Shown: piece after piece, positions 1 to 64,000 of the stretch
Position numbering within the stretch: position 1 is the stretch's first letter
How the letters are laid out: every line of letters begins with the position of its first letter
Assembly: GCA_964399675.1 (NCBI GenBank)
Contig: CAYNRK010000003.1
Location: 73,033-137,032, forward strand
Source: an uncultured Gammaproteobacteria bacterium
GTDB lineage: Bacteria; Patescibacteriota; Patescibacteriia; UBA9934; GWF2-40-263
DNA length: 64,000 nucleotides
Direction of reading: 5' to 3'
Made by a program: the position numbers and the translations under genes
The notes under the pieces: generated by a model
The model's database searches: none
What the model was told of the DNA's origin: nothing
Seen by the model: the letters and a program-made list of their open reading frames with translations, nothing else

Positions 1-1
1 T

Positions 2-1765
2 TTTTCAATCCAGGTTGATGAACCTGAGCTTTGTCCAAAGTATTCAGCAATTTCAATTGAGAATGTAAAAGTTGGGCCATCGCCTTGGTGGATGCAAAAA
101 AAGCTCATGTTTGCCGGGTTTAAACCGATCAATAACATTGTGGATATTACAAACTATGTTTTGCATGAATACGGACAGCCATTACACACGTTTGATGCAG
201 ACAAGCTGGAGGGTGAAAAAATTATTGTTAGAAAAGCAAAAAAGAATGAAAAGTTTTTAGCACTTGATGAGAACGAATATAAATTGTCATCTGATCAGTT
301 GGTGATCGCAGATGAAAAGCAAGCTGTTGCTGTTGCCGGTGTAATGGGTGGGGAGCTTACCGGGACAACTGAAAACACAACCCGAGTGCTTATTGAGTCA
401 GCGACTTTTGATCCAGTTTCTGTGAGGCAAACTTCCAGAGCGCTTAATCTTTATTCAGATTCACAACTACTTTTTGAAAAAGGTCTTTCAACAGAATCAA
501 CCAAGCCCGCGCTTGCAAGAGCTGTTGAGTTGATTTTGGAACTTGCAGGAGGAGAAGTCGCTTCAGGTGTGTTGGTTGAGGAAGCAAAAACGTACGAGCC
601 ATTGGTCTTTGATTTCAATCCAACAAAAGTTAATGAACTAATGGGAGTTGAATTAAAAGAAGAAGAAATGGCGAGTATTTTAAAACAATTAGGATTTCAA
701 GTAACCCCCCCTAACCCCCCCTTGAAAAGGGGGGGAACCTACAAAGTAGTGGTTCCGTATTGGCGCGATCGTGATATTGAAGATCCAGTTGATTTTACAG
801 AGGAGATTGCGCGAATATATGGTTATGAAAAAATTCCACCCATTCTTCCTCAGGGAGATTTGTCAGAGCAAATACCAGATTCAAGTTTGTTTTGGCGTCG
901 GCGCATTAAACAGATTTTAGCTGGTGCCGGGCTTACAGAAGCGTATTCATATTCTTTTGTTTCTGAAAAACAGATTGAGTTGTTTGATTGTAGCCAGGTC
1001 ATGAAACTAAAAAACCCACTCAATAGCGAGCAAGAGTATTTGCGTCAGTCACTTTTGCCAAGCATGCTTACTACAGTTGCTGCTAATCAAAAAAGATTTT
1101 CAGAAGCTGAGTTGTTTGAAACAGCCCCTGTGTACAAAGCGCAAAAAAATGACAAGCCAAAACAAATTCAAAAATTGGTTATTGCGGTTTATGGCAAAGA
1201 TGGGGTTGAGTCGTTTTCGCACGTAAAAGGAATGCTTGAGAGATTGTTTCGCCAGACCGGAATTACAGATTGGAGTTACAGTCGCGATGATTTTCGAGAC
1301 CATTTGCATACTGGGCGTCAGGCTCGGGTGTTTGTTGGTAAAGAAGATGTGGGCTGGATTGGGCAGGTAAATAATGAGTTGAGCCAGGCTTTTGATTTAG
1401 ATGTTGATGTTGTGGTGGCAGGACTTAATATTGATCTGTTGATTCCAATGTTTTCAGTAAATAAATCATACACACCTCTTCCGCAGTTTCCGTCTGTGAA
1501 ACGAGACCTTGCGTTTGTTGTTGACGAGAGTGTGGAATATAAGACAGTTGTTGATGTTATTGAAAAAGAAAGTGCATTGGTTGGTAATGTTGGTTTGTTT
1601 GATGTGTATCGTGGTAAAGGAATTGAAAATGGAAAAAAGTCAATTGCAATACATATGGATTTCCTTGCTCAGGATCGTACGTTGGAATCAGAAGAGGTTG
1701 ATGTAGAGCTTGAAAAAATTCGCACTGTGCTGCAAAAGAAATTTAGTGCTATAATGAGATCGTAA
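2..1765 (+). CDS. pheT: phenylalanine--tRNA ligase beta subunit, 5' end outside the window
   Basis: The frame is open from nt 2, and the annotated Met at 92 is internal. The translation has PheT B3/B4-like (PINNIVDITNYV), B5 and C-terminal anticodon-binding-like regions. A 39 bp palindromic element sits in-frame at 702-740. Confidence 0.85.
   Translation, partial: FSIQVDEPELCPKYSAISIENVKVGPSPWWMQKKLMFAGFKPINNIVDITNYVLHEYGQPLHTFDADKLEGEKIIVRKAKKNEKFLALDENEYKLSSDQLVIADEKQAVAVAGVMGGELTGTTENTTRVLIESATFDPVSVRQTSRALNLYSDSQLLFEKGLSTESTKPALARAVELILELAGGEVASGVLVEEAKTYEPLVFDFNPTKVNELMGVELKEEEMASILKQLGFQVTPPNPPLKRGGTYKVVVPYWRDRDIEDPVDFTEEIARIYGYEKIPPILPQGDLSEQIPDSSLFWRRRIKQILAGAGLTEAYSYSFVSEKQIELFDCSQVMKLKNPLNSEQEYLRQSLLPSMLTTVAANQKRFSEAELFETAPVYKAQKNDKPKQIQKLVIAVYGKDGVESFSHVKGMLERLFRQTGITDWSYSRDDFRDHLHTGRQARVFVGKEDVGWIGQVNNELSQAFDLDVDVVVAGLNIDLLIPMFSVNKSYTPLPQFPSVKRDLAFVVDESVEYKTVVDVIEKESALVGNVGLFDVYRGKGIENGKKSIAIHMDFLAQDRTLESEEVDVELEKIRTVLQKKFSAIMRS
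702..740. mobile_element. short palindromic element (family 3, CCCCTAACCCC...CTTGAAAAGG core) inserted in-frame in pheT
   Basis: The sequence is cccccctaaccccccCTTGAAAAGGgggggaacc. Related copies occur at 21178-21243 and 44524-44604. It encodes the odd PPNPPLKRGG stretch in PheT. Confidence 0.6.
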
Positions 1766-1766
1766 T

Positions 1767-2081
1767 ATGTTTTCACCTCTCGACATTCTCTACATTGTTC
1801 TTGCGTTTTGTGCGTTGTGGTTTACAGCTGCAATCTTTTGGCTTATTTGGCAGATCGCGAGTATTTTTCGAAACGTGAATGAAACACTTGCTGAGGCTCG
1901 TGAGAAAATGGTTTTGATTGAAAAAGCACTAACAGGGATTCGGCAAAAGTTTGAAAGCACAACATCGGTTTTAGGTGTTGTTGTGGAGACTGCATCAAAA
2001 ACCGTTGACTATCTACTTGATAAGAAAAAAGAGCCAAAGAAAAAGAAACCAAGAAAAAAAGGAAAAGTGATTGATTTATAG
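1767..2081 (+). CDS. small membrane protein with lysine-rich C-terminal tail, hypothetical
   Basis: ORF of 104 aa with an N-terminal hydrophobic helix and a KKKEPKKKKPRKKGK tail, followed by an intrinsic terminator. Confidence 0.5.
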   Translation: MFSPLDILYIVLAFCALWFTAAIFWLIWQIASIFRNVNETLAEAREKMVLIEKALTGIRQKFESTTSVLGVVVETASKTVDYLLDKKKEPKKKKPRKKGKVIDL

Positions 2082-2087
2082 AGAAAA

Positions 2088-2111
2088 TAAACAGGGCCAA
2101 GGCCCTGTTTT
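2088..2111 (+). terminator. rho-independent terminator
   Basis: Hairpin aaacagggccaaggccctgttttt (GC stem followed by a T-run). Confidence 0.7.
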
Positions 2112-2145
2112 TGAATTTCTGAAAAGGTAATGATAAGCTCTTTGT

Positions 2146-2268
2146 GTCATATCGACCGGGTATTATTTCTTGTCATCTCGACCGGAGGCCCGTCAGACGG
2201 GCCGGAGCGGAGAGATCTCGAATATGCGAGATCTCTCGGCTCGACAGGTGTCTCGCTCGAGATGACAA
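2146..2268. mobile_element. MITE-like palindromic repeat, family 1 (TGTCATCTCGACCG ... CGAGATGACA termini)
   Basis: Terminal inverted repeats tgtcatctcgaccg/cgagatgaca enclose an inner palindrome ggagagatctcgaatatgcgagatctctc. Six more copies are present in the window. Confidence 0.75.
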
Positions 2269-2274
2269 AAATGT

Positions 2275-5200
2275 ATGTCAAAGTTTGTCCATCTTCACAC
2301 ACATTCCCACTTTTCATTACTTGAGGCTTTGCCAAAAACAAAGGATCTTTTGAATCATGTTAAAGAATTGGAAATGGATACGGTTGCTGTGACAGATAAT
2401 GGAACAATGTACGGAGCGATCGAGTTTTATCAAAAGGCTGTGGCAATGAATATCAAACCCATAATGGGAGTTGATTTTTATCTTGCTCGTAATGGCCGTC
2501 ATCAAAAGCGTGCGCGCGTTGACAAAAAATCACATCGTCTTGTGTGTTTGGCTGAGAATAATGCCGGTTACAAAAATTTGATTCAGCTTTCCTCTATTGG
2601 TTTTTTGGAGGGTTTTTATTATAAGCCACGAATTGACAAAGAAATTTTGTCATCACTTACCAATGGTTTGATTGCGCTTTCCGGAGGGCACATGAGTGAG
2701 ATTGATGAGTTTTTGCGTCTTGATCGCGCAGATGAAGCGGAAAAAGTTATTCTTGAGTATGTAAAAATGTTTGGTGAAGGAAACTTTTTTCTAGAGTTGG
2801 TTGATCGACCAGAGATTGGTGAACAAGAGGCAGTAAACACTCAGCTTATTGAGCTTTCAAAAAAACTTAATGTTCCCACTGTTGCCACAAAGAATACATT
2901 TTATTTAAGACCGCAAGATGTTGAGGCGTGGAAAGTTTTGAATTGCATTAAGGGCGGCAAAACACTTGAGCAGTTCGATCGCATGAATCAGTTTGATTAT
3001 GATGCATCCATGGTTAGCGGTAAGTATATGGAAGCGCGTTTTAAAGATGTGCCTGAGGCGATTGAGAATACGCGTCGCATTGCTGATCGATGCAATGTTG
3101 AACTTAAGCTTGGGGAGTGGAACTTTCCGCAGTTTGTTATTCCTGAGACAAAAACGTTTAGGCAAGTTCTAACTGACAAAGCATATATAAGTCTTGAAAA
3201 AAAGCTTGGCAAGTTAACCGATGAAATGAAAGAGCGCATGGAGTATGAGCTTGAGATTATTGATCAGAAAGGTTTTTGTCCTTACTTTTTAATTGTGTCT
3301 GACTTTATTAACTGGGCTCGTGAGAATGGAATTGTTACAACAACACGTGGATCTGCCGCAGGTTCGCTTGTAAGTTATTCAATTGGAATTTCTTCAATCA
3401 ATCCACTGACATATGAATTGCCGTTTGAAAGATTTTTAAATCCTGAAAGACCGTCCGCTCCTGATATCGATGCTGACTTTGCTGATAACAGACGCGATGA
3501 GGTTTTGGATTATGTGCGAGAAAAGTATGGTCATGAAAAGGTGGCTCAGATCTGTACGTTTGGAACAATGCTTGCGCGCGGTTCTGTTCGAGATGTTGGG
3601 CGGGGTCTTGGATTTGAATACAGCATGGTTGATGAGATTGCAAAACTTGTTCCAATGGGGTCGCAAGGTTTTCCAATGACACTTGATCGTGCCCTTCAAG
3701 AATCAGTTGATCTGAAACAAAAATATGATACAGATGCAAATGTTCGTCGTGTTATTGATTTGGCTCGTCAAATTGAAGGTTGTTCGCGACATGTTTCCAT
3801 TCATGCTGCCGGCACAGTAATTTCACCAACTGATCTTACAGACTTTACGCCATTGCAAATTGATACGCGCGAGGGAAAAGTGATTACGCAGTATGAAATG
3901 AAATCTGTTGAGTCAGCCGGGCTTATAAAAATGGACTTTTTGGGAATTCGCAACTTGTCGATTTTGGGAGATGCAATTGCGCTTGTTAAAAAAACAAAAG
4001 GAATTGATATAGAACTTGAATCAATTCCAATTGATGATAAGAAAACCTTTCGATTATTGGCCAATGGACAGACAATGGGTGTGTTTCAGTTGGGTGGAGA
4101 AGGAATGACAAAGTATTTAATGGATCTAAAACCAACGCGTGTTGAGGACATTATGGCAATGGTGGCTTTATATCGTCCCGGTCCTATTGAATCAATTCCA
4201 GAGTACATCCAACGCAAACACAACCCATCTCTTATTTCATATTTGGATGATCGAATGCGAGACATTTTGAAAAAATCAAACGGAGTGATTGTTTATCAGG
4301 ATGATGTGATGCTTATTGCAATTCATTTGGCAGGTTATTCCTGGCTTGAAGCGGATAAATTAAGAAAAGCAATGGGAAAGAAAATTCCAGAGGAAATGGC
4401 AAAACAAAAAGTTAAATTGCTTGAAGGTTTCGTTGAGCACGGGCTTTCAGAAGATCAATCACAGCGATTGTGGAAATTGATTGAGCCATTTGCTGCTTAT
4501 GGATTTAACAAGAGTCATGCTGCAAGTTATGGAATGGTTGCGTATCACACTGCTTTTATGAAAGCAAATTATCCGGCTGAGTACATGACAGCGCTTATGA
4601 CTGCAGAGTCCGGAGATCTTGATAAGGTTGCAGAAGCTGTTCGTGAGTGTGAGCGTATGGGGATTGAAGTGTTGTCACCGGATATTGATGAATCGCGAAA
4701 ACACTTTACCTACATTGATGACAGCACAATTCGTTTTGGTTTGTTAGTGATTAAAAATCTTGGAGATGAGGTTGTTGAAACAATGATTGAAGAGCGAAAA
4801 CAAAATGGCTCATACAAAGACCTTACTGATTTTGCCGGCCGTGTTGCGCACAGAGCGTTTAATAAAAAGTCTCTTGAAGCATTGATCAAAGCTGGGGCGC
4901 TGGATAGATTTGCAGAAAGAAAAAGACTGCTTGAGAATGTGGATCGGATTCTCATGCACAATAAAAATATTCAAAAAGAAAAATCAGCAAATCAGCAAAG
5001 TTTGTTTTCTTTGGCTCCGGACGCAATTGATTCGGGAATTTCATTAAGAGATGTAGAGCCGGCAACAACCAAAGAGTTGCTTGTATGGGAAAAAGAACTT
5101 TTGGGTATGTATGTTTCAGCGCACCCATATGAACAAGTTGAAAAAGAGTTAGGTAAACATTTGTTGGCTTGCAATGCGCTTGACAGCAAAAAAAATCGTT

Positions 5201-5799
5201 CAGAAGTTCGTTGTGGGGGAATTGTTACGTTCTCAAAAGAAATTGTTACAAAAAAAGGTGATCCAATGGCGTTTGTTGGCCTTGAGGATATTAGTGGAAG
5301 AATGGAAGTTGTTGTGTTTCCGCGCGTGTATCAAAAAGCTCGGCACTTGTTGGAAGAAGATGTTTTGGTTCTTGTTTCAGGAAAAATATCAAAACGATCA
5401 GGTGAAGATACAAAATTGCTAGCAGATGAATTCATGGAGATTAAAGAAGAAAGACTGGAAAAGATGAAAACAATGCTTGCGCAAGGTGATTGGTTTCAAG
5501 ATAAAACTCCTGAATTTGTTCCGCAAGAAAATACACAGGAAAATACACAAAATGAACCCGAGGTTGTTCTGCATAGTGGTTCTTTGTCAATTATGTTAAA
5601 GGGTAAACCAACCCCAGACATGATTAAGCATTTGCGTAAGATTTTGCAGGCTTCCCCTGGAGACCAAACAGTCTGCTTGCTTGTTGAGTCAGGTGGTAAG
5701 ATGCGACAAATTCAAACAGATTATTCTGTAAGTGTGACAGATGATATGGTTGAAGAAATTGCGCAGTTGGTCGGGCGACAGAATGTGTCTGTGGTATAA
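2275..5799 (+). CDS. dnaE: DNA polymerase III alpha subunit
   Basis: 1174 aa. The N-terminus has a PHP-domain start (FVHLHTHSHFSLLEA), followed by polymerase core, OB-fold and C-terminal regions. Confidence 0.9.
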   Translation: MSKFVHLHTHSHFSLLEALPKTKDLLNHVKELEMDTVAVTDNGTMYGAIEFYQKAVAMNIKPIMGVDFYLARNGRHQKRARVDKKSHRLVCLAENNAGYKNLIQLSSIGFLEGFYYKPRIDKEILSSLTNGLIALSGGHMSEIDEFLRLDRADEAEKVILEYVKMFGEGNFFLELVDRPEIGEQEAVNTQLIELSKKLNVPTVATKNTFYLRPQDVEAWKVLNCIKGGKTLEQFDRMNQFDYDASMVSGKYMEARFKDVPEAIENTRRIADRCNVELKLGEWNFPQFVIPETKTFRQVLTDKAYISLEKKLGKLTDEMKERMEYELEIIDQKGFCPYFLIVSDFINWARENGIVTTTRGSAAGSLVSYSIGISSINPLTYELPFERFLNPERPSAPDIDADFADNRRDEVLDYVREKYGHEKVAQICTFGTMLARGSVRDVGRGLGFEYSMVDEIAKLVPMGSQGFPMTLDRALQESVDLKQKYDTDANVRRVIDLARQIEGCSRHVSIHAAGTVISPTDLTDFTPLQIDTREGKVITQYEMKSVESAGLIKMDFLGIRNLSILGDAIALVKKTKGIDIELESIPIDDKKTFRLLANGQTMGVFQLGGEGMTKYLMDLKPTRVEDIMAMVALYRPGPIESIPEYIQRKHNPSLISYLDDRMRDILKKSNGVIVYQDDVMLIAIHLAGYSWLEADKLRKAMGKKIPEEMAKQKVKLLEGFVEHGLSEDQSQRLWKLIEPFAAYGFNKSHAASYGMVAYHTAFMKANYPAEYMTALMTAESGDLDKVAEAVRECERMGIEVLSPDIDESRKHFTYIDDSTIRFGLLVIKNLGDEVVETMIEERKQNGSYKDLTDFAGRVAHRAFNKKSLEALIKAGALDRFAERKRLLENVDRILMHNKNIQKEKSANQQSLFSLAPDAIDSGISLRDVEPATTKELLVWEKELLGMYVSAHPYEQVEKELGKHLLACNALDSKKNRSEVRCGGIVTFSKEIVTKKGDPMAFVGLEDISGRMEVVVFPRVYQKARHLLEEDVLVLVSGKISKRSGEDTKLLADEFMEIKEERLEKMKTMLAQGDWFQDKTPEFVPQENTQENTQNEPEVVLHSGSLSIMLKGKPTPDMIKHLRKILQASPGDQTVCLLVESGGKMRQIQTDYSVSVTDDMVEEIAQLVGRQNVSVV

Positions 5800-5810
5800 T
5801 ATTTGTTGAT

Positions 5811-7025
5811 ATGCCAACAAAAAAAAGCGCTCCGAAAAAGCGAGTGCCAGTGAAAAAAACTACAAGGAAAAAAGTTAAGCCAGTTGAAAAGATTTCCATT
5901 CAACGACCAAGCGCTATCCCGCTTGTGCTTTATCGTAGGATTGCGATCAGCTTTGTTGTTATTGTTGCAGCAGCGCTTGCAAGTGTTTTATATCTTTCTA
6001 CAATGCAGGCGGTAATTATTGTTGACTCAACTCAGTCTCCGATCACAGCAGAGTTGGTGCTTCACACAAGGGAAGTTCCTGTGAGTGATGGGCAAATTAA
6101 GGCGCAGATTTTTGAGCGTACAATTGGAAAAACAAAATCATTTGTGCCAAGTGCTGAAGGTGCAGAGGAAGTGGTTGGTACTGCAACAGGAAAAGTTACA
6201 ATTCATAGCACAGCAAGTTTTAATCAGCCACTTGTAAAAACAACCCGTCTTTTAACTGGGGATGGAAAACTGTTTCGGCTAAGCAGTGGAGTTACCGTGC
6301 CAGCTGGTGGAAGTGTTGAAGCTGGTGTTTATGCTGATGTTGATGGTAAAGAAGGTGATATAGGTCCAACACGTTTTTCAATTCCAGGACTTTCCGAGGT
6401 AAGACAAAAGTTGATTTATGCAGAAAGTTCAGATGCGTTTGTTGGTGGGGTGAGTACTATTTCAGTTGTGAGCGAAGATGAGTTGGAAAATGCTGCGAAA
6501 GTAGTTGAGCAAGAACTTGTTGATGAAGCGCAACAGGTTATGAAAGCGGAAATGGATCAAGAGTTTTCCGGTGAGTCATTGAGTATAGAAGTGACTCAAA
6601 AAGAGTTTAGTATTAAACCAAACACACAGGCTGACAAGTTTGATGTAACAATGACACTTAAGATTGGCGCGGTTTATTACGATCGAGCAGCTGCGGAAAA
6701 TATTGCGGTTCGAAAGTTGTATGAAGGTCTTGGTAAAGGTCAGGCTTTCACCAATGTTCTTTCAGATGAAATGAAAGTTGAGGTTCAGCAGTTTTCACAA
6801 TCAACCGGACGCGCAGTTATTCACGTGAGTCTTTCAGGACAAACAATTACTTCAAAAACTTCAGCAGCGCTTGGTGTGAGTCGGTTTGTTGGAATGACAG
6901 AGGAAGAGGTTAGGCAGTTGTTGTTACAGGAAGAAGTTGCTGAGTCAGTTGATGTGGAATTTTTCCCATTTTGGGTGAGGCGAGTGCCAAGGCTCAAGGA
7001 TCATATCTATATTGAGATTCGGTAA
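5811..7025 (+). CDS. hypothetical membrane-anchored protein
   Basis: 404 aa with a basic N-terminus, a single TM helix (IAISFVVIVAAALASVLYL) and a large extracytoplasmic domain. No family recognised. Confidence 0.5.
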   Translation: MPTKKSAPKKRVPVKKTTRKKVKPVEKISIQRPSAIPLVLYRRIAISFVVIVAAALASVLYLSTMQAVIIVDSTQSPITAELVLHTREVPVSDGQIKAQIFERTIGKTKSFVPSAEGAEEVVGTATGKVTIHSTASFNQPLVKTTRLLTGDGKLFRLSSGVTVPAGGSVEAGVYADVDGKEGDIGPTRFSIPGLSEVRQKLIYAESSDAFVGGVSTISVVSEDELENAAKVVEQELVDEAQQVMKAEMDQEFSGESLSIEVTQKEFSIKPNTQADKFDVTMTLKIGAVYYDRAAAENIAVRKLYEGLGKGQAFTNVLSDEMKVEVQQFSQSTGRAVIHVSLSGQTITSKTSAALGVSRFVGMTEEEVRQLLLQEEVAESVDVEFFPFWVRRVPRLKDHIYIEIR

Positions 7026-7069
7026 GAGGTTTTTGACTTATTTTTTCTTGGTGTTAAACTGAAAGCAGA

Positions 7070-7345
7070 GTGATTTCTAGTTATATGAAAACAAAAATTA
7101 AAAAAAAGGATTCAAAAAGAACTCGTGAGGCTATGGTAAAAATACCATTGTCTGCTTTCCGATATCTTTCCAGGTATCCTCGTGAGAAAAAAATCGTGAT
7201 AGAGATTTCAACAAAGGATATTAAAAGAGTGAATGATGCCGAAACGCTTGACGAGATTTTAAATGAAGTGCGACTCGAATACGCATTAGGCAACCACAGT
7301 ACTCACAAAAGTGCTAAAAGTCTGATTGCTGCTCTTGAGTCGTAA
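7070..7345 (+). CDS. putative antitoxin partner of the RelE/ParE-like toxin (start uncertain, possibly ATG at 7134)
   Basis: Small ORF immediately upstream of and abutting the toxin gene, with TTGACT-N16-TAAACT upstream. The protein has no recognisable family by eye. Confidence 0.4.
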   Translation: MISSYMKTKIKKKDSKRTREAMVKIPLSAFRYLSRYPREKKIVIEISTKDIKRVNDAETLDEILNEVRLEYALGNHSTHKSAKSLIAALES

Positions 7346-7346
7346 T

Positions 7347-7610
7347 ATGCAAGTAAATCTCTCGCCGCGCTTCAAGCGAGCATATAAAAAGCTGCCGCGG
7401 CATTTGAAAGAAGATTTCAAAGATAAAATTGTAACATTTATTAAAGACCCACGTCATCCAACGCTTAAAACGCATAAACTCAAAGGTAAATATCAGGAGT
7501 GTCTCGCGTTTCGGCTACAAGATGGATATAGGGTCCTTTTTGAATTCTCAGCTTCTGACACAGTAGATTTATTGGATATAGGACCGCACGATATTTATAA
7601 AAAACGATAA
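7347..7610 (+). CDS. relE: type II toxin, RelE/ParE superfamily (mRNA interferase-like)
   Basis: About 88 aa. The motif KLKGKYQECLAFRLQDGYRVLFEF...DLLDIGPHDIY matches the RelE/ParE core. It sits in a toxin-antitoxin arrangement. Confidence 0.65.
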   Translation: MQVNLSPRFKRAYKKLPRHLKEDFKDKIVTFIKDPRHPTLKTHKLKGKYQECLAFRLQDGYRVLFEFSASDTVDLLDIGPHDIYKKR

Positions 7611-7623
7611 GGAGCCATGGGGT

Positions 7624-7699
7624 CAGGTCGTTAATTGTAGCGTTTGAATATTTTTGTGCCATCAAATCAAGCAAACCCGCTTGATTTTTTGGTTGATTT
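7624..7699 (+). repeat. junction repeat J1 (…CGTTAATYGTAGCGTT…ATCAAATCRAGC…GCTTGATTTTTTGGTTGA) including an intrinsic terminator hairpin
   Basis: The same roughly 60 bp module recurs at 9284-9344, and its right half recurs at 8421-8442. The hairpin atcaaatcaagc/gcttgatttt plus a T-run terminates relE. Confidence 0.6.
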
Positions 7700-7710
7700 A
7701 AAAAGAAATC

Positions 7711-7746
7711 CCGCACGAGAAGCGCAAGGCTTCGTCTGTGCGGGGT
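7711..7746 (-). terminator. intrinsic terminator of GC-rich gene A
   Basis: On the minus strand, the hairpin cccgcacagacgaagccttgcgcttctcgtgcggg is followed by ATTTCTTTTT. Confidence 0.6.
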
Positions 7747-7765
7747 GTTGTCTTCTTGCGAGTAG

Positions 7766-8317
7766 CTACCTCGCGATCGAAGTTCGCTCGAAGAAGATGC
7801 CGTTACAGAGAACGTGGCTGGGGCCGGCCGATCCCTCGTAGGAACCGACGTGTTCGATGGCCCGTCCGAAACGTTGGAAGTGCTCCATCATGGACTTCAG
7901 GAGCTCGGTCGCATCGTCACTGCGATCGATTTCGGATCCGCCTCGCACCTCGCTTTCACTGAGGTAGAGATCGATCTTGCCGTCGACGTCGACGTACCAC
8001 CGTACCGGATCACCGCCGGGTGAGGCCAGGGTCAGCACGAGGAACGGCTGCTTGAAGGGTCCCGGATTCTCTGGGTCGTAAGGCAAGTGCTTCAGGTCTT
8101 GCCTCTTGGACTTGAGACCAAGGGCGATCTGCAACCCCTCCCGAGACACCACGGTGGGGTCCACGGACAGGAGATCACTCAACAGGCCAGACTCGAGAAG
8201 TCTCTGCAACACATCTCCATCGAGCCCCTGCTCGGAGATCAGCTGAAGGACAGCATGTGCCTGTGCGAGCGTTGCGGGCTTCTCACGATCAGATCGGACT
8301 GCGCTTCCTTGTGGCAT
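7766..8317 (-). CDS. GC-rich foreign ORF A, hypothetical protein (183 aa)
   Basis: Roughly 60% GC in an AT-rich context. A strong SD (ctAAGGAGGaactgcgATG) precedes the start and the gene has its own terminator. The protein composition is protein-like on the minus strand. No family recognised. Confidence 0.6.
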   Translation of the reverse strand: MPQGSAVRSDREKPATLAQAHAVLQLISEQGLDGDVLQRLLESGLLSDLLSVDPTVVSREGLQIALGLKSKRQDLKHLPYDPENPGPFKQPFLVLTLASPGGDPVRWYVDVDGKIDLYLSESEVRGGSEIDRSDDATELLKSMMEHFQRFGRAIEHVGSYEGSAGPSHVLCNGIFFERTSIAR

Positions 8318-8420
8318 CGCAGTTCCTCCTTAGTAAACGGCCGACGACATTGCCTGCCGAAAAGACATTTCAGCATATTATGTAAACTTTGTCAATTAGA
8401 AAGGGTCCAGATTGGGCGAA

Positions 8421-8442
8421 CTTGCTTGATTTTTTGGTTGAT
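8421..8442 (+). repeat. junction repeat J2 (right half only: CTTGCTTGATTTTTTGGTTGAT)
   Basis: 22-mer shared with J1 and J3, lying between GC-rich gene A and the RhuM-like cassette. Confidence 0.5.
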
Positions 8443-8639
8443 AAAACATACAGTCTTAGATGTTGTTTGTGCGAAATGAATTCGTATATGCACTAGTTAA
8501 GCGACATGCTAAATATCGAAAATTAGAAGATTCCGTGCTTACGGTCATTGTTCCTGTCCACGAAAAAGATCTTCGTTATGGCACATTCCGATCTATTTTA
8601 CGTCAATCAAAATTTTAACTGATAAATTGGTTTTAAATT

Positions 8640-9278
8640 ATGAACAAAAAAGATAATTCAATCGTTTTATTTCATGAAAAACAGGTTCGTCGTTATTGGG
8701 ATAATGAAAAAGAGCTTTGGTATTTTTCAATTGTAGATGTAATTGAAATTCTTACTGACTCGACTATTCCAAGAAGATACTGGAGCGATCTTAAAGGTAA
8801 ATTAAAAAAAGAAGGAAGTGAAGTGTACGAAAAAATCGTACAGTTGAAAATGATTGCTCCAGATGGAAAAAAAAGAGACACGGATTGTTTTTCTACTGAA
8901 GATTTACTTCGTGTTATTCAATCAATTCCTTCACCAAAAGCTGAACCTTTTAAATTATGGCTTGCTAAAATTGGACACGAAAGAATTGAAGAAACTGAAG
9001 ACCCAGAACTTGCTTTTGAAAGAGCCATGCAAACGTATCTTAAAAAAGGACATTCTAAAGATTGGATTAATCAAAGGCTTAAAAGTATTGAAGTCAGAAA
9101 AGAATTAACTGATGAATGGAAAGAAAAAGGTATGAAAGAAGGTTTGGAATATGCAATTTTAACAGACGAAATTACAAAAGCTTGGGCTGATAAATCAGTA
9201 AAACAATACAAGACTTTCAAGAGTCTTAAAAAACAGAGTTTGAGAGACAACATGACCAATCTTGAATTGGTTTTATAA
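8640..9278 (+). pseudogene. RhuM/Bro-N-like (DinD-type) protein, C-terminally truncated
   Basis: 212 aa. The N-terminus (VRRYWDNEKELWYFSIVDVIEIL) looks Bro-N-like and the ORF ends at ...LRDNMTNLELVL directly before junction repeat J3. Family members I recall are about 100 aa longer. Confidence 0.5.
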
Positions 9279-9283
9279 AGGGG

Positions 9284-9344
9284 GCCAGGTACGTTAATCG
9301 TAGCGTTATCAAATCGAGCGTAGAGGCTTGATTTTTTGGTTGAG
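9284..9344 (+). repeat. junction repeat J3 (full copy) with terminator hairpin
   Basis: cgttaatcgtagcgttatcaaatcgagcgtagaggcttgattttttggttga, nearly identical in architecture to J1. Confidence 0.6.
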
Positions 9345-9406
9345 ATTTGACATATATAACGCGTTGCGTTATTATTAACGGCGCTCATTATTAACAGCTC
9401 TTTTGT

Positions 9407-9688
9407 ATGATTCAGAGTTTCGCTGATAAAGAATCAGAGAAGTTGTTTCAGAGGCAACGTTCCAAAAAACTTCCAACAAATATTCAAAAAACTGCTTATA
9501 GAAAATTGCTCATGCTAAGTGCTGCGGTGAACATAAATGATTTACGTGTTCCGCCAGGCAATTGGTTGGAGAGATTAAAAGGAGATCGAAAAAAAGAACA
9601 TAGTATTCGAATTAATGATCAATGGAGAATTTGTTTCATCTGGAAGAATGGAAATGCACATCATGTCAAAATCGAAGACTATCATTGA
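9407..9688 (+). CDS. higB: HigB toxin (RelE/ParE superfamily, plasmid maintenance killer protein)
   Basis: 93 aa. MIQSFADKESEKLF...LKGDRKKEHSIRINDQWRICFIWKNGNAHHVKIEDYH is a textbook HigB pattern. Confidence 0.8.
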   Translation: MIQSFADKESEKLFQRQRSKKLPTNIQKTAYRKLLMLSAAVNINDLRVPPGNWLERLKGDRKKEHSIRINDQWRICFIWKNGNAHHVKIEDYH

Positions 9689-9729
9689 GAAAAGCAAAAA
9701 AATAAGAAAAAAATATGCGCGTCGCCAAA

Positions 9730-10020
9730 ATGATCACCATCGTCCATCCAGGAGAGATCCTTAATAAGGAATTTTTAAAGCCACTTGAAATTTCACAGTA
9801 TCGGTTAGCAAAAGATATTAGTGTTCCACCGCGGCGTATTAACGAAATCGTACTCGGAAAGCGATCGATAACAGCCGACACCGCTCTGCGTCTGTCGCGA
9901 TATTTCAAAATGTCACCAGAGTTTTGGATGAATCTACAATCACATTACGATCTTGAAATGCAGAGCGACAAGATTGGAAAGCGGTTAGAGCAAGAGGTTT
10001 CTGTTGGTGTGTTTGCTTAG
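9730..10020 (+). CDS. higA: HigA antitoxin, XRE-family HTH
   Basis: MITIVHPGEILNKEFLKPLEISQYRLAKDISVPPRRINEIVLGKRSITADTALRLSRYF matches the HigA/VapI HTH. It lies immediately downstream of higB. Confidence 0.8.
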   Translation: MITIVHPGEILNKEFLKPLEISQYRLAKDISVPPRRINEIVLGKRSITADTALRLSRYFKMSPEFWMNLQSHYDLEMQSDKIGKRLEQEVSVGVFA

Positions 10021-10037
10021 AAAATGAAATATTATCT

Positions 10038-10511
10038 ATGACCAAGCAAGACTTAGAACAAATCGTGAACTACATTGTTGAGCAAGGACAACGGGCAATT
10101 AGTGAGAATACTGACGAAACAAATCTGTCCATTGATTACATGGGAATTTTTTGCAAAGACGATTCTGAGTTTTTAGAAATGGAAAGTCTTTTAAGTACCC
10201 TTGGTAAACCAGGAGACAAAACTGCAACAAAGTCAGGTTCAACTTTTTTGTTAGATACGCCTTTTGATACGCCGGCTGGTCTACTAAAAGTACTCAAGGC
10301 AAGGAAGCCAGACAAGACAAGACCTCAGCGCGGCGCACCTGATTTTAAAGTTAATGATTACCAGGCATTCAAAGAAAAATATTTTTTAAGCGGAACAAAC
10401 TCCAACTTTTCATTAATGATCAGAAAGGAATACGAAATGTTTGAACTCAAGGGTGAGGATGTTTTAGTGTATTTTCCAAGTCTGGCATTTGATGAGAGGC
10501 AACCGGCCTAA
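10038..10511 (+). CDS. hypothetical protein (157 aa), last cassette of the island
   Basis: AT-rich ORF with no recognised family, followed by a 46 bp perfect-arm palindrome. Confidence 0.45.
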   Translation: MTKQDLEQIVNYIVEQGQRAISENTDETNLSIDYMGIFCKDDSEFLEMESLLSTLGKPGDKTATKSGSTFLLDTPFDTPAGLLKVLKARKPDKTRPQRGAPDFKVNDYQAFKEKYFLSGTNSNFSLMIRKEYEMFELKGEDVLVYFPSLAFDERQPA

Positions 10512-10526
10512 AGAATTTTGGTAGTA

Positions 10527-10572
10527 TTTCGTACATTAAATTCGTATATGCGAATTTAATGTACGAAATAGA
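10527..10572. repeat. 46 bp near-perfect palindrome (22 bp arms)
   Basis: atttcgtacattaaattcgtatatgcgaatttaatgtacgaaat. The central 13-mer aattcgtatatgc also occurs at 8477-8489 at another cassette boundary. Confidence 0.7.
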
Positions 10573-10805
10573 GCTGCACAGAACTTGACGTCTCTCCCTC
10601 AATACGATACGATTTTTTTGTTGCGGGGACAAAGGACAAGTGGTTTCAAAAGCTGCCAACAGAGACAAAGGGTCAAGGCTGAGAGCCCTTTGAGGAAAGT
10701 CTGATATCACACCACCTTTTGAGCAACACCTACAAAGTAAGGGGTTAATCGGTGAGAAAAACCAATTAACAATTCGGGTGGAACCGTCTGGCCTTTAAGC
10801 TGGAT

Positions 10806-10838
10806 CCCGAAGCTTCACTTGCGTGAAGTTTTTTGTTT
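10806..10838 (+). terminator. intrinsic terminator
   Basis: cccgaagcttcacttgcgtgaagtt followed by TTTTGTTT. Confidence 0.6.
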
Positions 10839-10850
10839 AATAAATTTAAA

Positions 10851-11016
10851 AGAAATTTATGGAAATAGATTGAAATAGATTCAAAATATGGAAATAAATA
10901 GAAATAGATTGAAATAAGCAGAAATTTGTTGAATACAACTTAATTTCTATAAGTTTCTACCTATTTCCGTACTCTGAACCTATTTCCACATATTTCTACT
11001 ATATTTCAATAACAAT
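10851..11016. repeat. GAAATAG(ATT) iteron-like array arranged as a long imperfect inverted repeat upstream of thrS
   Basis: The left half ggaaatagattgaaatagattcaaaatatggaaataaatagaaatagattgaaat is mirrored by a right half ctatttcc...ctatttcc...atatttct...atttcaat around a near-palindromic centre. Confidence 0.6.
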
Positions 11017-12759
11017 ATGGACACAAAACAATTACAAAAAAACAGACATTCAATTTGCCACATGATGTCAATGGCGATTCTTGAGATTTATCCAAAAGCC
11101 GGGTTGGGTGTTGGGCCGTTTATTGAGAATGGTTTTTATCAGGACTATGATTTGCCTGAGCCAATCTCAGATGAGATTTTTGACGAGCTTGAAAAGCGAA
11201 TTAAGGAAATGATTAAGCAGAATATTGCGTTTGTTCAGCATGACATGTCTTTTGAAGATGCACTTAAGGAATACAAACACGATCCGTATAAAACAGAAAT
11301 GATCGAACAGCTAAAGGAGAAGGGGGAGAAGAGTGTTAGTTTTTTTAAGTCAGATGAGTTTGAGAACTTGTGCAAAGGGCCGCATGTTGGCACAACAAGT
11401 GAAATTGATCCAGACAGTTTTAAATTAACAAAAGTTGCTGGAGCTTATTGGAGAGGGGATGAAAAGAAAAAAATGCTTACGCGTATTTATGGTGTTGCGT
11501 TTGCAAACAAAAAGGAACTTGATGCGCATTTAAAAATGTTAGAGGAAGCTGAAAAGCGTGATCACAGAAAAATTGGTCAAGAACTGGATCTGTTTCACTT
11601 TTCAGATCTTGTGGGATCAGGCCTGCCTTTGTTCACAGAAAAGGGGACAGCAATTCGTGACGTTCTTAAAGATTTTATTTGGGATCTCATGAAGCCGTAC
11701 GGATATACTCGTGTGACAATTCCTCATATTGCAAAGTCGGACTTGTACAAAAAATCAGGCCATTGGGATAAATTTGCTGATGATATTTTTCATGTTTCAA
11801 GTCAGAAAACAGAACAGAAGTTTGTTATCAAACCAATGAACTGTCCTCATCACACTCAACTTTACGCAGCCCGTCCGCGATCATACAGAGATTTGCCGAT
11901 TCGAATGAGTGAAGTAACTGCTGTGTATCGAGATGAGAATACTGGACAACTTCAAGGTTTGTCTCGGGTTCGATCGATTACGCAGGACGATGCGCATGTA
12001 TTTTGTCGCATGGATCAGGTTGAGGAAGAGGTGTTGGCACTCTACGACATTGTGAAAAAGTTTTACGCTGCTTTTGACATGCCTCTTAATGTTGCTCTTT
12101 CTCTGAGAGACCCAAAGAAACCTGAAAAGTATTTGGGTGATGATAAAGTTTGGGAAAAGTCAGAAGGAACACTTAGAGACGTTCTTAAGAAATTGAAGAT
12201 CGAGTTTGTAGAGGAAGAAGGTGAGGCAGCTTTTTACGGACCAAAGATTGACTTTATTGCCACAGATGCAATCGGACGTAAATGGCAGCTTGCCACAATT
12301 CAGTTGGATTTCAATTTGCCTGAAAGATTTGAGCTTGAATATATTGATTCTGACGGAAAAAAGAAACGTCCAGTCATGTTACATAGAGCGATTTTAGGTT
12401 CGGTTGAAAGATTTTTGGGGGTGCTTATCGAGCACTATGCTGGAGCGTTTCCTTTTTGGCTTGCGCCAGTGCAGGTTAGGCTTGCAACAGTGAGTGAGGA
12501 TTATGTTGAGTTTGCGGAAAAGTTGAAAGCGGATTTGTTTGAAGCTGGGATTCGTATTGAGCTTGATGGGTCAGCAGAAAAAGTTGGAAAGAAGATTAGA
12601 AATGCTGCCAAGCAAAAAATTCCGTGGACAATTGTGATTGGGAAAAAAGAAGCAGAAGGAGGTGACTTCACAGTAAACGCGTTTGGCAAAGAAGAAGATC
12701 TGACAATATCTCAAGCTGATTTCGTAAAAGAAGCCCAAAAGCAAGGTTCAATTAAATAG
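11017..12759 (+). CDS. thrS: threonine--tRNA ligase (short form lacking N-terminal TGS domain)
   Basis: 580 aa with class II aaRS motifs and the ThrRS catalytic and anticodon-binding regions (HRKIGQELDLF, MNCPHH, FYGPKIDF). Confidence 0.9.
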   Translation: MDTKQLQKNRHSICHMMSMAILEIYPKAGLGVGPFIENGFYQDYDLPEPISDEIFDELEKRIKEMIKQNIAFVQHDMSFEDALKEYKHDPYKTEMIEQLKEKGEKSVSFFKSDEFENLCKGPHVGTTSEIDPDSFKLTKVAGAYWRGDEKKKMLTRIYGVAFANKKELDAHLKMLEEAEKRDHRKIGQELDLFHFSDLVGSGLPLFTEKGTAIRDVLKDFIWDLMKPYGYTRVTIPHIAKSDLYKKSGHWDKFADDIFHVSSQKTEQKFVIKPMNCPHHTQLYAARPRSYRDLPIRMSEVTAVYRDENTGQLQGLSRVRSITQDDAHVFCRMDQVEEEVLALYDIVKKFYAAFDMPLNVALSLRDPKKPEKYLGDDKVWEKSEGTLRDVLKKLKIEFVEEEGEAAFYGPKIDFIATDAIGRKWQLATIQLDFNLPERFELEYIDSDGKKKRPVMLHRAILGSVERFLGVLIEHYAGAFPFWLAPVQVRLATVSEDYVEFAEKLKADLFEAGIRIELDGSAEKVGKKIRNAAKQKIPWTIVIGKKEAEGGDFTVNAFGKEEDLTISQADFVKEAQKQGSIK

Positions 12760-12763
12760 GCAA

Positions 12764-12797
12764 AAAAACCGGTTTAATAAAGCCGGTTTTTTGATTT
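12764..12797 (+). terminator. intrinsic terminator after thrS
   Basis: caaaaaaaccggtttaataaagccggttttttgatt. Confidence 0.6.
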
Positions 12798-12811
12798 GTA
12801 GAAGTTGGGGG

Positions 12812-12840
12812 TTGACAGAATCGGTATTTATGTTAAGTTG
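12812..12840 (+). promoter_or_regulatory. promoter-like element of GC-rich gene B (-35 TTGACA)
   Basis: gTTGACAgaatcggtatttatgttaagttg has a perfect -35, but the -10 is ambiguous. Confidence 0.35.
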
Positions 12841-12875
12841 ATTTGCCGACTCACAGGGTAAGGAGGTGATTCATC

Positions 12876-13361
12876 ATGGCCTCTGTTGCAAGGCTTGCAG
12901 GAAGAGATCCTCGCATTGCACAGGTCTTTGACGAGGCCTTTGCAAACTCACCAGCGCTAGCAGCGTTTCTGACAACGCGAGTGCGCAATATGGGCGGAAC
13001 CGTGCTTGTTGCGCGGCTCTTGGTCAAGCATCTGACCAGCCTATTTCGTGGCGTGTTTCCCCATGTGAACAAGCATGTTGTGGACCGCTTTGACATATGG
13101 CCTCATCAGAGGTCTTTCCCTGCAATGGTCGAGGAACTGCTCGGCGGGGAGACACTTCTGAGAAGGGCTGCCATACTCCACACAAGCATCAGGGGTCGTG
13201 TGGAGATTCCGCCAGGCGCTACCCGCGTGAGGGATTGCACCATCAGGCCAAGACGCGGCACGCACGAGTCCTTGTGCGAGCCCGTGGTCTACGCCTTCTA
13301 CTGCGCATGCGCAATGCTGCGCAATCTACGACTTCCGCAGCCGGTTGCTGCGGCAGCATAA
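12876..13361 (+). CDS. GC-rich foreign ORF B, hypothetical protein (161 aa)
   Basis: Roughly 60% GC with a perfect SD (AAGGAGGTGAttcatcATG) and its own terminator. No family recognised. Confidence 0.6.
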   Translation: MASVARLAGRDPRIAQVFDEAFANSPALAAFLTTRVRNMGGTVLVARLLVKHLTSLFRGVFPHVNKHVVDRFDIWPHQRSFPAMVEELLGGETLLRRAAILHTSIRGRVEIPPGATRVRDCTIRPRRGTHESLCEPVVYAFYCACAMLRNLRLPQPVAAAA

Positions 13362-13362
13362 C

Positions 13363-13393
13363 TGGGACTCATCCGAGTCCTGTTTCTTTTTCT
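13363..13393 (+). terminator. intrinsic terminator of gene B (TGTTTCTTTTTCT tail)
   Basis: The hairpin gggactcatccgagtcc is followed by tgtttctttttct. The same TTTCTTTTT tail occurs after the other GC-rich modules. Confidence 0.6.
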
Positions 13394-13448
13394 CAACGAC
13401 GTCCAGCCCCTTTTCTTTTACATGTTTTTTTGTTACAGTCCGCGCATT

Positions 13449-14789
13449 ATGGATTCAGAATCAAAGCCAAAATATCATATCATCACCTTTGGTTGCCAGA
13501 TGAACAAAAGCGATTCAGAACGCATGGCCAGCTTGCTTAATGGTGTTGGTTTAGAATCAACAGATGAAAAAGAAAAAGCTGACGTGATTCTTGTGAACAC
13601 ATGCTCAGTTCGCAAAAGCGCTGAGGATCGGGTTTTTGGTAAAATCAAATCATTCAAATTACTTAAAAAAGAAAAACCGAATTTGATTATTGGAATAACC
13701 GGTTGCATGCCAGGGCGTGACAGAGAAGGTGCAATGTTGAGAAAGCTTCCGATTGTTGATCTGTATTTTCCAACCGCGGACATGGGGCAACTGCCAAGAT
13801 GGATTGGTGAGCTTCGACCGGAACTTGTTAATAGCGAGGATATTGTTGAGGATTATTTAAAAATCAAACCAGAGTATCATAGTAAGCATCAGGCATTTGT
13901 AAGTATTCAAACCGGGTGCAACAATTTTTGTACTTATTGTGTTGTGCCTTTTGCAAGAGGCCTTGAAAAAAATCGGCCGCTCAAAGATATTTTGGATGAG
14001 ATTAAAGATTTGAGCGATCACGGAGTTGTTGAGATCACTTTGCTTGGTCAGACAGTTAATAGTTACATTGCGCAAGATCCTGAAAATTTTTCAAAAGACA
14101 ATCCATACAAAGATCACTTTGCTGCGCTGCTTTGGGAAGTCAATCAGATCAAAGGAATTTCTCGTCTTCACTTTACAGCTCCGCACCCGCTTCACATGAC
14201 TGATGAAATTATTGATGCCATGACACTGCCGGCGCATTTGAATTTTATTCATCTGCCGGTTCAATGTGGGGATGATGAAATTTTGCGCAAGATGAATCGT
14301 CGCTATACGTCCAAGCAGTTTTTGGAAGTAATTGATCGTTTGCGCGCAAAGATTCCAAACATTGCCATTGCCACAGATATCATTGTTGGGTTTTGTGGTG
14401 AAACAGAAGAGCAGTTTGAGAAAACAGTTGAGATGTACAAAAAGGTTCGTTTTGATATTTCCTATACTGCGCGTTATTCAGAAAGATCAGGGACTGCAGC
14501 TTGGCGAGCTTTTGAAGATGATGTATCGCATGCTGAAAAGAAAAGACGTTGGTTTGTTTTGCAAAAACTTATGGAGCAGATTACGTTTGAGAAAAACCAA
14601 TTGTTTGTTGGAGAAACTGTTTCTGTTTTGGTTGAACGTTATGAGTCGGAATATTGTTATGGAAATTCCAGAGAATTAAAATTGGTAAGGTTTCCAAGCG
14701 ACAAAAATCTTACAGGCGAGATTGTTAATGTTAAAATTGATATGGCTGACAAATGGATTTTGACTGGTTTATTGTCAGATATTAAATAA
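13449..14789 (+). CDS. miaB: tRNA-2-methylthio-N6-dimethylallyladenosine synthase (radical SAM MTTase)
   Basis: N-terminal KYHIITFGCQMNKSDSE, a CxxxCxxC radical-SAM cluster (CNNFCTYC) and a TRAM C-terminus. Confidence 0.9.
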   Translation: MDSESKPKYHIITFGCQMNKSDSERMASLLNGVGLESTDEKEKADVILVNTCSVRKSAEDRVFGKIKSFKLLKKEKPNLIIGITGCMPGRDREGAMLRKLPIVDLYFPTADMGQLPRWIGELRPELVNSEDIVEDYLKIKPEYHSKHQAFVSIQTGCNNFCTYCVVPFARGLEKNRPLKDILDEIKDLSDHGVVEITLLGQTVNSYIAQDPENFSKDNPYKDHFAALLWEVNQIKGISRLHFTAPHPLHMTDEIIDAMTLPAHLNFIHLPVQCGDDEILRKMNRRYTSKQFLEVIDRLRAKIPNIAIATDIIVGFCGETEEQFEKTVEMYKKVRFDISYTARYSERSGTAAWRAFEDDVSHAEKKRRWFVLQKLMEQITFEKNQLFVGETVSVLVERYESEYCYGNSRELKLVRFPSDKNLTGEIVNVKIDMADKWILTGLLSDIK

Positions 14790-14802
14790 TAGTTATTTAT
14801 TT

Positions 14803-14931
14803 TGTCATCTCGACCGAGCGAAGCGAGTGGAGAGATCTCGAATTTACAGGATCGATCATTCAAGATTTCTCGGCTCGCGGAGCCTGTCCTGAGCGAACGA
14901 AGTGAGTCGAATGGGCTCGCTCGAAATGACA
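14803..14931. mobile_element. MITE-like palindromic repeat, family 1
   Basis: tgtcatctcgaccgagcgaagcgagtggagagatctcgaa...cgaaatgaca, lying between miaB and miaA. Confidence 0.75.
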
Positions 14932-14968
14932 TTAGTAATTGATTGATCGAGACAACAAAAACAAAAAT

Positions 14969-15829
14969 ATGAAACCAAAAATAATTGCAATTGTTGGACC
15001 AACCGCATCAGGTAAAACCTCGGTTGGTATTAAGATTGCCAAACAACTGAATGGGGAAATCATTTCAGTTGATTCTCGACAAGTATATCGAGGAATGGAT
15101 ATTGGAACAGCCAAGGACAAAGACTTTGATGAGTGGGGGATTGATTTGGTTGATCCTGATGAAGATTTTTCAGTTGCTGATTTTAAACAGTATGCTGAGG
15201 AAAAGATTGATGACATTATTTCAAGAGGCAAGGTTCCGGTTCTTGTGGGTGGAACTGGAATGTGGCTTAGGGCTTTGATTGATAATTTTAATCTCACACA
15301 AACTCCTGGTAATCCAGAACTTCGCCGCAAACTTGAGGCTTGCACAAAAGAAAATTTGTTTCATGAATATAAACAGCTGGATCCAGACGGGGCTGAGATT
15401 ATTGATAAAGAAAATAAGCGTCGGCTTGTAAGAGCTCTTGAGGTAACAAAGCAAACAGGTATTCCTTTTTCAAAACAAAGCTTAACAGGTGAACCAAAAT
15501 ATGAAGCTGTTCAAATCGGACTTTTGGTTGACAAAGAAATTCTAATAAAAAGAATCAATGATCGGGTTGGTGAAATGATTGAGGAAGGTTTGGTGGATGA
15601 GGTTAAAGATCTGAAAGAACGATTTGGATGCGAAATTGATTCTATGACTGGAATTGGTTACAGACAGATTTGTAGGTTTTTGGATGGAAAGGATTCCTTA
15701 GAGCAAGCAATTGAGGAAATCAAAAAAGCCACCAGGCAATATGCAAAACGCCAGATGACTTGGTTTAAACGTGACAATCGAATTCAGTGGATAAAAAACG
15801 CGGATGAAGTGTTTAAGATCTTAACTTAA
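14969..15829 (+). CDS. miaA: tRNA dimethylallyltransferase
   Basis: P-loop IIAIVGPTASGKTSVGIKIA plus SVDSRQVYRGMDIGTAK. Confidence 0.9.
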   Translation: MKPKIIAIVGPTASGKTSVGIKIAKQLNGEIISVDSRQVYRGMDIGTAKDKDFDEWGIDLVDPDEDFSVADFKQYAEEKIDDIISRGKVPVLVGGTGMWLRALIDNFNLTQTPGNPELRRKLEACTKENLFHEYKQLDPDGAEIIDKENKRRLVRALEVTKQTGIPFSKQSLTGEPKYEAVQIGLLVDKEILIKRINDRVGEMIEEGLVDEVKDLKERFGCEIDSMTGIGYRQICRFLDGKDSLEQAIEEIKKATRQYAKRQMTWFKRDNRIQWIKNADEVFKILT

Positions 15830-17339
15830 CTTTGATAATGTTGCTTGTCACAGCTGGATCTGCAGTTCCTTCTGTTGCTTTCATAACCATTCCAATGAAG
15901 AACTTAATCAGCTTTTCATCTCCGGCTTTATAACGCGCAGCTTCATCAGGATGTGACTCAATCACCTGATCAACAATTTCCGCTAATGCTCCTTCATCAT
16001 CCATTTGTCCCAGTTGTTTATCTTCCAAAACATGACTTGGGTCACTGCCATCATCAAGCATTGCGTTCAAAACTTTAAGACCGCTTGCGTTATTTAGTTT
16101 TCGTTGTGCAATAAGTGTGATGAACTCAGCAAAGTTTTCAGGGTTGATTTTCATTGTTCTAACATCAATACCACGCTCGCTCATAAGACCGCCCAACTTT
16201 GAAAGCATCCAACCGGAATAAAGTTTGGCGATTTTTTGTTTTTCAGTGTTCCAGATTTCTTCTTCAGCTCCATCAAGTTCAGGAAGCGCTTTGATCCATG
16301 CAAAGAGTTCTGAAAAGACATGCTCTGTAAAATCGGCCAGTACAAGATCATCACAGATCTGTTTTGCATCCGATGGTTTCAATCTATATTCTTCTTCAAA
16401 TCTAGCGCGTTTTTGTGCTGGGAGTTCTGGCAAGCTGTTCTTTAATTCATCTGCAATTTTAGCAAGTGCAAGCGCTGGAATATCCGGTTCTGGAAAGTAT
16501 CGATAATCAGCAGCCCCTTCTTTTGAACGCTGTTCTTCTGAGATGCCTTTTTGGTCGTTCCACCCGCGAGTTGTTGATTCTGAGGGAGGAGTTCCTTTAT
16601 CCCAAAGTTTTGTTTGGCGCATGATTTCATATTCAAGAGCTTTCTCAACATGCTTAAACGAGTTGAGATTTTTCATTTCTGTTTTTGGATTGAGCGATTG
16701 TGATTTTGGAAAACCTTTTTTATCAAGCTCACGAAGAGAAATGTTTGCATCACATCGTAAGTGCCCCTTTTCCATGTCAGCATTTGAAACATCAAGATAA
16801 CGTGCAATCAAGCGAAGGTTTTGCAAAAAGATTTTTGCCTCGCGAGGTGTTCGAAAATCCGGCTCAGTAACGATTTCAATAAGCGGTGTGCCACCTCGGT
16901 TAAAATCAACATGTGTTTTTCCATCTTCACCATGAAACGATTTTGCAGCGTCTTCTTCAAGGTGCGCGCGCGTGATCCCGATTTTTGCCACTTCTCTTGG
17001 GCCAGCTGGAATTTCTAAATCTAAATATCCATTCTCAGCGATCGGTAAATCAAACTGTGAGATCTGATAAGCCTTTGTAAGATCTGGATAAAAATAATTT
17101 TTACGGTCAAACTTTGAGTGGTCAGCGATTTTGCAATTAAGCGCAAGGCCTACCAGGATTCCATAATGGATTGCTTGTTCATTGGGCACAGGCAAAACTC
17201 CAGGATGACCAAGACAGATTGGACAAACGTGGGTGTTTGGCGCAACAGCTGAGTCATGTGTTGAGCAGCCACAAAACATCTTAGTTTTTGTTTTGAGCTG
17301 GATATGGATTTCAAGTCCGATTACAGGTTCAAGGTTCAT
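15813..17339 (-). CDS. gatB: aspartyl/glutamyl-tRNA(Asn/Gln) amidotransferase subunit B
   Basis: 508 aa, beginning MNLEPVIGLEIHIQL...FCGCS. Confidence 0.9.
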   Translation of the reverse strand: MNLEPVIGLEIHIQLKTKTKMFCGCSTHDSAVAPNTHVCPICLGHPGVLPVPNEQAIHYGILVGLALNCKIADHSKFDRKNYFYPDLTKAYQISQFDLPIAENGYLDLEIPAGPREVAKIGITRAHLEEDAAKSFHGEDGKTHVDFNRGGTPLIEIVTEPDFRTPREAKIFLQNLRLIARYLDVSNADMEKGHLRCDANISLRELDKKGFPKSQSLNPKTEMKNLNSFKHVEKALEYEIMRQTKLWDKGTPPSESTTRGWNDQKGISEEQRSKEGAADYRYFPEPDIPALALAKIADELKNSLPELPAQKRARFEEEYRLKPSDAKQICDDLVLADFTEHVFSELFAWIKALPELDGAEEEIWNTEKQKIAKLYSGWMLSKLGGLMSERGIDVRTMKINPENFAEFITLIAQRKLNNASGLKVLNAMLDDGSDPSHVLEDKQLGQMDDEGALAEIVDQVIESHPDEAARYKAGDEKLIKFFIGMVMKATEGTADPAVTSNIIKVKLRS

Positions 17340-18066
17340 ATTTTGTCACTTTACTACTCTTTAAATCTTCATACAACATTGTCATGTATGCAAGTTGAAA
17401 TGGGATTAGGACAGCTATTCCGATCATTTCTATAATATCAAGCCAAAGAGGAACCTGGTCTTCAGGAAGCATAAGAAGCTCTTTTGGATCAAGACCGATC
17501 ACAAAAGCAATTAGTGTCACAATCATTCCTAAGACAACAGAATATATTAAAAAGATAATAGTGATTCCTCCAAGAAATTTCCACGCTGTTTGAAAGAAAC
17601 GGCCTTGTACAAGTTCTCTGCTAAAATTTAGCGCTTCTAATCCGCGTTTATTATCAAGCACTGCTGCGATTTGGCTAAAGCCGTACCAAATAAAAAATAT
17701 TAAACCGGGAATAATTAGCAGGATAAATCCACCCAAAATAATTATCAACTGTAAGATTGCCACAACAAGCATTGGTTGGATTTTTTCTAAGGACGTTCTG
17801 TGAAGCGCGTGTGGATTTTGTTCACGTTTGTTTATAACAGAGTCAATGTACATTAGAAGCAGAATTTCCACCCAAACAAGAAAAAAGATTTCTATAACAG
17901 CAAAAAGTAAAATCAAGACAGTTCCAATTCCTGTTTCTGCAAGTGGTTGTAACAAAACAACTCCCAAAAACGGGAGGAGAATCCAGGCTGAATATCCAAT
18001 AAGTGTTCCAGCGTGTGTTTTATAAAGCCCCCAACTTTTTTTCAAAAGCGTTGTGATTGAGGACAT
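17329..18066 (-). CDS. hypothetical polytopic membrane protein (paralog 1)
   Basis: 245 aa with multiple TM helices. The N-terminal motif SW.LYK...G..IGYSAWILL is shared with the next ORF. Confidence 0.55.
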   Translation of the reverse strand: MSSITTLLKKSWGLYKTHAGTLIGYSAWILLPFLGVVLLQPLAETGIGTVLILLFAVIEIFFLVWVEILLLMYIDSVINKREQNPHALHRTSLEKIQPMLVVAILQLIIILGGFILLIIPGLIFFIWYGFSQIAAVLDNKRGLEALNFSRELVQGRFFQTAWKFLGGITIIFLIYSVVLGMIVTLIAFVIGLDPKELLMLPEDQVPLWLDIIEMIGIAVLIPFQLAYMTMLYEDLKSSKVTKYEP

Positions 18067-18067
18067 A

Positions 18068-18964
18068 TTATTTTGATTTCAAACTTTGGTACAAAAGCAC
18101 ATCAGCGGTAACAACAAGCGGATTGATCAAAATAGCAATTAAGATTGGGATAATGCTTTGTGTAAGTGTTGTGACGCGAAGATGCAAATCAATGTTAAGT
18201 CCGATTGAGCCAACAATAACGATCTGCACTATGTATGCGATAACAGATACAGCAAAAACACCAATTAAGATAAAGACAATTTTTGGAACAGCCAGGCGAA
18301 TTAGCACTGACCAGAATTTTCCTTTTACAAGTTCTCGGCTGGTATGAAGCGCTTGCTTTCCCTTTATTTTATCAAACGCTGTTGAGAATGGAGCGAATAT
18401 ATAGTAGACAAGCCACAGTGCCGTGAGGACAAGCGCAACAAATGGTGCCAAGATAAGCAGGATGTTTGCAAGTGTAATAATGGCACTGATATGAACGACT
18501 GTATATAAAAGACTAAGCAGGATTGATGGTGCAAAGCCGATCACTTGAGCCAAAATAATCATCAAGAAAACCAGAATGCTTATAAAGAGAGTTGCTGTAA
18601 ATAGTTGCTTGCTTTCTGTTAGTGCTTTTTTGACATTTGCACCTCTTATCAATCTAACCAGTCCTACAAATATAAAAACCATTAAAAGCGGTGTAACAAC
18701 ATACTGTGTGAGCGCAAATAATATTACACCAAATTTTTCAGCAAAGCTTAGGCTAGCTGAATAAGCCAAAGTTGTTGCTGACGGGTAAAAAGCCAATGAA
18801 ATAACTTCCAGGATGGCTGCGATCAAAAGCCACCCAGAGATACTCATGAATTCAGTGAATCGTTCTTTGTAAAGTTCCCAGGATTCGTCAATTAGTTGTC
18901 CAACAGAAATAAGTTTTGCCATATGATTACAAAAGAGGACAAACAACCCTCCAAATTTTTTCAT
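18068..18964 (-). CDS. hypothetical polytopic membrane protein (paralog 2, start uncertain)
   Basis: About 300 aa. The same N-terminal motif (SWELYKERF...ISGWLLIA) marks it as a tandem paralog of 17329-18066. Confidence 0.5.
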   Translation of the reverse strand: MKKFGGLFVLFCNHMAKLISVGQLIDESWELYKERFTEFMSISGWLLIAAILEVISLAFYPSATTLAYSASLSFAEKFGVILFALTQYVVTPLLMVFIFVGLVRLIRGANVKKALTESKQLFTATLFISILVFLMIILAQVIGFAPSILLSLLYTVVHISAIITLANILLILAPFVALVLTALWLVYYIFAPFSTAFDKIKGKQALHTSRELVKGKFWSVLIRLAVPKIVFILIGVFAVSVIAYIVQIVIVGSIGLNIDLHLRVTTLTQSIIPILIAILINPLVVTADVLLYQSLKSK

Positions 18965-19598
18965 GGATCGCGTCTCTACTAAGAAGCTTTCCATCTTCTA
19001 CACATTTAATAAGTTGAAATTGATCAAAACGTTTTGTGATATCAAGGTAAGCTTTTTCTGCTGCGTGTAAGTGGCCAGGATCAGATTCATGAATATCTTT
19101 TTTAAGCCCGTGTTTGCTTTCTCTCTCTTTTGTTAGTTCAAGTGCAATTTCAGTTGGAACATGTAATATGATATTTAAATCCGGAACAGGGATTTGAAAA
19201 ATCTCAAACTCCAGGTGCATTGCCCAATCAAAGAATTTTTGTCGCTCTTCATTATCGTGAATTTTTGAACCATGATGACCCATGTTTGCGCCAACATATC
19301 TATCAGCGATTACATAGTTTCCGCTTTCAAGCCATGTGCGAATTTGAGGTGCTGCGTCATGGCGATCAATGGCATAGAAAATCGATGATCTCTGTGGGCC
19401 AACATCTTGAGCTGAGCCATATTTTCCCGAAAGGTATTCTTCAACTGCTCCACAACTTTTTTCTCCGTATCGCGGGAAAGAGATTGTTTTAATTGGAAAG
19501 CCTTCCTGCTCCATTCTGCTAAGAAGAAGTTTTGTTTGTGTGGCTTTTCCTGAACCGTCTGTTCCGTCAATAACAATAAATGTTCCAGTTTTTTTCAT
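18927..19598 (-). CDS. tmk: thymidylate kinase
   Basis: FIVIDGTDGSGKATQ P-loop, with an internal Met start at MKKTGTF. Confidence 0.85.
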   Translation of the reverse strand: MKKTGTFIVIDGTDGSGKATQTKLLLSRMEQEGFPIKTISFPRYGEKSCGAVEEYLSGKYGSAQDVGPQRSSIFYAIDRHDAAPQIRTWLESGNYVIADRYVGANMGHHGSKIHDNEERQKFFDWAMHLEFEIFQIPVPDLNIILHVPTEIALELTKERESKHGLKKDIHESDPGHLHAAEKAYLDITKRFDQFQLIKCVEDGKLLSRDAIHEKIWRVVCPLL

Positions 19599-19614
19599 AA
19601 GTAAGTATAGCAAA

Positions 19615-20049
19615 TTATCCTGTTGATCCGAAACCTCCTCGGTTTTTTGATTCAATGTTTTTTACTTCGCGGAATTCCGCGCGCTTCATTGGAACAAGCA
19701 TGGCTTGTGCAATACGCTGACCTTTTTTAATCTCTACAGGCTTGTCAGAATAGTTTCTTAGTTGCAAATGTAGCTCGTCTTCAGGCCCACAATAATCTTG
19801 ATCTACAATACCAACTCCTTGAGGAATATTTATTCCATAACGCCAGGGGGTAGAGGATCGTGAAGCAATGAGAAGCACGTGATCTTTTGGAACACAAATA
19901 ACCAGTCCGGTTTTAAGGCGCACTGTTTCTTTAGGCTGAATCACTTTGTTTTCAATGGGAGCTAAATCAAACGCACAAGAGCCTGATGTTGCGTATTCAG
20001 GAATTATTGCGTCTGGGTGAGTTTTATAGATGTCCACAGGTAATGGCAT
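19615..20049 (-). CDS. dut: dUTP diphosphatase
   Basis: 144 aa with dUTPase motifs (SGSCAFDL, RSS, GVGIVDQDY, C-terminal RGGFGSTG). Confidence 0.9.
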   Translation of the reverse strand: MPLPVDIYKTHPDAIIPEYATSGSCAFDLAPIENKVIQPKETVRLKTGLVICVPKDHVLLIASRSSTPWRYGINIPQGVGIVDQDYCGPEDELHLQLRNYSDKPVEIKKGQRIAQAMLVPMKRAEFREVKNIESKNRGGFGSTG

Positions 20050-20120
20050 AACGGGCGTATTTTAGCGGAAAAATGCTCTGCTGGAAACCATCTCTCTGGT
20101 TTGGTAAAGTGGGGGACGTT

Positions 20121-20960
20121 ATGACACCATTTGACATCCAATATAAAGAAGCTATTCGTCTTATTATGGATGAGGGGATTGATATTCCAAATCCATGGTC
20201 AGGCCGAGTGACAAGAATGATTCCTGGTCTTACGCTTCGTGTTGATATAGGTGAATGTTTTCCATTACTTACACTTCGAAGAATTCCATTAAAATTGTTT
20301 GTGGCTGAACAAGTTTGGTTCTTAATGGGCGAGAATAATCCTAAATGGCTGCGACAGTTTACAAAGATCTGGGATGATTTTACAGAAACTGATGGCACGA
20401 TTCCAGCAGCTTATGGTTACAGGTGGCGACATCATTTTGGTAGGGATCAGATTGAATCGCTTGTTGAACATTTAAGTGATAATCCTGCATCGCGTCATGC
20501 AATTGTTGTAACTTGGGATCCAAGCCGTGATGGTTTAGGAGTTGATTCAAAAAAGAATTTGCCGTGTCCATATACTTTCAATGTGAACATCGCAGGAGGA
20601 AAGTTGCACTTGCACAATATTGTAAGAAGCAATGATATGATGCTTGGGTGTCCGCATGACGCCGCTGGGTTTGCACTTTTGCAATGTATTTTGGCTGAGC
20701 GTTTGGGAGTCGAGCCTGGAATATATACACACTCCATTTCAAACGCACATATTTATGATAATCATTTTGATGCTGCGCGCGAGCTTTTAAGTCGCGAACA
20801 TGTCCATGAAAAAGTAAAACTTGAGGTGCCAAACAAAAGTTATCATAGAGCAAAAGGCGGGGACACAGAACTTGTAAAAGAAATTTTTAAATTATTGAAA
20901 GATCAATACAAACCCATGGAGTCAATAAAAGGTATGGAAATAACAGTGAATGTTTATTAG
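20121..20960 (+). CDS. thyA: thymidylate synthase (ThyA type)
   Basis: Active-site region LPCPYTFNVNI plus WNELDKMAL-like blocks. Confidence 0.9.
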   Translation: MTPFDIQYKEAIRLIMDEGIDIPNPWSGRVTRMIPGLTLRVDIGECFPLLTLRRIPLKLFVAEQVWFLMGENNPKWLRQFTKIWDDFTETDGTIPAAYGYRWRHHFGRDQIESLVEHLSDNPASRHAIVVTWDPSRDGLGVDSKKNLPCPYTFNVNIAGGKLHLHNIVRSNDMMLGCPHDAAGFALLQCILAERLGVEPGIYTHSISNAHIYDNHFDAARELLSREHVHEKVKLEVPNKSYHRAKGGDTELVKEIFKLLKDQYKPMESIKGMEITVNVY

Positions 20961-20962
20961 AT

Positions 20963-21517
20963 ATGAAAGTTGTTTTAATAGCAGCATTATCTGCAGATGG
21001 AAAGATTGCTGAGTCTGATGACCAGCTTTCTTTAGATTGGACATCCAAAGAGGATTTGAAGTTTTTTGTAAAAAAGACAAAAGAGTGTGGGGTTGTGATT
21101 ATGGGGCGCAAGACATTTGAGACAATTGGTAAGCCTCTCAAAGACAGAAAACTTATTGTAATGACACGACAAGAAGTTCCCCCCTTTTCAAGGGAGCCCG
21201 CCCGGACGAACGTCCGTTCGGACGGGGACAAAGGGGGGTTAGAATTCGGAACAGTCGAATACACAAACGAACAACCCCGCGAACTCATTGACCGTCTCAA
21301 ACAAGAAGGTCACGACATGGTGGCCGTGGCTGGTGGTTCTACTATTTATAGTTTATTTTTAAAAGAAGGTCTTGTTACAGATTTTTATCTCACAGTTGAA
21401 CCGGTTTTGTTTGGTGATGGTATTCCTTTGGCAAAGGGTTTCAATCGAATTAATTTGAAATTAATTGATGTAACGCGTTTAGGCGAGCAATCAGTTCTTT
21501 TGCATTTTTCAGTTTAA
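20963..21517 (+). CDS. folA: dihydrofolate reductase, with in-frame palindromic element insertion
   Basis: MKVVLIAALSADGKIAESDDQL...VIMGRKTFETIGKPLKDRKLIVMTRQ is a DHFR pattern. It lies directly after thyA. A 66 bp element at 21178-21243 adds PPFSREPARTNVRSDGDKGGL. Confidence 0.75.
   Translation: MKVVLIAALSADGKIAESDDQLSLDWTSKEDLKFFVKKTKECGVVIMGRKTFETIGKPLKDRKLIVMTRQEVPPFSREPARTNVRSDGDKGGLEFGTVEYTNEQPRELIDRLKQEGHDMVAVAGGSTIYSLFLKEGLVTDFYLTVEPVLFGDGIPLAKGFNRINLKLIDVTRLGEQSVLLHFSV
21178..21243. mobile_element. palindromic element (family 3, CCCCCTTTTCAAGGG … GGGGGGTTAG) in-frame inside folA
   Basis: ccccccttttcaagggagcccgcccggacgaacgtccgttcggacggggacaaaggggggttag, with an inner palindrome cccggacgaacgtccgttcggacgggg. 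Confidence 0.6.
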
Positions 21518-21530
21518 TATTTTTTATTAT

Positions 21531-24500
21531 TTATTGTTTCAACACGCCATTGATTTGTTTTTCAAGAAATTTGTATTCTGCGGTTTGTTGTAATCCTGCG
21601 TTTTCCATTTCTGCAAGAACACGAGTTTTTGACAGTGTGTCTACAAAGTAGGCTGTTCTTCTTGTGATCCAGTCAATACCCGATTTTTCAGATTTTGCAA
21701 TTCTGTTTACAATAGCAAACAACTCACCTCTTGATTTTCCGAGTTTTTTCAAGGCTGCGTCTTCGTTGTACCAAGTTCCTTTTTCTGTAAATGCAAAATC
21801 AGTGACTTTTCCCCCGTCATATTTGAATTTTACCTTCATTCCTTTTTTACTAAGGGTTGTTTCAACGGGTGATTCTAGTTTTGTTTCAGGAGTTTCTTCG
21901 GACGGGATTTCTTGTTCTTGTTGAGTTTCTGCTGAAGCTTCGGTTGTGGGTTCTTCTGTTCCAGCTTCCGCTGCTTCTGCTTGAGCAGCCGCAGCTTCGG
22001 CTTCTGGTTTAGCAGGTTCCGGCGCAGGTTCTGGAGCGGGTTCAGGAGATTCTTCCGGTATTGGCGGTTTTCCTTCACGAACTCGTTTTGCCATTTCTTC
22101 AACGTTTCGAGCCACATCACCTTGGTGTGCAGCTTCTTCTGTTGAATTGTCCCGAATGATTCTTGCAATATCATCAGTTTGTCCATCGATTCGTCTCTGG
22201 ATGAGTTTTGCAATTTCACCACTTTCTTCTTCTGTTGAATCTAAATTGGCGATTGCTAATTTATCAGCCTCAACTTGTTTTATAATCCAATCAAGATCCT
22301 GCATGCGTGTGTCAGGTGCTCTAAGCAGAAATCCAATTTGTTCTTTTGAAAGATTTTGTTTTTCAAGTAGTTTTGCAAACTCAGCTTTGTCTAGTTTATC
22401 CGGAGTCTCAACAATTGGAGCAATTTTGTCAGCGGCTCTTCCGATTTCAGCCCTACGTGCTTCTGTCATTGGTTCAGCTTCTGCGTCAGCTGCTTTTGCA
22501 TCCGGTCCTGGTTCAGGCTTAGCTGCTGCGTCTGGTTGTGTGGCTGTGGTCTGAGCTTCTGGTTCTGGGGCAGGTGGAGCTTCTACGGCTGCTGGAGGAG
22601 CCGTGGCAGGGGTTTCTGGCGCTGCTGCTGGTGTTTCCGCATCACTATCAGCTGCGTCTGGTACGGCTTGGGCTTCTACTTTTGGAGCGGGTGTTGGATC
22701 TTCAAATTTTTCGTATTCCGGCTTTTTGTAGTTATAAACAATTCCTTTTTCTTGAAGTTCTTCCATGTCAGCCGGTTTGCCTGACTCAGTATCCACAAAA
22801 GTAAAATTGATCTCACCATTTTCACCTGGACTAATTGCAATAGCGACCTTATCCACCCCTTTAGCACTTAAACCAGTCCATCCACCCTCTTCAGTATGAA
22901 GGGCTTTTTTTGCAGCAATAAACGCAGTTTTGCGAACCCATTTTTTAACTACTTTTGCATCATTTATATCACCTTGATAGCCAAATTTTTCTGGATCAGC
23001 TTTTAGTTGACGCTGAGCAATTCTAATAATTCCATCACCTTTTTGAATAGTTGCTTGTTCAATTTGTTCTTCTGAAAATTCAGGAGCTTCTTCAGCTGCA
23101 GCTTCGGTTGCTTGTTCAGCATCAGCGGTTGGTTCTGCGTCAGCAGCAGCTTCTGTTTTTGGTTCTGGTTCAACCTCTTTTGCATCAGCGGTTGGCTCAG
23201 GCTCAGTGTTAGGGGTAGGTTCTGATTCGGGAGCTTCTTCGGCCTCTGGCACTGCTTCTGCTTGCTCTACCTCCGGTTCCGGTGCTTCAACTTCCGTACC
23301 TTCAACTGCAGTTATTTCTGTATCAGTTTTAGCTGACAGAACATCTGAAGCCGCCTGTTTTGCAGTTTTTTCAGAAAGCAAACCAAAAGTGACTTTGTCT
23401 AATTGTTCAGAAAAACTATCACCAGCATATCCAGCAGCACCTTTTTCTTCCAAACCCTGAAGTGCTTTTTCAATTGCACCAGAGACACCGCCTTCGCCTG
23501 ATAATTCTCCGCCAGCCAGAGTTGCAAAACCTGCAAAACGTGCAACAGTTCCGGCTGCTTGTACTGCATTTAGAATTTTTTGTTTTTTGGTTTCACCTTC
23601 TTTTAGAGTTAGTTTACGCCATGTTTCTGAAAAACCATTGACTACAAGTTCTTTTGCCAATCCTTCTGTACGCTCACCCGATTCCCGCTCTTGTTGGACT
23701 TTTTTATAACGTTCAAGCAGTGCAATGGCTCCATATCCAACACCTCGTAATGTGGCAAGTCCGGTTGAGATCAGAGCAGTGTTAAGAGATTCCTTTAAGG
23801 CCGCTGTTCCTTTGACTCGAGTTTGAATAAATTGATCCAGCAGTTCGGCTGTCTCTTGGTGTTGTTCTTCCTCAATATCACCAGAATCTTCGCGCTGTTT
23901 TTCAAGAATTTCCTGAACACGTGCAAGCATTTCTGTTTTCTTTTCTGCTGATAAAAATACAGATTCATTTATTTTGGTTTCTAAAGCTCGCTTTCTTGCT
24001 ATTATCGGAGCTGCATCAAGTGCTATTTGTTCTGCATGATAATCACGAAAGCCTGTTTCAGGATCAATAAACGCCGATTCATCAAGTTCTATATCTCCAT
24101 ACTCAGCATTTTCAAAAGATTCCAAGATCCGTTGTTTTTCTTTTCCGGTTGTATATTTTTGAAAAAACCAAGCTGGCACGTCATGTAAAGATTTAAAACC
24201 ACCAAGGCTGGCTGCAATACCAAGAGCTCCAACTCCAACCGCTTTTGCAATTTGAGTTTTGTTCATTTCAGCTTCATCTTCCTCTGGTAAACGTTCGCCG
24301 CGAAATTTTTTGTAAAGATTTGATGCGCGATCTCTAAAACCTCCAGCAATAGACCGAAGCACACTCCGACTTTCTGTTGCTGGGTCTTGAGGTTCTCCTT
24401 CTGCTTCTTCTGGTGAACCAACAGCTTCTGGTGAGGCATCAGGTTCTGTAATTGGATCTAGAAATTCAGATATGTCAGGTAGGTCACTGTCCGGAGCTGA

Positions 24501-24551
24501 CTCAGTGCCACCAGTATCAAATGGGCCGGGTGTTGGTGCTTCTGGACTCAT
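21531..24551 (-). CDS. large acidic low-complexity protein (Ala/Glu/Pro-rich repeats), hypothetical, possibly surface-associated
   Basis: 1006 aa with PEPAPEPAPEPAKPEAEAAA-type tracts between globular segments. No family recognised. Confidence 0.55.
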   Translation of the reverse strand: MSPEAPTPGPFDTGGTESAPDSDLPDISEFLDPITEPDASPEAVGSPEEAEGEPQDPATESRSVLRSIAGGFRDRASNLYKKFRGERLPEEDEAEMNKTQIAKAVGVGALGIAASLGGFKSLHDVPAWFFQKYTTGKEKQRILESFENAEYGDIELDESAFIDPETGFRDYHAEQIALDAAPIIARKRALETKINESVFLSAEKKTEMLARVQEILEKQREDSGDIEEEQHQETAELLDQFIQTRVKGTAALKESLNTALISTGLATLRGVGYGAIALLERYKKVQQERESGERTEGLAKELVVNGFSETWRKLTLKEGETKKQKILNAVQAAGTVARFAGFATLAGGELSGEGGVSGAIEKALQGLEEKGAAGYAGDSFSEQLDKVTFGLLSEKTAKQAASDVLSAKTDTEITAVEGTEVEAPEPEVEQAEAVPEAEEAPESEPTPNTEPEPTADAKEVEPEPKTEAAADAEPTADAEQATEAAAEEAPEFSEEQIEQATIQKGDGIIRIAQRQLKADPEKFGYQGDINDAKVVKKWVRKTAFIAAKKALHTEEGGWTGLSAKGVDKVAIAISPGENGEINFTFVDTESGKPADMEELQEKGIVYNYKKPEYEKFEDPTPAPKVEAQAVPDAADSDAETPAAAPETPATAPPAAVEAPPAPEPEAQTTATQPDAAAKPEPGPDAKAADAEAEPMTEARRAEIGRAADKIAPIVETPDKLDKAEFAKLLEKQNLSKEQIGFLLRAPDTRMQDLDWIIKQVEADKLAIANLDSTEEESGEIAKLIQRRIDGQTDDIARIIRDNSTEEAAHQGDVARNVEEMAKRVREGKPPIPEESPEPAPEPAPEPAKPEAEAAAAQAEAAEAGTEEPTTEASAETQQEQEIPSEETPETKLESPVETTLSKKGMKVKFKYDGGKVTDFAFTEKGTWYNEDAALKKLGKSRGELFAIVNRIAKSEKSGIDWITRRTAYFVDTLSKTRVLAEMENAGLQQTAEYKFLEKQINGVLKQ

Positions 24552-24874
24552 ATATTCAAATTACTTATTTTTTCTTTGATAGCTTTGATCTTTGCCTGAG
24601 ACTCAATGTCATCAACAATTTCTAATGTATCATTTCCCCCTTTTTCTTCTGCTCGTTTTTCTTTTTCTTGATACTTGGCGACTATTTTTTCTAATCCTGT
24701 TTTAAAAACATCTTGAGCTTGGTCGTCAGATTCTTTCCAATCATTTAATAGTTGGATAACTTCTTCAACCAAGCTTTCATCAGGCGACATTGCAATCAAA
24801 TCAATGGCCGCAAGTTTTGTTTCGCGATCAAGAGCTGATGAAGTTAAAATTTCTTCTAATCGTTTCCATGGCAT
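24548..24874 (-). CDS. hypothetical acidic protein (108 aa), co-oriented with the large acidic protein
   Basis: ORF overlapping the downstream gene start by 4 nt, which suggests an operon. Confidence 0.45.
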   Translation of the reverse strand: MPWKRLEEILTSSALDRETKLAAIDLIAMSPDESLVEEVIQLLNDWKESDDQAQDVFKTGLEKIVAKYQEKEKRAEEKGGNDTLEIVDDIESQAKIKAIKEKISNLNI

Positions 24875-24876
24875 AT

Positions 24877-25212
24877 TTATTCCTGTCCTCCTTGATCTAA
24901 AGCTTGCTCAATTTCATCAAACGATGCCATTGCTTTATCTTGAGAAGCTTTTTGAGCTTCCGCACTTTTTTGTTTAATTGTTTCAATTGAACCTGCAAAC
25001 TGTTTCATTTCTTCTGAACCTTGTACGGCAATATTTGATTCAAGCGCTTTTGCAAAACGATCAATTTGTTCAAGACTCATTTCAGGTATTAGTGCTGCCC
25101 AGGCATCTTTGACATCATCCGGCATGTCAGCAGAAGCTAAAAGCAAGGCCAAACGCTCCCCAACATTTTTCAAATCTTCTTCAATTTGTTTATCATTATC
25201 TGTCATATGCAA
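24877..25212 (-). CDS. hypothetical acidic protein (111 aa), first gene of a putative 3-gene operon
   Basis: ORF ending 3 nt before the next start. No family recognised. Confidence 0.45.
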   Translation of the reverse strand: MHMTDNDKQIEEDLKNVGERLALLLASADMPDDVKDAWAALIPEMSLEQIDRFAKALESNIAVQGSEEMKQFAGSIETIKQKSAEAQKASQDKAMASFDEIEQALDQGGQE

Positions 25213-25248
25213 TAGTTTTAATTTTTGTTAGTATACTACAAATATTCT

Positions 25249-26163
25249 ATGTACGATATTGATTATCCATACATGCCTGAGGGGCGGGAATTGCGCTATG
25301 TTGCGGCAGATCATCCGTTTATGCAGGCTGCTGCGCTTGCGCGCAAAGAATGTGCCGGAGATCCTTCGTATCCTGTTGGAATTGTTTTGGTGAAAAACGG
25401 GGAAGTGGTTGCGCGTGCTGGGAATTTGTATAACCGCGGACCAGGTCAGATTCATGTTTGTAAAAGAATTGTTCACGAACCTCCAAGTGGTACAGGATAT
25501 GATCTTTGTGATCAACATGATTCGCCTGGACATTCAGAACGAATGGTGATTCAGGTGGCAAAAGAGCAGGGAATTGATGTTTCAGGATGCGACGCATATA
25601 TGTATGGGCATTGGTGGTGCTGCGAGCCTTGTTGGGATGTAATGATTGAAAATGGGATTAGAGATGTTTATGTTGTTGATGATGCACACGAGCGGTTTCA
25701 TCGCGATGTCATTTATCCAGAGATGCTTCAGCCTTCTGTAAGTTCTATTTATCTTGCCGGGGCTTATACGCACAATACTGATATTGAAGGAGAGATCTCT
25801 TTTCACGAGAGGTTAAGAAAAGTTGCAAATGAGTTTGATATTGATTCTTGCCTTCCATATGTTGATAATCCTGAGAATAAAAAACCATGGGAGGAGCGCG
25901 ATAGAAGTTTAATTTATTCGTGGACTAAAGAGCAGGTAATAAAAGCTGATGTTCTTGTAGCAGAAGTTTCACAACCTTCATTAGGTTGCGGTGGGGAATT
26001 GGTGATGGCAGCAGAGGCAAATAAATTAATTGTAATTTTGTCAAAAAAGGGTTTGCGTATTTCAAATTTTTGCATTGGAAACCCAGCGATTGTTTATCAT
26101 ATAGAATATGAAGATGAAGAGGATGCGTGTAAGCAATTTAGAAATGTTTTAAAACAACTTTAA
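25249..26163 (+). CDS. dCMP/cytidine deaminase domain fused to a nucleoside 2-deoxyribosyltransferase-like C-terminal domain
   Basis: Zinc-binding deaminase motifs (HSERMVI, CEPCWDVM). The C-terminal half resembles a deoxyribosyltransferase or Rossmann-like domain. Confidence 0.6.
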   Translation: MYDIDYPYMPEGRELRYVAADHPFMQAAALARKECAGDPSYPVGIVLVKNGEVVARAGNLYNRGPGQIHVCKRIVHEPPSGTGYDLCDQHDSPGHSERMVIQVAKEQGIDVSGCDAYMYGHWWCCEPCWDVMIENGIRDVYVVDDAHERFHRDVIYPEMLQPSVSSIYLAGAYTHNTDIEGEISFHERLRKVANEFDIDSCLPYVDNPENKKPWEERDRSLIYSWTKEQVIKADVLVAEVSQPSLGCGGELVMAAEANKLIVILSKKGLRISNFCIGNPAIVYHIEYEDEEDACKQFRNVLKQL

Positions 26164-26219
26164 CGCATTATTCATAGGTCTTATAGGACCAATAGGACCT
26201 ATGAATAATGCGTTTTTTA
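26163..26219. terminator. bidirectional terminator: 21 bp-arm perfect palindrome
   Basis: aacgcattattcataggtc...gacctatgaataatgcgtt followed by TTTTT, between convergent genes. Confidence 0.65.
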
Positions 26220-26278
26220 ATTGAAATACCGCCCTCGTCTCCGAAGAGACAAGGGCGGCAGTGAGGACGGTTGCGATC

Positions 26279-27694
26279 TCAGTCGCGGATGTCCTTGAAG
26301 ATGGGGGTGAAGTACACCACCACAACGTACGGGGTCAGGCGGCGACCGTCGGCTTTGAAGATCACCTCATCACCTTCGCACGGGTAGTAGCGATGTCCAC
26401 CGCGTTCGTGGATGAACGTGGTGCTTCCGACCTTGACCGCCATCTGGATCTCGTCGCGGCCGATCCGGCGATTGTGGAAGGTGTCGCGCACGACCGTTCC
26501 GACCAGGAAACCGTTGTCTTCGAGTCGGCTGCGGAGCGTGTGCTCCAGGTCTGCGTGATTGAGCTTCAGACGACGCCAGGCTCGGTACACAACCATGGTG
26601 TTGGCACCGCCCAGCTTTTCGAGCACGACCTCGCGGAAGAACTTGCGAGCTTCCGGCTTGTCCATGCTGGCGCACAGGCTCAGCAGGAACGTGGCCAGGT
26701 TGTAGTGAGTCCAGTGCGAGGCCTCTCCGATCGGATCGAGCCTGAGAGCGACTGCACGCTTGGCTTCGTGCGGCAGCTCTTCGAGCACTGTCATGGGAAC
26801 CTGGCGCAGGTTGGTGAGACCCAGCGCCGCCCCTGCGATGAGCAGACCGCTTTTGACCGGCAGACGCAGTCGAAGATTACTCGCTGCCCTGAGCACCTCG
26901 TTGGGGCTCTTCTCTGCACAGATCTCGATGGCCTCAACGAGCTGATCGTTGTCCAGCATCCACCAGGGCTTGAGATCCATGTACTCGAGCCGGTCGTCGT
27001 TGTGGGCAACACCCTGACCCTCGACCTGCTCGATGAAGGCGTTGATGACCAGGTGCGGATGGGTCGCCTTGTCTGGCGAGAGCTCCGCCATGATCCTCGA
27101 CTGTGGCACACCCAGCAAACGCAGGTTGTTCCAGATTCCGCTGTTGGCCATGGAGTCGCTGCCGAGCCGCAGGAACTCGTGCACGTCGTTGGCCATGCCG
27201 CGTTTGACCTCCACCACGCGCAGGCGGTCGATGATCATCTGTGCGATCTCGTTTCGGCCGATGCCGTTCAGGATGGCCGCGACCAACCAGGCGTGGTTGC
27301 GCGCACCACAGTTGGTGTAGATCCAGCTGACCAGCTCCAAGCGACGATCGTCCCTGATCATCGACACCAGCTCGTTGCTGATGATGAAGCAGTTCAGCAG
27401 CCTGTAGCTCAGAGACCGCGCCGGATCATCTGCCGGCGCCTGCGAGTACACCTCGATGGTCTGATCGAGGAAGTCGGTCACGTCCACCATCAGAAACTCG
27501 AACATTTCCGGGTTGCGCAGGATCCAGGTCATTCCCATGGACGTGGGAATCGACCCAGCTCCAGCGTCGTCGATCGTCAGGACCCAGTTCCAGATGTCCT
27601 CGTAGGACACTCCACCTTCCTTGATCCTGGCCTCCCATGCTTCTCGGGCCAGGGGGAGCGCCTCGTAGCTTCCAATCTCTCTTCTCTCCAACAT
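26279..27694 (-). CDS. GC-rich foreign ORF C, hypothetical protein (about 471 aa from Met45 of the long ORF)
   Basis: Roughly 60% GC. On the minus strand there is a textbook promoter TTGACA-17-TATTAT and an SD ccGGAGGAcagATG. The composition is protein-like, and the plus-strand 525-aa ORF is its antisense shadow. No family recognised. Confidence 0.55.
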   Translation of the reverse strand: MLERREIGSYEALPLAREAWEARIKEGGVSYEDIWNWVLTIDDAGAGSIPTSMGMTWILRNPEMFEFLMVDVTDFLDQTIEVYSQAPADDPARSLSYRLLNCFIISNELVSMIRDDRRLELVSWIYTNCGARNHAWLVAAILNGIGRNEIAQMIIDRLRVVEVKRGMANDVHEFLRLGSDSMANSGIWNNLRLLGVPQSRIMAELSPDKATHPHLVINAFIEQVEGQGVAHNDDRLEYMDLKPWWMLDNDQLVEAIEICAEKSPNEVLRAASNLRLRLPVKSGLLIAGAALGLTNLRQVPMTVLEELPHEAKRAVALRLDPIGEASHWTHYNLATFLLSLCASMDKPEARKFFREVVLEKLGGANTMVVYRAWRRLKLNHADLEHTLRSRLEDNGFLVGTVVRDTFHNRRIGRDEIQMAVKVGSTTFIHERGGHRYYPCEGDEVIFKADGRRLTPYVVVVYFTPIFKDIRD

Positions 27695-27797
27695 CTGTCC
27701 TCCGGTCGCATAAAGCGAGTGAGGGAGCCTGGAAAATCCGTCCAGTACGGTTTTGGTGCAACTTGCACCAATCTCGGAATCGCACCGAGAACGACTA

Positions 27798-27826
27798 ATA
27801 ATAGCACAAAAATGCGGTTTTGTCAA
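27798..27826 (-). promoter_or_regulatory. sigma70-type promoter of gene C (TTGACA-N17-TATTAT)
   Basis: Minus-strand reading ttgacaaaaccgcatttttgtgctattat, with a perfect -35 and a 17 nt spacer. Confidence 0.5.
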
Positions 27827-27827
27827 C

Positions 27828-27856
27828 CAAAATACTAACCCCTAGGGTTAGTATTT
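27828..27856 (-). terminator. intrinsic terminator of rplA (perfect palindrome)
   Basis: aaaatactaacccctagggttagtatttt followed by T-runs on both strands. Confidence 0.65.
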
Positions 27857-27875
27857 TTTGCTGTTTTCTTTGATT

Positions 27876-28553
27876 TTATGAAAGTTCAATTTTGATTCCA
27901 GGACCAATTGTTGATGAAATGGATGCACTTTTTGTGTATATCCCTTTTGCTGATGCCGGTTTTAGCCGTTTAATGGAATCAAGCAGTGTTTGCAGGTTTT
28001 CTTTTAATTGATCTTCTGAGAATGAAGCACGCCCAAAGACCTGATGGATATTTCCCGCATCATCGTTTTTAAAGCTTTGCTTTCCAGCCTTTTGTTCTGA
28101 GACCATTTTTTTTATGTTTGTGCCAACTGTGTCTGTTTTTGGATTTGGCATTAGTCCACGAGGTCCAAGTAGTCTGGCGAGCTTTGCAACTTTAGGCATC
28201 ATTGAAGGTGTTGCAACTGCTACCTCAAAGTCAATTTTTCCTTTTTGAGCGATTTGCGTAATAAGCTCTTCACTGCCAACAATGTCTGCTCCAGCCTCCT
28301 TAGCTTCCGCTTCCTTTTCTGCTTCTACAAATGCTGCGACTTTTTTTGTTTTTCCAATTCCGTGTGGAAGTGTAATGGTTCCACGTACTTGTTGATCTGA
28401 CTTTTTTGTGTCAATCCCAAGTCTGATATGCAGCTCAACAGCCTCGTCATATTTAGCGGTTGCTGTCTTTTTCACAAGCTTTAGAGCTTCTTCAATTGAA
28501 TAAGTTGTTTCTTTGTCTACAAGCTTGTTTACTTCCTTAAATCGTTTTGACAT
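27876..28553 (-). CDS. rplA: 50S ribosomal protein L1
   Basis: 225 aa: MSKRFKEVNKLVDKETTYSIEEALKLVK... Confidence 0.92.
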   Translation of the reverse strand: MSKRFKEVNKLVDKETTYSIEEALKLVKKTATAKYDEAVELHIRLGIDTKKSDQQVRGTITLPHGIGKTKKVAAFVEAEKEAEAKEAGADIVGSEELITQIAQKGKIDFEVAVATPSMMPKVAKLARLLGPRGLMPNPKTDTVGTNIKKMVSEQKAGKQSFKNDDAGNIHQVFGRASFSEDQLKENLQTLLDSIKRLKPASAKGIYTKSASISSTIGPGIKIELS

Positions 28554-28635
28554 ATTTTTTTGTGGTCCAAATGGCCCCTGCCTCCCACGTGTTATTTATT
28601 TTTTAACCTCTCCTCCACCCCCGTCTTTTTTGATT

Positions 28636-28756
28636 GTTATACACACACAAGAAATAAATTTTTGCAGCTTCAACTGTCTGAGTGCTTGCCTTTAAATTAG
28701 ATTACAGAAAGCACAAGTTTTGAAGCAAAAAAATTTCTTTCTTGTGTGTGTATAAC
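28636..28756 (-). promoter_or_regulatory. large hairpin in rplK-rplA intergenic region (candidate L1 autoregulatory mRNA structure)
   Basis: 30 bp arms gttatacacacacaagaaataaatttttgc / gcaaaaaaatttctttcttgtgtgtgtataac enclose a roughly 60 nt loop with its own inner inverted repeat (gcttcaa...ttgaagc). Confidence 0.4.
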
Positions 28757-28769
28757 TTTTTTAAATCAA

Positions 28770-29192
28770 TTATCTAATCTCAACACCCATTTGCTGAGCT
28801 GTGCCAGCAACAATTTTCATTGCTTGTTCAACATCGTCTGTATTAAGATCTGGCATTTTTTTCTCAGCAATTTCACGGAGCTGATCGCGTGTTATTCTTC
28901 CAACCTTTTCAGTAAGAGGTTGGCCAGAACCCTTTTTGATCTTGGCAGCCTTCTTAATCATGTCAGAAGCAGGTGCGGTTTTGGTTACAAAGTCAAAAGA
29001 TCGATCTTCATAAACATTAATGATTACTGGCACGATTTCACCCCGACGATCTTGTGTTGCATTATTAAATTGCGTAACAAAATCTCCAATTGGAAGACCG
29101 TGTTGACCAAGAGCTGGGCCTATTGGTGGGGCAGGGGTTGCTGCGCCACCTTGAATCTGCAGCTTTATTTGTGTTTTTAGTGTTTTTGGCAT
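28770..29192 (-). CDS. rplK: 50S ribosomal protein L11
   Basis: 140 aa: [32 protein letters not shown]... Confidence 0.92.
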
Positions 29193-29204
29193 AGGTGATC
29201 AGAA

Positions 29205-29278
29205 TTTAGGAACTAGGGCCTGGGAACTAGGGCCTGGGGTTTCGTAATCCTAGTTCCCAGCACCTAGCCCCCAGTTCC
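29205..29278 (-). promoter_or_regulatory. direct plus inverted repeat cluster in nusG-rplK intergenic region (alternative hairpins)
   Basis: ggaactagggcctgggaactagggcctgggg ... cctagttcccagcacctagcccccagttcc can fold in mutually exclusive ways. Confidence 0.35.
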
Positions 29279-29298
29279 ATTGATTGGCGAATCTTAGA

Positions 29299-29844
29299 TT
29301 AAATCTTCTTGATTTGCAAGAAGTCAAGTTCAACAGGTGTTTCACGTCCGAACATTGATACAAGCACTTTGATTTTTCCACGATCTTCGTCGATTTCTGA
29401 AACTTTTCCTTCTTGGCCTTTGAATGGACCATCTGAGATAAGAATAGGGGATCCAACCTCAACATCAAGTTTGTATTCCGGCTCATCAACACCCATTCGG
29501 CTTTGAAGTGCTTCGATTTCTTCCAGCGCAATTGGAGTTGGTGTTGTTCCTGTTCCAATAAATCCTGTTACGTTTGGTGTGTTTCTGACAACATACCAAG
29601 AGTCATCTGTAACAATCATTTCAACCAGCACATATCCAGGGAAGATTTTTTCTTCAACAACTTTTCGTTTTCCATTTTTGATTTTGATTTTCTTTTCTTT
29701 TGGAACCAGGACACTAAAGATTTTTTCTTCCATGTCCATTGTTTCAATTCTTTGCGTCAGGTTTTGTGACACGTTTTCTTCATAGCCGGAGTAGGTGTGA
29801 ATTGCATACCACCTGCGACCATGTTTGGCTGTTTGTTTGGCCAT
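29299..29844 (-). CDS. nusG: transcription termination/antitermination factor NusG
   Basis: NGN domain (RRWYAIHTYSGYE) and KOW domain. Confidence 0.9.
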   Translation of the reverse strand: MAKQTAKHGRRWYAIHTYSGYEENVSQNLTQRIETMDMEEKIFSVLVPKEKKIKIKNGKRKVVEEKIFPGYVLVEMIVTDDSWYVVRNTPNVTGFIGTGTTPTPIALEEIEALQSRMGVDEPEYKLDVEVGSPILISDGPFKGQEGKVSEIDEDRGKIKVLVSMFGRETPVELDFLQIKKI

Positions 29845-29853
29845 AAAGAGCGA

Positions 29854-30078
29854 TTAAGATTTTATTGAAATAAGTTGTTCAAGTCCAAGGTTGAGGAGCC
29901 AATCAAGCCCGCCAAAGAATCCTGCAATTACAAGCGCGAGTATTATCACAATAACTGAATATTTTGTGGTTTCTTGCTTGGATGGCCAAGTGACTTTTTT
30001 CATTTCTTCTTTTGACTCTTTAACATATCGAAAAAGCCATTGGATTGGGTTTTCTTTCTTTTTGGAAAGTGGTTGCAT
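29854..30078 (-). CDS. secE: preprotein translocase subunit SecE
   Basis: 74 aa with a single C-terminal TM helix, in the conserved position upstream of nusG. Confidence 0.85.
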   Translation of the reverse strand: MQPLSKKKENPIQWLFRYVKESKEEMKKVTWPSKQETTKYSVIVIILALVIAGFFGGLDWLLNLGLEQLISIKS

Positions 30079-30120
30079 AATTTTGGTATTTAAAAACAGC
30101 CTTTGCGGCCATCTGAGAAG

Positions 30121-30149
30121 ACTATACTATATGTAGTTATTTTTGGCAA
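30121..30149 (-). promoter_or_regulatory. sigma70-type promoter for secE-nusG-rplKA (TTGCCA-N17-TATAGT)
   Basis: Minus-strand reading ttgccaaaaataactacatatagtatagt. Confidence 0.45.
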
Positions 30150-30179
30150 GAGAAGTTTGAGAAAGATAAAACCGCCAGA

Positions 30180-30540
30180 GCTGGCATACAATCGCGCCCA
30201 TGAATAAACAGCGGGCACGACCACCAGATGGCAGTCAATAGAGGTAGAACGCCCGCCAGACAGCCGACGACCCCTGAAGCGCTGAAGAACTGCGCTCGCA
30301 CCGTGTGCTTAGGGGTCGCCGACTGCCGGCGGGCAGAAGGATGCCTCGAGAGACTTCGGGGCCTGATCCCCGGTGGTCATGTTGCACCTCCTTTCGGGGG
30401 GTGTTCTTCTCTCGAGGCGGACAGACGCAGGCCAGTCGTCCCTAGGAATAAGACCTTGCCGCTTGAACGCTCTACCTTACCTAGGACGGCGAGCGATGGT
30501 GGGAAGATATCTTAAATTGACGATTTTGTCAATAGTTAAA
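30180..30540 (-). other. GC-rich non-coding island E with promoter, structured leader and 23-codon sORF (30309-30380)
   Basis: About 60% GC and 360 bp, with no ORF of at least 60 aa on the minus strand. Minus-strand promoter TTGACA(30527-30532)-17-TATCTT. An 11 bp inverted repeat gcctcgagaga/tctctcgaggc brackets gaAAGGAGGtgcaacATG and the sORF MTTGDQAPKSLEASFCPPAVGDP. Confidence 0.4.
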
Positions 30541-30542
30541 CT

Positions 30543-30571
30543 AAAAAATTCGCCACTAAGTGGCGAATTTT
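30543..30571 (-). terminator. intrinsic terminator of gyrB
   Basis: aaaattcgccacttagtggcgaatttttt on the minus strand. A near-identical hairpin terminates tsf at 44607-44637. Confidence 0.65.
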
Positions 30572-30590
30572 GGGGCTTTTTATCAATTTT

Positions 30591-32675
<2,085 letters not shown>

Positions 32676-32751
32676 TCAGTATTTTTCAAACCCAGAATAT
32701 CATATTTATCCCATTTTTGAAAGCCTTAGTAGCATGTTATAATCTTTCTAT

Positions 32752-33675
32752 ATGGAGGATGATCAAACACTACTTAAACAAGCAGGAAAAGAGTTTCGCC
32801 GATTTTATAAATGGTCCTTATGGTGGGTTGAGCACAGGGCCTTGCTGAAAAAGATCGGATATGGAATTTTGATTGCGTTTGATTGCGCGCTTCTTCTTTT
32901 TGTAATTTGGACCATGTTGGATTCATTTGCCATCAGTTACGGATCTGAGCAAGTTGCTGTTGCCAATATGGTTGTGGTTGGTCAACAAGACCTTCATTCC
33001 TATACTGTTTCAAGCGCTGCCTTTCCAATTGAACCAACGCGAGTTGTAGCACTGCCTATTGGAAATAGTCGATATGATTTTTACACAAAAATTATTAATG
33101 AGAATAAACAGTGGCGTGCAGACTTTACTTACAAGTTTGTTTATGGCGGAGGAGAAACAGAAGAGCTACAGGGTTATATTCATCCCAATGAAGCAAAGCC
33201 TGTTTCAGTGCTTGCTCAAGAGATAAGCACTGCTCCTGGCCAGGCTGAGTTTGTTATCACAGATGTCAACTGGTATCGTGTTAACGCTCATACAATTCGT
33301 GATTATGATATATGGTATGGCGATCGAACAAACTTCGAGATTGAGACAGAAGGTTTTGAAAAAGATACACGATTTGAAGGGGAAACATTTGGTCGCACAA
33401 CGTTTACCATCAAAAACAAGAGTCCGTTTAGCTATTACAATCCTCGATTTCATGTGCTTCTCAAGCGCGGCTCAGCCGTTGTTGGGGTAAACAGAACAAC
33501 GCTCACATCTCTTGATTCCGGAAAAGAAGAAGTGGTGACTATAAATTGGTTTGGAACTCTTCCTGCTGTGAGCTCTGTTGAAGTAATTCCTGAGATTAAT
33601 TTTTTTGATCTTGATTCTTACAAACCACTCGTGGGGGAGAGCCCGATTGATACACGGCTGCGAGTCTTTCGCTAA
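32752..33675 (+). CDS. hypothetical membrane-anchored protein (307 aa)
   Basis: One N-terminal TM helix and an extracytoplasmic domain. No family recognised. Confidence 0.5.
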   Translation: MEDDQTLLKQAGKEFRRFYKWSLWWVEHRALLKKIGYGILIAFDCALLLFVIWTMLDSFAISYGSEQVAVANMVVVGQQDLHSYTVSSAAFPIEPTRVVALPIGNSRYDFYTKIINENKQWRADFTYKFVYGGGETEELQGYIHPNEAKPVSVLAQEISTAPGQAEFVITDVNWYRVNAHTIRDYDIWYGDRTNFEIETEGFEKDTRFEGETFGRTTFTIKNKSPFSYYNPRFHVLLKRGSAVVGVNRTTLTSLDSGKEEVVTINWFGTLPAVSSVEVIPEINFFDLDSYKPLVGESPIDTRLRVFR

Positions 33676-33681
33676 TCTCTG

Positions 33682-34821
33682 ATGATCCGATCGCTTTATC
33701 ATTTTCGTAAAAACCTCTCGCTTTTTCGGTCCTCGGACTGGATCTTTTTGTTTGCAATTTTCACGCTTATCCTTTTTGGGCTTGCGGCAATTTATTCTGT
33801 TGACTTGTCCCAGCAGGGAAGTCAATTTTTTAGCATGAAAAAACAGATAATCGCAGCAGTTATAGCTCTGGGATTTTTTTTATTTATAGCAACATCAAAT
33901 CACAAACTTTTGCGAAACTACAGCCTTCTTTTTTACATTACGGGCACAGTGCTTCTTGTTGGAGTTTTGTTTTTTGGAACAAATGTACGTGCAACAACTG
34001 GTTGGTATGCGTTTGGACTCTTTAGTTTTCAGCCGGTTGAGTTTATGAAGGTGGCTCTTGCAATCACGCTTGCAGCATACTTTAGCAATCGAGCTAGACC
34101 AGAGTTTGGGTTAAGAGAGCTTTTTGAAAGTTTAGGAATTACCCTACTGCCAGTTTTTTTAACCTTAATGCAACCTGACCTTGGATCAGCATCTATTTTA
34201 TTGGGGATGTGGTGTATTATTGTTTTGTTCGCCGGAGTGCCGCTTCGTTATGTTATGAGCCTGCTTTTGATTGGGATTGTTGCTTCTGTTCTTGCGTGGA
34301 ATTTTGCGTTTGCTGAATATCAAAAGGCAAGGATTTTGACTTTTGTGAATCCAGAGTATGACACCCTGGGCCAGGGTTATAATGTAAATCAAGCCATTAT
34401 TGCTATTGGATCTGGAGGAATTTTTGGAAGTGGATTGGGGTTTGGTTCGCAAAGTCAGTTGAAATTTTTACCAGAATCCAAAACAGACTTTATTTTTGCT
34501 GTGATTGCTGAGGAGCTTGGATTTGTTGGAGTTGTTTTGTTGCTTAGTGCTTTTTTTCTTCTTGTTTATAGAATTTTTAAATACACTCAAAACGCAAGAG
34601 ATGATTTTACAACTTATTTATTACTGATCATTGCCGGCCTGCTTACGCTTCAGGTTTTTGTTAATGTTGGAATGAATTTAGGCATGTTTCCGGTGACTGG
34701 GATTGGGTTGCCGCTTGTAAGTTATGGTGGAAGCTCGCTTGTGTTTATAATGGCGCTTCTTGGGATTGTTATGAGCGTGGCACTTAGATCACAGAGTATG
34801 GGCAACAAACAAGCATTGTGA
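33682..34821 (+). CDS. ftsW: SEDS-family peptidoglycan glycosyltransferase (FtsW/RodA)
   Basis: 379 aa with about 10 TM segments and the conserved FtsW/RodA loop (PESKTDFIFAVIAEELGF). Confidence 0.8.
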   Translation: MIRSLYHFRKNLSLFRSSDWIFLFAIFTLILFGLAAIYSVDLSQQGSQFFSMKKQIIAAVIALGFFLFIATSNHKLLRNYSLLFYITGTVLLVGVLFFGTNVRATTGWYAFGLFSFQPVEFMKVALAITLAAYFSNRARPEFGLRELFESLGITLLPVFLTLMQPDLGSASILLGMWCIIVLFAGVPLRYVMSLLLIGIVASVLAWNFAFAEYQKARILTFVNPEYDTLGQGYNVNQAIIAIGSGGIFGSGLGFGSQSQLKFLPESKTDFIFAVIAEELGFVGVVLLLSAFFLLVYRIFKYTQNARDDFTTYLLLIIAGLLTLQVFVNVGMNLGMFPVTGIGLPLVSYGGSSLVFIMALLGIVMSVALRSQSMGNKQAL

Positions 34822-34837
34822 TATTCTAAATATACGA

Positions 34838-35308
34838 GTGGGGAAACCCATCGTGGGGACTCGTTCTTTGAAAGTGGGACTGTTTAGGAACAGTCCCGGG
34901 TGTATACTTTTTAATCATATGTCATCGAAACAAGGTTCAGAGATATGGAATGAAGGGCTTCGGCTCGTCTCTTATTGCCCAGTGTGTGAGACTCGGTACA
35001 ATCCGATGCAAGCACGCATTTTGGGTCAAGATGGCGAGACTCATTTACTTCACGTCCGGTGTCGCAAGTGCCACAATTCGATTTTGGCGCTCGTTCTTGT
35101 TAATCAGGTTGGAGCAAGTTCTGTTGGACTGCTCACCGATTTAACTTATGATGATGTGATCCGATTTAGGTCACATGAGTCTGTTTCAATTGATGATGTG
35201 ATTGATGCACACGCGTTCTTAGAGGAGAGAGGATGGGAAACGTTTCTTAGGAGGAGAATTATTAGAAAGAAACGTACAACCAAAGCAAAATCAAAGAATG
35301 AGAACTAG
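34838..35308 (+). CDS. hypothetical zinc-ribbon protein (start uncertain, possibly 34919)
   Basis: Two CxxC pairs (CPVCE...CRKCH). Confidence 0.45.
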   Translation: MGKPIVGTRSLKVGLFRNSPGCILFNHMSSKQGSEIWNEGLRLVSYCPVCETRYNPMQARILGQDGETHLLHVRCRKCHNSILALVLVNQVGASSVGLLTDLTYDDVIRFRSHESVSIDDVIDAHAFLEERGWETFLRRRIIRKKRTTKAKSKNEN

Positions 35309-35334
35309 GCCTGACGGATAGTTCCTAAAGGCAG

Positions 35335-35365
35335 CAAAAAATCCGGGAAACCGGTTTTTTTGCTT
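35335..35365 (+). terminator. intrinsic terminator
   Basis: aaaaaatccgggaaaccggtttttttgc. Confidence 0.6.
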
Positions 35366-35415
35366 GCGCTCTAATCCCGGGGTTAGAGCTCGCAGTTAGA
35401 GCGCGGGAAAGGATC

Positions 35416-35444
35416 TTGACTAATTTTCAAAAAATGAGCATAAT
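35416..35444 (+). promoter_or_regulatory. sigma70-type promoter for rplY (TTGACT-N17-CATAAT)
   Basis: cTTGACTaattttcaaaaaatgagCATAAT. Confidence 0.45.
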
Positions 35445-35489
35445 ACGCCCGCGAAAGGAGGAAAAGTTAGTAAATGCGAAACTATATTT

Positions 35490-36200
35490 ATGAGCACAAT
35501 TACTCTCAATGCAGAACCTAGAACAATCAAAGGCCGTAAAACAAATCAACTTCGCGCAGAAGGGAAAGTGCCTGCAGTTGTTTATGGTGCTGGAACTGAA
35601 TCAAAGCCAATCACAATAGAACAGAATCAGTTTTTGAAAACCTATAAGCAGGCCGGAGAAAGCATGATCATTGAACTTAAGGTCAATGATGACAAGCCGC
35701 TTCATGTATTGGTTCACGACTATCAACTAGACCCGGTTCGAGATGAGGTTACACATGTGGATTTTCGTTCTATTGATATGGACAAAGAAATTGATGCTGT
35801 TGTGGCATTGGAATTTATTGGCGAGTCCGCTGCTGTTAAGGCGCTTGGTGGAACACTTCTTCGACCTAGAGATTCAGTAACTGTTCACTGTCTTCCCTCA
35901 AAGCTCATGCGAACTCTTTCGGTTGATTTGTCCAAACTTGAAACCTTTGAAGATGTTGTTAATGTCTCAGACATTGATCTTCCAGAAGGTGTAAGTATTG
36001 TTGATGATGGTAATTTAACAGTTGCTGTTGTGTCTAAACCAAGAACAGCACAAGAACTAGCAGAGCTTGATGAAGAGATTGAAGGTGAGGCTGGCGAAGC
36101 AGCTGCAGAAGATGAGGATAAGGAGGGTGAAACTAAAGAGGGGGCAGAAGCAGAAGGTGACAAGCCAAAAGAAGGGGAAGAGGAAAAAGCTTCTGAATAA
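35490..36200 (+). CDS. rplY: 50S ribosomal protein L25 / general stress protein Ctc, with acidic C-terminal tail
   Basis: N-terminal LNAEPRTIKGRKTNQLRAEGKVPAVVYG and a Glu-rich tail. Confidence 0.85.
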   Translation: MSTITLNAEPRTIKGRKTNQLRAEGKVPAVVYGAGTESKPITIEQNQFLKTYKQAGESMIIELKVNDDKPLHVLVHDYQLDPVRDEVTHVDFRSIDMDKEIDAVVALEFIGESAAVKALGGTLLRPRDSVTVHCLPSKLMRTLSVDLSKLETFEDVVNVSDIDLPEGVSIVDDGNLTVAVVSKPRTAQELAELDEEIEGEAGEAAAEDEDKEGETKEGAEAEGDKPKEGEEEKASE

Positions 36201-36202
36201 CA

Positions 36203-37260
36203 TGTCAAAAGAAAAAAAAGATCAAATGATTTGGTGGTATGGAGCAACAGCAGCAGCTGTTGCTCTTGCATTTGTTTTTTCAGGCGCGCTACAGTCTTTT
36301 TCTATAGACCTATCAATTAATCAATCTGAGGAAATTCAATCAACACAAAATACACCTCTTTTTGAACACCCACTTAGTGGGCTTCCGATTTTTGACAAAG
36401 CTGAGCCTCCACATGTCTTTGGTGTTGTTATCGATAACCATGAGGATTCTTGGCCACAAAACGGTTTAAACAATGCGTTTTTGGTTATTGAGTCGCCTGT
36501 GGAGGCTGGGATTTCTCGTATGTTAGCGTTCTTTTCTGAAGATGCTGAAGTCGAAAAGATTGGTCCTGTGCGTTCAGCTCGTCCATACTTTCTTGATTGG
36601 AACAATGAGCTAGATGCTTTGTTTACTCATGTTGGCGGTTCAGATGCTGCTTTAGATTTGATTGCAAGTGGATCAACTTTTGATCTGAATCAATATTGGT
36701 ATGATTCCTATTTTTGGCGTTCAAATTCACGACTTGCTCCACACAATGTTTTCACTTCAACGGATTTATTAAACGAATACCTTGAGAAAAGAATAGAAAA
36801 CAAAACAGCACCAAAGCTTTTATATGGCTTGTGGTCATTTAAAAAACCTGAAGCAACTGAGGAATCCATTGGCCTTCATATTGATTTTTATCCACCTATT
36901 TATACTGTTGATTGGGAATTCGATCATGAGACAGGGAAGTATTTGCGAGATCAGTCTGGTCAACCGCATCTTCTTGAGAATGAAGAGCAGATCCAGGCTG
37001 ACAACATTGCGGTTGTAATTACAAGTGTTCAAATTATTGATTCAGTTGGACGTCGGAAGATAAAAACGATTGGAAAAGGGGATGGATATTTATTTCAAGA
37101 TGGTGGTGTAGTGGAAGTGATTTGGAAAAAGGAATCACAAGGTCAGCGCTTGCGATTCTATTCAAAAGAAAATGATAAGGAGCTTAAAATGAATCCTGGC
37201 CTCACTTGGGTTGAGGTTGTTCCAAGTAAAAATAGTATTGAAATTGTAAACAAGGATTAA
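36203..37260 (+). CDS. DUF3048-like (YerB-like) secreted protein
   Basis: The ATG at 36203 follows the rplY stop. The protein has a TM/signal segment and a PHVFGVVIDNHEDSWPQNGL block. The longer ORF starting at 36067 overlaps rplY and is rejected. Confidence 0.55.
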
Positions 37261-38165
37261 AGTTCTGCAACAACGATTCGGTCAAGACCTTGAAGGTCTT
37301 GTTTTATTTTTGGCTCTGTTTGAGGAAAGTTGTGTGCGATAAGGTTTGTGATTTTTTCTTTTTGAGTTGGATCAATTTCAAGAAGCACAGTCAGTCGCCT
37401 GGGTAATAATTTGCGATCTAAGCGCAATTGTTTGATTAGTCGAAAATAGGCGTCCAGGCCGTCTGAACCGGCCAGGAGAGCAGATTTTGGCTCATACGCA
37501 ACTTCTTTTTGTGCATACGCTACTTGTGTTTCTGTGAGATATGGAAGGTTGGCACAGAGAATCAGATGCTTAAAAGGATAGACAGATGAGACTTTTGGGT
37601 TTCCTGAAGTGTGTAGAGATCGAAAAAGATCGCTTACTGGTTGTAGTAGATCGCCTTGCCTAAAATCAATAAGTTCATGAGTGTCTAGTTGTTTGGCATT
37701 TTGTTTTGCAACAGCCAAGGCCTTTCCCTCTATGTCTGAAGCAACAACAGGAAATCCTGTTTCAATTGCTAGGGTTATTGCAATTGCACCAGAGCCTGTT
37801 CCAATATCTGCAAAAATAGTTGTGTCTTTGTTTGATTCTTTTGCAATCGCAAGTGCGTTATCAATAAGCGTTTCTGTTGCTGGTCTAGGAATTAAAACAA
37901 AAGGGTTAACCAGAAAAGATCGTTTATAAAATTCTTTTTTATTTGTTATATATGCAATTGGTTCTCGTTTAATACGTCGTTCAATTGATGTGATAAATTG
38001 TTCTTCTCGATGAGACTTAAGCTGTTCAGTAAACCGTGAAAAAAGTTTAGCCTTAGTAATATTCAAAATTGATGCAAGAAGTATTTCTGCATCAAGCATT
38101 GGTGAATCAATATCAGCCTTTCTTAGTTTGTTGTTTGCCCACTGTAAGGCTTCAAAGATAGTCAT
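37257..38165 (-). CDS. prmC: release factor glutamine N5-methyltransferase
   Basis: HemK/PrmC-like SAM methyltransferase (DIGTGSGAIAITLAIE) in a conserved partnership with prfA. Confidence 0.8.
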   Translation of the reverse strand: MTIFEALQWANNKLRKADIDSPMLDAEILLASILNITKAKLFSRFTEQLKSHREEQFITSIERRIKREPIAYITNKKEFYKRSFLVNPFVLIPRPATETLIDNALAIAKESNKDTTIFADIGTGSGAIAITLAIETGFPVVASDIEGKALAVAKQNAKQLDTHELIDFRQGDLLQPVSDLFRSLHTSGNPKVSSVYPFKHLILCANLPYLTETQVAYAQKEVAYEPKSALLAGSDGLDAYFRLIKQLRLDRKLLPRRLTVLLEIDPTQKEKITNLIAHNFPQTEPKIKQDLQGLDRIVVAEL

Positions 38166-38175
38166 TCATTTTTTT

Positions 38176-38308
38176 GTGTCATTGCGAGGAGGCCGTCAGG
38201 CCGACGAAGCCCTCGGCCGTGCCCGTCCTACGGGCGAGGCAATCCTCGTATTAATGAATACTATACTACGGAGATTGCTTCGGCCAGCTTCGCTGGCCTC
38301 GCAATGAC
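38176..38308. mobile_element. MITE-like palindromic repeat, family 2 (GTCATTGCGAGG … CCTCGCAATGAC termini)
   Basis: tgtcattgcgaggaggccgtcaggccgacgaagc...gaggcaatcctcgtat...cctcgcaatgac. Related copies are at 52347, 56178 and 57241. Confidence 0.7.
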
Positions 38309-40328
38309 GCGGGGATTTTTTTGCCAAAAAGAAAAGTAGGGCCCTCTTCGATTCGCACCGAAGGGGGCCCAGAAGGACGCCAGAGTAACAGTGGGTGACC
38401 GCCCGAAGGTGGCCACAGCTTCGCCAGTGTTAGCGTCCGAGTTGTTCCGACGCTGGAGCAAGGTGTCGCGTTCGAGCAAGGCTCGCACGGACACACAGGC
38501 TCCATGTCTCTTCTTGGCTGAGTGGTCGGTTCTTACACCTACCTCTCTTGATGATCGGTTGCTTCTTGTGGTCCGTGGGAGGACCTTGCAGGAACTTTCG
38601 CCGTGAAGCTAGGTTCCACATCCAATCTCCAACTGTCTCGAAGACCTTCTGTATCATCCCCGAAGGAATGACCTTACTTTTTCTCATGTCTGGCCCGAAG
38701 ACCAAGTTAGCTTTCCCCCGAAGAGTACTTGCATCATGATACTTTTTCAGTACAGCCGAAGCTGCATCAGAAGAGGAACGACAACGATTTTCGACCGTTA
38801 TTTATTATCCCTTTGTTTCCTTGGGGATCTTTCGTTGGTTACTCGCTGTGCAACCTTTACGAAAGTGGTCTATCCATTGCTGGATTTCGTTACCTTTTGG
38901 AAGCTCTTTTGGTCGAAACCTCTGGAACTCCCTCACCTTACTTTGGCCGAAGCCGTTTCTGGTTTTTTAGCTCCCCATGCCTGGGTTGCTCAGATCTTTC
39001 GACCTGTTGAGTAATCTGTGACTGATTGATGGATCAGCCATTACTCTTAACGATTTTCAACCGCTATTTATTATCCCGTTGTTTCCATTGGGATCTTTCG
39101 TGGTTATGTCGAGCAAGCTCTAGTAACCTTACGAAAGTTGGTTTATCCTTCGTTTGATTGCTCAAACGTTAGGATTCTCGTTACTTTTTTGGTTGCCCTT
39201 TGGTCTCCCTCTAGGCTTCCTCACCATTTCAGCCGAAGCTTACTTTGGATTTTTGGTCCACATTTGACTACCCGGAGGTCTTCAATTGCTTTCCAAGGTG
39301 TTTCCACCTTTGATCAACACTGGTGTTGGTTTTTAATCAACACCCATCCTGCTTTCCCACAGCTTGTTTCCTGCAAGTCTTTGCTTCCTGTGCCCAGGTA
39401 AGCTTGACTTACTTGTTTCTTGGCTGCTTTCTACAGAATGACTCTGCTTTGGGTGTGGCTTTTGTTTTCCCGCTCGTTTTCTCCGCGTTTCCTTGGAGAC
39501 TCGGTTGCTTGTTTTCCATTTCCGCACTTTGGCAGAGTTTTTGGATCGGTTTACCCGTTCCTTTTTGTTTGCATTAAGGCCTTCCCCGCTATTCCCACCG
39601 AAGTGGTTTTCATCACGGAATCGTTTCATCAGGATTGCTCCCGAATCACTGCCTTTCATGCAATGTATTCCTTGTAGTCCTTTGTTTCCCGTCCGGTTAC
39701 CCCTCTGTCTCCAGTGAGGTTCGTTACTTGTTTCCACTTAGAACTACTTGGTTTTTTGGACCGGTTTACCCGCTCCTCTTCGTTTCCTTCGGATTGTATT
39801 CCCGAGCTTATTTCCGCAACACACGTGCTGTGGCTTTGGGCTCTTGTATTCTCTCCGTGTACTTACGAAGACGTGCTGATCTGGTCTGACCAGGCTCCCA
39901 GGGCAGTTGATTACTCTGTCGGCCTTGTCGCACGTGATGTCCAGATTAAACTAAGAAGTATTTCCTGTCAAGCCCCCCGGAATGACTAGTTTTTGATAAA
40001 AGACGTTGGTTATCCACAGAGGTGAGGATGGGATTGGTGGATAAGCATGGATGTTACCGGGAAGGACTGTCCCGGTAACACCTAAATTTTTGGAAAAGAA
40101 AGCGGATCCAGTCTTGGATCCGAGAAGAAGGGTGTTGGTGAAGGCGACAAGGAAGAGGTGCCGCGGTGTTGCGGGCTCTTGTTTCACTGCCCCAGGCCAG
40201 CAGGGCAGTTGTCGTTCGGAGGTAGAAGTCGTGGGGCGGCACCTCTTCCCGTCGCACCTCACCGCGACCAGCACCATGGGTGGTGGTGGTCAGATACGCC
40301 TTGAAGATACCGTTTTTCCCCGTTTTTG
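38309..40328 (-). other. 2.0 kb ORF-less, strand-biased insertion between prfA and prmC (candidate large structured ncRNA or tandem sRNA array)
   Basis: No protein-like ORF is present on either strand. The operon (minus) strand is purine-rich, with many gaaa, cgaaag and cttcgg motifs. There are roughly 266 bp tandem units at 38785 and 39051 and repeated cggtttacccg motifs. Confidence 0.4.
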
Positions 40329-41459
40329 TCAACCCTGCTCAACCTCAAGAAGTTGTTTCACCTCTTCTTCTTTCAATGCATTGATTATGTTGTCGATTGC
40401 GCCATCCATAATTTCAGGGATGTCGTGGAAGTTTGTTTTTATTCTGTGGTCTGTTACGCGATCTTGCGAAAAGTTATATGTACGGATTTTTTCTGAACGA
40501 TCACCGGTTCCGATTTGAACGCGACGTTTATCTTCACGTTCTTTGCGTGCTTTCTCTTGCTCATGCGCAAAAACACGTGCTCGTATGATCGAAAGCGCAC
40601 GTTCTTTATTTTGTTTTTGCGATCGTTCTTCTTGGCAGTAAACCATCATGCCAGTTGGAATGTGTGTGATTCTAACTGCAGAGTAGGTTGTATTTACGCT
40701 TTGACCACCAGCTCCGGTTGAAGTCGTTGCTTCAATCTTCAGGTCCTTTGGGTCGATTTTAATGTCTACTTCCTCAGCCTCTGGCATGATTGCAATTGTT
40801 ACGGTTGATGTGTGAACACGTCCTTGTTTTTCTGTTTCAGGCACGCGCTGAACACGATGCACCCCGCTTTCGTATTTTAGTTTTGCGTAAACCCCGGTTC
40901 CTTTTATTGAAAAAATGACTTCTTTAAAACCACCAAGATCGTTCCGATTGGCTGAAATTAGCTCTGTTTTGAAGTTATTGCGTTCGGCAAAGCGTGTGTA
41001 AAGCCGCATCATTTCAGCTGCAAACAAAGACGACTCATCACCGCCCGCTCCAGCGCGAATTTCAACAATGATTCCTTTTTTGTCCATTGGGTCTTGTGGA
41101 AGCAGGGCAACAAGTAGATTTTTTTCTAGTTCTGGAAGTTTGGTCTCAAGTTCTACAATTTCTTCTTTGGCAAGTGCTTTCAGGTCTGCGTCATCATCTT
41201 GGGCTAAGGCAAGCTTTGCGTTTTCAAGATTTTTTTTAGCTTGTTCATAAGCTGCGCCCACATCAACAATTTCTTTTATGTGCGCGTATGCTTCATTTAC
41301 TTTTCGGATTTTTTGCGGATCAGAAAGCACCTCGCTGTCTGTGAGTTTTGTTTCAAGACTTTTCAGTTCTTGTTTTTTATTTTGAACTTGTTCGAGTAGA
41401 TTCATATTTTTTTGGAAATTAAAAACGTCCTTCAACAGAAAGACGTTTTTGTTCAACAT
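40329..41459 (-). CDS. prfA: peptide chain release factor 1
   Basis: GGQ motif (GAGGQSVNTTYSAVRITHIPTG) and a PxT-type RF1 region. Confidence 0.92.
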   Translation of the reverse strand: MLNKNVFLLKDVFNFQKNMNLLEQVQNKKQELKSLETKLTDSEVLSDPQKIRKVNEAYAHIKEIVDVGAAYEQAKKNLENAKLALAQDDDADLKALAKEEIVELETKLPELEKNLLVALLPQDPMDKKGIIVEIRAGAGGDESSLFAAEMMRLYTRFAERNNFKTELISANRNDLGGFKEVIFSIKGTGVYAKLKYESGVHRVQRVPETEKQGRVHTSTVTIAIMPEAEEVDIKIDPKDLKIEATTSTGAGGQSVNTTYSAVRITHIPTGMMVYCQEERSQKQNKERALSIIRARVFAHEQEKARKEREDKRRVQIGTGDRSEKIRTYNFSQDRVTDHRIKTNFHDIPEIMDGAIDNIINALKEEEVKQLLEVEQG

Positions 41460-41756
41460 TTATTCGTCAACTTTTTTCATTTCAGCTTCAGCCTTTTCTT
41501 TCTTTTGCGCAGCACGCTTTACGCGCTTTGCTTTCTTTCCGGTTGTACCTTCGGTCTTCTTGGCAGCACGAGCTTCAAATTTTTCAACACGTCTTGCTGT
41601 ATCAATTATCTTTTGCTTTCCAGTATAGAACGGATGACAGTTTGCACAAAGCTCTACTGAGATTTCTTTTAAAGTTGAACCAACCTCATACACGCTTCCG
41701 CATGCACAGGTGATCTTGGCGTTTTCAAAATATTCTGGGTGAATGTCTTTTTTCAT
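41460..41756 (-). CDS. rpmE: 50S ribosomal protein L31 with lysine-rich C-terminal extension
   Basis: MKKDIHPEYFENAKITCACGSVYEVGST...CANCHPFYTGKQK. Confidence 0.85.
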   Translation of the reverse strand: MKKDIHPEYFENAKITCACGSVYEVGSTLKEISVELCANCHPFYTGKQKIIDTARRVEKFEARAAKKTEGTTGKKAKRVKRAAQKKEKAEAEMKKVDE

Positions 41757-41837
41757 ACGTTTTTCGCTGAGAGTGTAGCAAGACCGATAAGACTTGTCAA
41801 TATTTGAAAGATCGGTCATGATAGTAATGTTTGCGCT

Positions 41838-43001
41838 ATGTTAACACAAGATTTTGACTATTATTTACCACAAAATTTGATTGCCCAGCAATCAGTGGAG
41901 CCACGAGACAACTCGCGGCTTATGATTTTAGATCGACAAACAGGGAAAAGGGAACACAAAGTTTTTCATCAAATTATTGATGAATTGGTTTCTGGAGACG
42001 TTCTTGTGATGAATAACACAAAAGTTTTTCGCGCTCGTCTTAGAACAATTGATGGAATTGAGGTGTTTTTGGTTCGAGCAAGATCTGGAAAGGTTTGGGA
42101 AGTCCTTATTCGTCCCGGACGAAAAGTAAAAATTAATCAAACTATTGAAATCAGTTCCTCGAAAAATAAGAAGACTAATTTACGCCGATCGTCGGAAAAT
42201 AGTCTTCAGTCTTTGTTTGGTCAAGTTCTTGGGAAGCACTCGAATGGAATTGTGTTAGTGAGATTTGATCGCGCTGCTGAAGATGTTGTTGTGTTTGCAA
42301 ATGAACACGGTGAGATTCCGGTCCCTCCTTATGTTGAACATCAACCTGATCGACTTGAGGATTATCAAACAGTTTATGCCGAGCACACTGGTTCAGTTGC
42401 TGCGCCAACCGCTGGTTTTCATTTTACAAAAGAGTTGATTGAAAAGTTAAAACAAAAAGGTGTTCAGTTTGAGTTTGTAACTTTGCATGTTGGACTTGGA
42501 ACATTTAGACCAATGAAAACAGAAACTTTGGAAGAACATGAAATGCACGCAGAGTTTGTGTCAGTTGATAAAGAAACAGCACAGCGAATCAATCAAGCAA
42601 AACAAGAGGGCTGTCGTGTTATTGCTGTTGGTACAACAACAGTGCGGACGCTTGAGGGCGTTGCCCGTATATGTCATCTCGAGCTTGCCGAGAGATCTCG
42701 AATATGCGAGATCTCTCCGCTCGCGGAGCCTGCCCTGAGCGAACGAAGTGAGTCGAATGGGCTCGGTCGAGATGACAATATTTTGAGATCTTTTACAGGA
42801 GATGTAAATTTATTTATCAAACCCGGATTCGATTTCAAGGTGATAGATGGATTGATAACAAACTTTCATTTGCCAAAGTCGACTTTGTTGGTTTTAGTTT
42901 CAGCACTTGCTGGGAGGGAGAATATTTTAAAAGCTTACAAAGAAGCTGTTGAAAAGAAATATCGCTTTTATTCGTTTGGTGATGCGATGTTTATTAGATA
43001 G
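41838..43001 (+). CDS. queA: S-adenosylmethionine:tRNA ribosyltransferase-isomerase, carrying an in-frame MITE insertion
   Basis: N-terminal FDYYLPQNLIAQQSVEPRDNSRLMILDR, plus PPYVEH and GTFRP blocks. A 105 bp family-1 MITE at 42672-42777 adds ICHLELAERSRICEISPLAEPALSERSESNGLGRDDNIL. Confidence 0.85.
   Translation: MLTQDFDYYLPQNLIAQQSVEPRDNSRLMILDRQTGKREHKVFHQIIDELVSGDVLVMNNTKVFRARLRTIDGIEVFLVRARSGKVWEVLIRPGRKVKINQTIEISSSKNKKTNLRRSSENSLQSLFGQVLGKHSNGIVLVRFDRAAEDVVVFANEHGEIPVPPYVEHQPDRLEDYQTVYAEHTGSVAAPTAGFHFTKELIEKLKQKGVQFEFVTLHVGLGTFRPMKTETLEEHEMHAEFVSVDKETAQRINQAKQEGCRVIAVGTTTVRTLEGVARICHLELAERSRICEISPLAEPALSERSESNGLGRDDNILRSFTGDVNLFIKPGFDFKVIDGLITNFHLPKSTLLVLVSALAGRENILKAYKEAVEKKYRFYSFGDAMFIR
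42672..42777. mobile_element. family-1 MITE inserted in-frame within queA
   Basis: tgtcatctcgagcttgccgagagatctcgaatatgcgagatctctccgctcg...ggtcgagatgaca. Confidence 0.75.
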
Positions 43002-43158
43002 TTGACGTTTTTTAAAGATTTGTTTATACTTTCGCGCATAAATAACCAACAGGTGGATTAAAGAGTTTTGGCTCCTCCCATGTAAATGGGTCCAGAAATC
43101 TCCACCGAAGCTACCCCCCTTCGCCAATGGCTTCGGGGGATAAAAAAGGAAAAAAATT

Positions 43159-43902
43159 ATGCCTAAACTACCTTCTGTGGTTGACATGCTCAAAGCGGGC
43201 GTGCACTTTGGCCACCGGACTTCTCGCTGGCATCCAAAAATGGAGCGATTCATTTTTGGTGCTCGTGGTGGAATCCATATTATTGATTTGGAGGAAACAA
43301 ACAAACAGCTCGAGGACGCTCTTAGCACGCTAAAACGTGTTGCTGAAAAAGGTGGAATCATTATGTTTGTTGGAACTAAGAGTCAAGCGCGACCGATTGT
43401 AAAGAAATATGCTGAGGCTTGCGGCATGCCATATGTGAACGAACGATGGCTTGGTGGAACGCTGACGAATTTTAAACAAATCAAAGAATCACTTAAGCGA
43501 CTTAAAAAGCTTAAAGATCAACGTGACAAAGGCGAGCTTCGTAAGTACACAAAGAAAGAGCGATTGCTTATCAGTCGGGAAATTGAAGACATGGAACGAA
43601 AGCTTGGTGGAATTGAGAATCTAACACGTATTCCAGATGCACTTTTTGTTTTAGATGTTCGAAATGAAAAGACTGCGATTCAAGAAGCTAAGGTCGTGAA
43701 CAAAAAAGTTGTTGCCATTTGTGACACAAACGTTAATCCAAATCTTGTTGATAAAATCATTCCAGCAAACGACGATGCTGTGAAGTCAATCGAGCTTATT
43801 TGTAGTTTGGTGCACGATGCAATCAAAGAAGGAAAAGCTCATGCAGCAAAAGCTGCCAGTGTGACAAAACCATCTCAAGAAAAAACAAAAGAAACAAAAT
43901 AA
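43159..43902 (+). CDS. rpsB: 30S ribosomal protein S2
   Basis: MLKAGVHFGHRTSRWHPKM... Confidence 0.92.
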   Translation: MPKLPSVVDMLKAGVHFGHRTSRWHPKMERFIFGARGGIHIIDLEETNKQLEDALSTLKRVAEKGGIIMFVGTKSQARPIVKKYAEACGMPYVNERWLGGTLTNFKQIKESLKRLKKLKDQRDKGELRKYTKKERLLISREIEDMERKLGGIENLTRIPDALFVLDVRNEKTAIQEAKVVNKKVVAICDTNVNPNLVDKIIPANDDAVKSIELICSLVHDAIKEGKAHAAKAASVTKPSQEKTKETK

Positions 43903-43915
43903 TCAAATTTATATT

Positions 43916-44503
43916 ATGTCCATAGATGCAAAGCTTGTTACACAACTTCGCGCACAAACCGGTGCGGGAATGATGGATGCAAAAAACGCGCTTGCAGAAA
44001 CTGACGGTGATCTTGAAAAAGCTGCAGACGCGCTTCGAAAAAAAGGTTTGGCAAAGGCTGCTAAAAAAGCAGATCGCGAAACCAATGAAGGTCGAGTGCA
44101 CGCGTATATTCATTCAAATGGGAAACTCGGCACTTTGGTTGAAATTTCTTGTGAAACGGATTTTGTTGCGCGTAATGAATCGTTTATTGAGCTCTGTCAT
44201 GATATTGCCATGCACGTGTGCGCGTCTGAGCCTTTGTACTTGAGTAGAGATGATGTGCCAGAAGATGTGGTTGAAAAAGAGAAAAGTATTTATCTTGAAG
44301 GAATGCAAGAGCAATCTAAGCCAGAAGATGTGGTGCAGAAGATTGTGGAAGGAAAGATGAATAAGTGGTTTTCAGAAGTTGTGTTGCTTGAGCAACCGTT
44401 TGTCAAAGACGATTCAATGACAATTGAAGGATTGCTAAAAGCAAAAATCGCGTCAATTGGTGAGAACATGCAGATCAAGAGGTTCTGTAGGTTTAGTTTG
44501 TAA
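43916..44503 (+). CDS. tsf: elongation factor Ts
   Basis: LRAQTGAGMMDAKNALAETDGDLEKAADALRKKG. Confidence 0.9.
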   Translation: MSIDAKLVTQLRAQTGAGMMDAKNALAETDGDLEKAADALRKKGLAKAAKKADRETNEGRVHAYIHSNGKLGTLVEISCETDFVARNESFIELCHDIAMHVCASEPLYLSRDDVPEDVVEKEKSIYLEGMQEQSKPEDVVQKIVEGKMNKWFSEVVLLEQPFVKDDSMTIEGLLKAKIASIGENMQIKRFCRFSL

Positions 44504-44523
44504 GTTTTTTTCAAAATCATAAC

Positions 44524-44604
44524 CACCCCTAACCCCTCCTTGAAAAGGAGGGGAATTATGCAAATCGAAAGTCCCCCTTTTCAAGGGGGACTACAGGGGG
44601 TTAG
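44524..44604. mobile_element. palindromic element family 3 (one to two tandem copies) downstream of tsf
   Basis: cccctaacccctccttgaaaaggagggg ... gtcccccttttcaagggggactacagggggttag. Confidence 0.55.
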
Positions 44605-44606
44605 CA

Positions 44607-44637
44607 GAAAAATCCGCCATTAAGTGGCGGATTTTTT
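44607..44637 (+). terminator. intrinsic terminator of tsf
   Basis: aaaaatccgccattaagtggcggattttttt. Confidence 0.7.
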
Positions 44638-44671
44638 TAGTCTGCCCGCAGCTGAGCTGCGGGCAGACTAA

Positions 44672-44700
44672 TTGACATTTTTGGGATTTTGTAGTAATTT
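44672..44700 (+). promoter_or_regulatory. sigma70-type promoter of GC-rich gene D (TTGACA-N17-TAATTT)
   Basis: aTTGACAtttttgggattttgtagTAATTT, preceded by the hairpin tctgcccgcagctgagctgcgggcaga. Confidence 0.45.
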
Positions 44701-44801
44701 TTACGTCCTGTCAACACAAGGTTGACGCTGTACGCACGACAGTAAATTCGTGCACAAGTATCCAGACACTTCGGTGCCGCTAAGGATACGAAAGGATAGT
44801 C

Positions 44802-45584
44802 ATGGGACAGTTCGCTGTCAGCGATGGACAGAGACTCAAGGTCTTTGATCAATGTGTGGATCTGCAACGCCGCCTGAGAGAAGGTGGTCTGGATCCCGAA
44901 CTGATGAGCGTGGGTCTTCAGGCGCTTCTTACCGGGGTTGATCCAGAAGAGCTTGCAGCTGCTCGTGGCAAGCGCGAACAGCCTGCCAAGCGCAATCTCG
45001 CCGCGGAACGCCGTAACGAGATCACGGCGTTCTACCGCGGTCTCGGGTTTGACACGCTCGAGATCCCTGTGCCCACCATGGGCGGTAAGCGCGTTTCCAA
45101 CAATGAGTTCGGCCGTCGAGCCAAGGCTGGTCAGGCGCTCTTCTTTCGTCCGGCTACCTCACTCATTTCCTACAACAGGTTCATGACTGCTGTGGGTCAG
45201 ATGGATCATTGGACAGTACTCGATGAGGCCGAGTGCGAGAACATCGCCTGGGAGCCAACAGAGACTGGCTACTGGTTCTGGGCTGAGATCCAGGATTCCT
45301 GCCTCCGCGTGGGTACATCCTGGAACGATTTGACGGCCGAGCACAACCTCCTCTGCCTGGAGGAGTACATGATCGTCTGGCACGTCATGCGCGTGCTCGA
45401 GAGCATCATGATCGATTGTGAGACTTGGTCATGGCTACGCACTCGCTACCAGGCCGTTCCTGGCCCCAGTGCTCTCTACGCCCTCATGCATTACGATGAG
45501 GTGCATGTTGGCTGGAACAGGTCTAGGGGTCTCTCGCTTGGCCACCGCGAAACGGGTGGTCGTATCGCGGAAAAGCTCGTCTGA
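44802..45584 (+). CDS. GC-rich foreign ORF D, hypothetical protein (260 aa)
   Basis: Roughly 58% GC with an SD aAAGGAtagtcATG. The composition is protein-like (W/Y/H/E-rich C-terminal half). No family recognised. Confidence 0.55.
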   Translation: MGQFAVSDGQRLKVFDQCVDLQRRLREGGLDPELMSVGLQALLTGVDPEELAAARGKREQPAKRNLAAERRNEITAFYRGLGFDTLEIPVPTMGGKRVSNNEFGRRAKAGQALFFRPATSLISYNRFMTAVGQMDHWTVLDEAECENIAWEPTETGYWFWAEIQDSCLRVGTSWNDLTAEHNLLCLEEYMIVWHVMRVLESIMIDCETWSWLRTRYQAVPGPSALYALMHYDEVHVGWNRSRGLSLGHRETGGRIAEKLV

Positions 45585-45634
45585 GTTCGGTCAACTCTTC
45601 GCTCAGGCTAAAGCCTGGGGCTACCACAGCATCT

Positions 45635-45669
45635 GCCCGCTGAGTTTTGCTCGGCGGGTGTTTCTTTTT
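45635..45669 (+). terminator. intrinsic terminator of gene D (TGTTTCTTTTT tail)
   Basis: gcccgctgagttttgctcggcgggtgtttcttttt. Confidence 0.55.
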
Positions 45670-45708
45670 ATGATAAACTGTCTTTATCAATACTTATCTT
45701 TTTTCTTT

Positions 45709-46716
45709 ATGTTACGAGTTGCTATTAACGGATTTGGTCGAATTGGGCGCACGACTTTTCGCGCTGCAATTGACCGAAAAAAAATGAAGATTGTTGCAAT
45801 CAATGATCTTTCTGAACCAAAAATTTTGGCTCATTTATTAAAATACGATTCAGTGTTTCGAAAATGGGATCATGATGTAAAGGCTGACAAAAATAATTTG
45901 ATAATTGATGGAAAAAAGATTCCGGTTTACGCAGAAAAAGATCCTGCAAAACTTCCTTGGGCTGAGCATAAGATTGATGTGGTGATTGAGTCAACAGGAT
46001 TTTTTACAAAAAAAGCAGACGCAGCAAAGCATCAAAAAGCCGGGGCAAAAAAAGTTGTTATCTCAGCACCTTCAAAGGATGCACCAACATTTTTAATGGG
46101 TGTGAATCATAAGGTTTGCAAAAAGTTGAACAGTATTGTTAGTAATGCATCGTGCACAACAAACTCTGTAGCTCCGGTGGCACAAATCATGAAGGAAGCT
46201 TTTGGTGTGAAAAAAGGAATGCTTTCAACTATTCATTCAGTTACAGCACAGCAAAATATTGTTGATGGATTGCCTCACGGGAAAAAAGGAGATCTTCGTC
46301 GCGCTCGCGCAGGTTTTATAAACATTGTTCCAACAACAACCGGAGCTGCAAAAGCAACAACACAAGTTGTTAAGTCTTTGAAAGATAAATTTGATGGAAT
46401 CGCGATTCGCGTTCCAACCATTGATGTATCACTAACGGATTTTACTTTTGTAACACGCAAGAAAGCCACAGTTGAGAAAGTACAAAAAGCATTTAAAAAA
46501 GCTGCACGTTCAGCACGTTGGAAAAAAGTTTTAGCTGTTTCAAACGAACCTTTGGTCTCTTCAGACTTGATACATACTCCTTATGCCTCAATTGTTGATC
46601 TTGAAATGATTCGTGTGGTTGATGGAGATTTGGTGAAAGTTCTGGCTTGGTATGACAATGAATGGGGGTATTCGGTTATGTTACTTGATATGGTGGAACA
46701 TGTCGGTCGTCTTTGA
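45709..46716 (+). CDS. gap: glyceraldehyde-3-phosphate dehydrogenase
   Basis: MLRVAINGFGRIGR and the active-site SNASCTTN. The upstream extension to 45418 is read-through of non-coding and GC-island sequence. Confidence 0.9.
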   Translation: MLRVAINGFGRIGRTTFRAAIDRKKMKIVAINDLSEPKILAHLLKYDSVFRKWDHDVKADKNNLIIDGKKIPVYAEKDPAKLPWAEHKIDVVIESTGFFTKKADAAKHQKAGAKKVVISAPSKDAPTFLMGVNHKVCKKLNSIVSNASCTTNSVAPVAQIMKEAFGVKKGMLSTIHSVTAQQNIVDGLPHGKKGDLRRARAGFINIVPTTTGAAKATTQVVKSLKDKFDGIAIRVPTIDVSLTDFTFVTRKKATVEKVQKAFKKAARSARWKKVLAVSNEPLVSSDLIHTPYASIVDLEMIRVVDGDLVKVLAWYDNEWGYSVMLLDMVEHVGRL

Positions 46717-47602
46717 TTTAGTAATCCTCCTTTTTTTATCAGTGACTGGGGTTTTTATTCTCCATGTCAGCACTCATGCTGAGCATAGAAAAAAACATCC
46801 GGTCTTTTTGGTTGCAACAATTTTGTTAATCGCATGGATTGTTGTCTTTTACGGAAGTTTTATTGAACCAAAACGACTTGTGGTTTCAGAGCAAGTAGTT
46901 TCGGTTTCTGAGCAAGATGAGATATCACTTCGAGCGGTTGTTGTGGCAGACTTGCACGTTGGTCCGTATAAAAGGACTCGTTGGGCTCAGCATGTTGTTG
47001 ATCGTGTGATGAGTTTGGATCCAGAAATAATTTTCATTCCAGGTGATTTTATTTTTTCAGGCTCTGATGAAATTCAGTATCTAGATCCTCTTAAGGATTT
47101 GTCTGCTCCACACGGTGTGTTTGCGGTTACTGGAAATCATGACTATACAAAAAATGCAGACAGAAAAGTGATTGCTAAACTCGAGGAGCTTGGCATAACA
47201 GTTTTACAAAATGAGTCAAAGAAAATTAATGTTGCCGGGACTGAGATTTATATTGCTGGAATCAACGATCTTTGGAATGGAGCGAATGTATACAATGCAC
47301 TTCGAGATTTTTCAGATACTGATAATATAATTTTGCTTTCACATAATCCTGATGTTGTTATGTTCACAGCTTCAAAACGCGCGGATCTTGTGATTTCCGG
47401 TCACACGCACGGAGGGCAAATTCGTTTGCCTTTTATTGGACCGGTTCCCAACCTTCCAACCGAGCTTGGACGTGCATATGATCAAGGTTTATTTAATTAT
47501 GAGGAAATCCAGTTATTTATTACTTCTGGGGTGGCAGAAACAGGTGCTCGCGCTCGATTATTTAATCCACCGGAAATCAACATGTTGACGATTTCATTTT
47601 GA
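46700..47602 (+). CDS. membrane-anchored metallophosphoesterase (calcineurin-like)
   Basis: Motifs DLHVGP, GDFI, GNHD and GHTHGGQ. Confidence 0.75.
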   Translation: MSVVFDLVILLFLSVTGVFILHVSTHAEHRKKHPVFLVATILLIAWIVVFYGSFIEPKRLVVSEQVVSVSEQDEISLRAVVVADLHVGPYKRTRWAQHVVDRVMSLDPEIIFIPGDFIFSGSDEIQYLDPLKDLSAPHGVFAVTGNHDYTKNADRKVIAKLEELGITVLQNESKKINVAGTEIYIAGINDLWNGANVYNALRDFSDTDNIILLSHNPDVVMFTASKRADLVISGHTHGGQIRLPFIGPVPNLPTELGRAYDQGLFNYEEIQLFITSGVAETGARARLFNPPEINMLTISF

Positions 47603-47620
47603 TGATAGGATAGAGACAGT

Positions 47621-48805
47621 ATGAAATTGCGAAAACTTGGAAATGGAATGAATTTAAGCGGTAAGCGAGTGTTGGTTCGAATTGACGCTAATGTGCCGAT
47701 TGAAAAAGGTCGTGCTGTTGATGGGGTGCATGGTCGGATTGCACGAGCTGCTGTGGATCTGGATTGGTTAAGCCAGCGTGGAGCAAAGGTGATTGTAATA
47801 GCACACCTTGGTCGGCCAAAAGGCAGACGCGTTCCAGCCTTGTCGCTTGCACCAGTAGCAAAGCGTCTTATTGGTCTTTTGGGTTCTCGTGTTAAAAAGA
47901 CACGCAGTGTTATTGGAAAAGATGTAAAGCGCGCAGTGGAAAAAATGAAAAATGGAGATATCTTGTTACTTGAGAATGTTCGTTTTGATAGACGTGAAAT
48001 AATAAATGATCCAGCCTTTGCTCAGACTCTTGGAGGGTTGGGAGATTTGTATGTGAACGATGCATTTTCAAACTCTCATCGAAATCACGCATCAATGCAC
48101 GCAATCACAAAAGTTTTGCCATCTTATGCAGGGCCGCTTTTATCAAATGAAGTTTCTGTAATGGCAAAGCTTGATAAGCACATTAAGCATCCGTTTGTGC
48201 TTGTAATGGGCGGGTTAAAGATGCGCACAAAACTTCCTGTTATTGAAAGGTTTTTGCACGAGGCCGATGCCATTCTGTTGGGCGGTGCTATTTCAACAAC
48301 CTTTTTTGTTGCTGATGGTTATAGTGTTGGAAAGTCTGTGTATGACAAGGAAGGTGTTGAATTTGCAGGAAAATTACTAAAGCGAGTAAAAAACAAAATA
48401 ATTTTGCCAACAGATTTTTTGGTTTCCACATCGCTTAGAAAAGATGCAAAAGTAGAAAATGTTCCTTTTGATGAAATCGGTTCAAAGCATCGTATTGTTG
48501 ATATTGGGAAAGAAACCATAAAAGAATATGAGCGAGTGTTATCTCAAGCTAAAACAATAGTTTGGAATGGGCCGCTTGGATATTGCGAGATACCAAAGTT
48601 TTGTAATGGAACAGAAAAGATTGCAAAAGTAATTGCTGCACGTACTGGAAAAGCAACCACTATTGTCGGCGGCGGTGACACTGTTCCGGTTCTTGATAAG
48701 CTTCGACTTGCAGATAAGTTCACGCTTCTTTCAACCGGAGGTGGTGCAATGTTAAAATTTTTAGCAAATGAAAAGCTTCCAGGTTTGGAGGTCCTCAAAC
48801 AATAA
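47621..48805 (+). CDS. pgk: phosphoglycerate kinase
   Basis: LLENVRFDRRE and the C-terminal GGGDT. Confidence 0.9.
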   Translation: MKLRKLGNGMNLSGKRVLVRIDANVPIEKGRAVDGVHGRIARAAVDLDWLSQRGAKVIVIAHLGRPKGRRVPALSLAPVAKRLIGLLGSRVKKTRSVIGKDVKRAVEKMKNGDILLLENVRFDRREIINDPAFAQTLGGLGDLYVNDAFSNSHRNHASMHAITKVLPSYAGPLLSNEVSVMAKLDKHIKHPFVLVMGGLKMRTKLPVIERFLHEADAILLGGAISTTFFVADGYSVGKSVYDKEGVEFAGKLLKRVKNKIILPTDFLVSTSLRKDAKVENVPFDEIGSKHRIVDIGKETIKEYERVLSQAKTIVWNGPLGYCEIPKFCNGTEKIAKVIAARTGKATTIVGGGDTVPVLDKLRLADKFTLLSTGGGAMLKFLANEKLPGLEVLKQ

Positions 48806-48809
48806 TTTT

Positions 48810-50066
48810 ATGAGCAACAAAATTCATTCGATCCATGCCCACGAGATCTTAGACTCTCGGGGAAGCCCAACTGTGAACGTAACAGTTATTTTGGAGAGTG
48901 GTGTGTTAGGAACCGCATCCGTTCCAAGCGGAGCTTCAACAGGTGTTCATGAAGCACTTGAGCTTCGCGATGGGGACAAGAAACGTTATCAAGGAAAAGG
49001 AGTTCTCAAAGCTGTTCATAATGTGAACACTAAAATTGTTCGAGCACTTAAGGGTATGGACGTAACTCATCAACGTGAGATTGATAATAAGATGATCATG
49101 TTGGATGGCACAGTTAACAAAAGCAAGCTGGGAGCGAATGCGATTTTAGGTGTTTCACTTGCTTGTGCTCACACCGCAGCCAAAGCAAAAAAGATGCCGC
49201 TTTATGAATACTTGCGTTGGGCCTACGACATTTGTCACAAAAAATATAGATTACCAACTCCGACCATGAACGTTCTTAATGGCGGGGCACATGCAGGTTG
49301 GATTTTAGATTTTCAAGAGTTCATGATTGTTCCAATGCAAAGAAAGTTTCGTGAGCGTTACCGCTGTGGTTCAGAAATTTTTCATGCGCTTGGTTCCATT
49401 CTGACAAAGTTAGGACACTCAACACTTAAAGGAGACGAAGGTGGGTATGCTGCAAAACTTAAGAGCAACGAAGATGCATTCAAGTTAATCATGCAAGCCA
49501 TTAGAAAAGCAAAGTACAAACCAGGCAAGGATGTTTTTCTTGCAATGGATCCGGCTGTATCAGAAATTTATAATGCCAAGTCTGGTAAGTATGAAATGAA
49601 AGTTGATAAGAAAAAGATGACAACAGATCAGATGATTGAAATGTGGAAGAAGTGGTTAAAGAAGTATCCGATTATTTCGCTTGAAGACGGTTTGGATCAG
49701 GATGATTGGGATGGATGGGTTAAGATGACAAAAGAGCTTGGCAAGCAAGTAACGCTTGTTGGGGACGATTTTTTGGTAACAAATGTTGAGCGTTTGCAAA
49801 AATGTATTGAGCTTAAAGCTGCAAACGCTGTCCTTATTAAAGTGAATCAGATCGGCACATTGTCTGAGGCAATTGATGCAATCCAGCTTGCTCAGCAGCA
49901 CAAGTATAAGATTTCTGTTTCTCATCGCTCCGGAGAAACTATTGATACAACCATTGCTGATTTGGCTGTTGCCGTGAACGCTGATTTTATAAAAACAGGC
50001 TCTCTTTCACGATCTGAAAGATTGGCAAAGTATAATCGTTTACTTGAAATTGAAGAGGAGGTATAG
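48810..50066 (+). CDS. eno: enolase
   Basis: IHAHEILDSRGSPTVNV...SHRSGETIDTTIADLAV. Confidence 0.92.
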   Translation: MSNKIHSIHAHEILDSRGSPTVNVTVILESGVLGTASVPSGASTGVHEALELRDGDKKRYQGKGVLKAVHNVNTKIVRALKGMDVTHQREIDNKMIMLDGTVNKSKLGANAILGVSLACAHTAAKAKKMPLYEYLRWAYDICHKKYRLPTPTMNVLNGGAHAGWILDFQEFMIVPMQRKFRERYRCGSEIFHALGSILTKLGHSTLKGDEGGYAAKLKSNEDAFKLIMQAIRKAKYKPGKDVFLAMDPAVSEIYNAKSGKYEMKVDKKKMTTDQMIEMWKKWLKKYPIISLEDGLDQDDWDGWVKMTKELGKQVTLVGDDFLVTNVERLQKCIELKAANAVLIKVNQIGTLSEAIDAIQLAQQHKYKISVSHRSGETIDTTIADLAVAVNADFIKTGSLSRSERLAKYNRLLEIEEEV

Positions 50067-50074
50067 CGCGTTAA

Positions 50075-50172
50075 TGTCATCTCGACCGAGGCCAAAGGCC
50101 GAGCGGAGAGATCTCGAATCTGCGAGATCCCTCGGCTTCGGCCCGTCGGACGGGCCTTCGCTCGGGATGACA
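50075..50172. mobile_element. MITE-like palindromic repeat, family 1
   Basis: tgtcatctcgaccgaggccaaaggccgagcggagagatctcgaatctgcgagatccctcgg...cgggatgaca. Confidence 0.75.
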
Positions 50173-50180
50173 GAAAAAAT

Positions 50181-51761
50181 ATGTCAGACGAAATTAAAAA
50201 ACCAACCGTATTGATTATTGTCGATGGATTTGGAATTGCCCCGGATGGAGAAGGTAATGCTGTGAGTCGTGCAAAGACACCTGCTTTTGATAAGCTCACA
50301 CACAACTATCCAGTTATGCCACTTCGCGCTTCGGGTGAGGAAGTTGGTTTGTCTTGGGGGGAGATGGGAAATTCAGAAGTGGGACATTTGGCAATTGGAG
50401 CCGGGCGTGTTTATTATCAAATGTTTCCCAGAATCAATCGTGATATTGCAAGTGGTGAGTTTTTAAAAAACGAGGCTCTGTTGCATGCCGCAGAACATGC
50501 TAAGAAAAATGATTCCGCATTACATCTTGTTGGAATGATAAGTGGCGGTGGAGTGCATTCAGCGGATGAGCATTGTCATGAACTTTTAAAATTTGCTAAA
50601 GAGCAAGGCTTGAGCAAAGTTTTTGTTCATGCAATTACTGATGGACGTGACACAACCTACAATGCTGGTGTTGATTTTATTTCCACCTTGCAGTCAAAGA
50701 TACAAGAGTTAGGTGTTGGAAAGATCGCAAGTCTGTCTGGTCGTTACTATGCTATGGATAGAGATAACCGATGGGGTCGAACTGAGAAGGCCTATAAAGC
50801 CATAGTAAATGGTGAGGGTCAAACAGCAGAGGGTGCAGTTGAAGCTTTAAAAGCTTCTTACAAAAAAGAAATTTATGATGAGGAGTTTGTTCCAACTGTT
50901 TTAACTGAGAATGGAAAAACAATTGCAACTATTCAAGAAAATGATGCTGTGATTTGTTTTAATTTTCGATCAGATCGCATGCGTCAACTTACTAAAACAT
51001 TAACGCTAAAAGAGTTTGAACATTTTGATCGTCCAGAAATTAAGAATTTGTTTGTTGCAACAATGGCTGAGTATGAGGCAGGATTGCCGGTTGAAGTCGT
51101 TTTCCCCCCACAAGTTATCAAACAGTGTTTGGCTCATCTGTTGTCTGAAAAAGGATTAAAACAACTTCATATTGCAGAAACTGAAAAGTATGCGCATGTT
51201 ACTTTCTTTTTAAATGGAACACATGAAGATCTGTTTGAAGGCGAGGAACGTGTTATTATTCCTTCGCCAAAAGTTCCATCATACAATCAGGCTCCTGAAA
51301 TGAGTGCGCGTGAAATTACTGATCGAGTTATTAAAGAGATGCAGGAAAATAATTTTGATTTTATTGTGATGAATTTTGCAAATTCTGATATGGTTGGGCA
51401 CACAGGTGATTTTGATGCAACTGTAAAAGCTGTTGAAACGGTTGATGAGTGTGTTGGAAAAATTGTTGAAGAAACGCTTTCAAGAGAAGGAAAGGTGTTT
51501 ATTACTGCGGATCATGGAAATGCTGAGGAGCTTAAAAATCTGCGAACAGGTGATATTAATAAAGAACACTCAACAAATCCTGTGCCGTTTTATATGATTT
51601 CAAAAGAACTTGAAGGACAGCCGTCTATTGCCGGGGAAGTGCCAAATGGAGATTTGTCTTTAATGTCACCGGTTGGAATGCTTGCTGATATTGCACCAAC
51701 GATTTTAACAGTTATGGGAATTGAGGTTCCCCCTGAAATGGCAGGCCAGCCATTATTATGA
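50181..51761 (+). CDS. gpmI: 2,3-bisphosphoglycerate-independent phosphoglycerate mutase
   Basis: 526 aa, beginning VLIIVDGFGIAPDGEGNAV, with an iPGM metalloenzyme domain. Confidence 0.9.
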   Translation: MSDEIKKPTVLIIVDGFGIAPDGEGNAVSRAKTPAFDKLTHNYPVMPLRASGEEVGLSWGEMGNSEVGHLAIGAGRVYYQMFPRINRDIASGEFLKNEALLHAAEHAKKNDSALHLVGMISGGGVHSADEHCHELLKFAKEQGLSKVFVHAITDGRDTTYNAGVDFISTLQSKIQELGVGKIASLSGRYYAMDRDNRWGRTEKAYKAIVNGEGQTAEGAVEALKASYKKEIYDEEFVPTVLTENGKTIATIQENDAVICFNFRSDRMRQLTKTLTLKEFEHFDRPEIKNLFVATMAEYEAGLPVEVVFPPQVIKQCLAHLLSEKGLKQLHIAETEKYAHVTFFLNGTHEDLFEGEERVIIPSPKVPSYNQAPEMSAREITDRVIKEMQENNFDFIVMNFANSDMVGHTGDFDATVKAVETVDECVGKIVEETLSREGKVFITADHGNAEELKNLRTGDINKEHSTNPVPFYMISKELEGQPSIAGEVPNGDLSLMSPVGMLADIAPTILTVMGIEVPPEMAGQPLL

Positions 51762-52324
51762 GTATAGACAGAAAAATTTTAAACAAACTTCATTATTCAA
51801 TTGAAAATAATTGGTGGCTTAGGCATTTAGCTATTTTTTGTGCATCGCATCTTGTTTGGTTAATGTTAGGAGTTGCAATTGGAATTAGGTATTATGTGCC
51901 AGATTTTGCTGAGATCGTGATTGGATTCGATGGTATTCCGGACACAATAAGAGATGTTTGTGGTTTATGCTTAGAGTATCTAGCCATAATCGTTCTTGTA
52001 CCCCTTTTAATCAGTCTTGGAATATCAAAAATTGTAAAAAGACACAGACCAACCTTACCAAGACGCCACCATCCCTTCATTGATTTATTTGTTAACACTT
52101 ACAGCTTTCCATCCTCACATACAACAATTGCGTTTGCACTTTCTGTTGCAGTTATTCATGATTCAACATTTGTTTATTTTCTAATTGGAGCAATTTTGGT
52201 TGGTCTGGGAAGACTTGCTGTTGGTGTTCATTATTTAAGTGATGTAATTGTGGGAGCTGTGGTTGGTTTGCTGTTTGGTTATGCAGCATACATCGGCATG
52301 GATTTAATTCCTCTTTTGTTGTAG
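51758..52324 (+). CDS. PAP2-family membrane phosphatase
   Basis: KxxxxxxRP (KRHRPT), PSSH (FPSSHTT) and SRxxxxxHxxxD-like (GVHYLSDV) motifs. Confidence 0.75.
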   Translation: MSIDRKILNKLHYSIENNWWLRHLAIFCASHLVWLMLGVAIGIRYYVPDFAEIVIGFDGIPDTIRDVCGLCLEYLAIIVLVPLLISLGISKIVKRHRPTLPRRHHPFIDLFVNTYSFPSSHTTIAFALSVAVIHDSTFVYFLIGAILVGLGRLAVGVHYLSDVIVGAVVGLLFGYAAYIGMDLIPLLL

Positions 52325-52346
52325 ATTTCGAGGTGTAATACCTTTC

Positions 52347-52437
52347 GTGTCATTGCGAGAAGGCTCGTCAGACGAGCCGACGAAGCAATCCTCGTATACG
52401 AAGATTGCTTCGCCCACTTCGTTCGCTCGCAATGACA
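52347..52437. mobile_element. MITE-like palindromic repeat, family 2
   Basis: tgtcattgcgagaaggctcgtcagacgagccgacgaagcaatcctcgtatacgaagattgcttcgcc...cgcaatgaca. Confidence 0.7.
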
Positions 52438-52450
52438 CAGGACAGAATAT

Positions 52451-52963
52451 ATGAACAAGAAAAAAATTATTGCAGTTTCTGGGGGTTTTGATCCTCTTCA
52501 CGTAGGCCATGTGCGTTTGTTTTCGGAAGCCAAGGCACTAGGAGATGAGCTTGTGGTTATCATGAATAATGATAATTGGCTTAAGAAAAAGAAGGGGCAT
52601 TCATTTATGACGCAGAAAGAACGTAAGGAGATAATCGAAGCACTAGAATCTGTTAACAGAGTTATTTTCACAAAACATGAGGAAGACCCACAAGACATGA
52701 GCGTCTGTCATGTTTTGCAGGAATTGAAACCGCATGTCTTTGCGCAAGGAGGTGATAGAGACAAAAAAGATGGTCTTGATCTAAATTCATCACAGAGCCC
52801 TGAAGTAAAGTTATGCAACGAACTTAACATAGAGGTTGTATATGGAGTTGGTAGTGGAGGAAAAGTCCAGTCCAGTTCTTGGTTGACTGCAGAAGATCGA
52901 GATACTCGGGGTTGTTTTTGTGAATCAGGAAATAAATATATTGATTGTCATGGGAGGCCGTAA
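52451..52963 (+). CDS. cytidylyltransferase-like nucleotidyltransferase (HxGH; RfaE domain II / TagD-like)
   Basis: IIAVSGGFDPLHVGHVRLF motif. Confidence 0.65.
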   Translation: MNKKKIIAVSGGFDPLHVGHVRLFSEAKALGDELVVIMNNDNWLKKKKGHSFMTQKERKEIIEALESVNRVIFTKHEEDPQDMSVCHVLQELKPHVFAQGGDRDKKDGLDLNSSQSPEVKLCNELNIEVVYGVGSGGKVQSSSWLTAEDRDTRGCFCESGNKYIDCHGRP

Positions 52964-52968
52964 TATAT

Positions 52969-53997
52969 ATGTTTAGAATCGTAGGATTATTTTTTGTCTT
53001 CATGTTCATTGTCGTAGCGTTTCTTGGTGCGGGGTTTGTTAAGGATGCGTATTTAACGTCTCCTGAAAAGGATGCTCAGGAGGTTGAGTTTATTGTTGAA
53101 AAAGGAACTTCTGTTAAAACAATTGCCCGCAGACTGGAAGAAGAGGGAATTATTGACAGCGCGTTTTTCTTTGAAGGTTTTGTTTGGCTTAAGAAAAATC
53201 AAGCTGACTTGCAGGCTGGTTCGTTTACACTCAAGCCTGGTATGAGTTTTCCAACCCTAATGAGTGAGCTGATGCACGCAAAGTCAATAGACATTGAAGT
53301 AACAATTCCAGAAGGATTTACACTTGCGCAGATTGAGGAAGTTGTTGTTGAGAAATTTAAAAATGTTAACAAAGAATCCTGGGAAAGTGTTGTGAGTGCA
53401 AACGGGATGAATCAATTGCCATTTGAAGATTTGTTTGATGGGGTTCCAAATGGACAGAATCTTGAAGGATATCTTTTCCCAGACACTTATCGATTTAGTG
53501 AAAACGCAACTGCTGAAGTGATTGTTGAGACAATGATTCGAACACTTAGACGTCGTTTGGCAGAGAAAAATGTTGTTATTCCTGATAGTTTGATTTTTGA
53601 AAATGAAATGTTTTTTCATGAAGTTCTCACGCTTGCGTCTATTATTGAACGTGAAGTTAGGCATCCCGAGGATATGGCAATTGTCTCTGGAATTTTTCAA
53701 AATCGTTTAGAAATTGGAATGGCGCTTCAGGCTGATTCAACTGTGAATTATATTACCGGTAAAGACGAGCCAGCTATTTCACTTGAGGATACAAAGCTTG
53801 ATTCTCCTTATAACACTTATCAACGAGTTGGTTTGCCGCCCGGACCAATTAGTAATCCGGGCATGAATTCTATTCTTGCTGTTTTGCATCCAGACCTTAC
53901 TGAATCACTTTACTTTTTAACAACACCAGAAGGTGAAGTGATCTATGCCCAGACTTTTGATCAGCATGTGAAGAATAAGTATAAATATTTGAAATAG
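52969..53997 (+). CDS. mltG: endolytic murein transglycosylase MltG (YceG-like)
   Basis: N-terminal TM helix and YceG-domain blocks (LEGYLFPDTYRF). Confidence 0.75.
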   Translation: MFRIVGLFFVFMFIVVAFLGAGFVKDAYLTSPEKDAQEVEFIVEKGTSVKTIARRLEEEGIIDSAFFFEGFVWLKKNQADLQAGSFTLKPGMSFPTLMSELMHAKSIDIEVTIPEGFTLAQIEEVVVEKFKNVNKESWESVVSANGMNQLPFEDLFDGVPNGQNLEGYLFPDTYRFSENATAEVIVETMIRTLRRRLAEKNVVIPDSLIFENEMFFHEVLTLASIIEREVRHPEDMAIVSGIFQNRLEIGMALQADSTVNYITGKDEPAISLEDTKLDSPYNTYQRVGLPPGPISNPGMNSILAVLHPDLTESLYFLTTPEGEVIYAQTFDQHVKNKYKYLK

Positions 53998-54040
53998 AAT
54001 ACTCCCCGAGCTTGTCGAGGGGGGGGGGATAACGCCTTTA

Positions 54041-56155
54041 ATGCCTTCGACAGGCTCAGGCAATATTCTTAAAAAAATGAAAGAATTTGTTCTTAAAAAT
54101 GAATTTGATCCAAGCCGCTGTAAGATTGATTATCAAAAAGAATTGAATGATGAGCAGTGTGAGGCAGTAATGAATGGAAACGGAGCTGCGCTTGTGCTTG
54201 CCGGGGCTGGGTCTGGAAAAACCCGCGCGATCACGTATCGTGTGGCGTTTTTGATTGAGCAAGGTATTAGCCCTCAGAACATCTTGTTGGTCACGTTTAC
54301 AAACAAAGCGTCAAAGGAAATGTTGTCTCGAGTTGAAAATCTTTTGGGTTCTTATCCAACAGGACTTTGGGGTGGCACCTTTCATTCAATTGCAAATAGA
54401 ATTCTTCGTATTTATGCAAACGAGATTGGGCATACAAGTCGTTTTACAATTTTGGATCAGGAAGATGCAAAGTCACTCATCAAGGTTTGTGTAAAGTCGC
54501 TCAATATTGATACAGCGGCCAGAAAGTTTCCATCTCCGGCAAAAATTTTGTCAGTAATAAGCTTTGCTCGAAATTCCGGGCAACCACTTGAAGATGTTTT
54601 AGAACTTCGGTTATCTCATCAAATTGATCTTTTGCCCGTGATTGAACAGATTGCAAAAATGTATGACCACAGGAAAAAAGAAGCAGATGCAATGGACTTT
54701 GATGATTTGCTTTTGAATCTAAGAGAACTGCTTGCTAAAAATGAAAAAGTCCGTGCACGACTAGCTCAACAGTTTGAATACGTTTTGGTTGATGAGTATC
54801 AGGACACAAATGTTATTCAAGCCGAGATTGTGCGTTGTCTTGCAAGTCATCACGGAAATGTATTTGTGGTCGGGGATGATGCGCAGTCAATTTATTCGTT
54901 TCGCGCAGCAGAGATTAAAAACATTTTGTCATTTCCAAAAAGTTATAGTTCACCAAAAACTTTTCGTTTAACAACAAACTATCGTTCATCACCGGAAATT
55001 CTTCGTGTTGCAAATAGAAGTATTGGAAATAACAAAGATCAATTTAAAAAAGAACTTTACGCAATTCGTGATTCTAAAGAAAAACCAAACTTAGTCCCAG
55101 CGGCAAATTCAGCGCAAGAAGCTCAGTACATTGCAGAACAAATATTGCAACTTAATAAAAAAGGTTTGTCTCTTGATAATATAGCTGTGTTGTTTCGCGC
55201 AGCGTTTCACTCGCAATCACTTGAGTTTGAACTTTTAAAACGAGATATTCCATATGAGTATCGAGGTGGGCTCAAATTTTTTGAACGCGCACATGTTAAA
55301 GATATTGTTTCGTTTTTGCGTGTTAAAGAAAATCTAAAAGATGAAGTTGCCTGGATGAGAATTTTGGGACTCCAACCAGGTGTTGGTCTTGTAACTGCTC
55401 AAAAAATCATTGCACAAATTCGAGACAGCGCCGACCTTTCGGAAATGGTTGATCTTGAGATCAATGTTGGTGCGCGTGCTCAAGCAGGACTTAATACTAT
55501 TAAAAAAACATTGCGAAAACTTGCCCGAGAAACACTTCCTGCAGATTTGATCCGCAGTTCCATTTCTGAAGATTATAAGGAGTATCTTGAAGCAGAGTTT
55601 CCGGATTATCTGGATCGTTTAGATGATTTGGAGCAGTTTGCTTTGTTTGCTGAAGGTTATGACAAGCTTACTGACTTTTTAAATGAGGTTTCGCTTACTT
55701 CTGAATACGGGGCGATTCGGGCGCAAAAGGAAAGTTATGATGAAGAAAAGATTATTCTTTCAACAGTTCATCAAGCCAAAGGTTTGGAATGGGATGCTGT
55801 GTTTGTAATACATCTAACTGACAGCAAGTTTCCAAATCCGCGAGCAATGGAAGAGGATGGTGGGCTTGAAGAAGAGAGGCGATTATTTTATGTTGCAACA
55901 ACAAGAGCTCGGAAGCATTTGTTTTTTAGTTATCCGATTATGTCAGGATACGATTCGCTTACGATCGGTCAGCCGTCCATGTTTCTTTCAGAGTTACCGG
56001 ATGAATTGTTTGAACATGTTAGATTAAAAAAGAGTGTTCAAAACAAAAGTTTTGGTTCTTCTTTTGAGGAGCCTACGATTGTTTTTGATGAGTTGGGGGA
56101 AGTAAAGGAGGCACCAAAGGGATTGTCGTTTTTGCGAGGAGTTGATGAGTTGTAA
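54041..56155 (+). CDS. uvrD: ATP-dependent DNA helicase, UvrD/PcrA/Rep family (start uncertain)
   Basis: LNDEQCEAVMNGNGAALVLAGAGSGKTRAITYRVAFLI Walker A, followed by UvrD helicase motifs. Confidence 0.85.
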   Translation: MPSTGSGNILKKMKEFVLKNEFDPSRCKIDYQKELNDEQCEAVMNGNGAALVLAGAGSGKTRAITYRVAFLIEQGISPQNILLVTFTNKASKEMLSRVENLLGSYPTGLWGGTFHSIANRILRIYANEIGHTSRFTILDQEDAKSLIKVCVKSLNIDTAARKFPSPAKILSVISFARNSGQPLEDVLELRLSHQIDLLPVIEQIAKMYDHRKKEADAMDFDDLLLNLRELLAKNEKVRARLAQQFEYVLVDEYQDTNVIQAEIVRCLASHHGNVFVVGDDAQSIYSFRAAEIKNILSFPKSYSSPKTFRLTTNYRSSPEILRVANRSIGNNKDQFKKELYAIRDSKEKPNLVPAANSAQEAQYIAEQILQLNKKGLSLDNIAVLFRAAFHSQSLEFELLKRDIPYEYRGGLKFFERAHVKDIVSFLRVKENLKDEVAWMRILGLQPGVGLVTAQKIIAQIRDSADLSEMVDLEINVGARAQAGLNTIKKTLRKLARETLPADLIRSSISEDYKEYLEAEFPDYLDRLDDLEQFALFAEGYDKLTDFLNEVSLTSEYGAIRAQKESYDEEKIILSTVHQAKGLEWDAVFVIHLTDSKFPNPRAMEEDGGLEEERRLFYVATTRARKHLFFSYPIMSGYDSLTIGQPSMFLSELPDELFEHVRLKKSVQNKSFGSSFEEPTIVFDELGEVKEAPKGLSFLRGVDEL

Positions 56156-56177
56156 TGTTATTTACTTGCGCCTTTGC

Positions 56178-56340
56178 GGTCATTGCTTTTCTTCCCGCGT
56201 CACTGCTCTCCCCCTGCGTCGTTGCGAGCGAAGCGAAGCAATCTCCGTAAAGAACTATGGGGGACAGTCACGTTGTATATAATTTCGGCAGTACTCGCGT
56301 GGCTCCGTGCTGGCGAAATTATATACAACGTACCTGTTGT
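56178..56340. mobile_element. composite palindromic repeat, family 2' (homologous to 57241-57440)
   Basis: cgttgcgagcgaagcgaagcaatctccgtaaagaa...acgttgtatataatttcggcag...cgaaattatatacaacgt. About 160 bp are shared with the 57.3 kb copy. Confidence 0.65.
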
Positions 56341-56383
56341 GGAGATACTGACAGTTTGTTGGAGGGTTGTGAAAGGCTTTTGG

Positions 56384-56447
56384 GGTCAAGTCTAAAATCT
56401 AAACTTTGTAGTCATTTTAAAAGTTTAGATTTTAGACTTGACCCCCA
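56384..56447. repeat. 64 bp perfect hairpin (26 bp arms)
   Basis: ggggtcaagtctaaaatctaaacttt...aaagtttagattttagacttgacccc. Confidence 0.65.
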
Positions 56448-56472
56448 TGTTCCTTGAGGGCTCGCTTGTTTA

Positions 56473-56650
56473 TGTCATCTCGACCGAGCGAAGCCGAGGG
56501 GTCTCGCATATTGGAACAACACGATTCGAGATCTCTCCGCTCCGGCCCGTCTGACGGGCCTCCGGTCGAGATGACATTAAAGAAACGCTCCGGTCGAAAT
56601 GACATGTATCAGTTGTCATCCCGAGCGAAGCCGAGGGATCTCGAATTATG
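56473..56650. mobile_element. family-1 MITE, one full plus one partial tandem copy
   Basis: tgtcatctcgaccgagcgaagccgagg...cggtcgagatgaca followed by cggtcgaaatgaca...tgtcatcccgagcgaagccgagggatctcgaat. Confidence 0.7.
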
Positions 56651-56670
56651 TAAAGAAACAGCTATTTATG

Positions 56671-57228
56671 ACACGACAATATGGGAGAGGAAAAGGAAAG
56701 GTGAGATGGGGGTCGGCTATTGGAACCGGCTTGATTGTGATTGTATTGTTTGTAATTTTTGTTTTTGCTGTGCAGTGGTTTCGTTCTTCAAAACCAAAAC
56801 CAGCAACCGAGATTGACTCGATTGCAAATGTTTTAACACCGGAACCAATTGCAAATGAAGTTATTGCAAAGGCGATTGATACTGAAAGTCGAATTGCCAG
56901 ACTTGTTTGGCAGAAGACTGGTGAGATGATTGGGGAAGCAAAACGTGGAACCAAAGATGGGAATTATTGGTTTGAAATGATTACAACATTACCTGAGATT
57001 GACAGAGAGGTTTATTATTATAAAGGCTGGCTTGTGCGGCAGGTTCCGTATGATTATTTTTCCATGGGGGAGATGTATACTAATGATGATGGAAAGTTTA
57101 TTATCACTTGGCCGGGTGAGGAGGATGAGGATTACTCAAGTTATACAAAAATTATAATTACTCAGCACGAATACGATGGCGATGTTGATCCGGGAGAGCA
57201 TTTGGTCGAAGGGGAGTTTGGGAAATAA
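56671..57228 (+). CDS. hypothetical membrane-anchored protein (start after the MITE)
   Basis: MTRQYGRGKG..., one TM helix, then a globular domain. The ORF track's upstream extension runs through the MITE. Confidence 0.45.
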   Translation, partial: TRQYGRGKGKVRWGSAIGTGLIVIVLFVIFVFAVQWFRSSKPKPATEIDSIANVLTPEPIANEVIAKAIDTESRIARLVWQKTGEMIGEAKRGTKDGNYWFEMITTLPEIDREVYYYKGWLVRQVPYDYFSMGEMYTNDDGKFIITWPGEEDEDYSSYTKIIITQHEYDGDVDPGEHLVEGEFGK

Positions 57229-57240
57229 ATATTTTTTTCG

Positions 57241-57440
57241 CGCCTTTCACCCTGTGTCATTGCGAGGCCTGAAAGGCCGAAGCAATCCTCGTATCATCAC
57301 CCTGCGTCGTTGCGAGGAGGCCCGTCAGACGGGCCGACGAAGCAATCTCCGTAAAGAATTTTGGATGACAGTCACGTTGTATAATTTCGGCAGACTCGCT
57401 TCGCTCGTGCTGGCGAAATTATCCAACGTACCTGTTAATG
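57241..57440. mobile_element. composite palindromic repeat, family 2 plus 2'
   Basis: tgtcattgcgaggcctgaaaggccgaagcaatcctcgtat then cgttgcgaggaggcccgtcagacgggccgacgaagcaatctccgtaaagaa...cgttgtataatttcggcag...cgaaattatccaacgt. Confidence 0.65.
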
Positions 57441-57445
57441 GTGAC

Positions 57446-58243
57446 ATGAGTGTTCGTCGGAAGTTTGTAAAAAATATGAAAACAACAATCAAAAATAGAA
57501 AGGGGGAGAAGGTATCAGTTCTAGTTGAGCAAGTTGAGAATCAAAAAGGTTTGGCTTTTGTTGTGCATGGACTTGGTGGGTTTAAAGAGCAGCCGCATAT
57601 TACAAAAATGGCCGACGTGTTTAAATCAAATGGTATTTCAGTTGTTCGGTTTGATACAACAAACACTTTGGGAGAAAGTGATGGAAATTATGAAGATGCA
57701 ACAGTTACGAATTATTATGAGGATCTAGAGGATGTTATGGCTTGGTCGGGGTCGCAAGAGTGGTATGAAGAACCGTTTTGGTTGGCAGCGCATAGTTTAG
57801 GTGGAATTTGTATTAGTTTGTTTGCCGAGAAGCATCCAGAAAAAGTAAAAGCTTTGGCGCCGATTTCTACAACAGTTTCAGGGAAGTTGAGTCTGGAAAC
57901 ACCGTCCTATGAAAAAGATAAAAAAGGTTGGGAAGAGACAGGGTGGCTCGTTCAGGAGAGTATTTCAAAGCCTGGCGAAGTTAAACGACTTAAGTGGTCT
58001 CACATGGAGGACAGATTGAAATATGATTTACTTCCAGAGGCTCATAAGTTAACCATGCCGGTTTTGTTGGTTGTTGGCTCAAAGGATGAATCAACTCCAG
58101 TTGGTGATCAAAAGATTTTATTTGATGCATTGCCTGAACCAAAAGAGATCCATGTGATAGATGGATCTTGTCATAATTTTAGAAAAGAAGAGTATCGGGA
58201 GGAGTTAGGTGAGATTTTTGATAATTGGATTAAGTCTATTTAG
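57446..58243 (+). CDS. alpha/beta-fold hydrolase
   Basis: HGLGG oxyanion region, the nucleophile elbow AHSLGG and a C-terminal His (DGSCHNF). Confidence 0.65.
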   Translation: MSVRRKFVKNMKTTIKNRKGEKVSVLVEQVENQKGLAFVVHGLGGFKEQPHITKMADVFKSNGISVVRFDTTNTLGESDGNYEDATVTNYYEDLEDVMAWSGSQEWYEEPFWLAAHSLGGICISLFAEKHPEKVKALAPISTTVSGKLSLETPSYEKDKKGWEETGWLVQESISKPGEVKRLKWSHMEDRLKYDLLPEAHKLTMPVLLVVGSKDESTPVGDQKILFDALPEPKEIHVIDGSCHNFRKEEYREELGEIFDNWIKSI

Positions 58244-58600
58244 AGATTGCGCTTCGTAATGCTTGCTTAAAGCGGCGGCGGGAGATGCGGACGCGAAGTT
58301 GGCGGACTGCCTTTGAGACTTCGCGATCGCGACGATGAGGAATAAAAGAAAGAGCTGTTGCGTGGTAACGAAGGGTTAGCGTGGACATATTGAGTTTTTC
58401 TAATAATTTTTATACAATTTTAAAGCCGCCATACGCTTGGGAAACGTCCCATTGCGTACCAGGTGGTTTTGCGAGAACTGTCGGCTATGTCTTCCCGGAC
58501 AACGACAGTTTTCTTTTTGTACAATGATTCAGTTGTGGATCCCTTCACAAATAAATCATTGCAACAAGCTGAACCCTTCGACAGGCTCAGGGTAAACCTT

Positions 58601-59215
58601 TTACACTGGATTGAATTGACGTATGACGGCTCTGACAACCCCCTGGATAATACAATCCTGAACAAATATCGGATCCATGGTGCTGTTAGCAGGTTGAAGC
58701 CTAATGCGATTTCTCTCTCTATAAAACCGTTTCAGTGTTGCATAGGCATTGTCCAGCAAGGCTACAACAACCTCACCGTTTTTTGGAGATGGATTTCTTT
58801 CGATCACAACATAATCTCCATCATAAATTCCATCGTCAATCATTGATTTTCCTTTAACTTGCAATACATAAGAGTTTTCACCATCAACAACAAAGTTTAC
58901 TGGTACAGCCATTGTTTCATTTTGTTCAACAGCTTCAATTGGTTCACCTGCAGTAATCAGTCCAGACAAGGGGAGTAGTACTGCCATTTCAAATGGTTTT
59001 GCATGTACAAGTTCCATTGACCTAGCTTCGCCATCATGACCAAGTGTGATCTTGCCCTTTTCTGCAAGAGCTTGCACGTGTGCATGAACAGTGGCAGGGG
59101 AGGATAGGCTAAAGTGCTCGCCAATCTCTCTGTAAGATGGTGCATATCCAAAGTCTTCTACATAAGAACGAATAAAAGCCAGAACCTCTGTTTGTTTTTT
59201 GGTTAAATTAGACAT
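58601..59215 (-). CDS. lexA: LexA repressor
   Basis: N-terminal wHTH (LTKKQTEVLAFI) and an S24 peptidase domain with the Ala-Gly cleavage site and Ser/Lys dyad (GKSMIDDGI...). Confidence 0.85.
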   Translation of the reverse strand: MSNLTKKQTEVLAFIRSYVEDFGYAPSYREIGEHFSLSSPATVHAHVQALAEKGKITLGHDGEARSMELVHAKPFEMAVLLPLSGLITAGEPIEAVEQNETMAVPVNFVVDGENSYVLQVKGKSMIDDGIYDGDYVVIERNPSPKNGEVVVALLDNAYATLKRFYRERNRIRLQPANSTMDPIFVQDCIIQGVVRAVIRQFNPV

Positions 59216-59222
59216 ATTTTTT

Positions 59223-59330
59223 TGTCATTTCGACCGAGCGCTAGCGAGTGGAGAAATCTCGAATTACGTTTTCAACATTCGAGATCCCTCGGCTTCGCCC
59301 GGCAGCTGCCGGGCTTCGCTCGGGATGACA
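59223..59330. mobile_element. MITE-like palindromic repeat, family 1, between the lexA start and its promoter region
   Basis: tgtcatttcgaccgagcgctagcgagtggagaaatctcgaat...cgggatgaca. Confidence 0.7.
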
Positions 59331-59335
59331 GGGTT

Positions 59336-59400
59336 AGTTCGTTTTATGTTCGTATTATATCCGAACAAAAATCGAACACAAGAGTTGGGTTGTGGATAAA
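59336..59400 (-). promoter_or_regulatory. putative lexA promoter with GTTCG…CGAAC inverted repeat overlapping TATAAT (candidate SOS box)
   Basis: Minus-strand reading tgttcgatttttgttcggaTATAATacgaacataaaacgaac. A DnaA-box-like TGTGGATAA sits at 59391-59399. Confidence 0.3.
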
Positions 59401-59412
59401 AAGAAATGACCC

Positions 59413-59976
59413 TCAAGGGGTCATGTGGTGGGTTTGAGTGAGTGGCTTTCGTTTTGCCAAGACTGAAAGAGGCCAACAGACGCGTGTGTCTCCGTTGTCT
59501 CCTTGGACATCCTGGCGTGTAAAAGCGTACTCAATATCCCAGTCGCTGCTGAGCAGCCTGAGAAGAGTCTCGCGTCCGTAGATTTCAGGAACCCCACAAG
59601 CAGGTTTTGGAACAGGTGTTGCCGTTGCGGTTTCGATTGCAAGCAATCCACCAGGCTTTACGAACCTGTGAATTTTTGGCAGCAAATGGCCAAGCACGAA
59701 TCTTCTTGAAAGCCGTTCGAGTGCACCTCGCACGATAATGTAATCATGCGGCAGGCTTGGATCAAGAGATCTGAACCATTCCCAAATAGATCTGAGCTCC
59801 AAAAACACGCGTAGGCTTTGTGCTTCTGGAAACTCATGGTCAACGAAGATTACCTGTGACCCGTTTGCAGCAAGTGCATTTGCAAGAGGAACATTGGATG
59901 TTCCCAGGACGACCCCGATCTCACCAGGGCCGACTCTTTTGAGCAGGTCCGTGGTAAGAGGATCGTTTGCTAGCAC
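59413..59976 (-). CDS. class I SAM-dependent methyltransferase, moderately GC-rich (GTG start)
   Basis: Motif I (VLGTSNVPLANALAANGSQVIFVDHE). About 50% GC. It has its own TTGACA-N17-TACTTT promoter and a terminator with a TTTCTTTTT tail. Confidence 0.55.
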   Translation of the reverse strand: MLANDPLTTDLLKRVGPGEIGVVLGTSNVPLANALAANGSQVIFVDHEFPEAQSLRVFLELRSIWEWFRSLDPSLPHDYIIVRGALERLSRRFVLGHLLPKIHRFVKPGGLLAIETATATPVPKPACGVPEIYGRETLLRLLSSDWDIEYAFTRQDVQGDNGDTRVCWPLSVLAKRKPLTQTHHMTP

Positions 59977-60009
59977 TGGTTAAGCTCCTGTTGGATTGTG
60001 CGATGCTCC

Positions 60010-60038
60010 AAAGTAACAACTTTCCCCCATTCTGTCAA
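60010..60038 (-). promoter_or_regulatory. sigma70-type promoter (TTGACA-N17-TACTTT) for the methyltransferase
   Basis: Minus-strand reading tgTTGACAgaatgggggaaagttgtTACTTT. Confidence 0.4.
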
Positions 60039-60087
60039 CATAAATCCATTGATCAGGGGCTTGTATTTTGATAAGGTTGGGGTCGTT

Positions 60088-61131
60088 ATGAAAGTTGTTG
60101 AATCGGTCACTCAAGGCCAGCCAGACAAAATTTGCGATCAAATTGCTGACGCAATCGTGGATGAGTATTTGCGTCGGGACAAGTTCGCAAGAACGGATAT
60201 AAACGTAATGGGGTCGCGTGGAATGATTATGATTGGCGGTGAGGTTAACTCCACTGCTGACTTTGATGTTGGTGCTCTTGCCAAGCAAATCTATCTTGAC
60301 ATTGGTTATCAGGATGATGTGGATGTGTTTGTGAATCTTGAAGATCAGTCAGAAGAAATGAAGCGTGTTAAAAATGGTTGTAACGATACTGTGGTGGTAA
60401 ACGGCTATGCAACGCATGAAACTCGCGAGATGTTGCCGCGACCTTTGGTGTTCGCTCATAAACTTGCACAGCGTCTTGATGATTTGCGAAAAACTGACCC
60501 TGCTTTTTCCTGGCTCAAACCAGACGGCAAGGTTCAGCTTCTTATGGATCAAGATAAAGTTTGTTCAGTTACACTTCTTGCATCACACCAAGTATCAATT
60601 GATGAAAAGCAAGTTCAAGCTGCGCTTCTTGAACGAGTGATATTACCGATTGTTGGCGAGGAAGGTGTAAAGATTTTTATTAATCCAATTGGATCTTTTA
60701 CAATTTCCGGGTTCCGTGCCGATTCCGGAGTAAGCGGTCACAAAACAACGGTTGATACTTATGGAGGTCTTATTCCATCCGGTGACAAAGCACTCTCAGG
60801 TAAGGATCCACACAAAGCTGAACGAGCTGGCGCATATATAGCGCGTTATGTTGCTAAGTATTTGGTGGATCAAGAGTTGGCAAGCGCGGCTCTTGTAACG
60901 CTTGCATATTCAATGGGTCAGTCTGAGCCAATTCATGTGCAAGCGCTTGGAATGGGGGAAAAATCAAAAGGTTCAAAAATGAATCTTACTAACTTGATTA
61001 AACAAGAGTTTGATTTCAGACCAGAGGCTGTTGTTGAGAAACTTGGTCTTGCTGATCCGATTTATAGAAAAACTGCTGTTTATGGTCACTTTGGCCGAGT
61101 TGGATTTCCTTGGGAAGAAAAAGTTTGTTAA
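60088..61131 (+). CDS. metK: S-adenosylmethionine synthetase
   Basis: GQPDKICDQIADAIVDEY near the N-terminus, plus central and C-terminal MetK domains. Confidence 0.88.
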   Translation: MKVVESVTQGQPDKICDQIADAIVDEYLRRDKFARTDINVMGSRGMIMIGGEVNSTADFDVGALAKQIYLDIGYQDDVDVFVNLEDQSEEMKRVKNGCNDTVVVNGYATHETREMLPRPLVFAHKLAQRLDDLRKTDPAFSWLKPDGKVQLLMDQDKVCSVTLLASHQVSIDEKQVQAALLERVILPIVGEEGVKIFINPIGSFTISGFRADSGVSGHKTTVDTYGGLIPSGDKALSGKDPHKAERAGAYIARYVAKYLVDQELASAALVTLAYSMGQSEPIHVQALGMGEKSKGSKMNLTNLIKQEFDFRPEAVVEKLGLADPIYRKTAVYGHFGRVGFPWEEKVC

Positions 61132-61160
61132 AATGTTGGCGTAATGTACTCAAATAATTT

Positions 61161-61754
61161 ATGAAAAGATTTATTCCAGTAGTGCTTTGTGCACTTGTGT
61201 TGACAGGAGCTGGGTGTTCATCAGAGCCTGTCACAGAGGAGGAATTAACTATTACTTTTAATGAGCCTGTGCAAGAAACAATAACCTGGGAGTTTCCAGG
61301 AGCTCTCCCAGACGAGGAGATTCAAAACAAACAAATAAGACTTGCAACTGAAAAAGGTGACATCGTGTTTGAGCTTTTTGCAGACACTGCACCAAAAACA
61401 GTTTCTAACTTTGTTTACTTAACTAACGGTGGATATTACAACGGACTTACCTTTCATCGTCGTGAAGAAGGGTTTGTGATTCAAGGTGGAGATCCATCTG
61501 GGAATGGAACCGGTGGTCCTGGATATAAGTTTGAAGATGAGTTAAGTGATCCGCACAGTTATGATCGAGGAATTGTTGCAATGGCAAACTCCGGTCCAAA
61601 CACAAACGGTTCACAATTTTTTATAATGCTTGGTGATGTACCGCTTCCAAAAAGTTATTCAATTTTTGGGAGAGTTACAGAAGGAATGGAAGTTGTTGAC
61701 CAAATTCAGATCGGTGACAAAATGGAAGAAGTAAGAGTGGAGGATAAACAGTAA
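61161..61754 (+). CDS. ppiB: cyclophilin-type peptidyl-prolyl cis-trans isomerase, lipoprotein signal
   Basis: Lipobox LTGAGCSS and cyclophilin blocks (FHRREEGFVIQGGDP, GIVAMANSGPNTNGSQFFI). Confidence 0.85.
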   Translation: MKRFIPVVLCALVLTGAGCSSEPVTEEELTITFNEPVQETITWEFPGALPDEEIQNKQIRLATEKGDIVFELFADTAPKTVSNFVYLTNGGYYNGLTFHRREEGFVIQGGDPSGNGTGGPGYKFEDELSDPHSYDRGIVAMANSGPNTNGSQFFIMLGDVPLPKSYSIFGRVTEGMEVVDQIQIGDKMEEVRVEDKQ

Positions 61755-61761
61755 ATTAACT

Positions 61762-62895
61762 ATGAACAAGAAACACAGGTTCGGATTTTACGTGCCTGTG
61801 TTTTTGATTTTATTGATTGCGTTGCCGTTTGTTGTTTCAGGTTTTCTTGTTAATCGTATGTCATCCCGACCGAGCGAAGCGAGCGGAGGGATCTCGAATA
61901 CGCGAGATCTCTCCGTTCCGTCCGGCCAAAGGCCAGACTCCAGTCGAGATGACACAAAGGTTCCTCTCCCAACAGAAGTCCGCGGGATTTATTGGACAAG
62001 TTCAACAGCACATTCAAAACGAGCTGATCAGTTGCTTTCGTACATGAAATCAACCGGACTAAACACAGTTGTTATTGATCTTAAAACAGACGCAGGTAAA
62101 GTTGTGATGACTGATCCCACAGTTCTGGAGAAGTTGGCTGAGGAAAATATTTATCGAATCGCCAGACTTTCAGTAATGCGAGATGGTGCTTATGCGCGCG
62201 AGCATCCAGAGTTTGCACTCAAGTCAGCAACAGGGGATTTTTGGTATGACAACATTGGTTCGGTCTGGGTTGATCCTGCAGCTGAGCAAGTTTGGGAGAA
62301 TGCGATTGTGCTGGCAAAAGAGGCTTATGCAAATGGATTTGATGAGATCCAATTTGATTACGTTCGTTTTCCTTCGGACGGAGCAGTGAGTTCAATTAAA
62401 TATCCTGTTTATAATTTTTCAAAATCAAAAGCTGAGGTAATGGAAAAGTTTTTTGAGTTTGTTGGAGGTGAAATGATGCAAGAGGGTATTCCTGTTTCTT
62501 TTGATTTGTTTGGTATGACATTTTGGACTTTTGAAGATTTTAGAATCGGACAGAGACTCATAGATGTTTTGCCAAATGCAGATTTTATTTCACCAATGGT
62601 TTATCCGTCACATTACCCCGATTGGTTTGAGGGGTATGGAAATCCAGCGGAGTATCCATACGAGATTGTAAAACGTTCGCTTGATGAGGGAACAAAGTTA
62701 ATGCGAGGATTCTTTTCTGGTAGTGAAAAAGAACTTAGAAACAAATTTAGACCATGGATTCAAGATTTTGACATTGGCGCAGTTTATACTTCTGAAAAAA
62801 TAGAAGCACAAATAAAAGCTTGTCGCGATGCGGGCGCGTCCGGTTGGATTTTGTGGAATGCGCGTAATGTTTATGAGCCAGCAAATTATCAATAA
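61762..62895 (+). CDS. glycoside-hydrolase-like TIM-barrel protein (DUF4015/GHL-type) with in-frame MITE insertion after the N-terminal TM segment
   Basis: FDEIQFDYVRFP block. A family-1 MITE at 61858-61954 encodes MSSRPSEASGGISNTRDLSVPSGQRPDSSRDDTKV. Confidence 0.55.
   Translation: MNKKHRFGFYVPVFLILLIALPFVVSGFLVNRMSSRPSEASGGISNTRDLSVPSGQRPDSSRDDTKVPLPTEVRGIYWTSSTAHSKRADQLLSYMKSTGLNTVVIDLKTDAGKVVMTDPTVLEKLAEENIYRIARLSVMRDGAYAREHPEFALKSATGDFWYDNIGSVWVDPAAEQVWENAIVLAKEAYANGFDEIQFDYVRFPSDGAVSSIKYPVYNFSKSKAEVMEKFFEFVGGEMMQEGIPVSFDLFGMTFWTFEDFRIGQRLIDVLPNADFISPMVYPSHYPDWFEGYGNPAEYPYEIVKRSLDEGTKLMRGFFSGSEKELRNKFRPWIQDFDIGAVYTSEKIEAQIKACRDAGASGWILWNARNVYEPANYQ
61858..61954. mobile_element. family-1 MITE inserted in-frame within a CDS
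   Basis: tgtcatcccgaccgagcgaagcgagcggagggatctcgaatacgcgagatctctccg...cgagatgaca. Confidence 0.75.
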
Positions 62896-62896
62896 T

Positions 62897-63163
62897 ATGA
62901 TTTTTATAAAAGAGGTAAACCCGTTTCCTAATGCAAGTTTTTTGGTTAAAGTCGAATCTGATAAGACAACCGAACATAAGGTTGGGCTTGAAGAAAGTTA
63001 TTATCAAAAACTCACTGAAGGCAAAGTCGCGCCAGAAAAGTTGATTAAAAAGTCGTTTGAATTTCTTTTGGCTCGCGAGCCAAACACATCGATTTTAAGA
63101 TCGTTTGACTTGCCAATGATTGGGCAGTATTTTCCTGAATACGAAAAGGAGATAAAAAAGTAA
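62897..63163 (+). CDS. hypothetical protein (88 aa)
   Basis: The ATG lies directly after the upstream stop. No family recognised. Confidence 0.4.
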   Translation: MIFIKEVNPFPNASFLVKVESDKTTEHKVGLEESYYQKLTEGKVAPEKLIKKSFEFLLAREPNTSILRSFDLPMIGQYFPEYEKEIKK

Positions 63164-63216
63164 GGACATTAATTTCTCATATGGGAAAATAATGTTCAAT
63201 TAATTTGTTTTTGTTT

Positions 63217-63789
63217 ATGTTGAACCAATTGTCATTTTTAAAAAATATATCTTGGGACGAAGTGTTTTCTGTTTGGAAAGCGCACGAGGGTGCGGATCCT
63301 GTTTGGCAAGAGTTTGCTAAAAAAGAAAAAGGTTGGGGTTCATGGGAAGAGTGGCGCAGCAATCAGTCTGAATTTATAAATGCACAGGATCGAGAATGGA
63401 AGCTTTATGAGATCAGATGTCCAAACGAGCTTATCCCAAAATTTCGCATTGGGCCATTTAATGGTTGGCAAAAACATTTTGAAAAAAAGAACGTTTATAC
63501 ATTTGAAGATTTGGTTCAGAGAAAAACTGAATGGGTTTTGAATAATATTGGTGTTCAAGCCAGAAGAAATAATTTTCCAAAGAGTACACAGTTTATTGGA
63601 TTTTATCTTGAAGATGATGACGTTGTTGTTCTCTTTGAAGGTCATCATCGTGCAGCAGCTGTTGCGCTTGCTGCTTATGAAAAAAATCCTATTCAATTTG
63701 AAATAAATCCAACAATAGCTTTGACAATTTTAAAAGGTGATCAAACAGAATTTTTTGATCAGATTCTCCAGCATCGCTTTGAACGATGA
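63217..63789 (+). CDS. hypothetical protein (190 aa)
   Basis: AT-rich ORF with no family recognised. Confidence 0.45.
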   Translation: MLNQLSFLKNISWDEVFSVWKAHEGADPVWQEFAKKEKGWGSWEEWRSNQSEFINAQDREWKLYEIRCPNELIPKFRIGPFNGWQKHFEKKNVYTFEDLVQRKTEWVLNNIGVQARRNNFPKSTQFIGFYLEDDDVVVLFEGHHRAAAVALAAYEKNPIQFEINPTIALTILKGDQTEFFDQILQHRFER

Positions 63790-63796
63790 GGTGATG

Positions 63797-63825
63797 TTGA
63801 CACAAAGCGAAAATAATGATTAAAT
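63797..63825 (+). promoter_or_regulatory. sigma70-type promoter (TTGACA-N17-TTAAAT) at the start of another GC-rich module
   Basis: gTTGACAcaaagcgaaaataatgaTTAAAT. Confidence 0.4.
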
Positions 63826-63942
63826 ATCAATCCGAATTTCCGGGTTGATTCTTTTGTGCGTTAACCACAAAAGGACTGGAATTCTGGAAGCGCTGTGCGA
63901 TAACCACAGTGTTGGTGTCACTCTTTCACAATGGAGTCTGCG

Positions 63943-64000
63943 ATGACCAGACGAAAAGACAGGCGGTCGATCACCGAACTGATCGGCGAACTGGCTCTAC
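63943..64000 (+). CDS. GC-rich foreign ORF F, 3' end outside the window
   Basis: GC content rises abruptly after 63.85 kb. SD GGAGtctgcgATG, and the ORF begins MTRRKDRRSITELIGELAL. Confidence 0.35.
   Translation, partial: MTRRKDRRSITELIGELAL

Follow-up and report, generated by a model that had tools for sequence, protein, structure and literature searches.

A 33–38-nucleotide palindromic repeat lies in frame within pheT and folA of an Uhrbacteria genome and recurs across bacterial phyla

How has the same GC-rich palindrome come to lie within two essential genes, pheT and folA, of one Uhrbacteria genome, and outside genes as well? A reading of the sequence only had described copies in both genes and behind tsf as a second, independent repeat family (family 3) of the 64-kb stretch of DNA analysed here, hereafter the window. 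Indeed, family 3 has no sequence in common with the GTCATCTCGACCGAGCGAAGCGAG...GAGATCTCGAAT family also present in the window. A covariance model trained on 24 units returns exactly four units in the full window, one in pheT, one in folA and two behind tsf, with zero further matches in the rest of the 64 kb. The units and their surroundings are as follows.

2..1765, + strand: pheT, phenylalanyl-tRNA synthetase β-chain (Pfam B3_4, B5, tRNA_synthFbeta and FDX-ACB); its 5′ end lies beyond the window start
701..738, + strand: unit A, a singlet in frame in pheT (covariance model 53.9 bits, E 3e-14)
20963..21517, + strand: folA, dihydrofolate reductase (DHFR), 184 aa against a baseline of 165–166 aa (Pfam DHFR_1 and RibD_C; ortholog alignment)
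21178..21243, − strand: unit B, antisense to folA, encoding VPPFSREPARTNVRSDGDKGGLE (partial covariance-model matches)
21197..21232, no strand assigned: nested GC-rich palindrome CCCGCCCGGACGAACGTCCGTTCGGACGGGGAC of roughly 36 nt inside unit B (sequence and fold)
43916..44503, + strand: tsf, elongation factor Ts (Pfam EF_TS)
44519..44556, + strand: unit C1, left arm of a doublet, ATAACCACCCCTAACCCCTCCTTGAAAAGGAGGGGAAT (covariance model 53.8 bits)
44557..44567, no strand assigned: spacer between the doublet arms (sequence and fold)
44568..44605, − strand: unit C2, right arm of the doublet, inverted (covariance model 40.4 bits)
44606..44640, + strand: terminator-like hairpin with A-tract, stem and T-tract, AAAAATCCGCCATTAAGTGGCGGATTTTTTT (read directly from the sequence)

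The element is a GC-rich hairpin repeat of 33–38 bases with the consensus [AACCnCCCC][TAA][CCCCnCCTT-GAA-AAGGnGGGG]AA, in which a 5′ (G/A)TAA foot is followed by a first C-run, TAA and a perfect 9-bp C/G hairpin closed by a GAA loop. Its full form is a REPIN-like inverted doublet, whose inverted ends (AACCnCCCC/GGGGnGGTT) allow the outer C-run to pair with the outer G-run. The 5′ end reads GTAA in genic Patescibacteria copies and ATAA, AAAA, TTAA or GCAA elsewhere; CTAA adjoins the hairpin, and GTAG is found in unit C2 only. The hairpin is bordered 3′ by AA(C/T) when read on one strand and by TTAGGGG when read on the opposite one, with no U-tract. The 9-bp stem is maintained through compensatory changes: 95% of cells pair, with 18 double-sided changes, a level reached by 0 of 500 shuffles, and its variants include CCCCTCC/GGAGGGG, CCCCCCC/GGGGGGG and CCCCCGCC/GGCGGGGG. 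The 33-nt core equals 11 codons, is open in one of three sense and two of three antisense frames, and encodes Pro/Gly-rich peptides such as PPNPPLKRGG and PPLFKGGLGG. The unit also carries a Shine–Dalgarno-like AAGGAGG. Rfam returned no family match for the whole window at the gathering threshold or for the region around tsf at a permissive threshold, and a described RNA family or ribozyme was rejected on this ground. An intrinsic terminator was rejected as well, the hairpin having no U-tract; in a terminator scan the unit hairpin was listed on the minus strand only. The two short cores taken alone are weak evidence of relatedness, and the excess over chance comes from the whole unit.

In pheT, the frame runs uninterrupted from 2 to 1765 and the product retains the B3_4, B5, CLM and FDX-ACB domains. 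Unit A, noted at 702–740 and placed by the covariance model at 701–738, reads GTAA-CCCCCCC-TAA-[CCCCCCCTT GAA AAGGGGGGG]-AAC, with a 9-bp hairpin and GAA loop. It encodes VTPPNPPLKRGGT inside the B5 domain (residues 204–275), where the AlphaFold model places it at the tip of a β-hairpin (E233–235/E247–250). Unit A and unit C1, the left tsf copy, share 30 of 33 bases, and two of the three mismatches together convert one C:G stem pair to T:A, a compensatory change. PheT orthologs found by protein search are at most 62% identical, none being a close relative, and about 110 of 120 PheT orthologs have no insert in the B5 loop. Both flanks of the copy carry AACC, yet AAC is a frequent 3′ end of units elsewhere. 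A search of metagenomes for an empty-site pheT allele gave 0 matches, so that insertion is not directly seen, and a search of a metagenome contig collection for the exact pheT-type unit likewise gave 0.

The folA copy is also in an open frame, the product reading ..MTRQEVPPFSREPARTNVRSDGDKGGLEFGTVEYT... It had been noted at 21178–21243 and is further found to be split by the nested palindrome, which separates a hairpin half (21178–21196) from a G-run/TTAG half (21233–21243); the covariance model likewise matches two halves on the minus strand, 21180–21196 and 21209–21243. The nested segment shows only weak similarity elsewhere in the window, and its membership of another window family was rejected. 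In the AlphaFold model of DHFR the insert forms a low-confidence loop (residues 71–95) between strands E63–67 and E97–101, a loop that is short, 7–12 aa, in 61 of 120 DHFR orthologs. The closest relatives of the window DHFR (P0003 and P0014) have no insert, P0003 being 74% identical outside the loop, and the identical DHFR protein is called on eight contigs from independent sources.

Behind tsf, the copies reported at 44524–44604 are present, but their supposed tandem arrangement is not: by fold they form an inverted doublet, with an outer stem and two hairpins (−22.7 kcal/mol, z = −4.6). Unit C1 is identical to the form common to many phyla and has 100% megablast matches at loci from many phyla, and unit C2 has TGTAGT instead of TAA between its C-runs. 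The doublet occupies the tsf 3′ untranslated region, between the stop codon and the terminator-like hairpin, a position that makes co-transcription with tsf probable. This terminator-like hairpin, a feature separate from the unit hairpin, is absent from the consensus terminator scan list, possibly owing to its A- and T-tracts, which are able to pair together.

The sequence-only reading had proposed that the element tolerates insertion within essential genes, and the alignments and models bear this out. Both inserts are in frame and lineage-specific, the core folds remain intact in the AlphaFold models, and both inserts are modelled in surface loops. Nor are the extra residues conserved regardless of the palindrome: since the closest DHFRs and about 110 of 120 PheTs have no insert, these residues track the DNA palindrome and not the lineage. 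Unit DNA occurs outside genes too, behind tsf. That reading had no view of the inverted doublet, the nested folA copy, the same-loop units in other Uhrbacteria or the spread across phyla.

Many other Uhrbacteria carry units in the same DHFR and PheT loops, in either orientation and with stems that differ in sequence, a pattern pointing to insertion more than once or to turnover. Three DHFR genes of about 85% DNA identity hold three different stem variants at one site, one of them as a full doublet, and units in DHFR orthologs occur in both orientations; a further Uhrbacterium (L117) has a similar nested segment in the same DHFR loop. The PheT loops of three other loci (L126–L128) bear units, that of L126 a doublet, and doublets are also found in the DHFR of L121 and, at other loci, in Raineyaceae, Kapaibacterium, cyanobacteria and Thiomargarita. 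In the DHFR tree, unit-bearing and insert-free sequences are interspersed. A unit identical to that in pheT was found in dnaX and in the DHFR loop of another Patescibacteria genome, whose DHFR is only about 64% identical to that of the window, and this favours recent activity over an ancient relic. Near-identical units occur in more than 10 other bacterial phyla, the carriers including cyanobacteria, Bacteroidota, Armatimonadota/Abditibacteriota, Deinococcota, Nitrospinota, giant sulfur bacteria and other Patescibacteria, and some of these copies lie in frame within unrelated genes. A peptide census with a synthetic unit-peptide query, a low-powered search, gave only two candidates from the word index. 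Literature searches by sequence motif and by topic returned no description of this element.

A mobilising enzyme was sought in the window and in the loci. The 64-kb window encodes no Y1 transposase ORF, and the loci examined, as distinct from whole genomes, contain no transposase gene flanked by cognate units. RAYT-like genes occur in 2 of 116 pattern-selected loci. In one (L100) a unit lies 57 nt downstream of the RAYT gene, whose upstream REPs are of a different, GTAG type; in the other (L040) the gene lies 2.1 kb from a unit cluster. As none of these genes, nor the RAYT-like Y1 gene of L121 or the IS200-like gene of L116, is flanked by units on both sides, we retain the association as a lead only. 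Flanks common to loci extend to about 190 nt at most, except for one pair of 597 nt (L023/L054), and contain no transposase gene; that pair apart, they give no sign of an autonomous parent element. In plasmids and phages the unit is rare (one cyanobacterial plasmid and one microvirus, both imperfect matches, and two IMG/VR contigs); these are not obvious vectors for spread between phyla.

Taken together, these observations are best explained, with a probability that we put at roughly 70%, by a selfish, non-autonomous, REP/RPE-like miniature palindromic repeat whose genic copies persist only when they are free of stop codons and lie in a permissive loop. The near-identity of genic and intergenic copies, with E-values down to 3e-14, supports a repeat family. 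We infer that copies would spread within and between genomes, probably as single-stranded hairpin DNA processed by a trans-acting enzyme, for which an HUH/Y1 (RAYT-like) transposase is the leading candidate. Selection would then filter the insertions, leaving in genes stop-free survivors in surface loops, where they may be translated into flexible Pro/Gly-rich segments. Counting against a mobile element are the failure to find an empty-site allele, a unit-flanked transposase or a Y1 gene in the window, the lack of a GTAG/CGTC tag, the ambiguous target-site duplication and the rarity on phages and plasmids. More doubtful is the stronger proposition that a single hairpin with an 11-codon core, near-unchanged in more than 10 phyla, is currently active, repeatedly reseeds the same essential-enzyme loops and is moved by a possibly new enzyme recognizing the (G/A)TAA/CTAA foot; on that view it would rank among the smallest mobile elements known, and among the most widespread.

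Same-loop recurrence could also reflect selection for function. The units might be functional cis-elements placed repeatedly by selection rather than selfish DNA, acting in mRNA stability or 3′-end protection, in slowing ribosomes for domain folding, in masking AAGGAGG, or as G-quadruplex or cruciform DNA. Compensatory changes do keep the stem, conservation of the unit extends across phyla, many lineages have units in these same loops, and each of the four window units is in transcribed DNA, with a stop codon before the doublet and a terminator-like hairpin after it; moreover, mRNA stabilisation has been reported for REPs (PMC3733652). Such a role is nonetheless unlikely, given units absent from most pheT and folA orthologs, unrelated host genes, a hairpin without Rfam match or 3′ U-tract, and orthologs that differ in unit orientation, which an RNA-level function would not tolerate. 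Non-mobile units that arise and are homogenised locally, through gene conversion or template switching among the GC-rich hairpins already present, starting from few ancient insertions, would account for the missing transposase partner and for same-site DHFR elements of close genes that differ in concert in both arms and the outer run. We consider this quite improbable, as different phyla hold identical units, unit-bearing DHFRs do not cluster apart from insert-free ones in the tree, and conversion would still require donors and an initial spread, and hence dispersal.

The two remaining alternatives concern the intragenic copies themselves. GC-rich hairpin elements in some mitochondrial genes offer a precedent for copies left untranslated, through translational bypassing or removal from the mRNA; here a stable, GC-rich hairpin stands in a genome whose GC content is about 40%, and an ACC codon stands on either side of the pheT unit. 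Bypassing would not need an open frame, whereas every examined intragenic copy is open and stop-free and none of those seen in genes uses a frame with TAA, TGA or TAG; the AlphaFold models also accommodate the insert as a loop. Non-translation is thus highly improbable. Least probable of all is that ordinary variable-loop residues resemble the repeat by coincidence or through an assembly artefact. Both loops do differ in length between orthologs from other causes as well, but this explanation, when tested, was judged very unlikely against covariance-model E-values of ~1e-14, the 30 of 33 bases shared by genic and intergenic copies, the eight independent contigs, and unit DNA in the same loop of other genomes.

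If the selfish-repeat reading is confirmed, the reduced, gene-dense genomes of Patescibacteria bear repeats inside core enzymes, and some variable 'loops' are repeat DNA, which affects gene calling, ortholog alignment and the phylogenomics of the radiation. A sequence near-unchanged in many phyla would imply either that the element and its mobiliser have spread horizontally or that a recognition system is shared; we found neither described in the literature searched. Two essential-enzyme loops that repeatedly gain or exchange units would constitute a natural experiment on selfish-DNA insertions in proteins and on the sites that tolerate them.

In-frame palindromic repeats as such have precedents in the Rickettsia palindromic elements (RPEs) and in intragenic REPs (PMC3733652, PMC6006769, PMC3184786), so that the phenomenon itself is already known. 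Family 3 resembles REP/REPIN elements, which are mobilised by RAYT (TnpA_REP) transposases (PMC3733652, PMC6006769, PMC3116915), in its 20–40-nt GC-rich palindrome with an unpaired 5′ foot, its frequent inverted doublets with a larger fold, its location downstream of genes and its occasional in-frame copies in replication, repair and tRNA-synthetase genes. Its doublet ends, GTAA...TTAC, recall the 'double foot' REPs of RAYT subclass 2.4, and its phylum distribution is like theirs, which is reported to cover Cyanobacteria, Bacteroidetes and scattered phyla (PMC6006769, PMC3733652, PMC3116915). Unlike REPs, which carry GTAG or CGTC, family 3 lacks the conserved unpaired GT[AG]G or CGTC tetranucleotide and has a (G/A)TAA foot with hairpin-adjacent CTAA; it also has an extra C-run before the hairpin and no RAYT found flanked by units, and is nearly identical across more than 10 phyla. 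We are not aware of any REP family with a described range beyond a few related species, and at the level of phyla the two therefore appear to differ.

RPEs reportedly lie in frame in housekeeping genes of a reduced genome, at surface positions and with an added peptide (Ogata et al. 2000), and family 3 likewise occupies structurally permissive positions of functional housekeeping ORFs without breaking the frame. RPEs are, however, said to be about 100–150 bp, CGTC-tagged and confined to Rickettsia, whereas family 3 is 33–38 nt, has no CGTC, is unrelated in sequence and is not limited to one lineage. Bacterial MITEs (Nezha, Correia, RUP and others; PMC3184786, PMC10969869) are non-coding like family 3, fold stably, sometimes fuse to ORFs and have terminal inverted repeats, as its doublet does, but MITEs measure 70–400 bp and have the TIRs of a parent IS and clear target duplications, neither parent IS nor clear duplication having been found for family 3. 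Compared by description only, family 3 is longer than the SDR repeats of Nostoc and extends to many cyanobacterial orders and other phyla, whereas SDRs are reported to be confined to Nostocaceae (PMC5861425). Both have hairpins with compensatory changes, and family 3 units contain nested palindromes in the window folA and in L117. The SDR1–8 hairpins, of 21–27 nt, are likewise said to be nested in their own copies and in conserved sequence (Elhai et al. 2008).

Family 3 is a GC-rich hairpin repeat of 33-38 nt, present at three places in a window whose GC content is about 40% and whose PheT and DHFR homologs are named Candidatus Uhrbacteria or Patescibacteria. The units and their host or neighbouring genes are:

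2-1765, pheT, C-terminal 587 residues with B3_4, B5, catalytic-like and FDX-ACB domains
701-738 (+), unit within pheT
20963-21517, folA, a DHFR of 184 residues
21178-21243 (-), unit within folA, inverted and broken up by a GC-rich palindrome of about 36 nt
43916-44503, tsf, encoding EF-Ts
44519-44556 (+), left unit after tsf
44568-44605 (-), right unit after tsf, inverted

Set in a common orientation, the pheT unit reads GTAA-CCCCCCC-TAA-CCCCCCCTT-GAA-AAGGGGGGG-AAC and the left tsf unit ATAA-CCACCCC-TAA-CCCCTCCTT-GAA-AAGGAGGGG-AAT. They agree in 30 of 33 positions; of the three mismatches, two together make a compensatory change in the stem. On folding, each unit forms a 9-bp hairpin. A covariance model (R1) built from 24 diverse units (alignment A2) retrieves exactly four units from the 64 kb, the three intact ones with E values of 3e-14 to 4e-10. 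The content of the three sites is as the sequence-only reading had described it, except that the tsf copy, which it had called tandem, is an inverted doublet, since an outer stem encloses the two hairpins (-22.7 kcal/mol versus -11.4 +/- 2.4 for shuffles). This doublet follows the stop codon of tsf and precedes a terminator-like hairpin that has A and T tracts. A perfect GC-rich hairpin (44641-44669, GTCTGCCCGCAGCTGAGCTGCGGGCAGAC) stands immediately 3' of the terminator-like one. Two other C-run/G-run hairpins, at 43110-43145 upstream of rpsB (CTACCCCCCTTCGCCAATGGCTTCGGGGGAT) and at 53999-54033 (CTCCCCGAGCTTGTCGAGGGGGGGGGG), are probably unrelated to family 3 or heavily decayed, because they score just 7-8 bits with the family-3 model.

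Within pheT and folA the units would be translated as additional loop residues. The DHFR loop between the conserved ..VMTR strand and the VE(Y/F)T strand is 7-12 residues long in 61 of 120 orthologs and 28 in the window protein, whose insert amounts to 22 to 23 residues; it is short in P0003 (74% identical) and P0014, the orthologs nearest to the window protein outside the loop. Most of 120 PheT orthologs have about 8 residues in the B5 loop between LGF.. and ..VPYWRD; the window protein has 14. In AlphaFold models the two folds are preserved with high confidence (mean pLDDT of 88.7 and 87.4); the DHFR insert is a loop of low confidence joining strands 63-67 and 97-101, and the PheT insert sits on the tip of a β-hairpin. 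Across the 120 DHFR and 120 PheT orthologs the inserts are not conserved in the lineage apart from the palindrome, the nearest DHFR relatives having the short loop, which supports the earlier interpretation that a repeat was inserted in frame.

The conserved core of the unit measures 33 nt, or 11 codons. Read in sense, an intact unit has one open frame (..PPNPPLKRGG..), the remaining two running into TAA or TGA; in antisense two frames stay open, giving ..PPLFKGGLGG.. and ..PPFQGGVRGG.., and the last runs into TAG. The left half of the folA copy is read in the frame that meets TAG in an intact unit, and the nested segment shifts the reading such that the right half becomes GGG GGG TTA. We infer that this shift by the nested palindrome keeps folA open. 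Predicted peptides spanning the junctions of the inserts include QLGFQVTPPNPPLK and, at the left folA junction, QEVPPFSR.

The same two loops carry units in other genomes. Unit-encoded peptides (PPLFKGGLGG, PLLFKEGLGVV, PPLAKGGLGGV, PPKPPLIKGG and others) occur in this DHFR loop in 17 of the 120 orthologs, which are interspersed with insert-free ones in a neighbour-joining tree. The DNA of eight such genes confirms the units (six antisense, one sense and one full doublet), and they differ in their loops and stem variants. One DHFR gene (locus L068) holds the exact unit of the window pheT, with a product only about 64% identical to the window DHFR, and the stems in three DHFR genes with a DNA identity of about 85% are CCCCTCC, CTCCCCC and CCCCCCC, both arms and the outer run being changed to match. 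Three other Uhrbacteria also have units in the B5 loop of PheT, one as a doublet; every one is sense and starts with GTAACC, like the window copy. This pattern at shared loops means that units must have been inserted, replaced or converted more than once; one ancient event does not suffice. The recurrence may reflect a preferred target, homing into units already present or a mere scarcity of permissive sites. The same DHFR loop shows further recurrent inserts (..DSSPLFPPT.., ..GGKVxRWEGGEVKENGT.., ..DDSKEPRFP..; P0008, P0032, P0049, P0066, P0076; P0041, P0044, P0079, P0098), which may represent further repeat families.

A pattern scan (CTAACCCC-N(0-30)-CCTTGAAAAGG, one genome per species) returned at least 116 loci, with about 86 of the compact form among the matches listed. 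Among these matches, identical or near-identical copies of the extended sequence AACCACCCCTAACCCCTCCTTGAAAAGGAGGGGAA occur in Thiomargarita and Thioploca, Raineyaceae, Armatimonadota, Abditibacteriota (including a complete isolate genome), Chitinophagaceae, Cytophagales, Ignavibacteria, Nitrospinota, Zixibacteria, Geobacteraceae, Saccharibacteria and several Patescibacteria. Kapaibacterium has the stem variant CCCCCGCC/GGCGGGGG, and GATCCCCCCTAACCCCCCTTGAAAAGGGGGGAA is found in cyanobacteria of several orders. Mis-binning does not account for this spread, because many unit-bearing contigs measure hundreds of kb to Mb. The stem covaries, with 95% of its cells paired and 18 double-sided changes, a level reached by none of 500 shuffles. 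The doublet form seen behind tsf recurs in several phyla, where a second hairpin in inverted orientation comes after the unit, together with a G-run able to pair with the first C-run. Ten of the 86 compact copies among the matches listed lie inside long open frames, which their translations suggest include an NRPS/PKS-like protein (Rivularia) and methylase-like and prepilin-peptidase-like proteins. One Patescibacteria MAG would likewise carry in-frame copies in its DHFR and in DnaX (VTPPNPPLKRGGS, with the peptide of the window PheT).

We consider that family 3 would be a selfish, REP/RPE-like palindromic element whose insertions are filtered by selection (probability about 0.7). Coincidence or artefact is excluded, being contradicted by independent assemblies and by the statistics. 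The window DHFR protein is encoded on 8 contigs, one of which reaches 264 kb. A functional RNA or DNA structure is disfavoured, as unit orientations are mixed and many orthologs have no unit. That the genic copies are bypassed and left untranslated is also disfavoured, all of them being stop-free. Gene conversion without transposition may contribute by homogenising the copies, but leaves their dispersal unaccounted for. As for the selfish element itself, in-frame palindromic repeats in housekeeping genes are a known phenomenon, and REPs are known in frame within RAYT and other genes (PMC6006769; PMC3733652). The literature found contains no description of this family or of its foot, very small size, occurrence in Patescibacteria, near-identity between phyla and repeated presence at two shared loops.

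The anatomy of family 3 (foot tetranucleotide, hairpin, inverted doublets and GTAA...TTAC ends) is that of elements which HUH/Y1 enzymes process in single-stranded form, namely REP/REPIN (with RAYT) and IS200/IS605. Granting a selfish element, mobilisation by a RAYT-like enzyme is conceivable at somewhat less than even odds. RAYT subclass 2.4 occurs in Cyanobacteria, Bacteroidetes and scattered phyla and has 'double foot' REPs (PMC6006769; PMC3733652). RAYT-like genes accompany 2 of 116 loci among the matches listed, somewhat above a rough expectation of about 0.3, calculated for genomes of 3-8 Mb with 1-2 such genes each. A direct link between family 3 and RAYT was not found. The REPs upstream of a Thioploca RAYT that adjoins a family-3 unit (locus L100, 3800-3960) differ, being of the classical GTAG type (GTAGGTCGGCAAnCCCTTGCCGAC). 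At this locus a second RAYT fragment lies just after the unit (5836-5870), and two palindromic repeat types interleave around one RAYT. Sequence common to family-3 copies extends to at most about 190 nt, save for one 597-nt pair (loci L023 and L054), and no transposase gene was found within it, nor any Y1 ORF within the 64-kb window. The phylum does possess Y1 enzymes, because a Y1 transposase (280 residues, NHYH motif, 26-bp inverted repeats) adjoins folA in one Uhrbacterium (locus L121); the ends of its element are unrelated to family 3. At 56382-56445 the window contains a perfect 26-nt inverted repeat, GGGGTCAAGTCTAAAATCTAAACTTT and its complement 12 nt apart, the first 12 bases of which are those of the L121 terminal repeats (2068-2093 and 3139-3164); it may be what is left of that element or a miniature version of it.

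A second, larger palindromic family (GTCATCTCGACCGAGCGAAGCGAG...GAGATCTCGAAT...), presumably family 1 of the sequence-only reading, occurs at 2163-2243, 14799-14934, 42655-42780, 50058-50186, 56456-56654, 59219-59302 and 61855-61923. The copy at 42655-42780 lies within queA, whose product has 387 residues compared with a 322-position Pfam profile, and that at 61855-61923 within ORF 61762-62895. Just 3' of folA in a related genome (locus L122, 2033-2232), two outward-facing family-3 units flank a family-1-like palindrome (TGTCATTGCGAGG...CTCGCAATGACA), and the two families thus nest with each other. Elsewhere in the window, the 1.6 kb at 26261-27838, between a dCMP-deaminase-like gene and rplA, have 54.5% GC versus about 40% for the genome and may be foreign DNA; open frames of more than 500 residues on both strands match no Pfam or NCBIfam entry, and a related Uhrbacterium (locus L120) has other genes at this position. 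No match in 1-64000 attains the gathering score of an Rfam family, and the window therefore lacks tRNAs, rRNAs and known riboswitches. A short tandem array of GAAATAGATT-like units of about 10 nt occupies 10852-10916, upstream of ORF 11017-12759.

Follow-up and report, generated by a model that had tools for sequence, protein, structure and literature searches.

A short palindromic repeat, referred to here as Family-1, recurs in a 64-kb window (the whole stretch of DNA analyzed in this study), both between genes and inside two conserved coding sequences, which raises the question of what kind of element it is and how it came to be translated. The host is a candidate-phylum, Uhrbacteria-like bacterium that carries many copies of a small repeat composed of nested palindromes. 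The initial annotation had described the repeat as a dispersed family of MITEs with seven or more copies of about 100-130 bp. We searched the window for the motif TGTCATCTCGACCG with at most two mismatches, using 100 shuffled sequences as the control, and obtained 17 matches against 0.32 expected; none of the 100 shuffles reached 17. When the matches were paired into elements, all seven listed copies were present, with lengths of 96-129 bp, and their positions agreed with those listed to within 1 nt. The window contained 22 tagged units at 11 places, arranged as nine inverted dimers, one direct pair, and two singletons (Table 1), including a second, related subfamily with the stem ATTGC/GCAAT. 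Only one genuine unit was found in the syntenic 21-kb stretch of a related Uhrbacteria locus (L125), and the expansion of the repeat in the host genome is lineage-specific in comparison with related Uhrbacteria.

Table 1. Repeat elements, partial elements, and associated genes in the 64-kb window.
Feature	Positions	Strand	Remarks
Orphan ("stuttered") left terminus TGTCATATCGACCG	2145-2158		12 nt upstream of the full element at 2171-2267
Family-1 dimer, 97 bp	2171-2267		Spacer before dnaE; ends 7 nt before the dnaE ATG at 2275; fold z -7.4
Family-1 heterodimer, 129 bp	14803-14931		CT-type left arm, TT-type right arm; between miaB-like gene and miaA
Second-subfamily dimer TGTC...GACG (stem ATTGC/GCAAT)	38177-38309		
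queA CDS, 387 aa	41838-43001	+	Hosts an in-frame Family-1 copy
Family-1 dimer, 106 bp	42672-42777		In frame in queA, codons 279-314
Family-1 heterodimer, 98 bp	50075-50172		eno-gpmI spacer
Second-subfamily dimer, 90 bp	52348-52437		Between PAP2 gene and CTP-transferase gene
Single second-subfamily unit CGTC-GTTGC-GAGCGAAGCGAA-GCAAT-C	56217-56242	+	
Family-1 dimer, 104 bp	56473-56576		Both termini exact
Orphan right terminus CGGTCGAAATGACA	56591-56604		
Single tagged unit (monomer) TGTC-ATCCC-GAGCGAAGCCGA-GGGAT-C	56614-56640	+	
Two second-subfamily units in direct orientation (TGTC-ATTGC... and CGTC-GTTGC...)	57255-57346	+	
lexA	58601-59215	-	
Family-1 heterodimer, 108 bp	59223-59330		TT-type and CC-type arms; 8 nt upstream of lexA start
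DUF4015 (putative glycoside hydrolase) CDS	61762-62895	+	Hosts an in-frame Family-1 copy
Family-1 heterodimer, 96 bp	61859-61954		In frame in the DUF4015 gene; codes a 32-aa linker after the membrane anchor

Every genuine unit follows the layout [C/T]GTC-AT NNN-GA...GA-N'N'N' AT-C. The tag was TGTC in 19 of the 22 window units and CGTC in the other three, and it lay outside the predicted arm stem. The stems were ATCTC/GAGAT, ATCCC/GGGAT, ATTTC/GAAAT, or ATTGC/GCAAT, with GT replacing AT in two units. Past this 5-bp stem follow tandem G.A mismatches, a G+C stem of 2-3 bp, and either a GNA triloop or a nested extra hairpin, and the tails are C-rich and begin with C (CTC, CCT, or CTT), their consensus not being CCA. 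Among 142 short arms, the centre was GAGCG-N-AGCGA in 51, with all four bases found at N, and GACCGAAGGGA in 16 more. An element consists of two units with their tags facing outward around a structured spacer that contains a 12-16 bp hairpin; the internal modules vary freely, and four of the Family-1 dimers in the window are heterodimers. Units also occurred singly, both in the window and in the queA genes of L125 and two further related loci; nested and stuttered copies were present in the window and in three related loci.

The arms themselves showed strong covariation. In a sample of 128 elements from many phyla, the inner purine pair was Watson-Crick complementary to the terminal pyrimidine pair in 178 of 188 scorable arms (permutation mean 57, maximum 77). 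In 32 of 46 heterodimers, both arms matched themselves while their termini mismatched each other, as was also the case in all four window heterodimers. In agreement with the nested palindromes noted initially, six of the seven whole elements folded far better than shuffled sequences (z -4.9 to -7.4), and the copy at 14803 did so more weakly (z -2.5). Isolated arms folded no better than shuffled sequence under standard DNA energy parameters (z -1.4 to +0.8), which give no credit to the G.A and GNA motifs. Therefore, the case for the arm hairpin rests on the covariation together with these motifs.

These features bear directly on the label "MITE". A classical MITE would be an internally deleted DDE-type IS with 14-nt TIRs (TG...CA), moved in trans by its parent transposase, and the size of 96-129 bp, the inverted-repeat ends with a TG start and CA finish, and the multiple dispersed copies are all in line with such an origin. 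However, the "terminal inverted repeats" are separate units, each with an unpaired TGTC/CGTC tag followed by an AT-starting stem. Left and right units can differ in subtype while each remains self-complementary, heterodimers are common, and single arms occur as free-standing units. Moreover, target-site duplications were at chance frequency in 127 related elements (2, 3, and 4 bp in 10, 1, and 1 elements, against about 8, 2, and 0.5 expected); five-bp end matches numbered three in 127 and appear to include repeated loci listed twice, and the window copies showed no consistent duplication. The window and about 130 related loci yielded no DDE transposase and no IS or other transposase with Family-1 ends (TGTCATYYCGASCG), and the one rve-type gene of L125 does not adjoin a unit. 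The label thus lacks support, and we regard a classical MITE as quite improbable.

Neither a Y1/HUH nor any other transposase was present in the window, and Y1 genes occurred in only one of about 130 related loci, where they were pseudogenized and not flanked by Family-1-type units. An HMM constructed from 16 published RAYT/TIRYT sequences matched only two pseudogene fragments in locus L005, which were flanked by a different repeat. Additionally, no recurrent neighbouring protein family was detected across 120 loci, and no presence/absence polymorphism of copies was seen among four near-identical strains.

The anatomy of the units fits a known class of repeats. Di Nocera et al. 2013 (PMC3733652; BMC Genomics 14:522) described a superfamily of CGTC/TGTC-tagged REPs, comprising families CGTC-1 to CGTC-4 and including Rickettsia RPE-4 and RPE-6 (CGTC-4 and CGTC-1, respectively, in R. 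conorii) and Neisseria dRS3. In that superfamily, the tag is CGTC with the variants TGTC and CCTC, stems almost always start with AT, and units form inverted homo- and heterodimers around structured spacers of 20-100 bp; no transposase is associated with them, and intragenic in-frame copies are known, including those in R. conorii queA and dnaE. Our units share the unpaired 4-nt tag (22/22 window units) and the AT-starting stem, are mostly inverted homo- or heterodimers with structured spacers, lie near gene ends, and include in-frame intragenic copies. No dedicated transposase is known for the superfamily; across the window and about 130 related loci, we found no transposase gene flanked by units. 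The tail consensus of the superfamily is CCA, and the tails here are CTC/CCT. In contrast to the units studied here, which have a 5-bp stem, G.A mismatches, and a 3-nt GNA loop or nested hairpin, families CGTC-1 to CGTC-4 have perfect stems of 8-9 bp and loops of 4-5 nt. Because these stem and loop features differ, the units were assigned to none of the four families. Additionally, Patescibacteria is not among the five phyla published for CGTC repeats, which share only Proteobacteria and Bacteroidetes with the phyla matched in this study. Family-1 appears to be a new family within the CGTC/TGTC-tagged REPs, in which the Patescibacteria host, the hairpin design, the same termini in more than 10 phyla, and the occupation of the QueA loop in six Patescibacteria lineages appear to be new.

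The initial annotation had drawn a parallel with the Rickettsia palindromic elements, and this resemblance holds in the shared signature of tag and AT-starting stem. Since RPE-4 and RPE-6 belong to the tagged superfamily that these units match, the resemblance probably reflects kinship and not just analogy. Both are small palindromic repeats that are translated in frame as parts of conserved proteins (in R. conorii, those of queA and dnaE among others), and the QueA loop and DUF4015 linker are sites that tolerate insertion, as in the Rickettsia elements. The RPE DNA implied by the published peptides VIPAKAGI and CHSRESGNP reads (C/T)GTC-ATTCCCGC-GAAA-GCGGGAAT-CC. Judged from these peptides rather than from a DNA alignment, RPE-6 and RPE-4 would have the tag and the outer ATTCC...GGAAT stem in common with TC-type arms of other phyla, but the inner stem and loop differ. 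Furthermore, most copies in our window are dimers that measure about 100 bp and include extra modules, and they occur not in Rickettsia but in a CPR bacterium that is free-living or episymbiotic. RPE-1, a longer Rickettsia family, is unrelated to our units.

Two other systems are comparable in part. REPINs and BIMEs (Bertels & Rainey 2011; Nunvar et al. 2010) likewise consist of two inverted REP hairpins and a spacer that fold together as a long hairpin (about 100 nt), in many copies and without target-site duplication, but their tag is GTAG, and REPs flank a cognate RAYT gene present in single copy. Our units have TGTC/CGTC as the tag, and we found no RAYT in the window or related loci. In-frame MITEs, such as the Coxiella QMITEs (Wachter et al. 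2018, PMC5896051), are also short non-autonomous repeats that add peptide segments; however, the definition of a MITE requires TIRs, a parent IS, and target-site duplications, and the last of these are absent here.

The copy in queA (ORF 41838-43001; PF02547, 1.5e-123) begins exactly at codon 279, contains no stop codon, and codes for CHLELAERSRICEISPLAEPALSERSESNGLGRDD(N), adding about 36 aa, close to the 35 aa estimated before. The segment was absent from the four closest orthologs and from T. maritima QueA (1VKY). The insert connects a helix to a strand, a connection made by about three residues in 1VKY. The predicted QueA structure retains the fold (pLDDT 87, pTM 0.86), and in it the insert first extends the helix and then forms a loop modelled with low confidence. 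The copy and its surrounding sequence were identical in four independent assemblies, and it is therefore not an assembly artefact.

The second translated copy lies in a gene matching PF13200 (ORF 61762-62895; 1.1e-81). This 96-nt element codes for MSSRPSEASGGISNTRDLSVPSGQRPDSSRDD immediately past the N-terminal hydrophobic segment, so the frame, the 32 aa, and the position after the membrane anchor stand as first annotated. The added length does not: DUF4015 orthologs carry their own unrelated linker of 25-45 aa at this position, and the element therefore constitutes the linker without lengthening the protein.

These orthologous linkers of similar length, and the related peptides (CHPE..., RHP...) that occupy the same QueA loop in other Patescibacteria, might suggest that both segments are ancestral protein sequence merely resembling the repeat. 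Nevertheless, in the DNA each segment is a full element, with the central hairpin and a terminus at either end, and corresponds to the copies found between genes; neither the solved QueA structures nor the four closest orthologs have such a segment, and the linkers of DUF4015 orthologs are unrelated in sequence. We consider ancestral sequence barely credible, and for the window copies the DNA identity to intergenic copies effectively refutes it.

Outside coding sequences, copies end 7-8 nt before the start codons of dnaE, gpmI, and lexA, and the copy at 14803-14931 ends 7 nt before the mechanical miaA start; the copies said to sit at the dnaE and miaA gene starts thus end 7 nt short of each. 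In spacers between co-directional genes, copies are separated from the preceding gene by 8-13 nt or from the following start codon by 7-8 nt. This placement, which resembles that of other REPs, the very stable folds, and a tag and stem conserved in many phyla are what a selected cis-acting structure would show, either as host RNA (transcript stabilizers, processing sites, or translation modulators in operons) or as DNA sites for a conserved protein. A host function of this kind would explain the termini conserved across phyla. However, no Rfam family matched even at E<=5, and no T-run follows the hairpins of the window copies, which are therefore not intrinsic terminators. Occupancy is lineage-specific: eno and gpmI overlap in L125 without the spacer that holds an element in the window. 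The freely varying internal modules and the copies within coding sequence also argue against a fixed regulatory role. We regard a primary cis-acting role as unlikely, although it would be compatible with the reading preferred below, because REPs are often co-opted.

Taken together, we consider it likely, with some reserve, that the Family-1 "MITE" consists of two small REP-type hairpin units, tagged and inverted relative to each other in the arrangement of a REP dimer, BIME, or REPIN, and that these units are selfish and copied by a trans-acting enzyme. As non-autonomous DNA, the units would be copied as single-stranded hairpins, most likely by an HUH/Y1 (RAYT-like) nuclease or a different enzyme that processes hairpins. 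They may land preferentially in or beside existing hairpins, which would account for the nested copies and duplicated ends. Selection would then remove all copies except those in short spacers and those that leave the frame open in linkers or surface loops.

Identical or near-identical 14-nt termini occur in isolates and MAGs of more than 10 bacterial phyla, including CPR, Acidobacteriota, Planctomycetota, Firmicutes, Actinobacteria, Bacteroidetes, Proteobacteria, Gemmatimonadota, Verrucomicrobiota, and Chloroflexota. Such breadth is unusual for lineage-bound REPs and could instead point to a conserved cellular function. It is conceivable, although we think it rather doubtful, that the TGTC hairpin (5-bp AT stem, tandem G.A, GNA triloop) is pan-bacterial, with its termini kept by one conserved hypothetical enzyme that processes single-strand hairpins, and that one ancient insertion into the Patescibacteria QueA loop after RTLEG was inherited, remodelled from monomer to dimer with its interior swapped, and decayed to an ordinary loop in many lineages. 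If so, the repeat would be a lasting source of new protein segments.

CGTC-type tagged REPs are a class without a known mobilizing enzyme, and the window suggests that this class extends to the candidate phyla radiation. Since one hairpin design with the same termini seems to span so many phyla, the enzyme question becomes testable by phylogenetic profiling. The window also offers a clear example, from a reduced genome, of essential-pathway proteins that contain peptide derived from a repeat. The same QueA loop holds such units in six Patescibacteria lineages and provides a natural series for the fate of an insert: empty, monomer, dimer, and possibly decayed. In addition, the units give CPR annotations spurious ORFs (CHPERSEGS, VISTE..., ...SLGRDD) and make real proteins longer.

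The terminal motif of Family 1, TGTCATCTCGACCG, was found 17 times in the window with at most two mismatches, against 0.32 expected; paired up, these matches give seven complete elements, each 96-129 bp long. The dispersed family recognised in the initial annotation is therefore real, and its coordinates were right. All seven elements share one layout: the two termini pair as a closing stem, a central hairpin (GGAGAGATCTCGAAT...ATTCGAGATCTCTCC) is present, and small G+C hairpins that can replace one another fill one or two slots. The nested palindromes described there were also confirmed by folding, as six of the seven elements were much more stable than shuffled sequence (z -4.9 to -7.4), with the copy at 14803 folding less strongly (z -2.5). 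The intergenic copies occupy short spacers, 7-8 nt ahead of the start codons of dnaE, gpmI, and lexA and 8-13 nt past eno and a miaB-like gene. The eno-gpmI spacer is missing in a related Uhrbacteria genome, where eno and gpmI overlap. A role as intrinsic terminators was rejected, since the hairpins are not followed by a T-run. When metagenomes were scanned for the central hairpin, the three matches all came from another organism and added no copies for this genome, and no polymorphism in copy presence or absence was found among four near-identical strains.

Coordinates of the tagged repeats and of the two genes holding in-frame copies (window positions)
Feature	Position	Remark
Full Family 1 elements	2146, 14803, 42672, 50075, 56473, 59223, 61858	
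Orphan left end	2145	Beside the seven full elements
Orphan right end	56591	Beside the seven full elements
Single unit	56614	Beside the seven full elements
Second subfamily	38177-38309	Stem ATTGC/GCAAT, TGTC- or CGTC-tagged
Second subfamily	52348-52437	Same stem and tags
Second subfamily	57255-57346	Same stem and tags; pair in direct, not inverted, orientation
Second subfamily	56217-56242	Same stem and tags
queA	41838-43001	PF02547, E 1.5e-123
DUF4015 gene	61762-62895	Hosts a 96-nt in-frame element

The nearest QueA and DUF4015 proteins are about 60% identical and bear the annotation Candidatus Uhrbacteria or Patescibacteria, indicating that the host is a bacterium of the candidate phyla radiation (CPR). 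Window positions 31838-53001 are 100% identical to a groundwater-type metagenome scaffold of 264 kb (ENA ERZ23499040, SUTE22-1 scaffold_13), from which the window comes. The window has a G+C content of about 41% and short spacers, and most of its genes lack a Shine-Dalgarno sequence.

Each arm of an element reads (C/T)GTC, then a 5-bp stem whose first bases are AT; the inner part is flanked by GA on either side, and the complementary 5 bp and a C close the unit. The window contains four heterodimers, in which the left and right stems differ (e.g., left ATTTC/GAAAT and right ATCCC/GGGAT), so each arm matches itself and the termini are mismatched to each other. Among the matches listed from other genomes (128 elements), an internal Watson-Crick match was present in 178 of 188 scorable arms, compared with a permutation mean of 57 and maximum of 77, and both arms were self-matching in 32 of the 46 heterodimers listed. 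The short-arm centre, GAGCG-N-AGCGA with all four bases occurring at N (51/142 among the matches listed; alternatively GACCGAAGGGA), reads as two G+C base pairs closed by a GNA triloop, with tandem G.A pairs on the flanks. The oligonucleotide d(GCGAAGC) forms a very stable DNA mini-hairpin, and the likeness of the arm centre to it hints at a single-stranded DNA form. Under standard DNA energy parameters, which do not credit G.A and GNA motifs, isolated arms were no more stable than shuffles; therefore, the arm hairpin rests on covariation and not on energy. A generic scan for a tag with a 5-bp hairpin returned 55 matches versus 43 in a Markov background, and the scan was specific only once the AT...AT-C constraint had been added.

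Among 127 related elements in the matches listed, target-site duplications of 2-4 bp occurred at chance frequency, with a weak pyrimidine preference at positions -1 and -2. The lack of target-site duplication, the arms that form self-complementary units of their own, as seen in the heterodimers, and the existence of free-standing single units speak against a classical MITE, the name under which Family 1 was first described.

A second subfamily of tagged repeats has the small module GGCCCGTCAGACGGGCC in common with Family 1. In total, 22 tagged units were identified at 11 places in 64 kb, compared with one genuine unit in the 21 kb that are syntenic in a related Uhrbacteria genome, indicating that the expansion is lineage-specific. 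Additionally, the window has two copies, 86% identical, of a third repeat (56245-56350 and 57345-57460). This imperfect palindrome spans about 70 nt (GACAGTCACGTTGTATA...TATACAACGTACCTGT), and each copy lies directly 3' of a CGTC-GTTGC unit to form a composite block. The same repeat-rich spacer holds a near-perfect 73-nt palindrome (GGGGTCAAGTCTAAAATCTAAAC..., 56377-56449), which gave spurious sub-threshold miRNA-family matches on both strands. Three copies of a terminator-like hairpin with a T-run (..GCTTGATTTTTTGGTTGA; 7661-7696, 8406-8441, and 9308-9343) surround a Bro-N domain gene (8640-9278) as well as unannotated ORFs.

The copy in queA, proposed earlier to be an in-frame insertion, starts exactly at codon 279 and is translated as about 36 residues without a stop; it is identical across four independent assemblies. 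The segment is missing from the four nearest QueA orthologs, and the structure of Thermotoga maritima QueA (1VKY) has about three residues at this site, between a helix and a strand. In an AlphaFold model of QueA built with 60 orthologs, the fold is kept (pLDDT 87, pTM 0.86) and the insert is predicted to prolong a helix and then to run into a loop of low confidence. A second lineage-specific QueA segment, SSKNKKTNLRRSSENS (window 42150-42200, residues ~105-121), is missing in the orthologs and 1VKY, has low model confidence, and does not resemble the repeat.

We examined the QueA loop at the DNA level in six Patescibacteria lineages, namely the window, the Uhrbacteria locus L125, and the related loci L126, L139, L140, and L141. 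All six have a TGTC- or CGTC-tagged monomer or dimer located 3-5 codons past the conserved RTLEG motif, in one constant reading frame (TGT CAT or CGT CAT), and the three monomers all lie in one orientation. The close relatives L125 and L126 retain the tag and an ATCCT/AGGAT stem with wholly different interiors. Among 80 parsable QueA orthologs, loop length is bimodal, with classes of about 12-13 aa and 25-27 aa and a tail of at least 34 aa, and a tag-encoded CH(P/S/L)E or RHP signature is clear in ten loops. This pattern agrees with a single old insertion, passed on by descent and remodelled, with decay in places. The loop may instead be the only tolerant one and have been hit by repeated insertion; a sequence-defined insertion hot spot was rejected, as the flanks of the six occupied sites have no motif in common. 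In addition, a common class of 25-26 aa loops after RTLEG (..MKKTHPGEKNS..LPxEGFS; P0045, P0069, P0070, P0107, and others) equals in length the monomer-holding loops (e.g., P0028, VSHLCHPERLTGVEGSRVLPEEGFS) and could be a decayed repeat-derived segment. The QueA ortholog P0013 has a C-terminal extension, SPCHSDRGALPTGRQVGRRTEESHDRR, which looks like read-through into a tagged unit 3' of the gene.

The DUF4015 gene, the second in-frame case, was initially described as a glycoside-hydrolase-like gene lengthened by the element. Its copy is in frame and encodes 32 residues immediately past the N-terminal hydrophobic anchor; this anchor aligns with those of the orthologs, and therefore the element is internal to the gene. 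The added length does not hold, since the orthologs have an unrelated linker of 25-45 aa at this position. The element thus constitutes the linker, and the protein is not lengthened. In the orthologs P0124 and P0128, the linker after the anchor contains peptides that are characteristic of tagged units (...SLGRDD... and ...CHPERNEGS...), and this linker may hold such units in other lineages as well.

A search of a species-representative genome collection with the paired-terminus pattern returned at least 120 loci, where the chance expectation was estimated at far below one match. The matches listed include cultured isolates and cover Acidobacteriota, Planctomycetota, Patescibacteria, Firmicutes, Bifidobacterium, Flavobacterium, Luteimonas and other Proteobacteria, Gemmatimonadota, Verrucomicrobiota, Chloroflexota, Kiritimatiellia, and Omnitrophota. 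Arms near-identical to those of the window were found in an Oscillospiraceae MAG, a Bifidobacterium isolate, and a gammaproteobacterial MAG. At the Oscillospiraceae MAG locus L054 (5964-6838), three element copies lie exactly 386 bp apart, as a tandem array of a longer unit. The pattern was present in 9 of 2.9 million viral contigs, and phages are not an obvious reservoir. No Rfam family was found on the elements at the gathering threshold (window and 18 loci from other phyla) or at E ≤ 5 (window), and the element peptides had no match in Pfam or NCBIfam. A protein-database search with concatenated element peptides gave two matches and missed both host proteins, and is thus uninformative on in-frame copies.

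Di Nocera, De Gregorio and Rocco (2013, PMC3733652) recognise two superfamilies of repetitive extragenic palindromes (REPs), one with a GTAG tag and one with a CGTC tag. CGTC-type units occur mainly as inverted dimers with spacers of 20-100 bp that often have their own stem-loops, and heterodimers are common; they lie near gene ends, with many in frame within genes, including queA and dnaE of Rickettsia conorii, and have no associated transposase (PMC3733652). The window units fit this superfamily in their tag, the AT at the start of the stem, and their dimer arrangement but do not have the 8-9 bp stems and 4-5 nt loops of CGTC-1 to CGTC-4, and were therefore treated as a new family of the superfamily outside these four. 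The initial comparison with Rickettsia palindromic elements (RPEs) was apt, as RPE-6 and RPE-4 of R. conorii correspond to CGTC-1 and CGTC-4, respectively, and Neisseria dRS3 is also CGTC-1 (PMC3733652). From the published peptides VIPAKAGI and CHSRESGNP, we back-inferred the R. conorii unit as (C/T)GTC-ATTCCCGC-GAAA-GCGGGAAT-CC, whose tag and outer ATTCC...GGAAT also occur in TC-type arms of other phyla, a likeness drawn by inference and not by alignment. The Rickettsia parallel is probably one of kinship. Literature searches found no description of these elements in CPR bacteria and no relevant MITE or REP work for CPR/Patescibacteria, and the terminal 13-mers gave unrelated primer matches only. 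Taken together, the repeat is of a known kind; what appears to be new is its host phylum, its hairpin design, how widely the family occurs, and the recurrence at the QueA site.

Units of this anatomy would be copied in the form of single-stranded hairpins. The enzyme, acting in trans, would be HUH/Y1-like or another that processes hairpins, and new copies would go preferentially to existing hairpins. Nested copies and duplicated termini are common among the related elements listed. Two results speak against such copying: neither the window nor about 130 loci among the matches listed yielded an enzyme of this kind, and the copies showed no polymorphism among the four strains. All-against-all clustering of ORFs from 120 of the listed loci gave generic families only. 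A phmmer search with E. coli RayT had no match, and an HMM of 16 published RAYT/TIRYT sequences matched only pseudogenes flanked by a different repeat at L005, a locus of an Acidobacteriota MAG. These are two pseudogenised Y1 (TIRYT-like) transposase fragments (2843-3977), about 1.1 kb from an element, the flanking repeat forming GGGGCTGGCCC... and CCCACCCGTG... hairpins; a lone right terminus of Family 1 type lies at ~4062-4075. The hairpins may also serve the host as an RNA or DNA structure, a live alternative to copying as single-stranded hairpins; the two do not exclude each other.

Other features of the window were also recorded. A T-box-leader-like match (10617-10812) covers the full model below threshold (43 bits versus a gathering score of 93; E 3e-6) upstream of a threonyl-tRNA synthetase gene (11017-12759), and is followed by a short run of GAAATAGATTGAAATA repeats (10852-10916). 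Differences between the window and the near-identical strains all fall in 44855-44931 (15 substitutions and 2 indels), the other ~13 kb being identical. They lie in an ORF of 260 aa (44802-45584; stretch noted at 44805-44996) that has no Pfam match and is unrelated to the repeat; at the related locus L002, an extra 192-bp tandem copy in this ORF gives a protein of 324 aa. A 1006-aa ORF with low-complexity repeats (21531-24551) and a fully overlapping antisense ORF pair of about 520 aa, located in a stretch of higher G+C (0.47; 26261-27838), also have no Pfam match.

Follow-up and report, generated by a model that had tools for sequence, protein, structure and literature searches.

Compact accessory genes that gather between conserved neighbors are known from several settings: integron arrays and CALINs, in which each unit is followed by a similar site in direct orientation; the tandem accretion of CIMEs and ICEs at att sites; Xer-dependent modules such as IMEX and the Acinetobacter pdif modules, which often bear toxin-antitoxin genes; and the intergenic hotspots of type II toxin-antitoxin systems in CPR bacteria. 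Repeated hairpins at gene 3' ends are in turn familiar as REP/BIME and MITE-like terminators. Here we compare with these systems a 3.6-kb patch of accessory genes in the chromosome of a Candidatus Uhrbacteria (CPR) member, which lies within a window of 64 kb (the whole stretch of DNA analysed, 64,000 nucleotides) and is flanked by the conserved core genes p404 and thrS.

The gene order dnaE-p404-thrS is kept in about 28 Uhrbacteria relatives, and the gap between p404 and thrS measures 14-431 bp in 24 of 28 loci as against 3991 bp here. Since the thrS promoter and T-box leader (T-box at 10617-10812 in the window) come directly after p404 in most relatives, the interval 7026-10584, from the p404 stop codon (7025) to the thrS promoter (-35 TTGACG at 10585), is a lineage-specific insertion. 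Synteny thereby supports the foreign units that the sequence-only reading had placed between two core genes: relatives lack the islet, and four of them (L165, L167, L171 and L172) have other, unrelated genes at this spot. Among the ENA, JGI and Logan assemblies, 18 contigs contain the identical islet, so that its GC-rich insert is no assembly chimera. All these contigs represent one clonal population with three copies only of the junction repeat described below; insertion or excision variants were not observed among them, and there is hence no evidence for present-day mobility. The wedging of toxin-antitoxin and orphan genes between core genes recalls the CPR hotspots, and two relatives (L139 and L176) have MNT/HEPN-type, AbiEii-like and HicA/HicB-like genes at neighboring intergenic spots. 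Unlike the present locus, however, the similar-sized islets of relatives showed no comparable junction repeats.

The islet consists of four compact units (ParE/RelE; a GC-rich orphan; HicA and Bro-N; HigBA and orf157), and three of these close with copies of a 3' junction module, here termed 1, 1.5 and 2, which stand as direct repeats spaced 745 and 902 bp apart. All three share GCTTGATTTTTTGGTTGA, an invariant 18 nt made up of the right arm of a hairpin, a T-tract and GGTTGA, which occurs exactly at 7679-7696, 8424-8441 and 9326-9343. Within the 64 kb it is confined to the islet, with a single further match at 3 mismatches (chance expectation 0.48 at <=3 mismatches), and none of 300 shuffles held a repeated 18-mer. 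The two full copies, 63-78 nt long, align over 7619-7696 (copy 1) and 9281-9343 (copy 2) with one 16-nt indel, within a few bases of where a repeated element of about 60 bp had been noted earlier, and they alone contain the box CGTTAATYGTAGCGTT (at 7629 and 9292). Copy 1 (+ strand) runs through GGGGTCAGGT, a small hairpin (CGTTA-ATTG-TAGCG), a 16-nt spacer, a terminator hairpin with a 9-bp stem and 6-nt loop, the T-tract and GGTTGA; copy 2 (+ strand) lacks the spacer, has the loop GTAGAG and keeps the 9-bp stem, 6-nt loop and T-tract, both copies being terminator-like in our scan. What had been taken for a half copy at 8421-8442 is instead a diverged whole hairpin, copy 1.5 (8404-8441, + strand), in which a diverged left arm and loop (AGATTGGGC GAACTT) precede the exact 18-mer.

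Identity between the copies changes abruptly. Copies 1 and 1.5 agree at 9 of the 18 positions left of the 18-mer, eight of the nine differences being transitions, and at 19/19 from the 18-mer on (hypergeometric p ~4e-4); copies 1 and 2 differ at 5/6 loop positions and at 3/56 elsewhere; and the similarity of all three ends right after GGTTGA. These steps bear on a purely local history, in which relBE and its module were duplicated in tandem, after which indels removed toxin-antitoxin copies two and three and only the modules survived as relics. Such a history would fit the ~95% identity of copies 1 and 2 outside the loop and indel, the stop-codon-containing stretch resembling the end of relE with which copy 2 opens, and the truncated genes, which suggest deletion scars. 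Uniform decay, however, makes no such steps as that between the 50% diverged left half of copy 1.5 and its identical right half, and five differing loop positions sit badly with otherwise near-identical copies, so that we regard this history as highly improbable.

The sequence-only reading had held that an array would be refuted if its junction repeat were simply a common terminator behind many unrelated core genes and relatives carried the same genes in the same place. Neither was observed: across the window and ~400 kb of relatives a covariance model (R1) recovered the three islet copies and nothing else, and the relatives lack the islet. Near-identical hairpins that recur at gene 3' ends and carry a T-tract do recall REP/BIME and MITE-like terminators; yet there are only three here, all within 1.7 kb, the rest of the 64 kb and the relatives having none, and the module has neither terminal inverted repeats nor target-site duplications.

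The first unit opens with a promoter-like site at 7033-7060 (+ strand; TTGACT, 16 nt, TAAACT with TG), detected by consensus scan only, followed by a putative antitoxin of 86 aa (7085-7345, + strand; 91 aa from an alternative GTG start at 7070) whose stop codon lies 1 nt ahead of the ATG of an 87-aa toxin (7347-7610, + strand). The toxin belongs to the ParE/RelE superfamily (PF15781 E 4e-8, PF05016 E 4e-6, TIGR02385 E 3.6e-7, phrog_1213 E 1e-11). Of the RelBE-like pair proposed earlier this half stands, whereas the small upstream ORF, predicted by gene callers on several contigs, matches no Pfam, NCBIfam, PADLOC or PHROG family. Copy 1 possibly starts at the toxin stop codon itself (7608), and copy 2 probably at 9275, at the ATAA that gives the truncated Bro-N gene its stop codon. 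This placement would suit a single donor pool of related toxin-antitoxin cassettes with a common 3' untranslated region and terminator, of which every unit brought along its own copy; the copies would have no role in joining, and either gene conversion or selection for termination would have preserved the identity of the 18-mer. The conserved stems around a variable loop, as expected of a selected hairpin, and the terminator-like scores of copies 1 and 2 agree with it.

Copy 1.5 is difficult to accommodate in this way. The hairpin is possible in all three copies solely as + strand RNA, and that of copy 1.5 uses 4 G-U pairs, has 2 G-C pairs and failed the terminator scan; this poor terminator has no co-oriented gene upstream, and yet its 18-mer is perfect, which insulation cannot account for. 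Changes in its left arm preserve wobble pairing, as expected in ~28% of cases from transition bias alone, and are weak evidence for selection at the RNA level. Furthermore, selection on terminators acts on pairing and not on an exact 18 nt with GGTTGA past the T-tract, neither the GC-rich unit nor the Bro-N gene is a toxin-antitoxin cassette, and an intact relative of the latter lacks the module. We accordingly consider a shared 3' untranslated region an unlikely explanation.

The second unit is inverted. It comprises an orphan ORF of 183 aa (7766-8317, - strand), a terminator-like hairpin (7710-7728, - strand; 7 pairs, 4 of them G-C, with a T-rich tail) and expression signals at 8325-8395 (- strand; ribosome-binding site AAGGAGG at 8331-8325, perfect TTGACA -35 hexamer at 8395-8390), near which the promoter scan found no canonical -10. 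Together these occupy 7697-8403 almost exactly. With ~60% GC against 38-40% in the genome, the ORF is foreign in composition as had been proposed. Its product matched nothing in Pfam, PADLOC, PHROG, PDB, plasmids or phages and gave a poor AlphaFold model (pLDDT 56); it divides into two domains (residues 13-75 and 76-183), the second matching a family of ~110-130-aa proteins.

The third unit begins 18 nt past copy 1.5 with an orphan HicA-like toxin ORF of 52 aa (8460-8618, + strand; PF07927 E 1e-6, 29 bits with the cut-off at 27, covering 21-56 of the 58 model positions; phrog_353). It has a short N-terminus, in-frame stops at 8442 and 8457 and no HicB partner, and no promoter was found in the 18 nt that separate the start codon from the 18-mer; the ORF had gone unnoticed in the sequence-only reading. 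Behind it lies a Bro-N/PDC-S13 gene of 212 aa (8640-9278, + strand). As the profile matches stop at residue 211 (positions 3-211 of 286 in PADLOC PDC-S13, 2-211 of 274 in phrog_15286; relatives have 275-285 aa), this protein is C-terminally truncated, with ~68 residues missing. The earlier call of a truncated RhuM/Bro-N-like gene thus holds for Bro-N and the truncation, and not for RhuM, to which there was no match. The gene shares 88% DNA identity, over 8635-9274 only, with an intact copy in a different organism of 33% GC from the same sample series (L185), the homology ending 7 nt ahead of copy 2. This copy and the 60% GC ORF support a foreign origin of the units.

In the last unit a promoter-like site (9347-9375, + strand; TTGACA, 17 nt, TATTAT; 11/12), whose -35 hexamer starts 3 nt past copy 2, and nearby operator-like repeats (9371-9401; repeat family D20) precede a HigB toxin of 93 aa (9407-9688, + strand; PF05015 E 1.9e-22, phrog_3066 E 1e-31) and a HigA antitoxin of 101 aa with an HTH (9715-10020, + strand; TIGR02607 E 4.4e-32, PF01381). 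After a gap of 18 nt comes orf157 (10038-10511, + strand), which is probably co-transcribed with higBA. Profile searches upheld both the canonical HigBA pair and the family-less nature of the 157-aa gene, which matched nothing in Pfam, NCBIfam, PADLOC, PHROGs, PDB, plasmids or phages; its AlphaFold model was unusable (pLDDT 41). The 46-bp palindrome described earlier at 10527-10572 is real and lies at 10525-10570, with core TTCGTATATGCGAA (10541-10554), four TTCGTA-type half-sites and 23-nt arms that are 96% complementary (fold z = -9). It stands 15 nt ahead of the thrS -35 hexamer and, rather than closing an array, more plausibly belongs to a family of regulatory TTCGTA-NN-TACGAA motifs also present in relatives, which are probably operators. 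Its core 13-mer does recur, at 8479 and not 8477, at chance level, because 26% of shuffles hold at least one repeated 13-mer.

The layout had been likened to an integron or CALIN, or else to a defence island. The latter is weak, the sole match in the defence libraries being the truncated candidate gene (PDC-S13) amid toxin-antitoxin genes and orphans. Likenesses to integron arrays and CALINs lie in the units of ~0.7-0.9 kb, each then followed by a similar site in direct orientation, in the one inverted unit with its own promoter, in the richness in toxin-antitoxin genes and, for CALINs, in having no integrase near the islet. Nevertheless neither is supported. There are no R''/R' core sites, that is, no RYYYAAC...GTTRRRY pair 50-150 nt apart on either strand, which bears out the earlier remark that the repeat is no canonical attC; copy 1.5 does not fold as single-stranded DNA on either strand, and the copies have in common 18 nt of sequence and not a conserved fold; the units carry their own promoters, and two module-edge genes are truncated or promoterless instead of forming precise cassettes; and the last unit is followed by no site. 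Moreover, none of the genes called over the 64 kb had a Pfam match to an integrase, recombinase or transposase family. The islet is a cassette-like mosaic and not an integron.

This lack of a recombinase likewise weighs on the idea that a tyrosine-type site-specific recombinase, encoded elsewhere in the genome, uses the hairpin as its core site, with units captured and excised as circles, as for integron cassettes, tandemly accreted integrative elements or Xer-dependent modules, and with terminator activity as a side effect. The site would then consist of two inverted arms of 9-12 bp around a 6-nt spacer. Its invariant right arm, degenerate left arm and hypervariable centre are like dif, lox or att core-site architecture, and short-core direct repeats do flank compact units that have no recombinase of their own, two of them bounding the GC-rich unit exactly and all three sharing a sharp 3' boundary. 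In contrast to Xer modules, the junctions lack dif-like XerC/XerD arms (one TTATGTAAACT, found at 8378 inside the promoter region of the GC-rich unit, is at chance level), there is no GC-skew switch, and the sites are direct, whereas pdif sites alternate in orientation. Spacers that vary among copies are not tolerated by most tyrosine recombinases, copy 1.5 as DNA has hardly any palindromic character, a promoterless hicA and a truncated gene make up the unit between copies 1.5 and 2, the HigBA-orf157 unit has no site, and population variants are lacking. In the JGI metagenome collection and IMG/VR, hairpin plus 18-mer matched only at chance level; the metagenome contigs searched apparently do not include this organism. 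Site-specific capture thus appears quite unlikely.

We favor, with about even confidence, an islet built from small foreign transcription units, in which the module is the 3' flank of a toxin gene with its terminator, and the 18-mer within it a recombination joint. The module would begin at or near the toxin stop codon and continue through the small hairpin into a terminator of the Rho-independent type. The invariant 18-mer would serve as the joint for the exchange of units, through recombination between short stretches of identity, which would leave truncated genes at the module edges, where the breakpoints indeed lie; at 18-19 bp, however, the sequence is short for a RecA-dependent process, which counts against such a joint. 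Against this reading stand also the presence of only three copies in one clonal population and the poor terminator of copy 1.5, whose intact 18-mer insulation leaves unexplained. The two strong copies may shield adjacent units, several of them toxin-encoding, from read-through transcription, while foreign units would have been inserted and replaced in succession between p404 and the thrS T-box leader.

The accessory genes at 7026-10584 of the window lie between the gene for a 404-residue membrane protein (p404; 5811-7025), itself downstream of dnaE (2275-5799), and the T-box leader of thrS (11017-12759). The p404 protein, whose nearest orthologs are ~55% identical, places the host in Candidatus Uhrbacteria. 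The dnaE-p404-thrS synteny is retained across ~28 loci from relatives, and in 24 of these p404 and thrS are separated by just 14-431 bp, as against 3991 bp in the window. In two of the relatives (loci L137 and L140) a TTGACG promoter, the T-box leader and thrS come straight after p404, and the same thrS promoter is present in the window at 10585. These short gaps and this direct gene order show that 7026-10584 is extra DNA. Furthermore, the same spot is occupied by unrelated, differing genes in four other lineages, which marks it as a variable location, and one relative carries toxin-antitoxin-like genes at neighboring intergenic positions. Elsewhere in the pheST-dnaE-p404 cluster, toxin-antitoxin-like genes are likewise found in L139 (3625-5398 and 8930-9976) and L176 (65-1163), including MNT/HEPN-type, AbiEii-like and HicA/HicB-like genes, together with a conserved Zn-ribbon ORF that is overlooked by gene callers.

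The thrS T-box leader (10617-10812), which is also seen in relatives, scores 43 bits against an Rfam gathering score of 93 and is consequently overlooked by default Rfam annotation. Between its terminator and the thrS start codon sits an AT-rich insert of ~180 nt (10833-11016) made up of GAAATAGATT-type repeats and inverted copies thereof, which folds into a long hairpin (z = -7). Within the window this motif is confined to the insert, and in L137 and L140 thrS starts ~35-45 nt past the T-box terminator.

Near the start of the islet lies a ParE/RelE-superfamily toxin gene (relE; 7347-7610, plus strand), whose product exceeds the curated thresholds of PF15781, PF05016 and TIGR02385; the abutting upstream ORF (7085-7345, plus strand; 86 residues) matched no antitoxin family. 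This is followed on the minus strand by a 183-residue ORF (7766-8317) of ~60% GC, compared to 38-40% in its surroundings. An origin of this GC-rich insert as an assembly chimera was rejected, as 18 contigs, drawn from three assembly sources, contain the identical sequence. Its product has two domains, the C-terminal one defining a small family of ~110-130-residue proteins with the motifs PFKQPFLVL and YEGSAGPSHVL. Next on the plus strand is a 52-residue HicA-like ORF (8460-8618; PF07927, 29.1 bits, model positions 21-56 of 58), which is missing from the gene list of the earlier sequence-only reading of this region. It has no adjacent HicB, being followed instead by a gene for a Bro-N protein (8640-9278, plus strand), and no promoter was found in the 18 nt from the upstream junction repeat to its start codon. 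The islet then continues on the plus strand with a canonical HigBA type II toxin-antitoxin pair, the toxin coming first (HigB, 9407-9688; PF05015, E = 1.9e-22), followed after a 26-nt gap by the HTH antitoxin (HigA, 9715-10020; TIGR02607, E = 4.4e-32), with a promoter-like site upstream. Its last gene is an ORF of 157 residues (orf157; 10038-10511, plus strand). Neither the GC-rich ORF nor orf157 returned anything usable on function from Pfam, NCBIfam, PADLOC, PHROGs, the PDB, plasmids or phages, and the AlphaFold models of both are of low confidence.

The Bro-N protein matches PDC-S13, a candidate single-gene defense family of PADLOC on which we found nothing relevant in the literature, over profile positions 3-211 of 286, and phrog_15286 over positions 2-211 of 274. 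It is thus shorter than the full length of ~275-286 residues, most of the best 120 homologs listed being 273-291 residues long; these homologs are 80-90% identical and come from many phyla. An intact copy at L185 1723-2562, from another organism of 33% GC in the same sample series, is 88% identical to the islet gene at the DNA level up to position 9274, where the identity ends. The family as a whole has more than 8000 matches, with 80-90% protein identity spanning Patescibacteria, Planctomycetes, Omnitrophica, Peregrinibacteria and others. Such identity between phyla, taken with the 88% identical DNA in another organism, indicates that this gene is transferred horizontally very often. The unit comprising hicA and the Bro-N gene, lacking a promoter and an antitoxin and having lost its 3' end, is in our reading a decayed remnant.

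The sequence-only reading had described these genes as punctuated by a repeated junction element, and this observation was borne out. The core of the element is an 18-mer, GCTTGATTTTTTGGTTGA, found exactly at 7679, 8424 and 9326, with nothing closely matching it in the rest of the 64 kb; a repeated 18-mer of this kind arose in 0 of 300 shuffles. The first and last copies (7619-7696 and 9281-9343) are full modules that can be aligned throughout except for a 16-nt indel, and show the order GGGGYCAGGT, a 5-bp hairpin (CGTTA-ATYG-TAGCG), a 9-bp stem with a 6-nt loop, a T-tract and GGTTGA. The middle one had been taken for a half copy; a repeat is indeed present there, and it is a whole, diverged hairpin (8404-8441) rather than half of one. 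In the 18 nt to the left of its 18-mer it agrees with the first copy at 9 of 18 positions, and 8 of the 9 differences are transitions, an excess that by our own arithmetic is improbable for unrelated sequence (~1e-3). Its plus-strand RNA could still pair by means of four G-U pairs; since transition bias alone would preserve such wobble pairing in ~28% of cases, this is not strong evidence for selection on an RNA. A coding origin of the 18-mer was rejected, as the overlapping minus-strand ORFs use different frames in the first and last copies; so was a minus-strand promoter in the 5' box (TACAAT/TACGAT), as the 16-nt indel breaks any common spacing.

Examination of the module boundaries revealed that the similarity among all three copies ends directly 3' of GGTTGA and that a new unit begins there at once in each case: the terminator of the GC-rich ORF starts 13 nt past the first copy, hicA 18 nt past the middle one, and the -35 hexamer of higBA 3 nt past the last. 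The stretch between the first two copies (7697-8403) is exactly one transcription unit, comprising a terminator, the GC-rich ORF, its AAGGAGG ribosome-binding site and a TTGACA -35 hexamer. On the 5' side, the first copy begins at the stop codon of relE or close to it, while the last supplies the stop codon of the truncated Bro-N gene, whose identity to the intact homolog ends 7 nt before it. The first and middle copies are 50% identical to the left of the 18-mer and 100% identical from the 18-mer on (p ~4e-4), and the first and last differ at 5 of 6 loop positions versus 3 of 56 others (p ~5e-5; both values from our own arithmetic). Such stepped changes in identity are not the product of uniform decay, and are signatures of either recombination joints or very local constraint.

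The first and last copies also score as terminator-like, with nine base pairs, three of them G-C, and a 6-nt loop followed by TTTGGTTGA, and are predicted to act as intrinsic terminators co-oriented with the genes that they follow, namely relE and the Bro-N gene. The middle copy does not have this form, as it contains two G-C and four G-U pairs and has no plus-strand gene upstream. The possibility that the junction repeat is simply a common terminator, which would have spoken against a cassette array, is contradicted by a covariance model built from the hairpin and the 18-mer, which, run over the window and ~400 kb of relatives, recovered the three copies alone (next best E = 0.18). A common genomic terminator was accordingly rejected for the 64 kb and the relatives, and the islets of the other lineages compared have no junction repeat. 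Of the many intergenic copies that a REP/MITE-type dispersed repeat would have, none lies outside the islet within the 64 kb. An IS200/IS605-type element with the hairpin as its right end was rejected, as the three copies share nothing on their 3' side. In wider searches, the matches listed for the 18-mer alone in public genome contigs were only single chance matches with unrelated flanks; the hairpin plus 18-mer had none in metagenome contigs, a collection evidently without this organism; and viral contigs yielded three chance matches to the 18-mer and none to the 5' box.

The proposed likeness to an integron or CALIN array holds only for the cassette-like layout; the core boxes, a single-stranded fold common to all copies and, among the genes called in the 64 kb, an integrase are lacking. 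On neither strand of 6900-10700 did a regular-expression search turn up an R'' box (RYYYAAC) with an R' box (GTTRRRY) 50-150 nt away. The first and last copies do fold as single-stranded DNA, but the bottom-strand hairpin expected of attC is not shared by all: the middle copy folds neither on the minus strand nor as DNA on either strand (-1.5 kcal/mol on the plus and -0.6 kcal/mol on the minus strand, no better than shuffles). An attC identity was rejected on these two grounds. The precomputed Pfam matches of the genes called across the 64 kb include no integrase or transposase family, and we found nothing relevant in the literature on integrons or attC in CPR bacteria. A CALIN would also have at least two similar sites within 4 kb, bounding intact and mostly promoterless cassettes. 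The three module sites here lie 745 and 902 bp apart; however, units of this islet have their own promoters, and hicA and the Bro-N gene are incomplete. Xer-dependent dif, IMEX and pdif modules were also rejected, there being no 28-bp XerC-spacer-XerD sites at the boundaries and, as regards the terminus location expected of IMEX, no GC-skew switch at the islet; a single XerD-arm-like 11-mer at 8378 lies away from the junctions and is within chance expectation.

The near-perfect 46-bp palindrome at 10525-10570 had been regarded as closing the array. Its core, TTCGTATATGCGAA at 10541, belongs to a motif TTCGTA-NN-TACGAA, of which the relatives' loci contain six sites against ~0.03 expected. Of five of these (L139 9661, L146 8243, L150 111, L176 280 and 855), four lie just upstream of accessory genes within conserved flanks, TGACGAC...-motif-AAAA(A/G)TGT, the flanks of the L139 site being different (GGACAAAAG ... 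AAAATAT). The sixth, L171 3393, is part of a 30-bp palindrome located, like that of the window, between an inserted gene and thrS. In light of this recurrence we read the palindrome as a putative protein-binding, operator-type site of the lineage, and not as closing a cassette array; the motif looks like the operator or promoter of a lineage-specific regulator. The flanked pattern was not found in IMG/VR, and the recurrence of the core 13-mer at 8479, considered as a possible second palindrome site, is at chance level.

Elsewhere in the window, the ~2.1 kb that separate a prmC-like gene from prfA (38166-40328, minus strand) have no convincing ORF, a GC content of 43-55% against a background of 38-40%, and a strong AT skew. 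Folding of the minus strand is much more stable than that of shuffled sequences (z = -8.8 and -5.1). The region is rich in UUCG and GNRA-type loops and has modules repeated within it (38783/39049 and 39538/39753); it gave no Rfam match at E <= 0.1, no tRNA and no phage match, and is a candidate large structured RNA.

Taken as a whole, the islet is a variant of the familiar toxin-antitoxin-rich variable spot, its unusual part being the junction module with the invariant 18-mer. Our best reading is that it is a mosaic, in which copies of a toxin-gene 3' flank and terminator were the points where units were exchanged, with the first and last copies probably insulating neighboring units. The exchange could have proceeded via short-homology recombination or via a site-specific enzyme. 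With its inverted arms, 6-nt center and one invariant arm, the module hairpin resembles the core site of a tyrosine recombinase; however, the spacers differ between copies, no such enzyme was seen among the genes called in the 64 kb, and the contigs of this population are all identical, with no strain variants without a unit (L179 and L180, which look like variants, are scaffolds interrupted by N gaps). It is improbable, though conceivable, that the 9-6-9 hairpin, whose right arm is invariant, serves as the recombination site for an undescribed CPR cassette-capture system, with sites doubling as terminators and driven by a recombinase encoded elsewhere, possibly a host Xer enzyme. Such a system would function like an integron or a pdif-module array, but with unrelated sites.

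Little is understood of how CPR bacteria, with their tiny genomes, acquire and shed accessory genes. Here, a fixed intergenic spot in a conserved cluster of replication and translation genes takes up foreign units, among them a gene of 60% GC and a Bro-N gene with 88% DNA identity to a copy in another organism, with successive units joined at copies of a single terminator-like sequence. Should the module prove to be a recombination site, it would amount to a new cassette system; should it be no more than a shared terminator, the islet would count as an ordinary, if tidily built, toxin-antitoxin hotspot.
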